From assembly GCA_026936335.1 (NCBI GenBank), contig JAPMXV010000026.1, forward strand, positions 206,272 through 270,271: 64,000 nt of DNA, written 5' to 3'. The position numbers and the translations under genes were made by a program. This DNA comes from Mantamonas sphyraenae STR306 (taxonomy: Eukaryota; Protista; CRuMs). The notes below the pieces were generated by a model. The model was given only the letters and a program-made list of their open reading frames with translations, was not told the origin of the DNA and ran no database searches. Of this stretch, positions 1-64,000 are shown piece by piece. Every line of letters begins with the position of its first letter. The stretch's first letter is position 1.

Positions 1-2
1 AC

Positions 3-842
3 CCAAAGATCCTGGCTGCGGGCACACTGACCAAGTTTAGCAAACGCACGCGACGCGTACGTTACCTGCAGGACTACAACAGCAAGGAAGTGGGACGCGA
101 GGTGGCCAGTCGCATCCTGCGCAACCTGGATCCGCTGCAGGCGGAGGCAGATGTTGCGTCGTCTGCGGAAATGCCGCACTTCGAGGAGCCCAAGAGTGTG
201 GGTGGCTTGCTTCCGGGCGGCCTGCACTTTGTGCACTCGTACTTGCCGTGGAAAAAGGTGGGCAACGGCACATACACGGGCAGCGACGAGGTGGGCAGCA
301 GTAGCCACAGCAACGCACGCTCGGTGGTCACACGAAACAAGAAGGGCGGCCACGAGTACGTCATGATCAGTGTGGACGAGTACAACATCATCGACGAGAT
401 TGTGTACGCGGGCACGGAGCGGCCGGAGGTGGACAACCTGCTGTCGCTGGTGGGTCTGCCCGAACGCTACCTCAACAAGCTGCTGGATCGCTACGACGAG
501 GGACTCATCGATGACCTGGTGCCATTCCTGCGCCAATCCTGGATCCAGGCAGTGTACCACGATCGCTTCCGCAACTTTCGGGAGCAGCTGCTGGACGAGC
601 TCAACGACGAGGTGGACGTGGCGTCCATCCAGCAGAGCATCCTGAGCATGGTTGATGCGGGCAAGAGCATCTCCAACGCAAACGTGCAGACGCTGAGCAA
701 AGCGCTGACCCAGAACACAAAGGAGCTCATCAAGGCCAAGCTCATCGAGTACCTGGAGCAGAACAGCAACATTCTGGACATGTATTTTGTGCCTCGTGAC
801 GACGAGGGTGACGACGGGCAGCTGAACCCGATGTTTTTGTGA
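3..842 (+). CDS. CFAP61: Cilia- and flagella-associated protein 61, C-terminal part (5'-partial, runs off the window)
   Basis: The frame is open from position 3 (PKILAAGTLTKFSKR...) to TGA at 840-842. LVGLPERYLNKLLDRYDEGLIDDLVPFLRQSWIQAVYHDRF and the final YLEQNSNILDMYF resemble the conserved CFAP61/C20orf26 C-terminus. Confidence 0.8.
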   Translation, partial: PKILAAGTLTKFSKRTRRVRYLQDYNSKEVGREVASRILRNLDPLQAEADVASSAEMPHFEEPKSVGGLLPGGLHFVHSYLPWKKVGNGTYTGSDEVGSSSHSNARSVVTRNKKGGHEYVMISVDEYNIIDEIVYAGTERPEVDNLLSLVGLPERYLNKLLDRYDEGLIDDLVPFLRQSWIQAVYHDRFRNFREQLLDELNDEVDVASIQQSILSMVDAGKSISNANVQTLSKALTQNTKELIKAKLIEYLEQNSNILDMYFVPRDDEGDDGQLNPMFL

Positions 843-877
843 CGAAACCAACAGCAACAGCAACAAAAACCTCTCCT

Positions 878-2023
878 TCAGTTTGCGCTGTCGAAAATGC
901 TCTCTTTGCGCTTCTTCTTGGAGTCGGCCTTTGCCTTTTTGCCGTCTGCTTTGGCCTTGTCCTTCTTGCGTGTGCGTGCCTGTGCCATTTTTGTCTGCAA
1001 GCGCAGCTGGCGTTCCCAGTCGCGTCGGACGCGCAGGTACAGCATGAGGGTGCAACGGGCGTCATCGACCGAACTGTGTTCGCCCGATTGGATGTCAATG
1101 CCAAAGTGCTCCTTGGTGAGCTTCTTGAGGCCTCGTTTGCGCCTGCCATCGGCCGTCTTGTAGGGTTTGTACAGGGCGGTGTCGCGCACGAGGTGCTTGG
1201 GGTGGGACATCATCAGGGCGGCAAAGTCGTTGGCAATGTCGTGGCCGACCACGATGCGGTCCTTGAGCAGATCCGCAACTTCTTTCTGGACCTGTTTGAA
1301 GGGCTTGGCGCGGTACATGTCTTTGGCACGCACGCCACTCCACTTTGTGCGAAAGTCGGTCACCCACTCTTGCGGCTGCACAAACTCGTCGTACACTGTG
1401 TTCCCATGGGTGTTGACCACGGAACAGCGAGCAAGCACGCTCTCCTTGCCCCGGTCGCCCACGCCGACCATCTCGCAGTCCATGCCCAGCACAGCGGTCG
1501 CCTCTGTGCTATCACTGTTGCCAAACAGTGCCTCTCCGGCCTCTTGCTTTTGCCTCTCTGCCGCCTGCGCCCTCTCCTCCTCCACCCGTTGGCGTTTTGC
1601 CTGTGCTTGCGCCTCCACGTCGTCCTTCTCCTCGACGTCCCTTTCGGCGGACTGCGCCTTGCGCTTCTTGCGCCCGGGCGCCTTCCACTTGGGTTTGTTC
1701 AGCATGGGTACCCCTTCACTCCCATCATCCACCTCTTTGCCCCCTTTCCCTCCTCCCCTGTGTGCCTGCTTCACAGCCGTCTGCTTCGCCTTGCGCAGTG
1801 ACTTTTCCTGGGCCATCAGCTTTGCCCAGTTGCCAAAGCCCTTCTTGTTGCCACCCTGCTTGCCCTTGGACCGCTTCTTTGTTTTCCCGCCGCCGCTGCT
1901 TCCTGATGTGCCTTTGTCCTTGTCCGAGCTTATCTCATCCGCCTCTGTGCGCTCCTTGTCCTTGGCCACCGCCTTGCGTACGATGGCGTTGAGGAATCCG
2001 GCATCCACCTCGCTGCTCGCCAT
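878..2023 (-). CDS. REXO4: RNA exonuclease 4 (DEDDh family)
   Basis: Motifs MDCEMVGVG, LARCSVVN, VTDFRTKWSG, VGHDIANDF, RDTA, IQSGEHSSVDDAR; basic low-complexity N- and C-termini. Confidence 0.92.
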   Translation of the reverse strand: MASSEVDAGFLNAIVRKAVAKDKERTEADEISSDKDKGTSGSSGGGKTKKRSKGKQGGNKKGFGNWAKLMAQEKSLRKAKQTAVKQAHRGGGKGGKEVDDGSEGVPMLNKPKWKAPGRKKRKAQSAERDVEEKDDVEAQAQAKRQRVEEERAQAAERQKQEAGEALFGNSDSTEATAVLGMDCEMVGVGDRGKESVLARCSVVNTHGNTVYDEFVQPQEWVTDFRTKWSGVRAKDMYRAKPFKQVQKEVADLLKDRIVVGHDIANDFAALMMSHPKHLVRDTALYKPYKTADGRRKRGLKKLTKEHFGIDIQSGEHSSVDDARCTLMLYLRVRRDWERQLRLQTKMAQARTRKKDKAKADGKKAKADSKKKRKESIFDSAN

Positions 2024-2269
2024 TGCTTGCTGATGCTGGTTGCACCGGCGCTTGCGAATTGCGCCTCAGTTCCATGTCATGATGGGCAACGTGTGTGCAC
2101 ATGGCGGCATAGGTGGAGACCTGTGTGAGGTTTGGCGTGGGCGTTTGCCGGGGGGGAAATGCATCAGCATCAGCAGCGGCGACGTCTCGCAACGGGGCCA
2201 CGTCGAGCGCAAAGAGGACAAGTGAGAAGCAAGGAACGAGGATGGGGATTGGGTGTGGATGGGGGTTGT

Positions 2270-3242
2270 TTACTCGGTGTTGAGGGGAACGCCAAAGGAG
2301 CAGGCTGTGTCGACGCCAATGTTGTAGCCGGGCTTGGTGGTGATGTACACGAAACCCTCGGCACCCCAGGGCTGGCCCCAGGAGTTGCGGACAATCCAGA
2401 CCTCCTGGCCGTCCATGACGGTCCAGCCGACCACGCTGATCTCGTGGTTGATCTGCGGGTTGCTCATCTGCTGGGAAAACACGCCGCCGGTGTAGGCCTC
2501 GAGCTGGGCGTCGGCATGGACACCGCAGGAGATGGGACCACGAGCAAAGATCTCGGCCTTCATCTTGTCGGCACCGGCAATGCTGCCATAGTCGCCCACC
2601 TTGTACACTGTGTACTTCTCCAGCGGGTAGCAGTTGCTCGGGGAGCAGGTGAAGCAGCGCGTCATGTTGGTGCACTTCTCATCCTTGCCCAGGTAGTTGT
2701 TGCAGGTCTCGTCCACAAGGCCCGTCTCGTGGGCGTACTTGTACACGCCAAGCGGGTCGCCGCCCTCGCAGGAACCGGCGCCTCCGCAGGCAATCACCTC
2801 CTGCGGGCTCAGGTATGCGCTGGGCCACTTGCCGCCGCGCTTGATGTTGATACGGTCAGCCAGAGCCGAGGTCGTGCTGTGTGTGGGGTGCACGCAGGTT
2901 GTGGGTGTCAGCGGCAGGCGTGCGAGGCGGGACGAGGCAAGAGAGGGGAAAACGGCAGGCTTTTTGCCCGGCGCGCGTGGATTCGTACCCCATAGCCCAG
3001 CAAGAGCCGCAGTACACCTCCTGGTGCTGGTTGCGGATGACCGACAGGTAGTTGGTGCCGTTGACGTCACGCCAGTCCCATGTGGTGGGCAGGTCCTCCA
3101 CCTTGAGGTACTCGTGGGGCATCGGTTCGGTGATGTGGTCCTCGATGCCAAAGCTGATCACGCTGGAGCCACGCTGCCACTCCTGGGCGCTCACAATGGC
3201 TGCAAGAACAAGCAGAGCGGTGATGGCGATGGATGTGCGCAT
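2270..3242 (-). CDS. CTSZ: Cathepsin Z/X-like papain protease, paralog A (exons 3242-2989, 2876-2270)
   Basis: Signal peptide, [20 protein letters not shown] (mini-loop plus catalytic Cys), [15 protein letters not shown]. Intron 2988-2877 (GTACGA...gctgac...CAG) restores [13 protein letters not shown]. Confidence 0.93.
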
Positions 3243-3434
3243 CTGGTGAGTGTGTTTGTTTGGTTGGGAGCGTTGGCGAGCGTTTGCTCTCTCTCTGGGT
3301 CAACGTGTTGGGTGTCTGCCCTGTTTGCAGAGAGTGGTGCAGGAATCCACCCACACAGCACGTGTGACGAGCAGGAGAAAATCAACACAAGAGTTGTTGT
3401 TTTTGCATTGCTTTCAGACACCCTCACCCTCTTC

Positions 3435-4809
3435 TTACTGCTCGCTCACGCGCTCAGGCTTCAGAGGCACACCAAAGCTGCATCCCAGTCTCGATGCCAA
3501 GGTCGTAAAAGTGACGTGTGGTGATGCGGAAGAAGCCACGCTCTCCCCACGGCGTGCCCCACGAGTTGCGCACAACCCAGAACTCTTCGCCGTTCTCCAC
3601 GCCCCAGCCCACCACACTGATGATGTGGTTGATCATCGGCACAGGGTTGAACTGCGAAAAGATGCCACCCGTGTACGCCTCCAGCTTGGCGTCGGCGTGC
3701 ACACCGCAGGCAATCGGTCCGCGTGCAAAGATCTCCGCCTTCATCTCGTGGGGTCCACGCACATGGCCGTAGTCACCCACCTTGTACACTGTGTAGTTGG
3801 TTACAGCCACACACTTGCTCGGCGAGCACGTGAAGCATCGGTGCTCAGCGTTGCACTCCTGGTTCACCCCCACGTAGTTGTTGCACGTCTCGCTCACCAG
3901 TCCCTTGTCGTGTGCATACGCAAACACACCAATGGCCGTGCCACCGTCGCATGATCCAGCCCCACCGCAGTCAATCACTTCCTGCGGGCTCAGGTAGTTG
4001 TTCGGCCACGCTCCCTTCTGCATGATGTTCAGACGGTCAGCAATCGACGACGTCGATCTGTGTGGTGTCGTGTCCGTCGCAGTCGCAGTCGGTGGTGTCA
4101 GTGTGTGTTGTCGTTGCTGTCACTGTCTCGTCCATGGTGTCCGTTCAGCTCTCCTTGAGCCCCTGCCTCGCCGCGTTTGCCTCAACGTCTTGGCGAACCT
4201 CCCTCTCTTCTCCCTCCCTTGGTCTGCCTTCTCTCCCAATCCCCTCTCCACACCGGCACCCGCATGCACGCCATCCTTCCCGTCTCGTGCCTCCACCCAT
4301 TCTCTGCTCTTGTTCTGCACCTGAACCAGCGCAACGGCGTGCGTTTTGTGCTCGGCTGCCTTCTTTGCCCGCGTGGATTTCCCTCTCCCCGCACCGTCCT
4401 CCCGTCGTTTACCCCGCCCCACACCCTCTCTCTCTCCATCTCTCCCTGCCCATCGGCTTCCCCAGCACCCACTCTCTCCCTCCCATCCTCTCCTTTCCCG
4501 CTCATCCACTCACCCCATCGACCAGCACGAGCCGCAGTACACCGGCATGTGCTGGTTGCGCGTCGGCGACAGAAAGTTGGTGCCGTTGACATTGCGCCAG
4601 TCAAACGCATCCGGAAGGTCCTCCAGCTTGATGTACTCGTGCGGGCGGGGCTCCGTGATGTGTTCAGGGTGAGCAAGCTGCTCCTCCCAGTTCACCACAC
4701 ACGCCTGGCGCTGCACCTCCTGTCCACGCAGCGGCATGCTAGCCACCATCTGCAGCAGCAGAGCTGCCACAATCACTGCCGTCATTCCACTCTTGGATCC
4801 CATCTTCAT
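3435..4809 (-). CDS. CTSZ: Cathepsin Z/X-like papain protease, paralog B (exons 4809-4514, 4057-3435; one extra base at ~3485)
   Basis: Signal peptide, [35 protein letters not shown]. Intron 4513-4058 (GTGAGT...CAG) lies at the same codon position as in paralog A. Removing one G at 3484-3486 restores the C-terminus ETGCSFGVP. The exact start ATG is uncertain. Confidence 0.9.
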
Positions 4810-4944
4810 TTGCTGGGGTTGGTTGGTGGTGGGGTTTTTGTTGGCGCCATCGTCGAACGGAACAGCCACAGGCACCGAGACATCCCCATCCACTGTCCTC
4901 TGTCCTCGCGAGTGTCACTGTCCATGCATTTATGCCCACCCTTT

Positions 4945-5115
4945 TTACGCACGCAACATTGCCTCTCGGTTCATCAACACCCGCAGCTCCACACGCTTCT
5001 CCTCAACACGCTGCGCATCTTTCTCCTGCACGTCCATGGGCACCCTCTCCTGGTACTGCGCACTCGCCATGCGTGTCTCGATCCCATCGATTTGCTTTTG
5101 CACCTTGTGGCCTTC
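4945..5115 (-). pseudogene. Orphan fragment: C-terminal coiled-coil tRNA-binding arm of valyl-tRNA synthetase
   Basis: KVQKQIDGIETRMASAQYQERVPMDVQEKDAQRVEEKRVEL...* resembles the eukaryotic ValRS tail (pattern ..S.Y..KVP..VQE.D..KL...E.EL). There is no in-frame ATG upstream of the arm (stop at 5190) and no catalytic domain nearby. Confidence 0.6.
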
Positions 5116-5165
5116 TCGATGTGGTTTGCGTTTGCGCTGCGAACTCGCAGAAAACGCAAACACCC

Positions 5166-6340
5166 ATGGGCCTCTTTTCCAACCTCTTCAAGCGAAAGAG
5201 CTCCACCGACGAGAAGAGGAGGAGAAGTCTCAACAACAGGCTCGCATGCCTCACGTGTATCAGCCGTCGTCGTCGAACAGCTCAACCTGGATCACGTCTG
5301 GCGAGGAGGAAAAGGAGTGGAAGACACATGGCATGGCGCTGGAACGAGAATTGAACGACGGTGAGATTGAGCTGGTGCAGAGCATCTCCGCGTATGAACG
5401 CCGGTACCTGTTGATCAGCGGCCTTTCATCGCCCGCAACGGCGTTGACGGAGCTGAAAAAGCTGGTGAAGGAAATAACCGAGCTCTCCACGGCGGCCGGA
5501 GAGACGAGCGTGGGCTTTGTGTGCACCGTTGCGAACGGAACGCTCAAAAGCGACACCAATGGGATGACAGACATGCCGGAGAACATGCTTTTGTGCTTGT
5601 CGGTGCCGCCGCCGAGCTTCTGGGTCGACTATTTCGACTGCGTGTTTGTGTATAACCACTTCAACTACGCATGGAGCCAGCAAGTCGAGTTTGGCGACCT
5701 GCTTGCACGATACGTGGAGTTGGGCGGCAGTGTGGTGCTGTCGGGCTGTGTGGTGCGCGAAAACTACACGTTCAAGGGAGTGTTCACCAAGGACTATGCG
5801 CCCTACGGCATCACACAAAGCAACGGCGGCAGTAACCTTGAGGCCAAAGTGGAAGACTCTGAATTTGCAACGCATCCTGTGTTTGACGGCTGCACGTCAA
5901 TCAATCTGGGCGGTCTGTACATTTACTCGGCGGCCCAGGAATTGCCACCAAACACGCGCTGCCTACTCAAAGCAGGCCAGGAAATCCTGGTCACGGAGCG
6001 TGTTTACCCCAACTTTGGGGGCACCAGCATGCTGCTCAACTGGTATCCCGTCGACGCCGGGGTGCAATCTGGCATGGGCTTCAAGGTAGACACAGATGGG
6101 TACCGCATCCTCTTCAACGCCCTGCGCTATGTGCGCCACGTCAGTTGGTCCCTGGAAAACCACCACGTGTTTACCAAACCGTTTCGGGCAGCTGTGTTTG
6201 CCGTGGTCATGCTTGCGTACATGGATCCCGAAGGAAACGAGGAGCACGAGTACGCGTCCGAGCTGCCCTTCCGATGGCACGAGCTTCCCAACGAGGTCAT
6301 TTTTAACGTGTTTAAGCAACTGGGCAAGATGTGGCGATGA
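5166..6340 (+). CDS. Uncharacterised protein: putative N-myristoylated N-terminus, class-I-GATase-like central fold, C-terminal F-box/BC-box-like motif (one missing base at ~5216)
   Basis: MGLFSNLFKRKSSTDEK joins EEEKSQQQARMPHVY with one added G. Central region: DYFDCVFVY...GDLLARYVELGGSVVL...HPVFDG...ILFNALRY. C-terminus: WSLENHHVFTKPFRAAVFAVV...ELPNEVIFNVFKQL. Alternative start at the downstream ATG of MPHVY. Confidence 0.6.
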
Positions 6341-6390
6341 GAGAGGGAGAGAGAGTGTGTGCGGATCAGGCAATGGACTTTGCTCGTCAT

Positions 6391-8078
6391 TCAGCTCACG
6401 GGAAGACCGAGCAGTTTTCGCAGGCCGTCAAAGGTGAGTGGCCTTCGTTCTACAGCGGACATGAGGTCGTCCTCGCACTGTTTCATGATTTCCGGGTATT
6501 GCATGTAGCCTGCGTTGATCTCGAGAAATCTAGCGTCGAGGAGGTCTGCGAGCACGCCGAAGCATTCTTGCAAAGGCTGCGGATGCTGTGTGAGGCAAAA
6601 GAATTCAAAGAGCGGTGTGGTCCACTGCTCGTCACTGTTGAGGCTCAACATGCCAAGGAGTTTGGAGGTGACATTGATGCCCGAGGCGCAAAAGGGATAG
6701 GTGCGTTCGGGCTCAAACTTGTCCTGGTACGCAAGCGTGTGGTGCTCCGCGTAGTAGAGAAGGTTGGTGAGCCCCAGCATGCCCATGCCACGAAAGTCTG
6801 TGGCCGGGTCTTTGCCCTGAAAGCCGATCTTGGACCACATGCGAGAGAGACGTGCGTCGAGGGGCGTGTCGGGCATGCCTAGGTCCCACAATCGCATGAG
6901 CATGTGCTCGTGTTCCTCGTTCTCCTTGTCGTATTTTTGCTCCGAAAGGGCGAGCATGGCGTGCAGGTAGGCCATGGTTTCGCGTTGCACTTGCTTGTGC
7001 TTGCGGATGAACGCGCCGAGTGTCTCTTGGAACTCGTCCGCCATGACTGTGTACACCATCATGTCCTTGGCGCGTGAGGACAATGTCAACCGGAAGCGCT
7101 TCATGACACCAAACAGGTGGTGGTCCATCCAGCCCTCGTCCATGTTCATGTCCAGTCGGAAGGATTGCACTTGGTCGACATACACAAGGTCCGTGGGTCT
7201 TTCGTCGTGGTAGTAGACACGTTGTGTCAAGTGGTCCTCTTTGTGTGATGAGCCGGATGAGGAAGATGAGGAAGATGAGGAAGATGATGATGATGAGGAG
7301 GAGGAGGAGGAGGAGGAGCCACCGACGGTCTCTGGTGAGCCAGGGGAATTAAACACGTTGACAAGTTGCTGCTCACCCTGGTCTTCATGCACGGTGACTT
7401 CGACAGTGGCGCGGAGCGGCGCATGCTGGTTGCAAGTGCGGATTGGTCGTCGAGATCATCGTCGGCGCTGTATGGGTCATTGTCGTCGTCGAGGACAATC
7501 AGCTGGTCTTCGGAGAGACCCCCCACAATGGAATCGTCGTCTTGTGGGTCGTCGTGTGCAGTGTCGATCGTGTCTGCAGAGGGAGGGTCGTGCTCGTGTT
7601 TGGCGCGGCGTGGATGATCAGAATACGGAGCGCGCTCCGGAACCATGCCGAGGTCAAGGTGGGCTGGCTTGTTGTCGGAGCCTGTGATGTGGCGTGCGCG
7701 GAGGGGAAGAAAGAGGATTTGGGCGTAGGAGGTGATGCGGATGACGTAGAGGAGGTTGGAGCGGACGGCGACGAATTCGTCACCGCGGAGGCGGAGCAGT
7801 TGCAGAGCCTGTTTGTGCTCGGCAAGCTTGCTGGAAAATGCGTTATACTGTGCAATGTACATCTCCTGGCGGGCCTTGTTCTCTTCCTCCTCGGCCGGAG
7901 TGGTGTCGAGAGTGACGAGTTGCGCAGTCGACTCCTCCTCGGCCACCATGCGCTGCTCATGCTGCTCAAACTCCACACGCACCTGTTCCATCAGCTCCAA
8001 AGTGATTGTCTTTTTGGTGCGCAGGGCCGTGATCTTGGCCGGTACGACCACACATGCCGGGTGGCCGCTGGGATCCAT
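6391..8078 (-). CDS. ELMO-domain (ELMOD-type Arf-GAP) protein (one missing base at ~7400-7430)
   Basis: ELMO signature WSKIGFQGKDPATDFRGMGMLGL and YPFCASGINVT. The upstream frame (MDPSGHPAC... coiled coil, acidic linker) joins ATVEVTVHEDQGEQQ through a 1-nt shift. Confidence 0.82.
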
Positions 8079-8120
8079 TGCAGCAGTTGGCGTGTCATGG
8101 CCACGTTCTGGGGCAACACA

Positions 8121-9616
8121 ATGAGCAGCAAGGAGAACAACAGCAACAGCAGCAGCAGCGACTCTGGATCCACAGCTCTTGACTATGACCGCTTCCGGGC
8201 TGTGCTCCTGGGCCAGGCGGTTGGCGATGCGCTTGGGACGACGGTGGAATTCTCTGCGCCCGGCTCGTTTCAGCCGCTGGAGGACATTGTGGGCGGCGGA
8301 CCGTTTCAACTGCTGCCAGGCATGTTTACAGACGACACAAGCATGGCCTTGTGCCAGGGCGAGAGCGTGGTGTTGCACAGGGGCAAGTTTGACGCGTTGG
8401 ACATCAGTCGCGCGTTTGTGTCGTGGTATCACGACGGCCACATGAGTCCCACGGGGGAATGCTTCGACATCGGGGTCAGCACACGGTCTGCACTCAACAT
8501 GTTTGCGCGTACAGACACACCGTACCCAAAGTCGGACAAGGCAGCAGGCAATGGCGGCCTGATGCGCCTGGCGCCGATTGCCATGGCGTACAGCCGTCTG
8601 CCACGCGCGTGCATGGCCCTGTGCGGCAACAGCAGCCGCACAACACATGGAAGTGCCATGAGTGTGCAGAGCTGCGAGTACTGGGGTGGTTTGATTGCGG
8701 GTGCTCTGGCCGGTGTGGACAAGGAAACGCTTGTGGGCGGTGAGGTGTTTAGCGCCACTGGCGAGGGAGCCGGGTACTGGAGCGACGTGGAGGGCAAGCT
8801 GGACAACGACGCGTGGCACGACGCGTACGACATGCAGGCGTACGATGTGGACGAGGCGCACTCGATGGTGAAACAGCTGCAGGAGGTTGCAGTGGAGGCG
8901 TCGTTCAGGAAGCTGCAGCCGCCGGATATCAACAACAGTGGCTTTGTGATCCGGTCGCTGGAGGCTGCGCTGTGGGCTTTCTACACCACGGACGACTTCA
9001 AGTCGGGCCTACTGGCGGCAGTGAATTTGGGCGACGACGCGGACACGGTCGGGGCCATTTACGGCCAGCTGGCAGGAGCCTACTACGGCGTGGGTGGGGA
9101 CAAGGGCATTCCCGAGGAATGGGTTGCCATGCTGTCCATGCGGCCGATCCTGGATGTTCTGTGTGAGGAGCTGTACCGGATCGCGCTTGCATACGACGAC
9201 CCGGAGGCGTGTGAGGAGCTTGCTGCCGCGTTGAAGGAGCACAACGTAGAAAGTGCAGCAGAGTTGCCTCCTTCCGTGATCCGAGACCTGGAGCTGACGT
9301 CGTGTGCAGTGGATGGGCGCGCCGAGGCAGTACTTGCTAGCTGGCGGAAACTGGAGGACATGTGCCGCAACGCGGTGGGGCGCACACACGCGGGACCGCA
9401 CACGTTCAAGAGTGTGTCCGCCATGATGATCACGCAGAAGCCATCGCAGAGGAGTGGCGGGAGAGTGCTGAAGAGCTGAGCAAGGAAGATCAAGACGCGT
9501 TGATTGAGTGTGCCATGGCGTTTTTCGAGCAGGCAAAACCTGCAGTGGAGAGGCGTACGGGCGGAGTCATGGGCTCGTTGATGGGGGCGTTGCTTCAGCA
9601 GCAGAAGAAAGGGTGA
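8121..9616 (+). CDS. ADP-ribosylglycohydrolase (ARH/DraG-like) (one missing base at ~9422)
   Basis: Motifs GQAVGDALG, FTDDTSMAL, CFDIG, GNGGLMR, TTHG, AVNLGDDADTVGAIYGQLAGA. The helical C-terminus DDHAEAIAEEW...QQQKKG* continues in the shifted frame. Confidence 0.88.
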
Positions 9617-9715
9617 GGAGGCAATGCAGCTGCAATATTGGAAGCAACCAATTTTTTTTTGCAAGGAAACCCAGTCATCATGTTTCATCCAGCTAGACAG
9701 TCAACACGCCACAAT

Positions 9716-12700
9716 ATGCCAGTGGTGGTGGTGGTGCTGGTTGTGCTGACATGGTGCGCATGGGCGACGGGCGCAAACGCCTTTTCGGTTGACGCGGTGC
9801 AGGGCACAAGTGGCCTGCCCGCAGGAGGCAATCTGGTGACGATCTTTGGCAGTGGGTTCACTGCCACAGGGAACCAGCGTTGTCGATTTGGACAAAACGA
9901 CGCATACAAAGTGACACCAGCGTCGTTGAACGCGTCGCAGATTGTGTGCCAACAGCCGGCTCTTCCTGCCGGCGTGGCCAAATCGTACCTGCTGGAGGTG
10001 ACTCTGGACGGGACAAACTACATCACGGCAGGCGACTACTGGACATACAGTGAGTTGGAGGCAGTTGTGTTTTTTCGGGGCGAAGCAGGTGCGGGTGTCT
10101 GCACAGGTGCAGGTTGCCATGCCTGAGCAAGAGGGACCCGATGGGGATGGAGAGTCGACGTCAGTGGGCGTGCCCTCCTGAGTGGGCGTGTGTGTTTGAG
10201 AGTGGTGTGCGGGCAGAACACTGACACTGATTTCCGGGTCGAATTTCAGCGACGGCAAGTGTCAAACTCATGCCGGCGGGCCTACAGGGCGATGACCGTC
10301 TGGGCAAGAGCATTGCGTTTGACCCTTCGGGCATGGCGTTCATTGCGAGTGTTTCGCACGAGGACACGGGCAACTCAAACAACGGTGGAGCATGGGGTAA
10401 GCGAGGAGCGCGGGGGAGGAGAATTTTGTTCGTGAGGCGCTGTGGAAACAAGGGCATATATCAGCGCACAGTGACTGACACGGCGCACGGCGCGCATACA
10501 CCGACAGTGTTTGAGTACAACAGCACAACTACTACGTGGGCGAGCAAGGCGTTTCTCAAGCCGTCGGATACGACAGCAAACATGTACACGGGTGAATCAG
10601 GTGAGTGAAACTTGCCAAAATCGCCTAAACTCGCCCCCTCTGGCAGCATGTGTCTTCAACGCACGCAAATTCCATGAGGGTGCAAGCATTGGGAAATGAG
10701 ATTGTGTCGATTCGGTACCGCATTGTGTGTGCGTGGATGTTGCGCTGACACGTTGGACACCTGTGTGCGCAATTGGCCACGGCGCCCCTTCTCCATTCAA
10801 AAGTGGGCATGTCCATGACCCACTGTGTGATGTGCAGTCGCACACGAAACAGCAACAGAGGGTCGTGCTATGTGTTTCGACGATCAGATTACACGCAGGT
10901 GCAGCGGGTGCAGGCGAACAACCCAACGGATGGAGACTACTTTGGCATTTCCGTGGGCTTGTTCCACGACACGCTTGTGGTGGGCGCCTATTTGGAGGAC
11001 TCGGGCGGTTCCAACGCAGGAAACGTGTACCTGTTCCACAAGGACCAGGGCGGAACGGACAACTGGGGCCTTGTGCAGCGCATCAACAACGCGGACATTT
11101 ACCCGGACAACGACCAGCTGGGCCGGTCACTGGCAATCCAGCGTGACTTTTTTGTGGCATGCTCGCGAGATGGTGACGGGTTTCGTGGTCTGTGCCAGGT
11201 GTATGGGACCACCGCGGCGCAGCGTGTGAAAATGGTCAAGCTGTGGGCCGAGCCGTCGTACGAGGATCGAGACTACCGGTTTGGGTCATCGGTGGACGCA
11301 AGCAGCAAGTACATTGCGGTTGGAGCACGCGATGGATCTGTGGACTGGGATGGGGCGACGGTGAATGGCGCGGCGTATGTGTTTGAGCGTGTGCCAGCTG
11401 GCGTGCCCGAGATGGCAGACACCTGGGGTCACGTCAAGACGGTGACGTCTACGGATCTCACGACCGGCAGCTACTTTGGCGGTGGCAGGGACGACCAGAA
11501 CAACAAGGCCATTGGAGTGACAGACTCGGGCGTTTTGCTGGTCGGCGACTCGGAGCACAACAGCAATCGTGGACGCGCCTACGTGTTTCATAGGGACTAC
11601 CCCAGCGCGAACCAATGGGGATTGCTGCGTGTGATTGATGCCGGGGACTCTGGGTCAGGCGACGAGTTTGCCTACGGATTGGCGTTGTCTCCGTTGAGCT
11701 TTGCATCGGGGCACGGTTCAACGACGAGGCTGGCAACAACGCAGGTGCGGTGTATCTGAACCACCCGCAGTGTCCCACAGGCTCATGCCTGGACCTTGTG
11801 TCGTTGCACTGTCGCACGTGCAACGTGGACATTGTCGAGGTGACGCCGAACGCGGCACCGGTTACCGGGGGCACGAGCATCACAGTGCGTTCGGGTCACT
11901 TCCACGGCGCCAACCAAGTGCGCATCGGCAGCATGACCATGTCATGCACTCCGTCAGGCAACCAGGTGCTCGTGTGCACAACGTTGGGCGGGGTGAGTGC
12001 AGATCAAACCGGTGTGACACACACGCCGCGCGTGGCTCAGTCCGGAACCAGCAATGTGACGGTGCCCTTTGCACCAACGTTCCACTTTTACGATGTGGCG
12101 GCGCTGAACATGGCGCTGGACAACAGTGCCGGGTCGACGGACGGCGAGGCGACGCTGCGTGTGACAGGCACGGGCCTGCCTGTGGGTACACACAGCGCAC
12201 GATGCAGGCTAGGAGGAGACAACACATTGTTGGGTATGGTGGAGGTAGTGAGCGCGAGCGAGGCGTTGTGTTACACGCCTGCTGCGACGGCGGCCAATCG
12301 CACCGTGGAAGTTGCACTGGACCAGCAGCATTGGGTCACAGTCGGGTACTTGGACACACGATCTGTGAGCACGCAAGATCTGAGCATGCCGGGTGTGCAG
12401 GATGGCGACCGGTTCGGCAGCTGTCTTGCGTTTTCGGACGAGTATGCGTTTGTGGGTGCGGAAGAGGACGATTCGGATTACGGGTCGGTGCAGGTGTACA
12501 AACAGGATGTCGGGACGGGCGAGTGGACGTTTGTGAAGAAGCTTCAGGCGCCCATTGTGGTGGCTACAGGTCGGTTTGGCGCGTCGTGTGCAGCGCAGTC
12601 GGGATGGCTGGTTGTGGTTGCCCGTTCTTCGCAGGAGGTGTTCTTTTTCGGCCGCCACGTGGGCGGTACGGATAACTGGGGCATGTTCAAGCGGGAGAGC

Positions 12701-15700
12701 GTGGGTACCATGACAACGGGCCAGCTGGGGAACGAACAGGTTTGGATGTCTGAGGACTATTTCATTGTGGGCGACAACGGAGTCGACTTTCCTGGGAAGA
12801 ACGACGTGGGACGCGCATACCTGTACTCGCGTCATGCGGGTGGCACAGACACATGGCGCAAGGTGTTGACCATGGACTCGCCGATTCAAGAGGCGGGCGA
12901 GCTTATGGGTCGCGGAGTGACGGTGAGCACAAACGGCCTGTGGGCAGCGGCAGGCACCGATCGCACAATTGGAGGCACAACCGACTCTGGAGGTGCGTAC
13001 GTGTGGGAGCGAGTGTCCAAGAACATCACAGACGAAGAATGGGCGTACTCGACGTTTGTGGAACCGTTGGTGCGCGAGGCAAACAGGGAGACTGGTCGAG
13101 TCCTTGCGGCCTCGGACATCCACCTGTTCATGTCGCGCTACGAGTCGAACCGAGGCGACGTGGTTGTATTTGAACGCAAGGCGGCGGGCACCTGGGTGCA
13201 GCATCGCGTACTGAAGGTGAAAGACAACGAGCGTGCTGACAATGTTGGACAAGCGCTGGCGTACACCAACGGAGTGCTGGTTGTAGGTTCACCGCTGTCA
13301 GATTATGATGACACGGCAGACACGGGTCGTGTGGACCTGTTTGGGCGCAACTACGGCGGAAGCAACTACTACGGCCACATGCGCACGCTGTTTCGCAGCA
13401 ACATCCAGGCGAGCCGGCGTCAGGGCTACCGCGTGGATGTGGCATGGTGGGGAGACGTACTGACGGCCAACGAAGACTACAACACGCAGCGGGGTCTTGT
13501 GACGGCGTTGGTACCGCGTTGCACAGGGTTCGAAGGCGCAGGAACCGGAAGACGGTATTGCTGGAACATGACGCGATGGGTGTGTGAGCCGTGTCGGTAC
13601 GGAGTGGAGCGTGTGGAGGCAGCCGTGGTCGATGGCGGCCAGGCGTCGGAGCTCGTTATGCACGGGCGAGGTTTGCTGAATGCTGCGAGCGGCGGTCGTG
13701 TGACGATGCGCAACGGAGCAACCGTGCACACGTTGGCTTGCACGGCCACGCAGGATTCGCTGACGATGACGTGCGCCACACCAAGTGTGCCGTTGGGCAG
13801 TGTGTGGACTGTGGACGTGGCCGGGTCGTGGTCGTCGCCGTTCAACGTGACGGCGGTGGTAAAGGCGACTCAGGTGCAAACCAATGCGTTTGGCACGGGC
13901 AGGGTGCACGGCGGACCTGTCATCCAGCTGACGGGCAACAACATGGCAGACACGGGCGCCGTACGGTGCCGCGTGCTGGACCCGAGCAGCGGGCGATCGC
14001 TGGTGCTGGAAGGGCGCTACACAGGTGCAGGTACGGCCGAATGCGTGAGCGGAGTGGGCGGGTTGGCCGCAGGTCGCTACACACTTCAGTTTGCGCAGGG
14101 AGGCACTTACAGCACTGTGTCGACCTCATTTGCCATTTACGAGGACTTTGCGCTCCCGCTGCCGCTGGACTCGAGCGTGGAGGCCGACTGGCGTGTGGGC
14201 GAGAGTCTGGCCATTGGTGAGAATGTGCTTGCAGCGGGAGCGCCCGTTGCAACGTCGTCGGACTATGGCGAAGTGCACATCTACACACGTTTGCAGACGC
14301 AGCCGTACTCGTTTGTGTTTACGAAGCGCCTTCTGCCGCCGCAAAACCAGAACGACAACGAGTTTGGACGTGCAGTGGCCACCACGGACGACTTTTTGTT
14401 TGTGGGCGAACCGAGGTGGAACACACGTACGGGACGGGCCCACTTTTACGCACGACATCACAACGGCGTGCCAAATTCGTTTGGCTTGGTACGCACAGTG
14501 ACGTCGGACGTACAGGCGACTGACAACTACTTTGGACGCAGCCTGGCGGTGAACCCGACGTGGGACCGCTTGGTCATCAGCGAGTATCGTACCAACGGCA
14601 ACCGCGGGCGTTTTCACGTGTTTGAGCGCAACGCCGGCGGCCTCGACAACTGGGGCCGCGTGACCATCATGGAACCGGACAACACCATGCCCAATGGCTT
14701 CCTTGGCTACGGATCGCCAGGTGTGGCGTTGTACGATGACATGATGCTTGCTGGCGCGTACGTGACGAACGTCGAGTCGTACAGCAATGCGGGAAGTGCA
14801 GCGTTGTTTCGAAAGAATCAGGGAGGACCGAACGCATGGGGTCCGATCAAGGTGCTGCGTGCAAACAGCAACCAATTGGGCACAAACGTGTACTTTGGCT
14901 ACTCGGTGGCACTGAGCAAGAACTACGCTGTGTGTGGTGCGTACGAAGACGCCACCGGCGCGACCCGCACGGGTGCAGTGTACGTATTCTACCGCGGCAC
15001 GAACGACGCGTGGGACCAACTGCAGCGCCTGGAGCGTCCCGTGTCTGCAGAAACCGACCCGCACAACTTTGGTGAGGCGGTGGCTGTGCACGAGCGTCCA
15101 GATGGCGCGGTGATGGTCATTGCGGGCGAACCGGAGCGCGACGGCCAGGAGAACGACCGCTACTCGTTGCGCGAGGGAGGCGTGTTTGCATACGGAAACA
15201 CAGTGAAGGGAGGCGCGTTGACTCTGATGCACGCATGGTATGCATCTGTGCCGGCCACAGACCAGCGCTTGGGCAACATTGTGGCTGTTTCGCGAACGGG
15301 GGTACTTGCAGCGGGGGCGTACCTGCTGCGCGACAACGGGGTCACGAACAAAGGCCGCGTGTACACGCTGACCCACAGGTGTGCAGAGACGTACTGTTGG
15401 GACATGTGGAGCAACCGGTGCGCGCCGTGTGGAGTTGGATTGGAGACAGTGGAACCGGCGGCGGTGCGTGCGGGCACGGGTGTGGTCCAGGTCACTGTGA
15501 CGGGATACGGTTTTTGGGACAACAGTACAGTCACGCTGGAGGTGGCTGCAGCGGGCAAGTACAACGTGACAGCGCCATGCACGGTGACCGAGCCGGGCCT
15601 GCGGATGGTGTGTGCGCTAAACACATCTGAGATCCAAGCCTCGGGCACAGGCGTGGCTCGCATGCCTGGTGCCCAGTATGCGTATGCGTACGGGTATACA

Positions 15701-18700
15701 GACCCCGTGTTTGGCGCCTTTGCAAACCCAACGTCGCTGCGCACGTGGAATCCGTCGTCGCCGACGACAGGCGGAGTGACGGTGACCATCTACGGAAACG
15801 GATTCTCAGACGCACCCGGAGCCATGTGTGTGTGGGACAATGCGACATTGTCGGCAACGGTGCAGTACGTGTCCGAGACAGAAGTGCGCTGCCTGACACC
15901 AAAACAGGTTGGCCAACCGTACTACGGTTGGACGACGCTGTATTACACCATCGACGGCGTGTCTTTGGTGTCTGCCGGCGCATTCTACTTCTTCCCCGAC
16001 CGCGTTTCAGTGTACGAGGGCGACTTTGACCAGGATTTGCGCTACGGTCAGGTGGTGGCTGTGGGTCGCGGCGTGATGGTGGCCTCTGCATTCCGCAAGG
16101 CATCAAACGCAGGCGAGGCCAAGTTGTGGTTGGACGACCACAGATGGGTTGCCCAAATTTGCGTATGTCAAGGATCTTGCAGGCACGCCTGCACCCGTTG
16201 CCAACGATCGCTATGGTATATCGCTGGCGGTGTGCTACGACGTGGTCGCTGTGGCAGCTACGTATGCATACGTAAGCGGCAACCGCCAAATGGGACGCGT
16301 GTACCTCTTCCAGCGCGACGAAGGCGGTGCAAACAACTGGGGGCAGTGGCAGACGCTGGAGCACCCCGAGGCACATCTTCTGACCGACCGGTTCTTTGGT
16401 CACAAGCTGTCGTGTCGCGGGCCCAACCTGCTGGCGGTGAACGTGTACCAGGAACGCGGTCCCAACAACGAAGAGCTTGGCGCAGTGTTTATGTACCGTC
16501 GCGGTCTGGGCGTGGCTGGAAGGTACGGGTTGGAACGGCGCATCTTTCCGACATCGCCAAACGCGCGCTACATGGGCAATACGCCCGGAACTGGCCAACG
16601 TGGCGTGGATGTGTCGCAAGACGAGACGCTGTTGATTGTGGGCAACTACGACGCCGACGTGGATGGACAAGCAAACGCTGGAGAGGCGTACATTTTTGGA
16701 CGCAACGTTGGCGGCCGCTACAACTGGGGCTCTGTCAAGGTACTGCGACAGGCCACGGCAACCACAAACTTGCAATACGGTTCTTCGGTGAGCATTGGCA
16801 GCCAGTACGCGGCTGTGGGCTCGTATGCGGATGGGGACGGAAAAGTGTTTGTGTACTCTGCGGCGAGCGGGTACAGTCTTGTGCGCACGCTGGTACCACT
16901 GACAAACGACGGGCCAAACGACTTTGGCTTTGATGTGCTGGTGCAAGAGAGCGTGGTCGCGGGCGTGATTTCGACTTTGTGTACGTAGGCGAGCCGTATG
17001 CCGATCCAGATGGACAAGCCGATGCAGGGCGAACATATGTGTTCAGCGACGCCGGAGCAACGATGGATCGTGTGATTGTGACAAACAACTTTGCGGGATC
17101 GGATCGATGTGGACGCAACCTGAACGCGGCCCCGGATGGCCAGCTGGTGGTGGGCTGTTTCGAGAGCAGCGCACAGTCGACGCGAGGCGGACAACTGCTG
17201 ATCGCGAGTGCGCCATGCCCGGCAGGATACTGCTGGGATGAAAAGTCGTGGTCGTGTGGCGTCACATGCTATCCGCATGAGATCCACCTTCCGTCGTCGT
17301 ATCTGTCGTTGAGTGGATCGAGTGAAATCGAGATCTTGGGTGCAGGATTCTCAGCAAGCACGACGTCCATGACGGTGAGCAATGGGGCAGTGAACCGCAC
17401 GGGCTCCTGCAGCGTGGTGAGCGACGTGAAGCTGCGCTGTGTGTTACCTGCGTTTCCTGTTGCGGGCAAGGTGAACGTGACGTTCAAAGACATGCCGATC
17501 CAAAGGGACATGCTGGAGGCAGAGTACCTTGCTCCGCCGTCCAATCTGGCGACCGACATGCGTGCGGTGACAAGCGTGGGTGGATCGACAGTGACTGTGA
17601 CAGGCAGTGGCCTTGTGGACACGGGTGTGGCGACGTGTCGCTTTTCGTCTGCGCAGGGTGAGAAAGCTTGTGGATGCGACGCTGGTGAGTAGTGGGTACA
17701 TGGAGTGCGTGTCGCCCGTTCTTCCTCTGGGCACCACGGTGCTTTCATTGAGTTTGGACCGGAACGAGTATGTCGAAGTGCAGAGCATGAGCGTGTTGCT
17801 GCAGCAGGCGTTCTATGTGTCGCCCGTGGCTGGAACCAATGACAACGCTGGCCAAGACGGCGTGTACTCGACAGCCACGGGTATGGTGGTGCCCATTTCC
17901 AGGAGCGATGTGCAAGACACCGACCGTGGTGTGATCGACGTGTATCGGCGCAGCGCAAACCTTTCGCAATCCGAGTTTGAGTTTGTCAAGACGCTGCAGC
18001 AACCGGTTGTTGCAAATCAGCGGTTTGGATTGACGGTGGGGTTGAGCAGAGACATGCTCGCGGTAGGTCAGTACCAGCTGGACTCGGACGTGCACAACGA
18101 CGCTGGCGGGGTCTATGTGTACCTGCGGGACCACGGCGGCGTGGACAATTGGGGCGAATGGACAATCCTGCGCATCCCCGACGACTCTGGAGGCCACCAG
18201 TTGGGCCATCGTGTGGCCGTGGGCGGCGACACAGTGTTTGCATCTGCGCCGGGGATGGATTTCGAAAACGCAGGGGACGACGGTGCGTTGTTTGTGTACG
18301 ATCGACACCTGGGTGGCGAAAACGCATTTGGACTGTCGACCATTGTGCGTCGTCCGGAGGGCGTGGCCACGTACCACTGGCTGCGGCTTGTGACGGCGTC
18401 CATGTCTGGCAATCTGGTCGCAGCGAGCGACGCGTACCATGACCACGACGGAACGAACGACGTGGGTCAGGTGACGCTTTTCGGGCGACACCATGGCGGT
18501 TGGAACGCATGGGGTAAAATCAAGACCATTGTGAGCCCACTGTTGGAGGCATCGACGCTGTTTGCGCGGCACATGGCGGTGACGGATACGGCGCTGGTGG
18601 TTGGCACGAACAAACTGCGTGCGTATGTGTTTGAGCGCGATCTGGGAGGGGCCAACAACTGGGGGTTGGCAAAGGAGCTGAGCGAGGCCGGAGTGGACAC

Positions 18701-21700
18701 GTGGTACTCGTTTGGCGTGGCGGTGGTGGACGACTTTGTGTTTGTGGCATACCCTGCGTACGACACGCCATACAACAACATTGGTGGCATGTATGTGTAC
18801 CGTCGGAGCACGGGTTACGCGCGAGCGCGTCTGGTGGAGTCCACAGGCGTGGCAAACGAGTTGGGCATGATGGAACTGACGGCGACTCCATACGGCCAGA
18901 TTGTGGGCGGCGCACAATCGTATGACGACACGACAAACGACTGGGGTCGTGCGATGCGTGTGACTGGGCTGTGCCCGCCTCCGCAGTGCTGGAACTATGC
19001 ATCGTGGCAGTGTGGCGCCTGTCCTGTGCACGCGATGAAGGTGTACCCGGCGAGCCTGGAGGTGAACGCACCGCAAACGGTCCTTGTGACAGGATACGGA
19101 TTCTACAAGGCGGTGCACGTGGCAAACGTGACCGTGGGTGTCGAGTCTGTGAGCGCAAACTGCACGCTGGTGCGTCTGTACGAAAGCGTTCGGTGTGAAG
19201 TGCCGGCAGTGGCCACCACTGGCACGGCGACTCTGCAGTTTGACATGCCCTTGGGGACGCGACACAGCAACGTGAGCACGGACATGAATGCCCCGACGTT
19301 CACGGTGTTTGATGCGCCCAGCAATCTGCGCAGCAACGTGAGTGCCGTGGACATGGGCGGCGAAAGCTGGGCGGCGGTGTCAGGAAGCGGTATTGTCGAC
19401 ACAGGTGAGGTTGTGTGTGTGCTGGGTACAAACACGAGCTACACGTGGCGCGCACAAGTGCTGAGCAGCAGCAGCGTGGTATGTCAGACGCCGCCGGTGC
19501 CTGGTCGTTCGGGAACGTACATGCCATTGCAGCTTTCTCTTAACGGGGGACACCGCAACCACATGGTGAAGTGGGTGTATGTGGGTGTGCGCGGAAAAGC
19601 GGGGTTGCTGGACGAGTCACAGGGTACGACGACGAACAACGACTATGCAGGCGAGTACGGCGTGCGTGTGACGTCGGATACCATTATGCTGGAACGATAC
19701 AAGGCGCAGACCAACAAGGGACGCGTGGATGTGTGGAAACTGACTGGCGGCGAGTGGAAGTGGTTCAAACAGCTTGACCCTGGAGGAGAGGTGGATGGAG
19801 ATGCGCAGTTTGGGCGTGCATTGGATGTGAAACACGACCTGGCCGTGGTGGGCGCCCAACAAGCGGGAACAGCCCGAGGCAAGGCGTTGGTGTACCTGCG
19901 CGACGAAGGCGGTACAAACAACTGGGGGTTCAAGACGGCGTCGACGGGCGGCCATGCCAACGGCGAGCAGTTTGGTGCGGCGGTGTCGATCTCGGACGAC
20001 ACCCAGGACGTGGTTGTGGCTGCACCGGGTGTGGACCAACCTCTGAGCGACATTGGCCAGTTGGACATCCTGCGTCGATACAGCGGAGGGATGAACGCCT
20101 TTGGGGTTGCGTTCCGCGTGGCGAGCAGCTACCCTGTAAACTCGGCGTCGTTTGGCAGACTGGGCGCAGTTGCATGGTGGGGCAAGACCATCATTGCAGG
20201 CGGACCGCTGGCGGATCCGGACGACGTGAGCAACGCCGGCGTGGCCATGATCCTGGAGCAGGATTACCGCACGATTGACTCGTTTGCAGAGGTTGTGCAA
20301 ATGCGTTCGCCGACGTTGCAAGCGAACGGGAACTGCGGATCATCCGTGGCGATCGGGGCGGACGTGGCGGCCATGGGTTGTTCCGGGTATGACGTGGACA
20401 GCGCCACGAATGCGGGCATTGTGGTGGTGTACACACGCGGTGGCGAGGGTGAGGTGGACTGGACGTACAGACGCACGCTGTACAGCAGCAACAAGGCAGC
20501 AAACGACAATTTTGGGTTCAGCGTGGCGGTGAGCGTGCAGGCTTCGGACACGTACGTGGTTGTTGGCGCGCCTTTGGAGGAGCACGACAAGTGGACGACC
20601 ATCATTGACAACGAAGGCTCCGTGTATGTGTTTGGGCGCAACCGAGGTGGTGCGAATGCGTTTGGCCTTGTGCGCAAGTATGTGCGCAGTCTGTCGGTGC
20701 AGTGGGGTGCAACGCGGTTTGGCAGTCAGGTTGCCGTGGACAATGCGGGCCTGTTGGTTGCATCGATGCCTCTTCTGGACCTTGTGCCAGGCGAATCGAA
20801 CCGAGGCGGCGCGTTGGCGGTGACGCTCGCGTGTCCGGTGGGCACATGCTACGACTTTGATACGGACACATGTGTGGGTACGTGCAGACACCCGATCCAG
20901 CACGTGATCCCGGATGGCATGCGGTACGACAAGAACACAACGGTGCGTGTGCTGGGCAGCCGCTTCGGCGCAGTTCACCGCGTACAGCTGACCAATGGCA
21001 CAGCTGCGTTGAACATCACGTGCAACCAAGTGTCTGGAGGCGAGCTTTCGTGCGTGGTCCCTGCGTATTGCGGAGTGATGGGCAAGGCGTGGATGGATCT
21101 GCTGCCAGCGGATGCAAGCTCCGACAACGGGTTCTCTTCACAGGCGCTGCGTGAGGGTGTGTACACACAGCGTCCAAGTGTTCATCTGTACACAGTGCTG
21201 TCGTTGTCACCTGTGACAACAAGCGCATCGACGGCCGGCGGGACCGTGGTGACCATTGCAGGCGTGAATCTGCCACCGCTGCAGTACGGCTGGTGCCGGT
21301 TTGGAAGCGATGCGTTGCTTGCGCGTGCCGTGGTGGTAAGCAGCACAGAGATACAGTGCCGTGCGCCTGCGGTGGGGGGTGAACAGACGGTGGAGCTGAG
21401 CTACAGCGGGGACCGGGTGCACTTTGTGACGGTGACGAGTGCGTTTGTGTACTTTCAGCAACAGGAGCTCACGGCGCCGAGCAAGGCAAACAACGACCGG
21501 TTTGGACGAGGCGACTGTGGCTTCGAAGTGGCCGTGTATGGTGCGCCGCGTGACACAACGACAGATGCGGGCCGTGCACTGGTGTTTGGACGTGCGAGCA
21601 GCACGGACAAACTTTGGGGCACGGCGACGCAAGAGTTGACGAGTGTGGCCACGGGACCAGAGTGGCGGAACTTTGGGCGCGAAACACGGCTGGAGCACGA

Positions 21701-24700
21701 CATGTTGGTCGTGAACGGGCGCGACGGAATCGAGATCCGGTACAGGCACGCGCAAGGGATGGTGGACTCGTGGGGAGTTGTGCAGACGCACATGGGCGGC
21801 ACAGACGTGTCGTACGGCATGGTGGCGGACATGACGGAGAATTGGTTGGTCGTGGGCGCAGCGGACGACGGGACGCTCGCCACAAATGCCGGTCGAGCGT
21901 ATCTGTACGGACGCAACGTGGGCGGGCGCAACAACTGGGGTCTGCACCGCGAGATGGTACCTACTGGAGAATCGGTGGCGCAAGACTTGTTTGGGCATGC
22001 GGTGTCGATTTCGGACAAGTACATGATTGTGGGTGCGCACCAGGGTGACCAAATCGAAAGCGGCCGCGGTGTGGCGTACATGTATGAGGTGGACAAGGGG
22101 GGCGACGACAATTGGGGCTTTGCCCGGTTCCTGCAGCCGAGTGTGATGCACACATCGAGTGCGTTTGGGTTCAGCACGGCAAACAACGACGAGTTTGTGG
22201 CAGTGGCGGATCAGCAGGGTGCATTGGTGCGTGGTGGAACTGCGGTGGGCAGCGTGTCTGTGTTTACGCAGAACAGCACAACCAAGGCGTGGTTCGAGCA
22301 GACGCGACTGTTTGCAGACGACGGGTCATCGGACGACGCGTTTGGCCAGGTTGTGGCCATGGTAAGGTCGACCGGTGTGATTGTAGTGGGTGCGCAGAAT
22401 CACGACACAGGTGCTGGAAACAGTGGTGCCTTGTACGTCTTCCGATACGATCGTGGCACTAGCTCGTGGGTGCAAAAGGCAATGCTGAAGCCTGCATCGC
22501 CAGAGACAAACGGACGCCTGGGCCTGCGCCGCACCGTGGGACTTTCGGAGACGTGTTTGATGGGTGGGCAGATTTTTGCCGACAGCGGTGGATCCGACCG
22601 TGGCAAGGTGGACTCGATGTCCATCTTTTGCCCGCATCCACAGTGCTTCTCGACAGAAGCCATGTCGTGCGGGCCGTGCACGTTTGGCATTGTGCGGATC
22701 CGTCCAAATGGCCTGCCTGTGGCCAAGAACGGGACGATCGTGCTTGTGGGGGGCAACTTCCGTGCGGATGCGCCGGAGGTGAGCAACGTGATGCGTGTAC
22801 GGCTGGCGTCGGGCACAGAAGTGGCATGCAACGTGCTGAGTTCGGACTATGCCAACTGCAGCGTGCCCAGTGGAGCGGCAGTGTCCCAGGGCGGCATCCA
22901 GTTTACCAACTTTTCGATGGCGGCTGAGTACGTGCCGGCTACGTTTTTCCACTACGACGCTCAGGTGCACAGTGTGCGTGCGTGGCATGTGCCGCACAGT
23001 GGCGACTCCCAGATTGTGTTGCAGGGCAGCGGGTTCATGGACACCGGCACGGGAGTGTGCAGGTTCAATGGGAGCGAGACTTCGGAGACGAGGCTGCGTT
23101 TTGTAAACTCCAGCACGGTGTACTGCCACACACGTGGCAGTGGCGTGTACGCAGTGGGCCAAACAGTGCAGTTGGAGGTGTTGCTGAACGGGCAAGACGC
23201 GCTGTACGCAGGGAACGTAACCGTGGTTGCAGACAACGGAACGTTTGCTCAAAGTGGTTTGGGCTCAAGCGTTGCTGTCGAGGCGACGGGAGGCGTGTGG
23301 GCAGCTGTGGGCAAAGCGAGCGAAGCAACGCAGGGACGCGTGCGCACATACACGTACGACGCTGGAACGGCGTCATGGCAGCTTGCACAGACACTGGCAC
23401 CTGGCAGTGACACGGTGCGCGAATTTGGCCATGCGGTCAGCATGGATGGAGGTGTGTTGGCAGTGGGTGCGCCTGGTGCCGATGGAGGCAGCGTCCATGT
23501 GTTTAAACGCACGTCGGATGCCATTGTGGGCAACGAAGAGATGTTGCGCATGAACAACACAAGTGCATTCGGCAAGGCAGTCGCTGTGTCGCGCGGTTCG
23601 TTGGCTGTGGCGTCGCAAGACTCGGTGTGGATGTACGAGCAACCGGGTGGGTATGGCATGCACCCATGGAGCCACACACGTCGTTTGGCTCTGCGTGCAT
23701 CCGCCGTCGCATTGGCGGATGGCAAGACGTTGGCTGTGGCCAATGGCAGCGAAGTGGTGATAGCGGAGCGTGACCATGGTGGATTGTCACGATGGGGTCA
23801 GGTACAGCGCTTGAATGCTGGCGGAGTGGTGAGTGCTTTGTCTTTGTCGCGGCACTATTTGGCTGTAGGTGTGATGGAGCAGAATCGCGTTCTTCTGTAC
23901 AAGTACAGCGGATCGTTTGTGTTGCTGCGCAACATGACATCCACCGAGGACGGATATGGCAAGCACGTGAGCTTGAACAGCGGTGAGAGTGCGCTTGCAG
24001 TGACTTGTACGTCGGCTGTGGTGGTGCACGCTCGTGCATATGTGTCGCGCGACAATGTGATGGCGCAGGATGGATGGGAGGCGCTGCGCACCGTGGGTAT
24101 GGACGCGCATGACGGCGGACAGGCTGTGCTGGGTTCTTCGCTGCTGAGCACCGGGCGATGGAAGACACCGGTGTGCCCAGGCAACGAATACTTTGCATAT
24201 GAGCGGTGGACATGTGCCGCAAGTGACGCAACGCCGATGACAGTGCGTCCCGAAACTGTGCCTGTGGAAGGAGGAGCCGGCGCATTTGTGCTGCTTTACG
24301 GGCGACAGGTGGAAAGTGTGGGTTCGTTGACAGTGTCGCGCGGGACGTGGTCGTCGACGGCTGGGTCGTGCGCACAAGTGAACGCTTGGACACTGAACTG
24401 TACCTTGCCTGCACTGGGCAGCGGCCCAGGCGAGTACCGTCTGCAACTGGCAGGCGTCGCCGGAGCAAACGTGACCGGGTTTGTTTCGCCCACCGGGTTG
24501 AGCACAGACACACGCACGGTACCCACACATGCGTACGGGCAGACAGAAGTGTATGTGAGCTCGGTTGGTGCGATTGGGAACACGTCTGCGGATGCGGTGG
24601 TGTGCAGATACGCCGGGCAAAGTCAGTGGGTCACGCGTGGCCAGGTGCGAGGCGACGGCGGCGTGATGTGCTACACGCCTGCGGTTTCTCCGTCCAGTGG

Positions 24701-27700
24701 AACCTCGGGTGCACTGGAGCTGTCGCTGAATGGTGGACAGACGTACTCCAGCGTGGGAAGCGTTTCGGTGCTTCATCTGGACCGCTCGCCCGCCCTTGCG
24801 TCTGCAGGCAACGTCGTGGCACTTGCGGACGGTATGGCGGCAGTGACAGATGGTGTGGGTCAGATCAAGGTGTACCGCCGTGCGGATGGCTCCGTGACGA
24901 CGTGGAGCGAAGCAGCGACTGTGACGTTGACAGGACGGCCCTCGGGGTTGCACGTGGCCATGCTGGGCAATGTGATTGTGAGTGGCAGTCATGTGTTGAT
25001 GGGTAGCAACATGAACACGTGGGCTGTGAAGCGTACCGGAGATGGGGAAACTGTGACGAGTGTGGCGCTGAGCGAACGGCAGGCGTTTGTGGGCCAAAGC
25101 GGCTCCAACTCGGTGTTGGTGTTGTCGCGCAACCACGGTGGGCCAGACACATGGTCGCAGTTGGGATTCGTTTCGACGGGGCTTGCGGGCGATGTCGGGT
25201 TGGGCGCTTCGATGGACGTGGATTTCAAGCGGCGCTGGTTGCTTGTGAGCGATGCCCAAGCGGCTGCGGGATGCGGTCGCGTGCACGTATTTGCATTGCA
25301 AAGCGAGGATACACTCCCAAAGCGCGTGCATACTCTGGCCTGCGAGGGCGGGAGCAGTTCGTTTGGGGCAACCCTTGCAGTGCACACGTCTGTGTTGGCT
25401 GTGGCAGATGCGCAAAACCGTGTTCATATCTATGATACAGCGACATGGACGCGCACGTCCATGCTTATGCTGGATACGGGTGTGGAGCACGTGTCTGTGC
25501 CAAATGACGCCACACTTGTTGTGGGACTCGCAAACGGAGAGACGCACGTGTACACGCTGGACAAGGATGGCACCTGGCAACTGCGCAACAATGGATACCG
25601 AGGACGCACACCGAGTGCAGATGCACTGCAGGGAGTGACCCTGAGTGGGAGCGGCGCGGGATCTGTGCCGTGTCCGGACTCGCAGTGCTACGACTTTCTG
25701 TCGGAATCGTGTGTGGTCGTTTGTGCGTACTCGGGGCCGCACTATGTGTTTCCGGATGCGCTGAACGGAAGCAGCCATGCTGACGTTGTGGGAGGAGGGT
25801 TCGCCGTTGGATCGACGGTTGCGAGCGGACTGTCGGGCTGCACGCGTCAAAGCCATGCATGGTTTACATGCACCGGGGGCGTAAACGGCGCCGTGGGGAC
25901 AGTGAACGTGAGGGTGAGTGGTACAAGCCGCGATGCAAACGTGACCCGCCTCGGACCGGTGACAAATGTGCAATTTGGCAACAGTTCACGCGACGTGTCT
26001 GTGTATGCAGGTGCTCGTGTTGTGGTCACCGCCACGGGGTTGATGGAAACACGGCTGATGGTGTGCCAGTACCAGTACGGTGCCGCGTTGTTGTGGACGT
26101 ACGCGCGCAAAGAATCAGCTGCGATGTGGAGCTGCGCGACCCCCGTGGTGTCTGAGCAGGAGTCGGGTCTGTACACACTGAGTGTGAGTGCCGACGGCCA
26201 AGCGATGTACAGTGCGGGATTGGTGCACCTGTATCGTCCGCAACAGGTGGTTGGGAGCGGCGACACACTGGCAGTGCTTGGCAGCACTGCGCTCGTTGGT
26301 CGGGTGAGCTCACAGCGTGTGGATGTGTATGCCATGAACGACACGGCATGGACAAAGCACGGCACCATTGTCGATGCCGGACGTGCTGGGTTTGGCAGTG
26401 CAGTGGCGTTGAGCCTCCGGTACTTGGTCGTCGTGGCACAAAGTGCGTCGGTGTCTGTGTACAGGCGCCTGGCGTCAGTGAACAGCAACAACGGATGGGA
26501 TACGGACGGAAGAGAGGTGATCACCCTTGCTGGAGCGCAAACTGTGGCTGTGCACGGTGAACGGATCGCTGTGGGTGCGCCAACGTCCGGTACCGTCTGG
26601 GTGTTGACACGCACGGCGGACAACAACATCACCCGATTCTCTGTACAACACACGCTCACAGGCACAGCCAACAGCTTTGGCTGGTCTGTGGCTGTGGTGA
26701 ACGACGTGCTTGCAGTCGGATCGAACGCGGACAACGTCGTCCATGTGTACAACAGCTGGACGGGCGCACATATGCAGACGCTGAGCCAAGCTGGCAGTTC
26801 AGTGACGATGAACACAAGGTACATGGCTGCGGGGGCACCGGGTGGCACGCGAGTTTTGCTGTGGGCGTTGTCCAACGGCACGTGGTCGTTGGAGGCGACC
26901 GTAAACTCGGGGAGCGCGGGCTTCGGCAAGAGTGTGTCGTTGGGAGACCTGGACAGCAGCATGAGTGTGGCGTCAGACACGGGCGTGCATCAAGTTGTGC
27001 AAGGCGCGGTGGTGCGTACGATGCCGCTTGCCAACACCGCGCAGGTGTCCCATTCGACTCTGTACGGCTCACTGGCACGCACCAGCGCAGGGGTTGTGCA
27101 CGTGGTGAATCGAGTTTGCTCGCGTCCTTGGTGTTTTGATGTGATGAGCGGCAGCTGCAGTGCCTCGTGTGCAAGCTCAGCTAGCCGTGTGGCGCCTGCG
27201 TCGGGACCGCAGACGGGCGGCACACGCGTGGAACTGCTGGGAACAAACATGGGTGCCAATGTCACGCTGACATGGCGTGCGCCGGATGGTGGCAATGTGC
27301 AAGTGCCGTGCTACACAGTGGGCCCGGATAGACTTGTGTGCACCACGCCTGCGTTTGCGCAGACGGGTGTCCACACATACGGGCAGGTCAACTTTACGGT
27401 GTATGCAACGCCGTCGATCAACGCTGTTGTGCTTCAAGGCAGTGGCTCACTGGATGTGGGTGGCAGCGCGGTCGTGCTGCTGGGTGCGTTTGCGCTTCAC
27501 GTCGATGTGGCAGTGTGTCGATTCACACCGCCCAGTGAAAGCGTAAGCGTTGCTGTGTACGAGAGTGCCACGCGTGTGCGATGCACGTCACCGCCGTCGG
27601 ACGTGATTGGGTACAAGAGCGTGCAGTACGCGCCGAACGGAGCACAGTACGTGGAGGTGCCGGTGACGTTTTACAACGCACGCAGCAGCGCTACACTGAG

Positions 27701-30700
27701 CAGTGCAGGTGGACTGTCGCTGGGCACATTCGAGTCTCAGGCGCTGCTCAGCGGTGCGTTGTGGCGATACAACGGCAGCAGCGCAACGTGGGCAACTGTT
27801 GGTACGCTGGACGCAGGTGCGTCGTTGCCTGCAAGCTTTGCCCCTGGGGTAGTGCTGGTGGGCACACGACTGTTTGAGTGGACCAATGGGACATTTGTGG
27901 AGCGCGCCACGCTGGCTGCCCCCGAGACAGTGACTGGGTTCGCGTTTGGGTCGCAGGTGGCCGTGTCTGCCAGCCACGCCTTTGTGGCTGCGCCAAACCA
28001 GCAAGGACGAGTGTATGTGTACGAGCGCAACTCGCCTAGCGTTGGCGCGTGGTCGCACGTGCACACCGTAACTGCACCGGGGACGGTGGCTGCTTCGGAT
28101 GCGTTTGGAGCGAGCGTCGCTGTGAGCAAGGAGTACCACGGCGCGTACCTGGCCGTGGGTGCACCTGGACGAGCGAGTGTGCATTTGTACGGACGGCACC
28201 AGGGCGGCACAAACACGTGGGGCCTGGTGTCTTCGTTGGAAGGCACGGCGGCCACGCAGTATGGCGCGAGTGTGTCTCTCAGTGCAGCAGACGCACCAGG
28301 CGGCATGATGCTTGCGGTAGGATGCCCTGGCTGTTCAGGAGGGTCTGGGCGTGTGATGGTGACCACTGGAGGAAGCACACCCAGCGTTGTGGCAACACTG
28401 CAGGCTGCGTCGGGCGTGACAGGATTTGGCACGGCGGTGAGCATGCATGTGTACGGACAGCAGCTTGCTGCTGCTGCTTCAACGCGTGTGTACGTGTTTG
28501 GACGTGATGGAAGCGGTGCGTGGACGCGACGACGTGAACTGAGCGTGAGCGGATCACCAGCGTCTGTGCAGTTGACCGCTTCGTCGAGGCTGCTTGCAAG
28601 TGGCAGCGACACGCGGGACGTGATGCCGCTGTGTCCAGCGCCTGGGTGTTTCAACACGGCGCAATGGCAGTGCGAGAGCAGCTGTGGATACCGCATTCGA
28701 GGCATGGATGTGCCGGCCGTGGATGCAGATGTGGCGTCACCCTTGACCGTTTTCGTTGGCAATGCACACGCAAACCGTGTGATCACGTTGTCCAACGCCA
28801 CATACTCGTGTAATGTGACGTGTACGGCCGCGACAGACGCGCCAGACCAACTCCACTGTGTGCTGCCACCTTGGGGCACGGTGGACCAGCTGTCGGTGCG
28901 TCTCGCCGGCAGAACGTTGGCTGCCAACGCATCCGAGACAACATTGTATGTGTATCGCATCACCGTGAATTCGCAGGTAGACAACGGCGATATTTCAGGA
29001 GGGCACGTGGTGTCCATTACGGGCAGTGGGTTCACGGGGGCTGGAAACGTACAAGGCGTGGCCCAGTGTGTGTTTGGCACGCGCGTGGTCAGTGCCACTG
29101 TCGTCAGCAATACGATGATTACGTGTGTTGCACCTGCCGTGACATCGCCGGTTTCGGTGGATCTGAATGTGACGCTGAATGGGCGCGAGTACCTTGCTGC
29201 AGGGCGGTTTGTACATGTGCGCCTGCAGGAACGTGTGGAAGAGAGCGCCAGGAAGCAGGTGGTGTCTCTTGGCTGGACTCAAATCGGGGCGACGGACAAC
29301 GTGAATTACGTCGTCAGCAGGAACATGCGCGTGCAGCAGGCGTGGTACCGCGCCGCAACGGTGACGAGCACTGGCACGGGTTTTGGCTGGGTACACGCGT
29401 ACCAGAATATCATGGCCAGTGGTGGCGATGGGGTGGCGTATTTGTTTGCACGCGGTCCAAACAACACATACGGCGCAGAAGTGCAGCTGTCACATGGTTC
29501 GTTGGCGCAGGCCGGGGAGAACTACGGACGCGTTGTTGCTGTGGGACGAGATGTTGTACTTGCCAGTGCACATCGCTACCAGGATGGAAGTGTTGTCAAC
29601 GCCGGTCGCGTGTTGATGTTTTTGCGCAACCGGGGCGGTGCAGACACGTGGGGATTCCACCAGGAACTGAAGCTGTCGCCGCCGCAAGGGGTCACTTTTG
29701 GCAGGCGGATTGTTGTCAACACGGATCCCGGCAGACAAGACGAACTGATTGTTGTTGGATCGCCACCAAACAACATGGCGTGGCTGTTCCAGCGCGGTGC
29801 GACCAGCAGCCCGGAGCAGCGAGACACGTGGTCTCTGATCAAGACGTTTACGGGCCCCAACAACAACCGCTTCAGTGCGGGGTTGTCGCTGACGTACGAC
29901 TACTTGGTTGTGGGTTCGAGCAACTTCAACGGAGGCCAGGGCAGACTACAGGTGTACCGCCGTGCGGATGGCTGGGCGACGGACACAGCATTGGTGCTGA
30001 CGAAAGAGTCGCCCAGCGCGACGGACTTGCTTGGCGAGAACGTGGCCATCAGTGACGACTCACGTGTTGTGGTTGCGTCTGCAAGCGGGTATGCAGGCGG
30101 ACGCGGAGCGGTGGCTGTGTTTGTGCGCGACGGCCCGACGACTTGGACCAACACACAGGTGCTGCTCGCCTCGGATTCGACAAGCACCTCTGTGAAGCTA
30201 GGTGAGGATGCAGTGGCCATGTCGGACGCGGCCATCGTGGCGACATCTCCTCAGCGAGGCCTGTACGTGTTGACGCCGGCGTGCCTGGAGTATTGCTTTG
30301 ACAAGGTGACATGGAAATGCAGCGCCTGCGAAAAGACGCTGCTGGACACACGGCCGCGCAACATGCCGGAAACGGGAGGCACGCTGCTGCGCGTGTACGG
30401 AAAACGCTTTGAGACGGGCGTGTCGGACACGGTGGAACTGCGCAACGCCAGCAACAACGCCCTGCTGGCAAGCATCACATGCACGGTCCACTCGGACATC
30501 CAGCTTGTGTGCAACGTTCCTGCGTTGGCTTCAAGTGGTCTCACGGGTGCCGTGGCTGTGAATGTGGTGCAAACGGCAACGCAGTCGTCTGTGACGGTGT
30601 CGATGTATCCCAGCGTTGCTGTGACGTCGCTGTCGACACACAATGTGCGAGTCATCGGCGGTGAATCAGTCACACTTACGGGAACAGGGTTTGTGCAGAC

Positions 30701-33700
30701 GGACGAGAGCGTGTGCCGTTTTGGAAACGCGTCCCTGCGCGTACGTGCGCGTGTGTTGAGCAGCTCCCAGGTCGTGTGTGTGACGCCTGCTACGAGTGGA
30801 CCGCGTGCACCAGCGCCCCTGAGCTACAGTCAGAACGAACAACAGTTTGTGAACGGGCCGGATGTGCTGTACTATCGCAAGACATCGCCTGTGTTGTCCT
30901 TCTACAACCTGACCAGCGCGGCGTCGCTGGTGGCTGGTGAGACTCAGGTGACGGCGACTGTGCACCTGCGCACACTCGATGGGCTTGCACATCCTGCGTA
31001 TTACCCGACCCAACAAGTGGATACGGTGACGTGTGATGTGGCCGAGGTCGTGCAAGCGTCTGGATCGGTAGTCCGTGTGCTGTCAAGCAACGGCACAGCA
31101 GTGGTTGACTCATCCACTCTGGCGTGCGTGTTGCCCACCCTGAATGTGTCGTCCAAGTCGTTGGGTGCTGGGAACGAGTACCGCCTGCGCGTCTCTGTGG
31201 ATGGCGTGGCGGTCACGGGCAACGCGCAGCCAACGGTTTATGTTGCGCCAGCGGCCGTGGATCCCGCACGCTGCTCTCTACTTGCGTCTACGACGACCTC
31301 CATGGCTCTGAGCCACTCTGCCGTGCAGGTGGCCAGTGGCGTGCGCGTGGTGGCGCGCGATCGTTTTGGCAACGCACTGACCGACGACGCCACGGTACTG
31401 ATGATGAACGCAACTTACGCGTTGGGCTCTGCCAATGTGCTCAACACAGCGATGACACGAAGTGCCGTCGGGTCGCCTGATTACACCGCTGTGTACACAC
31501 CGACGGCAACGGGTCAGCTCATCCTGCGTGTGACAGCGGGCGGCGTCGACATTGCGGGGTCACCTGTGTTTGTGAGTGTGCTGGGTGCAGCTACGTACAG
31601 TGCGCTTGCGCCAAACCTGGGACCCACCACGGGTGGCACACGCATCACAGTGACAGGCACCAACTTTGTGGCATCGCCGCAAGCACGAGCGTGGATCGGC
31701 AGCGCAGCTTGTGTCGTGGAAGTGATATCCACCACGCAGATGGTGTGCATCACGCCGACCACGGGTCTGTCTGCCAACGCCACGTTGAATTTGACGAACA
31801 ATGGGGTGAACAGCGCGGCCGGCGCTGCGTACTTTAGCACGTACACGCCCGAGACGATGGTTCCTTCGATTGTGCCGAACAACGGCAAGTCGTCGGGCGA
31901 TACAGAGGTGACGATTGTGGGCACTGGCTTTGTGGACAATGCCTATCTGACTTGTCTGTTTGGGGACACGGTGTCTCAGACCAGGGCCACGTTTGTGTCG
32001 AGCACCAAGCTGATCTGCCTGTCACCTCCACGCGACCCGGGACGTGTGCGTGTCGCCGTGTCCAACAACGCACAACAGTACACGGCCGACATTGCTACGG
32101 GAGACACGTTTACGTTCATCGAGCTGTTTTCGCCGCTGTGTCGCCAAACAACGGAGCTGGAGCCGTTCCAGCGGGAGCGACAGGGACTCGGCGTCCCGTA
32201 TCTGGCCAACCTGGCCATAGAGGCCACGGTGACCTCTGCAGATGCGCGCTCGTCCAACGGCAACTCTCTGTCTGGGATCGTCGATGCTGACCGCTGTTGC
32301 CAAAAGACAAACGTGACGCAGGCATTCAAGTGTGGCCTGAACTTTCCGCAGTTCAACACGACCTATCAAAACGACACAGATGTGGTTGCGGTGCAGGTGG
32401 ACCTGGTACGCGAGGCGTTTGTGAACCAGTTTGTGGTGTCGTGGTTCCAGCCGTGCCGCAACCTGCCCAAGGCTTACTACCTGGACATGTGGAACCCGAG
32501 TACGCTCTCGTGGCAAGCGTTGATCACACGTGTGGGCAAGCAAGACGGTGTGGCCTTTGGCTCGCAGCGTCCGTGCTTCTTTGTGCCTTCCGATCAGGCC
32601 GACGCAGCGTTGTGTTCCGACTTTACGACGTCCGAAGTGCGTGGCTCGCGTTTCCGCGTGCGCTGGAACAACACGCTGGCGTTCATGGGCAGCACGGCAT
32701 CGTCGGATGGCGGTTGGTTGTACGAGCTGGAGGTGCATGGCGTGTACACGGACACGCCCGAGAGCGTCCAATTTGCGGGCACCCACAACCAAAGTGTCGC
32801 GGCAGTGGCCCAGCAGTCCTTGGCCACAATCTCCATGCGCACGTACAATCACCAAAACGAACTTTTGGGTGCCAATGACACGAGTTCGGTGTGGATGGCG
32901 ATGAACGTGACACGCGACGGCCAACCTGTGCCCGAAACGATGCTCAGCGGCACACGCAACGTCACGTTTGCGGCAGGCACTGCCAATTTCACAGACTTGG
33001 CACTGGTACGCCCCACAGTGGGCGTGTACCGCCTTCACTTTACGAGCAACCTGGCCGCCGTATCAGCGGTGAGCGCCTATGTCACGGTGTCGGTGGGCCC
33101 TGCCGTGGAGATGCGGCTGATGACGTTTGCCACGCAGACATACGCGACCCAACAGACTGTGGCACTGGCCACGGCCACGCTACACATGTACGACGCAGGC
33201 AACAATGCGGTGGGCGTGTCCGATTCATCACGCACGGTGGTTGCGAGCTTGCGCAACGTGTCGCAGAGTCTGAGTGGCGTGACAAACGCAAGCAGCAGTG
33301 CAGGCGTGGCAACACTGAGCGCCATGTCGCTGACAGCGCCGGTTCCGGGTGTGTATGTTTTGGACTTTGAAACGTTTGGACTGGTGAACGCCTCGACGAC
33401 GTTCACCATCACGTCCGGGGCACCATACACACTGTTGGTGCCGCCTGAGGGGTTCAACAGCACGTTCAAAGTGCAACATGTGGTGCATTTGACCAGCATA
33501 CGCGTCGAGGCGCGCGATGCGAGCAACACACTGACGACGTTGGTCACAGCGCCATTGACCCTGCGCATGGCCAACACAAGCGCTCAGCTGAATGGAAACA
33601 CCAGTGTGGACGTTCCATTTGTGGGTGGCGTGGCACAGGTTGCCGGCTTGACGCTGGGACCCAGTTTGGCCCCAGGAACTTATGTGATGGAGTTGACGAG

Positions 33701-36700
33701 TGCAGTGAGCGCAAGAAACGCCACGGTGGCCATTGTGCTGACCGAAGGTGTGGCCACGACCCTTTCTGTGGTAAACAACAAGCTGGGCTCTGTGCAGGCA
33801 AAGACAAACACGCAGGTCCCGAGTGTGATCGTCCTCGGCTTGGATGCCAGTGGGACGTACAGTGGTGCAGCAGACACAACACGCACTGTGACTGCGGTTC
33901 TGCTGAGCAAACCGAGCGGCGCTGGCAGTGTGCAGCTTCAGGGCACCACGAGCGTGCAGACGTCCGTGTCCAACGCCACCTTTGCCTCGATGACGCTGAG
34001 TCAGCCTGTATTGGGAGGATACGTCATTCGCTTCAGTAGTGCGTCGGTGTCGCACGTAGACGTGACTGTGAATGTGACGGCAGGTGCGGGTGTGGCGTTG
34101 CAGCTGACGTCCGCGCCTGTGGTGAGCAACTTGCGCTCGGAAGTCAACACGAGTGTCCCGAGCATTTCGCTGCGTGTGATTGACGGTGGCGGCAACGATG
34201 TGGGCGCGTTGGATACACAGCAGCGTACGGTGACCATCAACAGCACACAGCTGCAGCTGGAGGGCAATGTGGCCACGAGCAATGCGGGCGTGGTCACGTT
34301 TGGTGCTTTGAGCTTGCGACGACCTGTGCGCGGAACATACAATGTCACTGTGAATAGTGACGGCTTGGAGAGCACCCAAGTGACTCTTGTGGTTGTCCTG
34401 GGCCCCATTGAGAATGTGCTCGGTGAGACGAGCTCGCTGGGCGAGATTGCGAGTGCAGCCGAGGTTGCTCTTGCGCAACTCGTGCTCAATCTGAGGGACG
34501 CCGGCGGGCAAAACGTGGCCATGGAAGACGTGAGCAACACAGTGCTGGTTGTGAGTAGCAACAGCAGCAGCGTGGGTCTGGCGGGCGTGTTGACGTACAA
34601 CTTGACTGCGGCCAACAGCTCACGTGTGGTGCTGCGAAACCTGTTTGTGCGCACCCCTGTGTCTGGACACTATGCGTTGACTGTGACCGTGAGTCGGGCC
34701 CCATTGGGCTTTGTGGGCAATGTCACAGTGCCGTTGCGAGTGCGCTTTGGCGAGCCGTACCGTTTGGTGGCTGCGTGGGATCACGGCAACGTGCTGACGA
34801 CGGCGCCGCGTGTGGATGTGCCCAACGTGACTGTGACTGTGCAGGATTTGGCGGGCAACGACGTGTTGTCCATGCAGCCACTGAATGTGCAGCTCGTGTC
34901 TGCGCAGCTGCAGCTGTTGGGCAACACCACGGCAGCGCTGGACACACGTGCCACAGCGCGTCTGCAAGGCGTGTTTGTCAACGCACCGGCCAACGATTCG
35001 TATCTCCTTACGGTTCAAGCGACAGGTCTGCTGCCGAGCAACCTGACACTTGTGGTAGGTGAGGGCGTGGCGTACAGGCTGAATCTGCTGCAGTTGTCGG
35101 GTGGAACGTACCGTTCCAGTGCATCTGTGGCGCTGTCGTCCGTTGGTGTGGTTGCTGTGGACGTGCGCGGCAACGAAGTGCCCAGTGGGTTGCAGGTGGC
35201 ACGAAATGTCACGCTGGAGAATCTCAACGCGACGGCGGTGGACCTGAACGGTGTGACAGTGCGCTCGATGGTGGCCAATCGCGTCGACTTTACGGGGTTG
35301 ACGCTTCTTGCGCCTCGCGCAGGCGAGTATGTGCTGGAACTGAGCAGCGGGGCGTTGCTGCCCGCCCAGGTCCGTGTGACGGTGACTGTGGGTGAGCCGG
35401 TGGAACTGCGCTTGCACACACCGATGTCGGGTCGCTTTGATTCGGTATCCCTCGAGACAGTGACTGTGTCTGGCGTGGTGGTGCGAGGCTACGATGCTGG
35501 AGGTAGCATGGTGGCAGCGGCGCAACAGGGCGCGTACAACGTGAGTGCGGTGAGCACGGGGGCTGCCGCTCTGCCATGGAAGGACACGAGCGAGCTGCAA
35601 CGCCCTATGGGTGCGGGCGAGGCGTCGTTCTCTCTGGCGTTGCACAAGCCGGCACGTGGCCAGTACCGCGTGACGTTTGTCAGCGGCAGCATGCGCAACA
35701 CCAGTCTAGACGTGGTCATCGCCATGGGGCCTGCATACGCACTGCAGGTAATCAATCCCCGTGCAGCGCCGTACCTGGCTGCAATCACAGTGCAGGTTGC
35801 GCCGCTGCAGGTACGCGTGCTGGACGCAGGTGGAGGAGTGACCAACACGACCGAACTGCAGATCAATGTGACAACGCAGCAAGACGCGCAATCGTTTGGT
35901 GGTGTGCGTAGCGTGACGACAGTGGGTGGCGTGGCTGTGTTTGACACGCTTACGTACGGTCGGCCGTCGCCAGTCCCGCACACGCTGGAATTCGAGGCCA
36001 GCAACCAACTGCGGGTCAACGAGACCCTCACCGTGCTAGTGGGCAACATGGTGCAGCTGAGCCTGGAGAGTGTGCGCACGTTTACGTCTCCGTCGTTGTG
36101 GACGGTGCCTTTGCCGCCGGTGGTGGCTGTGGGCCAGGATCCAGCCGGCAACTTTGTGGGCGACCAAGATGTGCTGGACCGTGTGGTGTACGTGTACATC
36201 AACGCGTCGGCGACGTCGCTGCTGCAGGGTGTCAATTCACGATCGATGGTGGAGAGCAACGTGACGGTGGCCGGACTGTGGCTTGCACGTCCGCCCGCAG
36301 GGGTGTATGTGCTGTCGGTGGTGAGCACCGACTTGGAGGGCCAAGAGGTGTTGGTTACGATTACGGTGGGGCCTGCCACGGGTCTGGAGAGTGTGGCGCA
36401 GGCGATGACGTTGGCGAGCAACGACTCGAGTGTCGTGCCTGCGTTCCGCGTGTATGTCGTGGATGCAGGCGGAAACCGACTGTACGGACAAGATACCGGG
36501 ACACGAGCACTGTCCGTGGACATCAGTGGCAGTGGCCAGGCGAACCTGGGTGGCCAGGTGTCGTTCAACACGGTCGCAGGCGCAGCAAACATCACAGGCG
36601 TGCTTCTGCGTGCGCCTCAGCACGGTTTCTACAACTTGAGTGTCAACACGGCTGGACTCAACGCCACGTCTGTTCCACTGCGTGTTGTGCTGGGCCAAGG

Positions 36701-39700
36701 CGTGCAACTGCTGTACGATGGCGACCAGGGGCGTGCGGTGCCCTCCGAGGCAGAGAGCAACATTGGAAGCGTGGTCATGCGCGTATTGGACGCGAGTGGG
36801 ATCTTTGTGGGTGCATTCGACACGCGTACGCTGATGGTCCGCTTGACCAGCGACACGCTGCAGTTTGTCGGCGGTGTAGAGCCCATGCTGCCCGTCGTAA
36901 ACGGCACAGTGCGCTTCGACAACGTGAGCGTGGTTGCTCCAGTGCAAGGGCTGCATGTGGTGCGCGTGGAGAGCGACATGCTGCGTGGGGTCAATGTGAC
37001 GATGAATGTGACCGAAGGCAGTGCACGTGCGCTGTGGACGGCCGCCTACAGCGAAATCCCTCACCCGTCGCAGTTGAATCTGACCCTGAATGCCATTGAG
37101 GTGCGCACGGTAGACGCTGGCCAAGGATTCACACGCCTTCACCCTGCCGATCTGGACGTACGTGTGGAAGTGGCAGCGGGCAGTGCGCATGTGCAGCTGC
37201 TGGGCACGACTGTGCAGCGCGTGGTCCAGGGCCGCACGGTTTTCAACAACGTGCTGCTTGCTGTGCCGCGTTCGCAGGATGGTGCGTACGAGCTGGAGCT
37301 GCGTGCGTCCGGTCTGAACAGCACACGTGTGCGCGTGCGCATTGTACGTGGCGCGCCGGTGGAGCTGGCGCGCATCAGCAATGTGCCCCAAACGCCACAA
37401 TACCCGTCTCGAGAAGTGGTGAAGCTGAACGCAGACGTGATTGGCGCTCGGGACGCCGGAGGTGCTCTCGTGGGTGAGCGGACTCTGCGCACGTACGCAA
37501 TGTCACAGTACGCTCGCTGAACGGTACCCAGGTGACGCTGCAGGGACAGCTGCGTTTCCTGATGCGAGATGGCAACGTGACGCTGCGCGGGATGGAGTTG
37601 CTTGCTCCTGCAGTGGGGCAGTATCGCCTGATTGTGGAAACGCCCGACACGGCGTCCATTGCGCCGTTTGCCTTTTGGCTGCGGGTCGTGATCGGCCCTG
37701 CACGAAGTTTGCGCGTGCGTACGCCGGCTTCAGGAGTGGCGGTGATGGAAGCGGCGCGGTATGCACGTGTGCCTGTTGTGGATCTGGAGACGGTGGACGC
37801 CGGAGGCAACTTTGTGGGTCAGAGCGACTTTGATCGCGTGGTAAGCGCGACGCTCGTGAGCAGCGCGGGTGGTTTGGACGACAGCACGTTGGATCCCAGG
37901 AGCAGCAGCATGCTGCAGGCGACCGGGAGACAAGCGAGTGCAGCGGCAGGCGTGACGCGATTTGCGCAACTGACGCTGGTGCGTCCGTTCAGAGGACAGC
38001 ACACGGTGCGGTTCACAAGCGGACAACTGGTGGCCACCGAGCTGCGCATCAACGTGACCGACGGCAACGCAACGCGTGTGGCCCTGTCGGTGCGAACCAT
38101 CAGCGTAGCCTATCCCGGAGGCGAAGCTGGACAAACTGCGCTGCCGGCAGTAACGGTACGTGTGGAAGACGAGGGCGGCAATCTGGTGGCTGTGAATGGC
38201 CTGCGTGTGACATCGCGCTTCAACGGGGCTGCGACAGCAACAGGCGCGGCATTGGTCGTTTCATCGCGCAGCGTCGTGGCTGGAAACACAACCAGTGCGT
38301 TGACTGTACAAGGCGTGGCCACGCTGAATGCACTGGTGGCGCCTTCTGGTGTGGGTGAGTATGAGTTTGAACTCACAGCGGATCAGCTGGCAGCGGACAC
38401 GCTGCGTGTGCGCGTGCAGCCTGGGCCTCCGACACGCTTGGCCATCGTGCAACAGCCAAGTGCAGTGTGGGACAATGGACGTTCGGGTGTCAACACGCTC
38501 GCACAGCAACCGATTGTGCAGCTGCAGGACGACGCAGGCAACAATGTCAACGTGACGGGCACGTACTTTGTGACCATTTCGTTCCGAGCCAGTGTGAGCG
38601 CGCCTACGGGCGTGACGTCGTCTGTGGTCGGTGGACTGGCAACGTTTACGCAGTTTGGCTTCCGTGCGCGTCACAACGAACGCTTTGAGCTTGTGTTCTC
38701 GCTGTTGCCGTTCAACCCGGCTGCTCGCGATCTGGTTCTGGCCAACGCGGTTTTCATTCCGCCGTGCGGCCAGTTGAAGGACAACACGGTGGCGTCTGCC
38801 AATGGGCGCGAATGCATCTGTGCGCGTGGCTACACCGCCGTCAACAACGAGCAGCCATGCTTGCCGTGTGATCCGGGCTTCTACAAGAACACAGAAGGTC
38901 CGCTCACCTGTGACTCGTGTCCGAGCAACATGGACACGTCCGGGGCGGTCGGGAGCGTTTCTGTGGATGACTGCACATGCCTCAGTGGATTCTATCGGCT
39001 CAAGGCAGGTGAAACGTGCCGCAAGTGCCCTTCGGGTGGCGTGTGCACACAGGGCCAGGAAGTTCAGCCGCAGCCGGGATTCTTCCGCGAGGCCGGTCAG
39101 GTGGACAGCTTCCACCGGTGCTTCAACGACGCAGCGTGCAAGGGAGGAGCAAACAGCACGTGTGCAGAGGGCCACACAGGTCCGCTGTGTGCGGTGTGTG
39201 CACAGGGCTACGGTTCGTTTGGGTACAAGTGCGAGCCGTGTGGCGAGGAGCAGAACAACTACACGCTGGTGGTGTTGTTCTTTGTGGCGGCTGTGTCGAT
39301 GCTTGCCTTTTTGGTGCGCACGGCGGCGGGCAAGAAGAGCGCCGTGTCGATTATCCTGAAGATCTTCCTCAACTATCTGCAGGTGACCGCATTTGTGGGC
39401 GAGTTCCGCCTTGAGTGGACCGACGAAACGCAGCTTTACTTCCAGTCGACGTCAGTGTCGCTGTTCTCCCTGCAGCTGCACCCCATCGACTGTGCGCTGC
39501 GCATGGACTGGTTCGAACGATTCGAAAGCTACATGCTGTTCCCGCTGTTTGTGCTGTTTGTACCGATGCTGCTGTACGGTGGCGTGTACCTGTGGGTGGC
39601 CATCTTGCGCCCGCTGATGAACCTGGAGCTGCGCAAGCCCGACGAGGTGTACAACACAGAAGTGGGCTCGTCGGAGGAGTCGCGTGTGCGAGAGCTGGAG

Positions 39701-41269
39701 GAGAGCATGAGCGTGCCGCAGGCGTGGCGGGTCAAGCTGACCAACCTGTACACGCTGACAATTTTGGTGACGCTGTTCCTTGCACATCCGATCATCAGCA
39801 AGGTGCTGTTCCAGATCTTCAACTGCGTGCAGCTGGACGACGGGGCCTACCTGGCCGACGACATGAGCGTGAGCTGCGACAGCGCACGGTACAAGAGTTT
39901 CCGCGATTCGTACGGCTACCTGATGGTGGTTGGATACTGCTTTGGCGTGCTGCTGGTCGGTCTGTTTGTGCTGGTGAAGAACAGGAAGAAATTGAACACG
40001 GCGGAGGTGCAGAGCAAGTACCGTTTCCTGTACGACGGCTACTCGACCAAGCGTTTCTACTGGGAAGTTGTGATTATGCTGCGCAAGCTTGTTGTGGTGG
40101 CGTTTATCGTGTTTTTCCGGCGGGAGCCGCTGACGCAGCTGTACAGCGGCCTGTGGATGGCCATGGGTGCGTTTGTGTTGCACCTGTACGCACGTCCGTT
40201 TGCGTCGCCACTGACGACAAATCTGGAGACGCTGTCGTTGGCGACGCAAACGGTGACGCTGATGAGCGGACTTGTGTTTTACAGCGACGAAACGACGGCA
40301 GAGGACGTGCAGGTGCTGTCGACGCTGCTGCTTGTGGTGAATCTGGCCGTGGTGATTGCGTTTGGCGTTGTGTTTGTACACCAGTTTGTGCAACTGGCAC
40401 GCAAGCAGAAGCATGTGGCGGCCATGCAAGAGCAGATGGCCAGGCAGTACGAAGAGATGAAGGCGCACCAGGAGGCGACGCGGCAGCGCGCGGCAATCCT
40501 CAAGACCGTGGTGGAGGAGACGAGCAGCACCCGCAGTGGCAGCACAATGTTGCAGGCCAAGGTGGCGAGCAGCGAGTCGGGAGTGTCGAAGCGAGCAAGC
40601 ATGTACGTGCGCAACCGATCGCAGACGGTGATTGCGATGCAGTCGATGCGAGAGAAGCAGCTACGCTCGTTTGCAGACGCGATGGAAAGTTCTGTGTGGC
40701 GAGAGCGGACGGTCAAAGCAGTGTGCAAGGCAGTGGACGACGGGTGGATGGTGGAAGGTGAGAGTGAGGAGCGACGTGGCCTGCTGGAAGGCATCGTGGC
40801 GTGGTGGCGAAGCGTGGAGAGCGGTGATCAGGAAGGGGAGGAGCTGTTGGACATGGCAAACGAGCTGGTGGAGGCATATCTTGACGACGACAGCGATACG
40901 TTTGTGGACGTGGAGTTTGGTGCGTTGAGCAACACCCTGCGTGTCGTGGGCATGATGGACGCGGAAGCCATTGACAAGAGTGCGTTTGATCTGGTTGTGG
41001 CCAAGGAGTGGGCTCAATCGTGGGACCAGCTGCGCAAACAGCTGGAAGACGCGTACCCAGCCGCAAGCGACAACGAGCAGCTGGAGGAGGCGCACAACAA
41101 GAGGCAGGAGGAAAAGAAGAAGGAGTTGGAGGAGGCGCGCGGAACGGAGGAGGCTGCGGAAGATGACATGGAGCTGATGCTGACGGGGCCGAGCACTCTT
41201 GCGAGTTCTGCAAAGATGGTGGATGGAGAGATGGAGATGAGTGTGTTGGGTGGGGGTGAGGCGGAATGA
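9716..41269 (+). CDS. Giant (~10,350 aa) multi-pass surface protein: 12x FG-GAP propeller/Cys/IPT modules, filamin-like, discoidin-like, 18 Ig-like repeats, Cys-rich, ~9 TM, RGS-like tail
   Basis: Exons are 9716-10049, 10250-10396, 10508-10600 and 10804-41269, joined by three phase-1 GT-AG introns with CTGAC branch points. Five 1-nt indels (~11700, ~16140, ~16961, ~17663, ~37478) each fall mid-repeat, and repairing them restores consensus motifs (GARFNDEAGNNAGAVY, GRDFDFVYVGEP, QGEKLVDATL, VGEADSAHVRNVTV). The corrected length of 31,041 nt is a multiple of 3. Confidence 0.85.
9782..30330 (+). repeat. Twelve tandem protein-level modules (IPT/TIG domains, FG-GAP propeller, Cys linker), period ~1.45-1.86 kb
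   Basis: A Cys linker of the form C-x4-C-[WYF]-x6-C-x2/3-C (variant in some copies) recurs near 11770, 13520, 15380, 17216, 18970, 20830, 22630, 24170, 25670, 27115, 28630 and 30280. FG.S....VGA...G.VY.F blades and GG..VT..G.GF IPT starts lie between the linkers. Confidence 0.85.
32757..38760 (+). repeat. Eighteen tandem ~110-aa Ig-like beta-sandwich repeats
   Basis: The pattern GPA..L ... D(A)GGN.V ... G.A.F..L.L..P..G.Y.L ... V.V..G recurs 18 times in the translation. Confidence 0.8.
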
Positions 41270-41439
41270 GAGAGGCGATGATGGTGAATGAAGCTGGAGA
41301 ATTTCCTCTCACACAACCACCGGTCAGTGGTGACACACACACACACAGAGTGTGATGTGCACATGCCACTGTCAATGCTGAGCCCATCGCGTGCCATCGA
41401 GCAGGTCGAGGCAAACAAAAACACAACAAAAGTGACTCG

Positions 41440-44400
41440 ATGTCGCTGTCTTCAACGACGCTAAACAAGCGGTCGTCGGCACAAGCACCAAGGCGCACAC
41501 GGACATCGTCCAATCTGTCACGCGAGACGACGGCGGCGGTGGTTGCGACGCAGGCGGCGGCCGGATCGACGTCACGAGCGCAGACACTTCTGGCACGTCT
41601 GCAGCAGGAGCATCAGTCGGTGGGAAAGGTGAACGAAGTCATAGAAGGCAGTTCGGGCGCAAGTCCGCCGTCAAGAGTGACGTTCTCGCCGTCAAAGCGG
41701 CGGCCTCGCTCACGGTCTGGTTCGCCCTCGTCCTCGTCGCCGTCTCCCATCAGGGGACGGGGAGTGGATGGGGGGAGCAACCCGTACGAGACGTTGAATC
41801 AGTCGCGCTCCAAAAGCCCAGCGCGTGGTCAGAGGACATCGTCGCGGACACGGTCGTCGTCAGGCCTGCAGCACGCGCTGGCGAATCTGGGCTCGTCGTC
41901 AACGTCGCTGTGGAGCGTCGGGTCGTCCACACGGCTGTCTTCTGTGGATGAGAGTGGGTCGACGGTGATGTTTGGTGGGTCGTCGATGCAGGCGCAGACG
42001 GAAGAAGGCGACGCCTACGGTTCGGACGACGTGTGGTCGCTGCTTGTGGGTGAGGTGATTCCTCGGGACTGGGAGAACGTTGCGGCGTCGTTCAGCCGCA
42101 CGTTGGGCCCGGACATGACGCTAACGGCGTATCCACCGGTGTGTATGTGTGCGGGGCGACAGGTGGTTGTGGCGCTGCACGAGGATGGCCGCGTCCATCA
42201 GTTTGACCTGCGTACGTCGCAATGGCGAGCAAGCGCGCTGGAAGGGCCGCGGCACAGGACAGACGGGTCGTTGACGGCGTTCAACACAAATGTGCTGTTG
42301 TACGGAGGGATTGTGACGGACAAGGGAGAGGAACAGGTGCTGGGGGACGTGTGGACGTACGCACCGAACATCCGAGTATGGACGCGGCGGAAGGAAGCCG
42401 AGCCATCGTTTGGCCATGTGTGTGCAGTGGACACAACACGTGCGCGGATGTTTGTTTACGGAGGACACAGTGGTTTGGTTGAGGATGGCCATGATGGGAC
42501 ACCGCACCGGGGGTTGCGAGTTTACCATGTGGATGCGGACCATTGGGACACATCGCCGCCAGAAGAAGGGGAGGTGCCACAGGCGACTGAACGGCCAGCT
42601 ATGGTCTTTGTGGGTACGACGTTGTATCTGTTTGGAGGAGACGCGCACGTGGGAGTGCATGCGTACGACACTCGGCACGGAGTCTGGAGGCGTTGCGGAG
42701 AGTCTGTGGATCTGCCGTGCGAGCGGATCACACATGACAGCGCGGTGGCAATAGGCACCCGCATTGTAGTGTACCGTGAGGACGCACTGTTCATTTGGAA
42801 CACAGATGCAGAGACGCCAGTGTGGCAAGCCGTTCATGTGGAAGATGGACCGGAGAGGCTGACACGAGCGGCTTGTTTGGCCCAGGGTATGGAGGCGGAG
42901 GAGGTTCACACGGATATTGTGGCGATGGCAGAGTGTGGAGGCAGTCTGATTGCGGTGTCGCCGGACGGGGGCGTGCACGAGCTGGCGTTGGTGCTGAGCG
43001 ACTTTGATGAACCGGCAGCGCACGCGTCGCGCAGCGTGGTCCTGATGCATGCGTGTGAACGTGAGAATGACGATCATAGCGCATTCGCAAATGGAGTGCG
43101 ATTGTACAGGGCTGGAGCAGGGCAGGAGGTGACGGCCATCCTTGTGGCGAGGACCGGGACTGGGTCAATCAAAACCCAAGGTGGCGACCACGTGCGCGCA
43201 CGAGTCACTGTGGTTCCTGATGCTCAGGTAGCGCGGTGGACAAGGTGGGGTTTTGACAGCGATGGCAAGCTGGTGGAGGCGAACGAATTGCTGCTGGACG
43301 ACGAAACGGACGAGCCGGGCGAGGAGGAAGATGAAGACGAAGATGGGGTGGATGAGGGACACGAAGTGCTGCAGGACGAGTTGTTGCTGACGGACAACGG
43401 CAACGGGACGTACACACTGCGATTTGCGGTGCCAGAGGCGCTTGTGGGCAGTTGGGTTCAGATCCACATGCGCGTGAACGGCAAGGCTGTGGATGGAATG
43501 GCAACGGCAGTGAGGGTGGAAGACAACCTGCGTCTGTTTCTGCAGAGAGATTGTGGGATGGATGCAGAGACAGCAGACGGGGTGCGAGAAACGCTGGTGG
43601 CGCATGGAGTTGGAGATGTCAAGACGGTGAAGCTGTTGGACAAGCACTGGGCTGGTCAATTGGGCCTTGGTGTCGGATTGACGATGCGACTGCTGCATGG
43701 CCTGGGTGAGTTTGGATCGAACGTGGGTGAGACGCGCGCGGTTGTGTCCGCAAAACGGACACTGCAACACAGGCACATGGAGCTGCCATTGAGGGCGAGC
43801 AGTGCACACGACGTATGCAATGGGGCATATGTGCGCACAGAAGCGTGGCTGGAGGCAGATGGTCTGGCAGCGTACGTGCATATTCGCTGTTGTTTGCGAG
43901 GGACCAGCTCGCACGCAGCGGTGATGCCACTTGTGATTCTGCGAAACGCGGACGGGGTGCCACTGTACGTGTGCGGTGTCTCTCAAGTTGTGGAAGCGCA
44001 GCAAAGCAGTGCAAGCACCTCTCCGCCGGAACGCGAAGTCAGGGAAATCCACACGCTGCCCCTCCCGCTGTGGGCGTACCTGTATCCCGAGTTGGCTTCG
44101 ATGGATGTACTACACCACGAGAGCACTCGCAGTCAAGGTAGGTTCTGGGATGTGGCGGGTGGCTCGCTGTTGGAGACGCTGCTGCGGCAGCGCGCACTGA
44201 TCCCGCTGCGCGTCTCTTTTCCCGAGCTGGAAGCGCACAAGACACGTGCGGCGGGCGTTCACAATGACTTGCTGGCGATGGTCACAGGCGATGGCTTCCG
44301 TTTTCATCTGGAAACGACAGACAGCATCCAGAACAATGCATCGCAAGTGGAGAACGCGCTGAAGCGGACGGCGGCGCGCACACAGCGGTCCTGTGTGCTC

Positions 44401-44787
44401 AGGAAACGTTTGTATGCACGCTTGCAAGCGCTGGCAGTGCAAGAGGGGATGCGATCATCGGTGTGGCAGCTTGACCATGAGGAGGAGGACGAGCAAGAGG
44501 AGCAGGAGGAGAAGGAGCAGGTTGCGCGCAAGATGGTCAGCACGCACCTGGCACAGTACGACAGCCGCTTGGCGCTAAAAGTTGCACGTGTGTATAGCAG
44601 CCAGTACGCACGGTTCAGCACGCTGCCGTCGACGCTGCAAGGGCAGCACAGCTTCGTGGTGGCGGCGTCGGCTGCGGCGCAGTGGGCGATGTTGGAAGCA
44701 TGCACAACAGATGTGGAGGAGATTGCAAGGACGCTGAACGAACACCACGCGCTGTGGGCAGAAACAATGCGGTTTGCGGTGGGGTGA
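41440..44787 (+). CDS. Kelch-repeat / filamin-repeat / SAM-like protein
   Basis: Ser/Arg-rich N-terminus. Kelch blades LLYGG...GDVWTY, MFVYGG, LYLFGG. Filamin-type GGDHVRARV...DNGNGTYTLRF...VNGKAVDG with an acidic insert. SAM-like LRLFLQRDCGM...LGLGVGLTMRLL. Confidence 0.72.
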   Translation: MSLSSTTLNKRSSAQAPRRTRTSSNLSRETTAAVVATQAAAGSTSRAQTLLARLQQEHQSVGKVNEVIEGSSGASPPSRVTFSPSKRRPRSRSGSPSSSSPSPIRGRGVDGGSNPYETLNQSRSKSPARGQRTSSRTRSSSGLQHALANLGSSSTSLWSVGSSTRLSSVDESGSTVMFGGSSMQAQTEEGDAYGSDDVWSLLVGEVIPRDWENVAASFSRTLGPDMTLTAYPPVCMCAGRQVVVALHEDGRVHQFDLRTSQWRASALEGPRHRTDGSLTAFNTNVLLYGGIVTDKGEEQVLGDVWTYAPNIRVWTRRKEAEPSFGHVCAVDTTRARMFVYGGHSGLVEDGHDGTPHRGLRVYHVDADHWDTSPPEEGEVPQATERPAMVFVGTTLYLFGGDAHVGVHAYDTRHGVWRRCGESVDLPCERITHDSAVAIGTRIVVYREDALFIWNTDAETPVWQAVHVEDGPERLTRAACLAQGMEAEEVHTDIVAMAECGGSLIAVSPDGGVHELALVLSDFDEPAAHASRSVVLMHACERENDDHSAFANGVRLYRAGAGQEVTAILVARTGTGSIKTQGGDHVRARVTVVPDAQVARWTRWGFDSDGKLVEANELLLDDETDEPGEEEDEDEDGVDEGHEVLQDELLLTDNGNGTYTLRFAVPEALVGSWVQIHMRVNGKAVDGMATAVRVEDNLRLFLQRDCGMDAETADGVRETLVAHGVGDVKTVKLLDKHWAGQLGLGVGLTMRLLHGLGEFGSNVGETRAVVSAKRTLQHRHMELPLRASSAHDVCNGAYVRTEAWLEADGLAAYVHIRCCLRGTSSHAAVMPLVILRNADGVPLYVCGVSQVVEAQQSSASTSPPEREVREIHTLPLPLWAYLYPELASMDVLHHESTRSQGRFWDVAGGSLLETLLRQRALIPLRVSFPELEAHKTRAAGVHNDLLAMVTGDGFRFHLETTDSIQNNASQVENALKRTAARTQRSCVLRKRLYARLQALAVQEGMRSSVWQLDHEEEDEQEEQEEKEQVARKMVSTHLAQYDSRLALKVARVYSSQYARFSTLPSTLQGQHSFVVAASAAAQWAMLEACTTDVEEIARTLNEHHALWAETMRFAVG

Positions 44788-44801
44788 ACAAAACAAAAGG
44801 C

Positions 44802-47444
44802 ATGCTGCAGGTTGGAACCCGGAGGAAGAACAGGCGAGGCTCGTCTTCGTCGGCACTGTCGGACATTGCTCGCATGCAGACAGGGTCGCCGCCGTCGCCA
44901 ATGCAGGGACGGATGCGACGACGGCGATCGTCGACGTCGTCGCGATCGGGACTGGCAGCTTCGCCTGCTGGGCCGCAGCTACGTGTGCCCAGCCACGTGA
45001 CGGAGGTGACGGTGAGCAGCCCACTGGCAGAGACGAGCCACACGGAAAAGGTCGAGTCGTATTTGGAGCATTATGCCATGACGCCGCTGATTGAGATCCA
45101 GGAGCAGGCGCAGGAGGAAGACGTGGAGAAGGGTGGAGACGACGATCTTCCGCTGGACATCGATGCGCTGCTGGCAGAGCACGAGCTCACGCGGCTGAGC
45201 CTGGGCAGTGACAAAAAGGTGAAGAGCAAAAAGACAAAGGGAAAGGGAAAGGTGAAGAAGAGCAAGGGCAAAAGCAAACGGACGACGGCGAGGTCGACGT
45301 CGCAGCTGACGGCGGCGAAGCTGAAGCAGCTGGACGAGATGAGCGGCCTGAAGCGCAAGCTGAAGAGCAGCAGCAAGTCACGTGGGGTAAGCAAAGGAAG
45401 CGGGTCTCCGAGCCCTGTGTCGACGCCGGCGCAGTCTGTGGTGAGCAGCGTGTCGCAGCGAACGGGCCGGACAACACGCAGCAAACGAAGCAGCAGCAGC
45501 AACAACAGCAGGAAGAAACGACACGCAGACACGCCCATGGCTACGTTGGATATGTTGACAGCACGAGGTAGTCCGTTTGAGATGGAGAACCCTCGGCAGC
45601 GGTTGGTGTTTACACCGACGTTGCAAACGCGACGCAAACGAGCGTCGAGCAGTGCATCGGTGAGCTCGGGCAGCTCACGGCGGTCCAAGGGCAAAGTTAA
45701 GCGCATTGTCAGGGACGAGGCCGACTCGCGTGCACTGTCTCTGCGATCAAAGCTGAACACGTCGAGTCTGCGTGGGGTGCAAAAGCACACACCGTCGGGG
45801 GTGGGGCTGCCAGCCGAGACGGGGTCGGGGTACGCAGAGTCTGTGGCCAGCAGCCACGTGTCGACGTCGACTATGCGGACGTCGACGACGACGGCCAGCG
45901 GGAGGATACGAAAGGAGCGTACGCTGGAAGGGGACATCCAGCAGCTTGTGGGCTGGACGCTGGATCTGCTGGCCGGCGCAGAGGAACATCACGTGGCCAT
46001 GCTGCAGAGCTATTTGAGACCATTGCACCTATATGCCATTGCAGACGCAGAGACTCTGGACAACTACGACGCGTTCATGCACAGTCTGTACGCGCGTTTC
46101 AACACGACGTCTGCGTCTGACATGGCCCTGTACAAACACCGCTCGCTGTTGGATTTGCCTGATGCGGTGATCCATCGAATCTTGCAATTCCTGGACACGC
46201 GAGATGTGATGCGGTTTGGGATGACGAGCCACGGTGCGTTTCGCCACGCCGCTCACAAGGAGCTGTGGCGATCGCTGCACTTTGCAGGGACGCAGATGCA
46301 CCCGGGCAATGTCAAGGTGCTTGTGCCCAAGCTGGTCCACGTGGTGTCACTTTCCATTGTGGGAGAGGCGCTGCAGGGAGATCTTGCGGCGACGCGGGAG
46401 GCGGACGACTGGTGGCAGCGGCTGGGCTCGAACGACGGCGAGCTGATCGATTCGCTGTTGCGGTATGGCAGCAAAGACAGTGGTGAAGAGAAGCAGGTGC
46501 AATTTGATCACGCGTGCCTGCTGATGGTGGCCAACTACTGCCGCGATCTGGAGCAATTCCGGTGCAGCCACTGTGTGCTGAGTCACGAGTCGCTCGTGGC
46601 GCTTGCCTCGCGAGCAACACTGACCACACTGCATCTCACGGGTGTGGATGGCCTCCAGGACGAACAGACACTGGTGGCGCTTGGGGAGCAATTGGGGAGG
46701 ACGCTTGTTGATTTGCGGCTGCAGGAGCAGAAGCTGGACGGGCGCGGCCTGGGGCTGCTGCTGACGCGTTGCGGCCCAAATCTGCACACATTGTCGCTGC
46801 GCGACTCGCACATCGACAGCTGGAATGACTTTGGGGTTGTGCTGCACACGTGTGCCACAGACAAGCTGCAGCGACTGAATGTGTCGCGGTGCAACGTGTC
46901 GATGGGCGACGACGAGCTGTTGCAGCTGCTTGATGCAGCGACTGGGCTTTGCCATCTGCATCTGGCCAACCAGCACATGGTGAGTCTGTTTGCACTGAAC
47001 GAGGCGCTGAAGCAGCACGGGACACGGCTGCGCACACTGGTCGTGGACGGGTGCGACGGTCTGTGCAGTGATCTCGGGGCAAAGGTGGTCGCTCGTCGCA
47101 TGCACAAACACGTCCAACACCTGGGGTTCCACGGAGGCACGCTGACAGACCATGGTCTGGGTCTGTTGGCCAAGGCGTGTCCATCGCTGCACACAGTGCA
47201 TCTGGGGTTCAATGGGTTTTCGTCGGCGGCGCTGGCGGAGGCGATGGCAGCGTGGCCCAGTCTCACGCGGCTGTCACTTTGCAAGACGGAACACGTGGGC
47301 GTCAATGGGACGGATTTGGTGGCAGCAGTGGCGGTGCACCCGTCGCTGCGCCAGTTGGACGTGAGCGAGTGTGAGTATGTGACGCAAGCGGACATCGACC
47401 AGATCGAAGCCGCAGGCGCGGTGCAATGCAAAGCTTTCCGTTGA
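44802..47444 (+). CDS. F-box/leucine-rich repeat protein
   Basis: F-box LLDLPDAVIHRILQFLDTRDV...LWRSL followed by LRRs (CPSLHTVHLG, LRQLDVSECEYVT) and preceded by a long basic Ser-rich N-terminus. The start codon is inferred. Confidence 0.85.
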   Translation: MLQVGTRRKNRRGSSSSALSDIARMQTGSPPSPMQGRMRRRRSSTSSRSGLAASPAGPQLRVPSHVTEVTVSSPLAETSHTEKVESYLEHYAMTPLIEIQEQAQEEDVEKGGDDDLPLDIDALLAEHELTRLSLGSDKKVKSKKTKGKGKVKKSKGKSKRTTARSTSQLTAAKLKQLDEMSGLKRKLKSSSKSRGVSKGSGSPSPVSTPAQSVVSSVSQRTGRTTRSKRSSSSNNSRKKRHADTPMATLDMLTARGSPFEMENPRQRLVFTPTLQTRRKRASSSASVSSGSSRRSKGKVKRIVRDEADSRALSLRSKLNTSSLRGVQKHTPSGVGLPAETGSGYAESVASSHVSTSTMRTSTTTASGRIRKERTLEGDIQQLVGWTLDLLAGAEEHHVAMLQSYLRPLHLYAIADAETLDNYDAFMHSLYARFNTTSASDMALYKHRSLLDLPDAVIHRILQFLDTRDVMRFGMTSHGAFRHAAHKELWRSLHFAGTQMHPGNVKVLVPKLVHVVSLSIVGEALQGDLAATREADDWWQRLGSNDGELIDSLLRYGSKDSGEEKQVQFDHACLLMVANYCRDLEQFRCSHCVLSHESLVALASRATLTTLHLTGVDGLQDEQTLVALGEQLGRTLVDLRLQEQKLDGRGLGLLLTRCGPNLHTLSLRDSHIDSWNDFGVVLHTCATDKLQRLNVSRCNVSMGDDELLQLLDAATGLCHLHLANQHMVSLFALNEALKQHGTRLRTLVVDGCDGLCSDLGAKVVARRMHKHVQHLGFHGGTLTDHGLGLLAKACPSLHTVHLGFNGFSSAALAEAMAAWPSLTRLSLCKTEHVGVNGTDLVAAVAVHPSLRQLDVSECEYVTQADIDQIEAAGAVQCKAFR

Positions 47445-47454
47445 CCGTTGACGA

Positions 47455-49045
47455 ATGTCGTTGGACTCGCCATTGCTGTCGCCCACTCAGGATGGGTTTG
47501 ACCAGGATATCCACGCAGAGGCAGAGGAGGCGCCGAGGTCCACGCCGAGCAGACGCCGACGCAAACCGGCAGCAGCACAGTCACATAGGCCTGGGCAGCA
47601 CAAGGACACGACAGCCGCAGTGAATCCAGAATACATTCAACGCCTGGTGTCTGTGTCGTCTGTGGTATGGTGCGTTGGGTGCGAGTAGCGCGTGGGAAAG
47701 CGGGGAGTGGGAGGGCTGGTTGCAAACGCACGTCGGTGGTGTGGCAGCGACGCAGGAGGCAAGGTGGCCAAGGAAGGCGGACTGACTCTAGTGGGAACAC
47801 GCGTGTGTGTGTGTGTATGTGTGCATGCGTGCTTCAATGGCCTGTAGGACGGTGCTGGCAGCTGCAAACGCCTCGGTGTTTGTCTTTTTCTGCCCCAGCA
47901 ATCTGTTCTGGCACCACATGAACATGACATACTTTCTGCTGAATATCATGGGAGCCTTGATTACGTCTGTGTGCACGGCGTTTCTACAGATTAAGTACCA
48001 GTACGTGCAGACGTACCTGATGTACAGCGCCATCAAGGGCGGGTTCTGCTCTGTGTTTACCACGTTTGGCAATGTGATCGAGGACACAGACCGGCTGCTG
48101 TACTACGATCCGTGGTTTTCGCTGCTCAACCTGCTCGGCAACCTGCTGTTTGCGTTTGTGACGTACCAGATTGGCCGACTTCTGGCTCTAAAGTGGAAGA
48201 CGGGCACCAACTTTTCGTTTGCGTTGATGAAGATGGAGGTGGAGGAGCGGCGCATGGCATACGAGCTGGACAGACAGCTGACGGCAGCGGCAGGGGCGGA
48301 CGACGACGGGTTTGCGTACGAGGGCGGCGGCGGCGGGTCGCAACGGCGGGGCTGGGTAGGGAGGATGTTTGGGCGGCGGCAGAGGCAGCGCGAAGACCAA
48401 CAGCCACTTGTGATTTCGGTGTCGCTGGGCAAGTCGAATGTGCAGGAGCTGGACAAGCACGTGCAGTACCAAAAGAGCAAAGCTGAGCGGCACGCGTCAC
48501 CGCTGCCCACGCGTCGGCATCTGCTGATCCTGTCTGTGATGACGGTGATCCCCATTGCGGCGTGGATCTTTGTACGCTTTGCGCCGGCATCGTTCATCCC
48601 GGTTGGGTACACGCCGGACGACTACTTTTTCGAGTTTACAGTGTCCATGTTTTGGAACGTGAGCGGGGCGCTGACGGGGGGTTACCTGGGCAACAACGAG
48701 AGCAAGACGGAGGTGCAGTGGGGCACGTTCCGCGTCAACATGATCTCGTGTGTGCTCATTGCGCTGGCGCACAACGTGTTGATGTTCCGCCAGTACTTTC
48801 CGTACGGCACGGACGCAGACGGGACGATCAACCTGCGCTTTCTGCTGGTGGTGTCCCACTTTATCACCGACTTTTGCGGGAGCGAGAGCTCGTTTGCAGG
48901 CCTGATCGACGAGACGACGTCGCTGTACAACATGGACATTCCCAAGAAGATGGCCGCACGCAACCTGTTCTACACACTATTTGTGTGCCTGGCTGCGTTT
49001 CTGGCGGTGGTGTATGCCGTGCGCTTGGTGGTGTTTCTTCATTGA
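47455..49045 (+). CDS. Two-domain Fluc/FEX (CrcB)-family membrane protein (exons 47455-47678, 47848-49045)
   Basis: YFLLNIMG...GGFCSVFTTF...E and GTFRVNMISC...DFCGSESSF...E are duplicated Fluc motifs with multiple TM segments. Intron 47679-47847 (GTGCGA...actgac...TAG) preserves frame. Confidence 0.75.
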
Positions 49046-49050
49046 GGGCA

Positions 49051-50002
49051 TCACGCGACGGTGAGGTCGTCGTCAAAGTAAAGGTGGATGGCAGGAATGT
49101 AGGCTTCGTCGTCCATGCCAAGCTCAAACAGCTCTTGGGATTCGTCCACGAGGCCGTTCTCATCGAGGGTAAAGTCATGCGAGAGCGGTTCACCCAGCCT
49201 GGTCCAGGTGTAGCTCTCTGCGTGCGCGTTGATGTCGAGGTAGCGGTCGCGAATTTCGCCGAGGGTTTCCTCGGCACACACCTCCAGAATGTCTTCGCTC
49301 TTGGTCAACATGTTGACAATCTTGATTTTGCGTGTCTTTGTGCTAACCTTGCCGATGCGGTAGGTGGAGTCCTGCCACCAGGGGGTCTCAAAGTCGCGTT
49401 CCCAGCTCGTGGACGGGAACGGCGGTGGAATGTGCAGAAAGGTGCCCTGGGGCGTGTAGTAGACACGCAGGTTTGACTTTGGGTCGATGTGTGTTTTGAT
49501 CTGTGGGCGGGAGGGAGGTGAGGGTGGGTGAGGGTGGGTGTCGGTGGGGGAAGAGGGGGGGGTGGGTTGAAGGTGCAACGGTTAGAATCGAAAAGCAGAG
49601 TGGAAAAGGGGCGGCAGAGGACGAGCAAGGGGTGGAATGGATACGTGGGCGATGCCATGCTGTACGTACATCCTGTGTCTTTTCATCGAACCAGTGGGAA
49701 ATGTCGTTGCCGGCTTCCTTGATGAGCGGGGCGACGAGGTAGGCGTCCTTGTGGTCCTGGTACTGGGCGACGAGGGAGGTCAGGTCGTAGACATGACCCA
49801 GCCAGCTGAGCCAGAGAGAATCTGTGGTGCAGTGCTCAGCGACTTCGGATGGGGCGTAGAAGCGTCGATGAGGGCCTTGGGAGCTGGAGTTTGAGCTGGA
49901 GGCGTACATCTTGCGCAGGCGTTCGCGTTCAGCGAGCTCGCTATCCTCGTAGCCCCCTCCCTCGCGGGGGGAACTAGGCGGAGAGCGCTTGGGCTTGTAC
50001 AT
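49051..50002 (-). CDS. CYB5D1: Cytochrome b5 domain-containing protein 1 (flagellar) (exons 50002-49670, 49500-49051)
   Basis: EVAEHCT...WLSWLGHVYDLT...AGNDISHWFD, TPQGTFLHIPP, PWW, LEVCAEETL..IRDRYL..NAHAESYTW, LYFDDDLT. Intron 49669-49501 is GTACGT...CAG. Confidence 0.88.
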
Positions 50003-50070
50003 GGAGGATGTTGGTTGGAGCGGGTCGTTGGGCGGGCGGGCGCGCGGAGGTGGGGCCAGGGAAAGCGAGA

Positions 50071-50460
50071 ATGGAGCACATGCGGCAGGAGCGTGGTGTG
50101 CGTGGCTATATGGCGCCGTTGGACATTTGTGTGAGCATTGGAGAGTCGCACAGGCGGGAATGTGGTGTGGTGCACTCGTTTTCGCCGTGTTGCGGGGTCG
50201 GGGCGGTGGTGGCCATGCTGGTGGGCGCCGTGCTTGCGTTTGTGTACAGAGAGGATGGGACGGCGGTATGGTTTGGCCTGCTGTCTGGAGTTTCGGTGAC
50301 GGTGGCCGTGTGTGCGGTGTGTGGGCACTTTGTGTCGAGCATAGTGCTGAGCAGCTCGTTGGCCAAGGCGCAGCGTGGCTGGAGAGCTGGCCTGGGTCTG
50401 GAGGGGGATGAGAATGAGAGTGCAGAGAGTGCAGATGTCGAGACCGAGGGTCGCGTTTGA
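50071..50460 (+). CDS. Hypothetical small protein with two predicted TM helices
   Basis: A 129-codon ORF fills the gap between CYB5D1 and PARG. It has two hydrophobic segments (VGAVVAMLVGAVLAFVY, VWFGLLSGVSVTVAVCAVC) and an acidic tail. No family recognised. Confidence 0.45.
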   Translation: MEHMRQERGVRGYMAPLDICVSIGESHRRECGVVHSFSPCCGVGAVVAMLVGAVLAFVYREDGTAVWFGLLSGVSVTVAVCAVCGHFVSSIVLSSSLAKAQRGWRAGLGLEGDENESAESADVETEGRV

Positions 50461-50469
50461 ATGGGTGGT

Positions 50470-52476
50470 TCATTCGAGGTCGCCGTCCATTTGGGCTTCT
50501 TTGATTTCTTCGAGGACAAACTCGCAGAGGTCCTCGGCGTAGCCAAACTGGCGCATCTGTGAGCGGCGCAGTTTGTTGTAGGCGAGGAGCCAGCGGAAGA
50601 GGCATGTGGTGTCGACCGGGTGTGTGGCAAGGGTGTCGATACACTCCTGGAGGGCGGCGGCGAGTTCTGCGTCTTCAAAGGTAAAGAAGACCATGTCGCG
50701 GCCGACATGGGAGGCGGCGAGCCATTGGATGAAGAATTTTGCGTGGTGGTCGCCATCAAAGGCGCCGCAGCCCCAGCGGCCTGTGGCAAGAGGCTGGAGG
50801 CCCGAGTCGGAGTGTGCGTCGGCCACGGTGTCCTCGGTGACCATGAAGCCGCAGAAGGCCTTGTTGAGCTCGCGCTCAAGGTGCTCGCGCTGGTACTGCT
50901 CTTCGGCGTTGCGGAAGCGGGAGTAGTCGAGGGCGTCGATGACGGTGATTTCGTTGGGACGGCGACCGTCCTGGGCCACGGCAACGGGGTCCTTGCAGTC
51001 GCCGTCAAAGACAAAGGAGCTTGCGTAGCCCGAGCCCCGGTTGAAACGCTCTGCGCCGACGATGCACATGGCCTCGTGGTCGTCGAAAACGTGTGTAAAG
51101 AGGCGGCTGACGATGAGTTCTGGGCAGAGGAGGAACATGATCTCCTCTTGGACGGCGCCACGACCAAGGACGCCGCCGCCAATCCACTTGTTGGCAAAGT
51201 CAGCCTTGAGGTGACCGTGAGCGTCGTCGATGGAGCCGGAGGTTTTCAAGGAGCAGGGTGTGAGGGCGGCCTTGTCGGTTTCCCAGTCCACCGGGTCAAG
51301 AAGGACCCTTCGCTCAAAGGAGAGCAAGCCTGCGTGGTCGTGTGCGCTATCGACACACATGCGACGGAAGTAGTTGAGAATGCAGCGGAACTTTGCGGCC
51401 TGGGTGTCTGTGCAGGCGCGCGCGTAGCGGTCTTGCGGGAGAAAGAGGGAGTGGAAGTTGATGCCAGGGAGGAGGGTGGAGGCAGAGGATCGACGCTGGG
51501 GCTGGAGGGTGCCGAACCAGGCGTTTGCAAGGAGGGTGACAATCTGTTCTTGGGAGAGGCGAAGACGTGCGGGAAGGTCTTGCTTGAGGAGCGGGATGGG
51601 CTGGGCGCAGAGGTGGGGCAGTTTGAGAGCAGTGCGTTGGAGAAATGGAAGGATGTCCTCGAAGAAGAGGTCTGCGTCGTCTTGGGAGGCGTGGCGTGTG
51701 AGAAAGTGGACAAGGCCTGCGGCGTCGTCGCGGCTGTACATGGGTTGGCCGTTGTGGTGGGCGAGTGTGGCGATGACGTCGACAAGGTGATCGACGTCTG
51801 GGATGGGCTCAGAGAGGAGTTCGTGGACAAGGGTCCACCAGGAGTCGTGCTCGGGGTGGTCGATGCGCCACTGGGGTGAGCACGGGAGGCGGACGTGGTC
51901 GTCGTCCCATGCATCGGTGTATCCTGACGGTAAGAGGGCCTCGAGGTCTTTGAGGCTGGCGTGTTTGACGCGCATGGCCATGGTTCCGCTGGAAAAGGTG
52001 AGCGAAGCCTGGAGGTGACGTTTTGACGGGGAGGAGGTTGTGGTAGAGGAGGAGGAGGAGGTGGTGGTGGTGGAAGGGGACCGGGACGGGGAGGATTGGG
52101 ATGAGGTGGTGTGGCGGTACTTGCTGCGGTGGGAGGCGTCTTTGCGGTAGCAGTTGGGGTCGTGTTTGCAGAGGGGCCGGGACTGAGGGTCGTCGAGATC
52201 CATTCCCGGGAAGTTTGGGTCTGATTCGAGCCAGTAGTGGCGGAATTGGGTGCGGTGGGAGTCGCTTGTTTGGTAGCAGCCTGGGTGGAAATGGCAGAGG
52301 GGGAGGTGAGAGGAGGAGGAGGAGGAGGTGGTGGTGGTTTGTGGGTTGGACAGGCGGCTGAACATTTGGTCGATGGTCATTTGGGATGAGGGAGAGGAAG
52401 AGGAGGAGGAGGAGGAAGAGGAGGAGGAGGAGGAGGAGGAGAGGTAGGGGTTTTGTTTGCGGCGACGTTGGGACAT
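50470..52476 (-). CDS. PARG: Poly(ADP-ribose) glycohydrolase with two N-terminal PBZ zinc fingers
   Basis: Catalytic signature DFANKWIGGGVLGRGAVQEEI, ELNKAFCGF, ATGRWGCGAF. PBZ motifs CHFHPGCYQTSDSHRTQFRH and CKHDPNCYRKDASHRSKYRH. Confidence 0.92.
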   Translation of the reverse strand: MSQRRRKQNPYLSSSSSSSSSSSSSSSSPSSQMTIDQMFSRLSNPQTTTTSSSSSSHLPLCHFHPGCYQTSDSHRTQFRHYWLESDPNFPGMDLDDPQSRPLCKHDPNCYRKDASHRSKYRHTTSSQSSPSRSPSTTTTSSSSSTTTSSPSKRHLQASLTFSSGTMAMRVKHASLKDLEALLPSGYTDAWDDDHVRLPCSPQWRIDHPEHDSWWTLVHELLSEPIPDVDHLVDVIATLAHHNGQPMYSRDDAAGLVHFLTRHASQDDADLFFEDILPFLQRTALKLPHLCAQPIPLLKQDLPARLRLSQEQIVTLLANAWFGTLQPQRRSSASTLLPGINFHSLFLPQDRYARACTDTQAAKFRCILNYFRRMCVDSAHDHAGLLSFERRVLLDPVDWETDKAALTPCSLKTSGSIDDAHGHLKADFANKWIGGGVLGRGAVQEEIMFLLCPELIVSRLFTHVFDDHEAMCIVGAERFNRGSGYASSFVFDGDCKDPVAVAQDGRRPNEITVIDALDYSRFRNAEEQYQREHLERELNKAFCGFMVTEDTVADAHSDSGLQPLATGRWGCGAFDGDHHAKFFIQWLAASHVGRDMVFFTFEDAELAAALQECIDTLATHPVDTTCLFRWLLAYNKLRRSQMRQFGYAEDLCEFVLEEIKEAQMDGDLE

Positions 52477-52535
52477 GGCGAGAGAACGGGGGCGAGGGAA
52501 CGTGTGGTTGGGAAAGGTGGGGCAAGCTGGGCACG

Positions 52536-53561
52536 TCAGGCGTCCTGGACGTTTTCACCTGCGTAGCCGCGGTAGTACGAGGCCACATTGTCCTTGACAA
52601 CGTCCCAGGAGGCGTCAAAGGCAGCAAGGACGGCGTCGTCGAGAGGGTCCGTGTTTGTGAGGCAGGCGAGGTTCTGGTCGAGGTGCTCCTGCTTGGATGC
52701 ACCGAGGACGATGCCGTCGCCCTTGGAGGCGTCGAGCAAGGAGTGGTTGGAGAGCCAGCGGAAGGCTGCATCGACCATGGTGATGTTGGAGGCGTCGCAG
52801 GCAGTGGCGACGTCTGCGAGCGAGTCAAAGAGCTCCTTCTTCCAGAAGCGGTCACGGTACATGGATGCGTTCTTGGAGTTGTTGAAGCGGGTGCCCTGCT
52901 CAGGCTCGGCGTCGTAGGTGTGCTTGCCGCTGAGGACGCCGCCGGCGATGGGGTTGTAAACGTAGAGGGCGATGTCGAGCTCGCGGAGGGTGGGGATGAG
53001 CTCGGCCTCAATCTCGCGCGTGACGGCGTTGTACATGGCCTGGTAGACGGTGGGTACAATGGCACCCTGCTTTTCGGCCTGGATGGCATGGATTTTGCGG
53101 ACGTCGCTGGCGTGGTAGTTGCTCAGGCCGAAGCGGGAAAACACACCCTGGGTGTAGAGCTCGTCGATGGCCTCGAGGGTCTCTGTGATGAGGACGTTTT
53201 GGTCGGGGGCGTGGAGGTAGAGGGTGTCGACTGAGTCGGTCTGGAGAGAGGCAAGCGAGACCTTGGCCTGCTTGAGGACGTTTTCCTTTGCCAGGCCGCC
53301 GTCGTACCAGGGGTTGACTTTGATGGCAACGGCGGTCTGTGCACGACGCTGACCATCGTCTGCAGAGAGCATGTCGCCGAGGAGCTCCTCGGTGTGGCCG
53401 CCGCAGTAGAGGAGGGCGGTGTCGAGTTCGGGCGTGCCCTCGCGGTTGTTCTCTGCGTGCCAGGCGACAAAGGCATCGACCATCTTTGTGGCCGGGGCGA
53501 GAAGGACCTGGTCGCCCATGGTCATGGTGCCAAGAATTGCTTTGACGGGGGTGGTGGACAT
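52536..53561 (-). CDS. Aldo-keto reductase, AKR7 (aflatoxin aldehyde reductase)-like
   Basis: ILGTMTMG, LDTALLY, YLHAPD, FGLSNY, PTVYQAMYNAVTR.IE.EL.P.LR, YNPIAGG, YRDRFWK, GDGIVLGAS. Confidence 0.9.
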   Translation of the reverse strand: MSTTPVKAILGTMTMGDQVLLAPATKMVDAFVAWHAENNREGTPELDTALLYCGGHTEELLGDMLSADDGQRRAQTAVAIKVNPWYDGGLAKENVLKQAKVSLASLQTDSVDTLYLHAPDQNVLITETLEAIDELYTQGVFSRFGLSNYHASDVRKIHAIQAEKQGAIVPTVYQAMYNAVTREIEAELIPTLRELDIALYVYNPIAGGVLSGKHTYDAEPEQGTRFNNSKNASMYRDRFWKKELFDSLADVATACDASNITMVDAAFRWLSNHSLLDASKGDGIVLGASKQEHLDQNLACLTNTDPLDDAVLAAFDASWDVVKDNVASYYRGYAGENVQDA

Positions 53562-53633
53562 GGTTGTACTGTAGGGAGTTTTGGTGGGTGGAAGAGGGTG
53601 AAGGGGGGGGGGGGGGACGTTGTGTGTGTGGGT

Positions 53634-54161
53634 TTACTTTGGTGTCTTCGAGTTTGGAGAGTGGGAAGAGCGGTAAAAGTCGCGTGCAGCTTGGGAGCCG
53701 GAAGGGATGCGTGCGGAGGGGCGGCGGAAGGAGAAGATGCCGGCGGCAGCGATGAGGAGGAGGGGGAAGCCGTAGAGGAGGGCAGTTTGTACATCGAGGG
53801 GTGGTGAGTAGAGGACGTGTTCGCCGTAGTTGGAGACGAGGTGCTCCATGACTTGGTCGTCGCTGTCGCCGCCGTGGATGCGTTGGAGGACGATCTTGCG
53901 GAGCTTGATGGCAATCTCGCTGTTGCTGTCCTCTATACTCTGGTTGGCACAGGTGAGGCAGCGGATGTTGAGGCCGAGGGCACGTGCACGTGCGCGTGCG
54001 TCTTCTGGGGAGAGCGTGGAGCGGGAGGAGGAGGAGGAGGAGGAGGAGGAGGAGGAGGAGGAGGAGGGCTCAGCAGCATGGACGCGGAGAGGGGCGTAAA
54101 GGGGAGAGAGAGGGGAGGGGAGGAGGGTGCAGAGGGCTAGGCCGCAGAGAGGGCGGGACAT
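53634..54161 (-). CDS. CCMH: Cytochrome c maturation protein CcmH (CycL/Ccl2 family)
   Basis: IRCLTCANQSIEDSNSEIA..LR..V...I..G.SD......YGEHVLY.PP followed by a TM helix matches the RCxxC CcmH pattern. The N-terminal extension includes a poly-Ser tract. Confidence 0.88.
   Translation of the reverse strand: MSRPLCGLALCTLLPSPLSPLYAPLRVHAAEPSSSSSSSSSSSSSSRSTLSPEDARARARALGLNIRCLTCANQSIEDSNSEIAIKLRKIVLQRIHGGDSDDQVMEHLVSNYGEHVLYSPPLDVQTALLYGFPLLLIAAAGIFSFRRPSARIPSGSQAARDFYRSSHSPNSKTPK
54025..54066. repeat. (GAG)14 microsatellite encoding poly-Ser on the minus strand
   Basis: Directly visible. Similar GAG/GAA tracts lie at ~7255-7318, ~52395-52445 and ~59820-59850. Confidence 0.95.
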
Positions 54162-54212
54162 GGTGGGGATTGGAAGGGCGGGCGCGCGTGGAGGCAAAAC
54201 GAAGCAAGCGCC

Positions 54213-55932
54213 ATGAAAGCAACGACCCAAGTGGCAATCATGCTTGTGTGTGTGAGCGCGGTACTGTGCGGACAGATGCATGTGGTGGAGGACGTTTCTG
54301 TGGGCGACGACGAGAGCGTGGTGATGACCAAGTATGGCGCGGTGCGCGGCGTTGTGATGGACGACGTGCGGGTGTTCAAGAGCGTGCCTTACGCGAAGCA
54401 GCCTGTGGGAGATCTGCGGTTTGCGTCGCCAGAGGCACCGGACGCGTGGAACGAGACGTACAACGCAACAGAGTTTCTGCCAGCATGCGTAAGTGAGAGG
54501 GACGGTGCGCATTCACGCAAATGGAGGAAAAAACGGGAGACGGGCTGATTGCTAACTCGTGGCACAGCCGCAGGTGTGCTCGTTGCCGAACGAGACTTGC
54601 CCTACGCCGCCGTTTTCGGAGGCGTGCCTGGGTCTGAACGTGTGGACGCCACGTGCGTCTGGACTGGGCGACGGAGGCCTGCCGGTGATGGTGTGGATTC
54701 ATGGCGGGCGGTACGAGCAGGACAGCGCCAACTCGGAGCTGTACAATGGGCACTACCTGTGCAATAAGACCGGGGTGTTGCTGGTGACCATCCAGTACCG
54801 TCTGGGTGTGCTGGGCCAGCTGGTGACGGACGAACTGGACGGGAACTACGCAAGCCAGGACCAGCGTCTGGCGCTGCAGTGGGTGCAAGCAAACATCGGG
54901 GCGTTTGGAGGAGACCCGTCTCAGGTGACACTGTTTGGGCAGAGTGCAGGGGCTACGAGCACGAGCGTGCACCTGACGTCGCCGAAGAGCAAGGGCCTGT
55001 TTGCGCGGGCGATTATCGAGTCGAACCCGTGGACGCTGTCGATCAAGACGCGAGAGGAAGCGCTTGTGTTTGGCAACCTGTTCCTGAAGGACGTGGGATG
55101 TTCGGACGTGGCATGCCTGCGTGAGAAGAACGTGAGCGACATCATCAGCGCGCAATACCAGTCGCAGAACCACCTGCCGCTGCACGACCCGTTGAGCCTG
55201 TTTATGCCGTGGGTGCCTGTGATTACGCCCGGGTCGGACGAGCTGCCGATGAACCCGATCGACGCAATCCGACAGGGCCAGTTTTCTGATGTGCCACTGC
55301 TGCTGGGCCACGTGCACGACGAGACGGAGCTGTTTATCTGGGAGGCGTTTGCAAACAAGGTGAGCGACGCCAAGTACATTGGGCTTGTGACGGCGCTGTG
55401 GGGCGCAAATGCGGTGCAGCTGCTGGAGATGTACCCGCCGCACAAGATCACGGTGAAGAACGACACGCGGCCGCAGCTGGCGGAGCTGAGCACGGACGAC
55501 ATGTTTATCTGCATCTACCGCAACCTGTCGCGCACGCTGAGTGCGGGCACGCGGCCGGTGTGGAAGTACATGTTCAACTACATCTGGAGCTTCTCGAAGG
55601 AGGGGTGGGGCCCCAACTACGAAGAGTGCTGGGACAAGGTGTGCCACGCGGAGGAGCTGCCGTTTGTGTTTAACAGCGCATCGGGCATGTTTACGCCAAA
55701 CGCAGACGACGCGGCGGTGGCCAAGACGGTCAGCACGTACTGGAGCAACTTTGCGCGGTCGGGCAACCCGAACGAACCGGAGAGCGTGGCTGTGGAGTGG
55801 CCGCAGTACGACGGAAGCGTGGATGCGATCATGGAGCTGGGTCAGCCGGCGCAGATGATCAGCAAGTACCGTGATTCGTATTGTGACGCGTGGGATACGA
55901 TTGGCTACGACCATGGCCTGGGGCCGCAGTGA
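54213..55932 (+). CDS. Secreted type-B carboxylesterase (exons 54213-54488, 54568-55932)
   Basis: Signal peptide, VPYA..PVGDLRF, LPVMVWIHGG, QYRLGVLG, FGGDP..VTLFGQSAG, CHAEEL, WSNFARSGNPN. Intron 54489-54567 is GTAAGT...gctaac...CAG. Confidence 0.92.
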
Positions 55933-55958
55933 GAAGCAAAGAAACCGAAGGAATAGAC

Positions 55959-56518
55959 ATGTTGAAGCCAAAGGTTTTGCTTCAGGTGATGGAGCAGGTG
56001 ATGGAGGAGGGAGACGTGACGGGTGCAGCGTAGGTTGTGTGGCGGGCGGGGTTGAGAGGGTCGCGGGGCAGGTCTAACATGCAGCGTGGGCACAGTCTGT
56101 TCAACGCAGAAGGGTCTGTGGTGGCGTCTGTTGGCGCAAAGGAATCGAACAAGCTGGTGGGCGCAATCACGTGAGTGGAGAGGGCGTGGTATTGGGTAGC
56201 GGGGCAGAGTGGAGATCCACGCATTTCGAGGAGGATGAGAAAACGGCTGACACAGGCGCGGGTAGGTCGAACATCTGGTCGGCGTATGTGAACTCGGGCG
56301 AATCGTCGCTGGACGACGGGGAAATGGACGATGGGGAGCTGGAAGTGCTGCTGATTGACAACACGAGCGGACGGCTGGCGATTACGGACGTGGCCGGGCT
56401 GACTCTGTGCGTGTACGCGGGAGAGGACGTGGAGCTGGGAACACTGAAGCACAAATTGGATACTCTGGCGGAGTATCTTCGCCCTCAGCTGGACCAGCTT
56501 GGCGCGGTGGATGTGTAA
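55959..56518 (+). CDS. LAMTOR2: Ragulator subunit LAMTOR2 (roadblock) (exons 55959-56029, 56096-56170, 56266-56518)
   Basis: The spliced product reads MLKPKVLLQVM...ALFNAEGSVVA...GAITSNIWSAY...LTLCVYA...VELGTLKHKL..LAEYL. The two GT-AG introns carry CTAAC and CTGAC branch points. Confidence 0.88.
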
Positions 56519-56699
56519 GAGCGGAACTGGGGGGGAGGAGGAGTTGGGAGGAGGGGAGGAAAATGAAGGACGGGTTTGCATTGGGATGCGAGGATGGGAG
56601 GGTTGGAGTTTGGGTCTTGGGTTGAAAAGGGGGTGGAGCGGGCGTGCGCACTTGGGGCCAAGAGGAAGAAGAGAGTGCAGGGTTCAGCAGAGAAAGAGA

Positions 56700-57608
56700 A
56701 TGTCTCGACACTTTTGGGCAAGCGCAATTCCGGTTTCATGGGCGCTGGAGACACAGGGTGGGGAGTTGGAGGTGCAAAAGGCGCAGTTTGGTGATTGTCC
56801 GATGCAAGTGTTTGCGTTGGAGGGTCGTGCGGCTGTGGAGGTGGCTGTGTCGCGGGAGGAGTTTGTGGTGGGGCTGGGAGGTCTCGAGGAAATCGCGAGC
56901 AAGGAGGAGGATGGAAAAGTGTCGCAGGTGTTGTTGGCCCATGCGCCAGCATGTCCGTGTGCAGAGGTGGAGGTCGGGGAGGAAGAGAAGGAAGGGGCGG
57001 AGGTGCAGCTGGCGGCGGTGATTGCGGCGTACAGGCGCAAGGAGGAAGGGGGCCCGGTGGAGTTTCTGTTGACGAAGAGGCAGTCGACCATGCGTGTGTT
57101 TCCCAATGTGTGGGTTTTCCCTGGAGGGCATCTGGAGGCGAGAGAGCTGCCGCAGGAAGGGGCGGCGCGGGAGCTGCGGGAGGAAACTGGATTGGAGGTG
57201 GATGTGGGAGACGTGGAGCCTGTGTTGGTGTGGGAGAGCGTGTATCCTCCGTTTGCAGACCAGGGGAGGCCGCAGCGGCAGCATCTGGTGGTGTTTTTCG
57301 CGGTGGAGGTGCCGTGGGACACGACGTTGACGATGCAGGCGGAAGAGGTGCAGGCGTATGCGTGGGTGTCTGAGGAGCAGGCAAGAGAGATTGTGGCCGG
57401 GCAGGACGATGATGTGGATGAGGCAGATGAGCGGTGGGTGGAGATTCTGGTGAGTGTGGACGGAAAGACAACGACGGGCAAGGTGAGCGTGTCGAGCATG
57501 GCAAGCAATCGCAGCGAGCATCGAGTGGGCACAGCGCACAAGGCAGCGATGGAGGTTTTGTTGGAGCGAGAGGGTGGGATCAGGTCGAAGGAGGAAAAGG
57601 ACGATTGA
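56700..57608 (+). CDS. Nudix hydrolase, NUDT17-like
   Basis: LLTKRQSTMRVFPNVWVFPGGHLE...GAARELREETGL (Nudix box) and WESVYP...P..QHLVVFF. Confidence 0.85.
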   Translation: MSRHFWASAIPVSWALETQGGELEVQKAQFGDCPMQVFALEGRAAVEVAVSREEFVVGLGGLEEIASKEEDGKVSQVLLAHAPACPCAEVEVGEEEKEGAEVQLAAVIAAYRRKEEGGPVEFLLTKRQSTMRVFPNVWVFPGGHLEARELPQEGAARELREETGLEVDVGDVEPVLVWESVYPPFADQGRPQRQHLVVFFAVEVPWDTTLTMQAEEVQAYAWVSEEQAREIVAGQDDDVDEADERWVEILVSVDGKTTTGKVSVSSMASNRSEHRVGTAHKAAMEVLLEREGGIRSKEEKDD

Positions 57609-58299
57609 GCTTGCCTTCCTCGTCCAGGACGTTGGCCACCTTGCTGATGATGCTTGCACCTTTGCTGGCGGACATCTTGATGAGAGAAGTGGGAATGGAA
57701 CCCTTGGGATCGGCATTGGCGACGTAGGTGACGCGGCAGCTGGTGTCGGAAAGCGGGAGGATGTGGAAGCCACCCGGGCGGAGGACACCGCGAACGTGCG
57801 AGGAAGTCTCGGGGCAGTCTTGGACGTCCACGCTGCAACCGCAAACCATGAGGGCGCCTGTGTCCGGGTCGCGGTGGAGGACCCGGAGATACGTGAAGTC
57901 GCGGCCCGTCGTAGGCCAAACACGCTGGTATTTCAGGTGGATGACAGCATGGTGGATATCAATGTACTCGAGCTGGTCGACAGCTTCGATGATGTTGTCC
58001 CAACGGTCGCGGTAGGACGGGTTGGCGACGATCTGGAAAAAGTCTTTGGCGGAGGCGTCGACGTCGGCCACTGAGCGGACGCAGTTGGGAAAGGCGTCGT
58101 CAGCGGTGTTTGCATAAACCTGTGCACCGTCTGCGTCATGGGTGTACTCCCAGGCGTTGTCTGGGTTCTTGTTGGCGGCGTCGAGGAGGAGGGCGTCGAG
58201 GACGCTCTGGGCGACATCGAGGAGCGGATGGTCTGTGTCGAGCGGATCCCACGGCATGTCGTCGTAGGGAATCTGGTTGATGTGGTCTGTGGAGGACAT
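57580..58299 (-). CDS. START lipid-transfer domain protein
   Basis: YRDRWD, VWPTTGRDF, CSVD...VRG, VTYVANADPKGSIP. Confidence 0.85.
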   Translation of the reverse strand: MSSTDHINQIPYDDMPWDPLDTDHPLLDVAQSVLDALLLDAANKNPDNAWEYTHDADGAQVYANTADDAFPNCVRSVADVDASAKDFFQIVANPSYRDRWDNIIEAVDQLEYIDIHHAVIHLKYQRVWPTTGRDFTYLRVLHRDPDTGALMVCGCSVDVQDCPETSSHVRGVLRPGGFHILPLSDTSCRVTYVANADPKGSIPTSLIKMSASKGASIISKVANVLDEEGKLNRPFPPST

Positions 58300-58443
58300 T
58301 GAGGACGGGGAAAGCGGGAATAGGGCTGGGCGCGCAGGAGGAGGCACGGGAGAAGAGGGTGAGTGGGAACGAGAGGCAAGAGGAGAGAGTCAGGAGGGAG
58401 TGGCTGACACGCAAGGAGTGGCAGCGAGTACAGCGTGCACAGG

Positions 58444-59772
58444 ATGCAGGTGCAGGGTGGGCCAAAGGCGTACAAGGTGCGTGTGCGGGATGATGGGCGG
58501 AAGCGCAAGCTGGTGGAGATTGAGATTGTGGATGAGACGGACTCGGAATCGGATTCGGAGGATGACGTGGATGACCTTGTGGTTGTGGCGGCACCTGTGG
58601 TGAAAAGGCGGCGGGCAGAGGTGTCGGCGAATGCGACGGATGGATCAACGACCACTGTTGAGCCTGTGGTTGAAAGTGGAAAGAGCGCAGACGGAGTACT
58701 GGCACAAAAGGTTTGGGAGGTGATGTGTGCAGGGGCACGTGACCTTGTGAGGAGCACACTGATGGAGGGCGGGCGAAAAGAGGAGCAGATCGAGGCAGTT
58801 TTGGCGGGACTGGACGCGGAAGGGCGGGCGTGTTGGGAGGAGCTGGGAAAGGTGCTGTACATGCCTGAGCTGCACAAGAAAGGCAGTCGAAACCAACGGG
58901 GGAGGCGTGTGTCGACGTGGGTCAAGGCGCACGAGAGGAGGGCGGCGAATCAACAGAAGAAGAAGAAGGGGAAGGGCAGGGCTGGAAGTGAGGGTAGGAA
59001 AGGCAAGGGGGATGGGAGAAAGGGGGGCAAGGTGGCCAGGAAGGGGAAGGACGGTAGGAAGGGGAAGGGGAGTAGGATGGAGAGGATGGAGAGGAAGGAG
59101 AGGAAGGAGAAGGGGAGGAAAGGGTCTGGGAAGGTGATGTACAAAGGAGGCATCGCAGAGGCAGCAGAGGTGGATTGGGAGAGGCTGGATGGTCTGTTGT
59201 GGCCCGTGATGGTGTTGCCTGGGCTGGCTGGGGCGAGCAGCAAGGTGGTGGCGGACCACGCCAAGGTGTCTGTGGACAAGGTGAGGATGTGGAGGGCGAG
59301 GAACTTGTTGGAGCAGGAGAGGTAGGGTGGGGGAGGGTGGGGGAGGGTGGTGGAGGGTGGGGGTATGGTGGGTGAGGGTGGAGGTGGGTGAGGAGGATTC
59401 GGAAGGAGGGGTGTGCCTGTGGACACGTTTGCAGGGGATGGAGGGAAAGAGAATGCGCTGGAGAGGGGGTTGAGGGAGGGGGGTGAAACAGTGGTTGAGG
59501 TGTTGCGGGCGTGGGGTTCGAAACCGAGAGCGAGAACGGTGGAGATGGTGAGGAAGGCAGGGTGGAGGAAGGCGTGGCATTGGATTGGATGGGGTGGACA
59601 GGTGGATGAGGCGATGGAAGTGGCGTTGGTGATGAATGGGGAGGAGAGGGAGGCGATGTTTGAGTGTGGGGAGATGGATGAGTATGTGGAGGAGAGAGGG
59701 TGGGAAGGGTGGGTGACACTGCCGGATGAGGTGATGGAGAGGGTGGTGCAGTGGGTGGGGAGGGGAGGGTGA
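58444..59772 (+). CDS. Hypothetical basic (possibly nuclear) protein; probable intron 59322-59405 and 5'-UTR intron 58359-58442
   Basis: The ORF has acidic and Lys/Arg/Gly-rich tracts. AG|GTAGGG lies at the apparent stop, and an in-phase AAG acceptor leads to a downstream frame ending TLPDEVMERVVQWV. The second exon is tentative because no canonical branch point is visible. Confidence 0.5.
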
Positions 59773-59798
59773 GTGGGAGGGAGTGGGAATGAATGCGT

Positions 59799-62700
59799 TC
59801 ATTCGAGGCGCTGGCGTTTGGAGGAGGAGGAGGAGGAGGAGGAGGAGGAAGGGTCTTTGCGCTTGGGGAGGGTGAAGGAGGGGATGGGGTAGGCGTTGAC
59901 GAGTGTATAGGTGGTGGGACGGGTGGCGATGTGGGGTGTGATGCGGTCGATGAGGGTGTGGAGGAGGGTGTGCAGTGTTGCGTCGTTGGGTTTGGGGTTG
60001 TGAAGCCAGGCGATCTTGAGGGAGAGGGAAGTGACGCCGCGGGTGAGGGTGTTGCTGATGGCAGGTGCGACCTGCCTGCAGGTGAGGCGTGGTCTGAGGA
60101 GGCGGACAAAGAAGGCCAGGTCGACAGGCGGCACGCCAACGTTGCCCAGCGCCAGGATGATGTGTCGCAGCAGGGACTGCAGGTCGCCGTTGTTGATCAG
60201 CTCATGCAGTGCCTGGTGTTCATGTGAGTGCTGATGGCGAGGGTACTTGGCTGCGCGTGTCTTCATGTGTGCCAGCAGCGTCTGGAACTCCCGCGCCGTG
60301 CAGCTGCCACGCTCGTCGCTGAGAGAGTGCGCTGCCCAGCCACTGCGCACAGTCTCAGGGTGCCACTTTTCCACCTCGGTGGTGGGAAGATGGTGGTCGT
60401 AGTCGCATTGTGTCCAGTGTGGGTCGCTGTCGTTGTCGGTGGGGCGTCGTGCTTTCTGCAGCCACAGCTGGGTCTGCTTCTGTTCCTTCCAGGTGTTGGG
60501 ATGAGGCCTGTCGCCGAGATTTTCCATCTCTGTCATAAGCAGGTGGAGGAGGGCGTAGTTGGGGTCGCCATGGTCGTGTGGCTCCTCCAGCCAGCACACC
60601 TTCAACCCAGCCTCGGTCACACCCATGGCCAGACCAGCGTTGTTGATAGCAAGGAAGCACGCCTTTTGATCCATGTCTCGGCCGAGAAGGGTGAGGCAGA
60701 AGGCCATATCGCCCTGGGAAAGGGGAATGTTGCCCAGAGCGAGCTGAATCTGTCGGACAAGCGTGGTCGTAGTGCCATGGCAGACCACAACACGCGCCTG
60801 CAGTGTCATGAGGTCGGGGATGTCGTCGATGGGATGCTCGTTGGCCAGGGTGTGCATGTGGTTCAGCAGTGCCGTGTGCTCCTTCTTGTTGCTGTGGCTG
60901 CGCTCGCTCTTGCGCCAGGACGTCCAGCCGCTGCGCACAACGCCATCTGGCAGTCCATCCTCCACGGCCATGTTCTCCTTGTCCGTGGGCTCGGGCAGAA
61001 CAAGCTCGGGAATGCGGAGGAAGTTGACGGCGTGGACGGTGATGGGGCGGGTGGTGATGTGGGGTGTGATGCGGTCGATGAGGAGGTGGAGGAGGGTGTG
61101 CAGTGTGGCGTCGCTGGGTTTGGGGTTGTCGATCCAGGTGATCTTGAGGGAGAGGGAAGTGACGCCGCGGGTGAGGGTGTGGCTGATGGCAGGTTGCACC
61201 TGCTTGTAGGTAACGTGTGGCCTGAGGAGGCGGACAAAGAAGGCCAGGTCGACAGGCGGCACGCCAACGTTGCCCAGCGCCAGGATGATGTGTCGCACCA
61301 GGGACTTCAGGTCACCGTTGTTGATCAGCTCACGCAGTGCCTGGTGCTCGTGTTCGTGCTGATGGCGAGGGTGCTTGGCTGCGCGTGCCTTCATGTGTGC
61401 CAGCAGCGTCTGGAACTCCCGCGCCGTGCAGCTGCCACGCTCGTCGTGGTTGGCTTTGCTCCAGCCAGTGCGCACAGACTCGGGATGCCACTTGTCCACC
61501 TCGGTGGTGATGAGGTGGTGGTCGTAGTCGCATTGTGTCCAGTGTGGGTCGCTGTCATTGTCAGCAGGGCGTCGTGCTTCCTGCAGCCACAGCTGGGTCT
61601 GTTTGTGCTCCTTCCAGGTGGTGGGATGGGCTGTGTCGCCAAGAGTGTCCATCTCTGTCATGAGCAAGTGGAGAAGGGCGTAGTTGGGGTCGCCGTGGTC
61701 GTGTGGCTCCTCCAGCCAGCACACCTTCAACCCAGCCTCTGTCACACCCATGGCCAGACCAGCGTTGTTGATAGCAAGGAAGCACGCCTTTTGATCCATG
61801 TCTCGGCCGAAAAGGGTGAGGCAGAGTGCCATGTCGCCCTGGGAGAGGGGAATGTTGCCCAGAGCGAGCTGAATCTGTCGGACCAGCGTCAACAGGGTGC
61901 CATGGCAGACCACAACACGCGCCTGCAGTGTCGTGAGGTCAGGGATGTTGTCGATGCGATGCTCGTTCGCCAGAGTGTGCATGTGGTTCAGCAGTGCCGT
62001 GTTCTCCTTCTTGTTGCTGTGGCTGCGGTCGTCGCTGTGTCCCAATTTCCACCCTTTGCGCTCAACACCATCTGGCAACTTGTTCGTCTTGTTCACGCCT
62101 GATTTCCTCCCTGCGCCGTTGTCTCCGTTCTTGGCCCTCCTTGCCCGTGTGCTCGACGTTCCTGTCTCTGTGCCACTGCCAGCCGTGACCCTGCGCCTGC
62201 GCCGTCCGCTGGGTTTCATCCTTTTGGGACCAGTAAGTCGGCTGGTGTCGCCTCTGCGACGTTGTGCATGGCCTCTGCTTGTGCGTTCCGGCTGACATTC
62301 GTCCGTGTCCTCCTGTTCCATGTCGTCTGTGTCGTCGTCGCTGTCGTCCTGCGGCATGTACTCCTCATCCATGGCATCGTCAGTGTCTGCAAAGCTGAGT
62401 GGGCCCTGAGTTTCCAACTCGTCGTCCACGTGCTGCTGGGTTGCGTCGTTTGCCTCGCCGTCTTCTTCATACGTCTCCATCCCTGAGCTTGTCATCCACT
62501 CTGTGTTGCTGGTGATTGACCGTGGTTCACGGTGGCCAAAGTTCAGGAACATCAGGTCCTCCACGTCGCCGGTGTCATGTGTGAGTGTGTCCTGGTCTGC
62601 GTCGTCGTCGTCGCTGTCTCCAGTCTGCCGTGTGCCCTGGTGGGAGGAGGACGACGATGTGGTGGTCGATGTTGTTCGTGTGATGCCGACAAAGGCAGGG

Positions 62701-63375
62701 CTGATGCGTTTCGGGACGCGGTTGTGGTTTGAGGTGGGTGGAGCAGGCGGAGGCTGCAACGGAGTCTGAGCGGAGTGCATCTGGGCGGTTTGTCGCGGCT
62801 GAGGAGGAGGCGGAGGAGGGTAGGCGTAGTATGGGTGGCCCTGATGAGCATATGCGTGGTGTTGCTGCAGGCGGGTGTTGACAGGAACCCAGATGATGGG
62901 TGGTTGTGGGTGCTGGTACGGGTGTTGTACGCTAGAGACGGGCAGCATGTTCGGAAACGGCTGGGCGGCCATGGGAGGGACCATGTACCCGTAGCTGTGG
63001 CGGAGACGGGAGGGGAAGGGCGGGGTGGGAACGGTGAGCGGAAGGCGCAATGGACGCCGTCAGGGCAGAAGCGGGGTGAAGGGAGGCTGGAACCAGCAGA
63101 GAGGGAAAACGGAGGAGATTGGCAGACCGGGAAACTGGCAACGGGGAGGGCAGTGACAGGGGAGAGGGGATCGGAGAAGAGCGGAGAAGGCAGCGGCGGT
63201 GGTGATGGGGAAGTGGAGATGCAGGGGAGGAGTGCGGGGAAGCATCAGAGGCATGCAGAAGGCAAGGAAGCGGGAGAAGCGGGCAGTCAGAAAACGGAGT
63301 GGAAGGCAGAACGCACGTTGGGTAGGTGTTGGGTGTGTGTTGTTGCTTCGGAGTGCTTGAGTAGTCTTTGTCCAT
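59799..63375 (-). CDS. Telomere-proximal ~1,084-aa protein with Pro/Gln/acidic N-terminus and four copies (ABAB) of an unrecognised ~185-aa domain (exons 63375-63317, 62994-59799)
   Basis: Long ORF. Intron 63316-62995 (GTGCGT...CAG) joins MDKDYSS...YPT to YGYMVPP in frame. Confidence 0.75.
59865..62080. repeat. Direct tandem duplication, period ~1,125 bp, inside the terminal gene
   Basis: ccatctggca occurs at 60943 and 62068, and gtgacgccgcgggtgagggt at 60031 and 61159, with long near-identical stretches between. Confidence 0.95.
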
Positions 63376-63654
63376 GGTGGCGGTGGTGGTAGTGGAGTGG
63401 ATGTGGATTGTGTTGGACTGGTGGAGGGTGTTGTGGGTGTTGGTGATATTTTGGTTGAAGGCGGATGGGCAGTGCTGACTGCGCGGCGTTGCAGGACGAC
63501 GGCCACTCACCAGCGACATTTCCACTCCCACCCATTGCCCACTGCCCCATGTCACCACCCAACACAGCCACCCCACCAACAGTCACAAGCACAACTCACA
63601 TGACATAGACCGGACACGCCACAACAAAACTAATCTTCACAAAAAAAAATAGAG

Positions 63655-64000
63655 TTAGGATTAGGGTTAGGGTTAGGGTTAGGGTTAGGGTTAGGGTTAG
63701 GGTTAGGGTTAGGGTTAGGGTTAGGTTAGGGTTAGGGTTAGGGTTAGGGTTAGGGTTAGGGTTAGGGTTAGGGTTAGGGTTAGGGTTAGGGTTAGGGTTA
63801 GGGTTAGGGTTAGGGTTAGGGGTTAGGGTTAGGGTTAGGGTTAGGGTTAGGGTTAGGGTTAGGGTTAGGGTTAGGGTTAGGGTTAGGGTTAGGGTTAGGG
63901 TTAGGGTAGGGTTAGGGTAGTTAGGGTTAGGGTTAGGTTAGGGTTAGGGTTAGGGTTAGGGTTAGGGTTAGGGTTAGGGTTAGGGTTAGGGTTAGGGTTA
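63655..64000 (+). repeat. Telomere (TTAGGG)n
   Basis: One TTAGGA, then tandem TTAGGG to the end of the window, with a few variant units (TTAGG, TTAGGGG, TAGGG, TAG). Confidence 0.99.

Follow-up and report, generated by a model that had tools for sequence, protein, structure and literature searches.

A giant surface protein of Mantamonas sphyraenae combining twelve FG-GAP propellers, a nine-helix membrane unit and an RGS-derived tail

Introduction

How gliding flagellates sense surfaces and prey is, to our knowledge, not known. The CRuMs adjoin the ancestor shared by animals, fungi and amoebae, and include Mantamonas sphyraenae, a marine flagellate of 3–5 micrometre. This organism glides on surfaces (PMC10492846). 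The stretch of DNA analyzed here (64,000 nucleotides of the STR306 assembly, hereafter the window) contains a series of open reading frame pieces, which raises the question whether these are parts of one surface receptor and, if so, what this receptor does. Below we describe a single frame, the order of its domains, the fold of its propellers, its nine-helix membrane unit and RGS-derived tail, and its place in a large protein family. The question of surface and prey sensing becomes approachable with a defined family of receptors whose intracellular end can be tested, namely an RGS-like domain in a genome with three G-alpha genes.

Results

A single reading frame interrupted by assembly errors

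Three small exons and one 30.5-kb exon join into one frame on the forward strand, to which all coordinates below refer. All searches with the gene model used its separate pieces. The resulting length of 10,346 aa (~1.1 MDa) is arithmetic only, assuming a net gain of one base, and agrees with the ~10,350 aa of a preliminary description that had joined three 5' exons to a ~30.5-kb exon. Exon 1 (9716–10049), which is followed by a GT donor at 10050, encodes a signal peptide (~22 aa; hydrophobic N-terminus) and the first IPT/TIG domain (Pfam TIG, 40.6 bits). Exon 2 (10250–10396), the phase of which fits exon 1, encodes the first blade of propeller 1, recognizable as an FG-GAP blade in the translation, and exon 3 (10508–10600), placed by translation and phase, encodes another portion of this propeller. 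The three predicted GT-AG introns (10050–10249, 200 nt; 10397–10507, 111 nt; 10601–10803, 203 nt) have compatible phases, and each contains a CTGAC branch motif, at −29, −33 and −59, respectively, the acceptor of the third being the first AG past the motif. Exon 4 (10804–41269; 30,466 nt in the assembly) ends at a TGA stop and consists of six stop-free pieces separated by five frame breaks; GC content by codon position in these pieces is of the coding type, and there are no in-frame stops in 10,000 codons.

Four of the five breaks are absent from short-read contigs, and every correction goes in the frame-restoring direction. At break 1 (11691–11703), one base is absent from the assembly, the X1 and X2 contigs carrying an insertion behind 11703, and the same applies to break 3 (16956–16975; insertion behind 16974 in X2 and 16975 in X1). 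At break 2 (16128–16134), the assembly has one base too many, the deletion (at 16132 in X2 and 16134 in X1) being located among several allelic differences, and at break 4 (17657–17666), again with one base too many, contigs of X1 and X4 show a one-base loss at ~17665: their loose ends (17664–17665), at the edge of the stretch compared, rejoin the reference one base on. Programmed frameshifts and micro-introns at these four sites are ruled out by the presence of the frame-restoring base in the short-read contigs. Run X4, which may be an RNA run, has a depth of 2–4 at the gene. At break 5 (37474–37508, near 37485), within stalk repeat 15, one base is probably absent, because P0165, an intact protein of M. 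plastica, runs on across the break (alignment to its residue 5109 and again from 5109). A 35-nt GT-AG intron at this site would keep the frame as well, but is disfavoured, given that it has no branch motif and that the homologue has no gap.

The preliminary description had posited one giant multi-pass surface protein concealed by indels, and the reads and homologues bear this out. A pseudogene, or several adjacent genes, would fit the five breaks seen in the assembly, and the introns and break 5 are predicted, none of the runs being recorded as RNA; however, the loss of four breaks in the short-read contigs, the stop-free frame, the location of the breaks within domains and the continuity of the homologue over break 5 make this explanation highly improbable. 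Single-base errors interrupt the largest genes of this assembly, and these genes will be absent or fragmented in its annotation.

Head, neck, stalk and collar

The head (10250–30332), delineated by blade and IPT profiles and by module alignment, consists of twelve modules, each with an FG-GAP_2 propeller, a four-Cys motif and a pair of IPT domains; the propellers start near 10250, 12380, 14168, 16010, 17847, 19698, 21468, 23244, 24789, 26358, 27810 and 29340. The profiles, the alignment and the twelve Cys motifs, each at the end of one propeller module, all support the previously proposed number of modules. The proposed order of IPT, FG-GAP and Cys-knot elements also stands, with the amendments that the IPT domains (~27) occur two per module, not one, and that the third element is described here as a four-Cys motif rather than a knot. 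Sequence identity between propellers is 23–31% in most pairs, and propellers 8–12 are shorter (253–314 aa) and more eroded. The model of module 3, the sole propeller modelled, has seven blades (pLDDT 80), and its top Foldseek matches are integrin alpha chains (E = 1e-11). Thus, the propellers are integrin-alpha-like, as initially suggested, by fold, whereas their sequence is of the FG-GAP_2 type, which is frequent among large proteins secreted by bacteria, and a motif scan found no integrin calcium-loop motif. Among the Pfam families expected from the preliminary description, TIG, FG-GAP_2 and Ephrin_rec_like scored over the cut-off, whereas Filamin and TRP (PF06011) fell under it, as did DUF7630.

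The head is followed by a neck (30342–32771), in which domain profiles place a pair of IPT domains, an Ig-like domain, a filamin-like domain (31302–31565; Pfam Filamin, 23.3 bits, under the cut-off), another IPT pair and a discoidin-like domain (~32200–32740), the latter recognized through the collinear Rigifila protein P0019, which matches F5/8 type C weakly at this position; this region had no sequence match in PDB. The stalk (32772–38750) comprises 18 repeats of ~105 aa each, the repeat profile confirming the number of Ig-like repeats counted earlier. These repeats have no cysteines, abound in N-glycosylation sequons (2.8 per 100 aa) and, judging by their sequence, probably adopt the Ig fold; the M. 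plastica relatives have 17 repeats of the same type. The Cys-rich juxtamembrane region (38762–39247) is indeed of the GCC2/GCC3 type (Ephrin_rec_like, 37.5 bits, over the cut-off), together with DUF7630 (23.4 bits, under the cut-off of 27), and its cysteines are invariant among paralogues.

The nine-helix membrane unit

The membrane unit (39248–40381) was delineated from a structural model and an under-cut-off Pfam match that relates it to PF06011 (fungal Pkd2/FLC). The model has nine long helices (pLDDT mostly >90), in agreement with the ~9 transmembrane helices reported before. The PF06011 score is 26.8 bits here (cut-off 28.5) and 30.1 and 34.7 bits in the two closest paralogues, which are 51% identical; the match spans only profile positions 274–419 of 426, that is, the last helices. 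Fold searches with the membrane unit against solved structures yielded nothing above background (best Z 7.5), and neither a TRP channel nor a significant GPCR structure was among the matches. Thus, of the TRP-like channel unit proposed initially, the nine-helix Pkd2/FLC likeness survives, under the cut-off, whereas the model is unlike any solved TRP channel; a canonical TRP channel, with six helices, a pore loop and a tetrameric assembly, is ruled out. Polar residues within the helices (Q, W-E, R-K and Q) are invariant, and the unit is the most conserved part of the protein (~50% identity among paralogues). Elsewhere it is fused to RGS, TIR or START tails. This unit, for which there is no solved structure, recurs in thousands of eukaryotic proteins, all uncharacterised.

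A degenerate RGS-like tail

The cytoplasmic tail mentioned in the preliminary description is present, but its degenerate RGS-like domain (40661–41044), located past a predicted long helix, had gone unnamed. The RGS homology is transitive only, via relatives that score RGS over the cut-off: the domain scores 48 bits with a profile built from paralogue repeats and 36 bits when the profile contains only four M. plastica repeats, and the M. plastica tail matches RGS at 59.8 bits (cut-off 23.9). Direct searches of Pfam, PDB profiles and Atlas features with the tail gave no RGS match; the only PDB profile match, to poxvirus D5 (E = 0.01), was taken as chance. Model confidence is low at this domain, and the second RGS repeat of the relatives has been lost. 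In RGS4, Glu87, Asn88 and Asn128 are the residues that we take to be required for GAP activity; with alignment placement by eye, the corresponding Glu-Asn and Asn are absent here. With these GAP residues altered, docking of a G-alpha subunit or of some other partner is a more likely role for the domain than acceleration of GTP hydrolysis.

An RGS-like tail is found in 15 of the 22 closest genes, three of which score RGS over the cut-off in place, and a quick tree places the protein among tandem-RGS receptors from the two Mantamonas species (SH-aLRT 98). This tail is the more likely signalling end. An RGS tail is absent from many members of the family, in which the membrane unit must have some function of its own.

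Family and relatives

About 75 loci in the genome share the Cys-rich and transmembrane base, some in unbroken frames of up to 10,900 aa, and propeller paralogues were located on C25, C16 and C51. The protein has the features of the Ephrin_rec_like/DUF7630 multi-TM family (12,667 database representatives), namely the GCC2/GCC3 repeat, the nine-helix unit and the DUF7630 match mentioned above. Relatives are present in Rigifila, Fabomonas and Thecamonas, and in M. plastica they correspond to transcript ORFs that are complete (6,000–6,800 aa); the chassis of IPT, filamin, discoidin and stalk is common to M. plastica and Rigifila and partly present in Fabomonas and Thecamonas. The family can be described, with little doubt, as a constant base with a variable, swappable head.

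The architecture had been presented as undescribed, and our literature search found no paper on it; however, the family is large, and propeller plus multi-TM proteins have been remarked on earlier (10.1101/2020.04.29.069435) and are present in databases (P0099), a one-propeller version occurring elsewhere. In the best 150 database matches, FG-GAP propellers number one or two at most (P0099, P0132), compared with twelve and an RGS-like tail here.

Discussion

Comparison with known systems

Integrin alpha chains have a seven-bladed FG-GAP propeller as well, but only one, on a single transmembrane helix, compared with twelve propellers and nine helices here. Pfam scans detected no leg domain (thigh/calf), and GFFKR was absent by motif scan; the canonical integrin leg search, also blank, is itself uninformative. 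Because the calcium loops, leg and GFFKR are absent, the protein is not an integrin, and membership in the alpha chain family is ruled out. The nearest sequence relatives of the propellers are bacterial multi-propeller FG-GAP_2 proteins (PF14312), the bacterial origin being read from their domains and named relatives; some of these have seven complete propellers in 4,400–5,100 aa, but the propellers are paired with fibronectin III, cadherin or TSP3 domains, with no comparable membrane unit. Conversely, Ephrin_rec_like/DUF7630 multi-TM proteins share the Cys-rich collar and the membrane unit (TM 0.6 between predicted structures over ~420–470 residues).

In plexins and MET, propeller, Cys-rich and IPT domains are comparably arranged in series, and in adhesion GPCRs and polycystin-1 a giant adhesive ectodomain likewise surmounts a multi-pass signalling unit; these parallels concern the way of working. 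Membership in the plexin/MET family is ruled out, Pfam scans giving IPT only and neither Sema nor PSI, as is membership among GPCRs or adhesion GPCRs, with no significant GPCR structure match and no GPS family match; compared with the polycystin-1/adhesion GPCR type, the protein has no GAIN/GPS match, 7TM fold or TRP fold. Fungal Pkd2/FLC 'TRP-like' proteins (PF06011) have nine predicted helices, as here, with a weak profile match, but bear a small Ig-like lipid-binding cap and lack a stalk, propellers and RGS. The occurrence of membrane-bound RGS receptors is established for many protists, and 7TM-RGS receptors (plant RGS1, Trichomonas, Naegleria, Ectocarpus) are multi-pass with a terminal RGS-type domain (PMC3971589), as is the present protein; the latter differs in its nine helices of a different family, its 9,800-aa ectodomain and its RGS domain without the usual GAP residues.

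Possible function

We tentatively favour, at somewhat less than even odds, a multivalent contact or prey receptor linked to G-protein signalling; its role in adhesion or prey sensing is inferred. The glycosylated 18-repeat stalk would hold the head ~100 nm from the membrane, and the twelve diverged propellers would be beads on an IPT backbone, given that the two ends of a closed propeller exit on one side; full extension, estimated from typical domain sizes, would be ~200–250 nm. The propellers could bind the substrate, biofilm or bacterial prey through avidity, and load or ligand would pass via the disulfide-rich collar to the helix bundle, altering how accessible one of the three G-alpha proteins is to the RGS-like domain.

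The very large, repetitive ectodomain, glycosylated by its sequons, would equally suit a structural adhesin or coat filament, that is, a tether to the gliding substrate or a surface coat, with the membrane unit and tail merely anchoring and sorting the protein. The ~75 paralogues with shuffled heads, the eroding RGS tail and the degenerate propellers 8–12 agree with such a role, but one helix would be enough for an anchor, yet the nine-helix unit is the part most conserved across a family of thousands, and RGS repeats are retained in both Mantamonas species; we regard this alternative as somewhat unlikely. Less probable still is a tethered mechanosensitive calcium channel, in which the ectodomain would be a lever opening the nine-helix unit and the tail a vestige or modulator. 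A lever-opened channel has already been proposed for fission-yeast Pkd2. This possibility draws on the weak PF06011 match, which rises over the cut-off in paralogues, on the invariant polar residues within the helices, and on yeast Pkd2, likewise predicted to have nine helices below an Ig-like cap (10.1101/2022.08.11.503631), which passed calcium upon membrane stretch when reconstituted (PMC9727806). However, the match here is under the cut-off and covers only part of the profile, solved channels do not resemble the model, and the RGS, TIR or START tails found on this unit suit a receptor better than a pore.

The ~75 giant nine-helix receptors of Mantamonas, which have relatives in other flagellates that glide on surfaces and branch near the root of Amorphea, might represent an undescribed class of adhesion receptors, in which RGS domains and G proteins would read out a variable megadalton head by way of a membrane fold that has no solved structure, a possibility that we consider doubtful. 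A gene with a beta-I domain (integrin beta) was located in the genome, and in the strongest form of the proposed receptor class the propeller array is a candidate for the missing alpha-type partner of this protein.

Gene model and frame breaks

The ATG at 9716 starts a hydrophobic signal peptide followed by an IPT domain; the three predicted GT-AG introns (10050-10249, 10397-10507 and 10601-10803, + strand), each with a CTGAC branch motif, agree in phase, and the joined exons yield the opening blades of propeller 1. Exon 4 (10804-41269, +) consists of six stop-free pieces of coding-type base composition with five frame changes, and base corrections of +1, −1, +1, −1 and +1 give, by arithmetic, a product of 10,346 aa (~1.09 MDa). 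All searches were run with pieces of this protein.

At breaks 1 to 3, contigs of both short-read runs X1 and X2 (depth 37-52) have, respectively, a base added at 11703, a base lost at 16132-16134 and a base added at 16974-16975; at break 4, contigs from two runs stop at 17664-17665 and pick up again one base on. Every one of these changes is that required by the protein frame. The short-read runs, probably the Illumina data of the genome study itself, are a proper control for assembly error, though not a sample of independent origin; the low-depth run X4 may, by elimination only, be an RNA library. At break 5, P0165, a Mantamonas plastica transcript product, aligns on either side, meeting at residue 5109. 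The single frame that the preliminary description drew from three small exons and a long one is thus borne out: intron phases fit, short-read contigs undo breaks 1-4 and P0165 spans break 5. Family members elsewhere in the genome have unbroken frames of up to 10,900 aa. A pseudogene is unlikely, and we consider a broken gene highly improbable; the gene and its anatomy, taken alone, are held with great confidence. Around break 2 (16080-16140), X1 and X2 differ from each other at a cluster of sites, suggesting polishing failure at heterozygous sites.

Propeller head

Twelve four-cysteine motifs each close one module, in agreement with the twelve proposed. The layout is IPT-IPT-propeller-Cys, ~600 aa long in early modules and shorter in modules 8-12. 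The model of module 3 (pLDDT 80) comprises a seven-bladed propeller and two beta-sandwiches, with integrin alpha chains as best solved-structure matches (E 1e-11). The integrin-alpha likeness holds by fold but not by sequence: the blades belong to FG-GAP_2, and their closest counterparts are large proteins that carry as many as seven propellers of this type alongside companion domains of bacterial type, and a motif scan of the receptor found neither the calcium loops nor the GFFKR of integrins. Identity among propeller copies is mostly 23-31%, which makes the array an old one, whose propellers could recognise different ligands. Elsewhere in the genome, an integrin beta-I domain (117 bits) lies in a 1,966-aa frame (contig C56, 80264-80923, −); the genome search for a canonical integrin alpha leg was blank, which is uninformative as a test.

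Stalk and membrane base

Past module 12, the previously described order was seen, namely IPT pairs, a filamin-like domain, a discoidin-like domain and 18 cysteine-free, sequon-rich repeats. In M. plastica, too, two IPT domains stand in series with 17 repeats; among relatives, Rigifila has 8-14 repeats and Fabomonas 8. An Ephrin_rec_like and DUF7630-like region lies directly N-terminal to the membrane unit (39248-40381), the model of which, drawing on 122 homologues, shows nine long helices with high confidence; this odd number would fit an outside N-terminus and an inside tail. In a fold search, the model matched no solved structure and matched predicted structures of uncharacterised eukaryotic proteins. 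The suggested ~9 helices are recovered, but the TRP-like label fails in the sense of a six-helix channel, given that the Pfam 'TRP' profile represents the distinct fungal Pkd2/FLC family.

RGS-like tail

The degenerate RGS-like tail domain (40661-41044) scores 36-48 bits against profiles built without it, and its M. plastica version scores 59.8 bits as RGS and matches RGS14 in PDB (E 3.5e-4). By alignment, the closest paralogues carry tandem repeats in the tail, of which the receptor retains the first; a quick tree places the receptor within the tandem-RGS clade. RGS4-type GAPs use particular residues. These are not evident in the aligned tail domain, so that, judging from sequence, GAP activity is doubtful and docking more likely. 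The genome holds three G-alpha genes, and 15 of the 22 nearest family genes have an RGS-like tail.

Family and relatives

At least ~75 loci in this genome carry the Cys-rich and nine-helix base, with differing heads; the closest database relatives of the receptor come from M. plastica. The unbroken 10,900-aa frame (about 134000-169000, −, of C26, the contig holding the window; L025/L031/L032) has repeats of the SBBP propeller type, and its tail is weakly RGS-like. Search matches on contig C25 (37111-57426, −; L006) indicate a paralogue in which many FG-GAP_2 blades and IPT domains are combined with the same base and with RGS-like repeats in tandem; FG-GAP_2 blades upstream of the base also matched on C16 and C51.

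The architecture had been presented as undescribed, and this stands in part. Propellers joined to multiple helices exist, both in P0099 (1,652 aa), which combines a single FG-GAP propeller with IPT domains and this base, and among the FG-GAP proteins having at least seven helices that Kang et al. excluded as non-integrins (10.1101/2020.04.29.069435), but the twelve-fold array with an RGS-like tail was found nowhere else in the database search or in the literature searched. The receptor is real, large and undescribed in architecture, built of known parts and one of many such in the genome. The TIG-repeat proteins P0176, P0177 and P0184 (6,400-7,600 aa; one from Aureococcus) contain Ephrin_rec_like and lack the receptor's membrane unit.

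Possible mode of action

Tentatively, we favour a contact or prey receptor that would reach ~200-250 nm at most (estimate), make multivalent contact with a surface or prey, and pass a signal from the helix bundle to a tail that docks G-alpha. That the protein is instead a structural adhesin appears rather unlikely. Less probable still is a tethered calcium channel gated by stretch, as proposed for yeast Pkd2 (PMC9727806). Fungal Pkd2/FLC proteins are likewise predicted to have nine helices (10.1101/2022.08.11.503631); their profile falls slightly below cut-off in the receptor and passes it in the nearest paralogues.

Genomic surroundings

Mantamonas sphyraenae is a diploid gliding flagellate (CRuMs) with a FALCON assembly of PacBio reads and Illumina polishing (PMC10492846), comprising 78 contigs and 25.06 Mb. 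A TTAGGG array (63650-64000) identifies the window as a telomeric contig end. The receptor gene is followed by a kelch-repeat protein with a filamin-like stretch (41440-44787, +), an F-box/LRR protein (44598-47444, +) and a two-domain CrcB/Fluc-type fluoride exporter (47792-49045, +). Towards the telomere (49000-60000), G-over-C skew is strong (up to 0.74) with GGA runs, and a Pfam scan gave no match for the long frames there. An ADP-ribosylglycohydrolase (7398-9479, +), a PARG with a PBZ finger (50470-52554, −) and a NUDIX hydrolase (56448-57608, +) occur no more than 50 kb apart close to the telomere, perhaps by chance.
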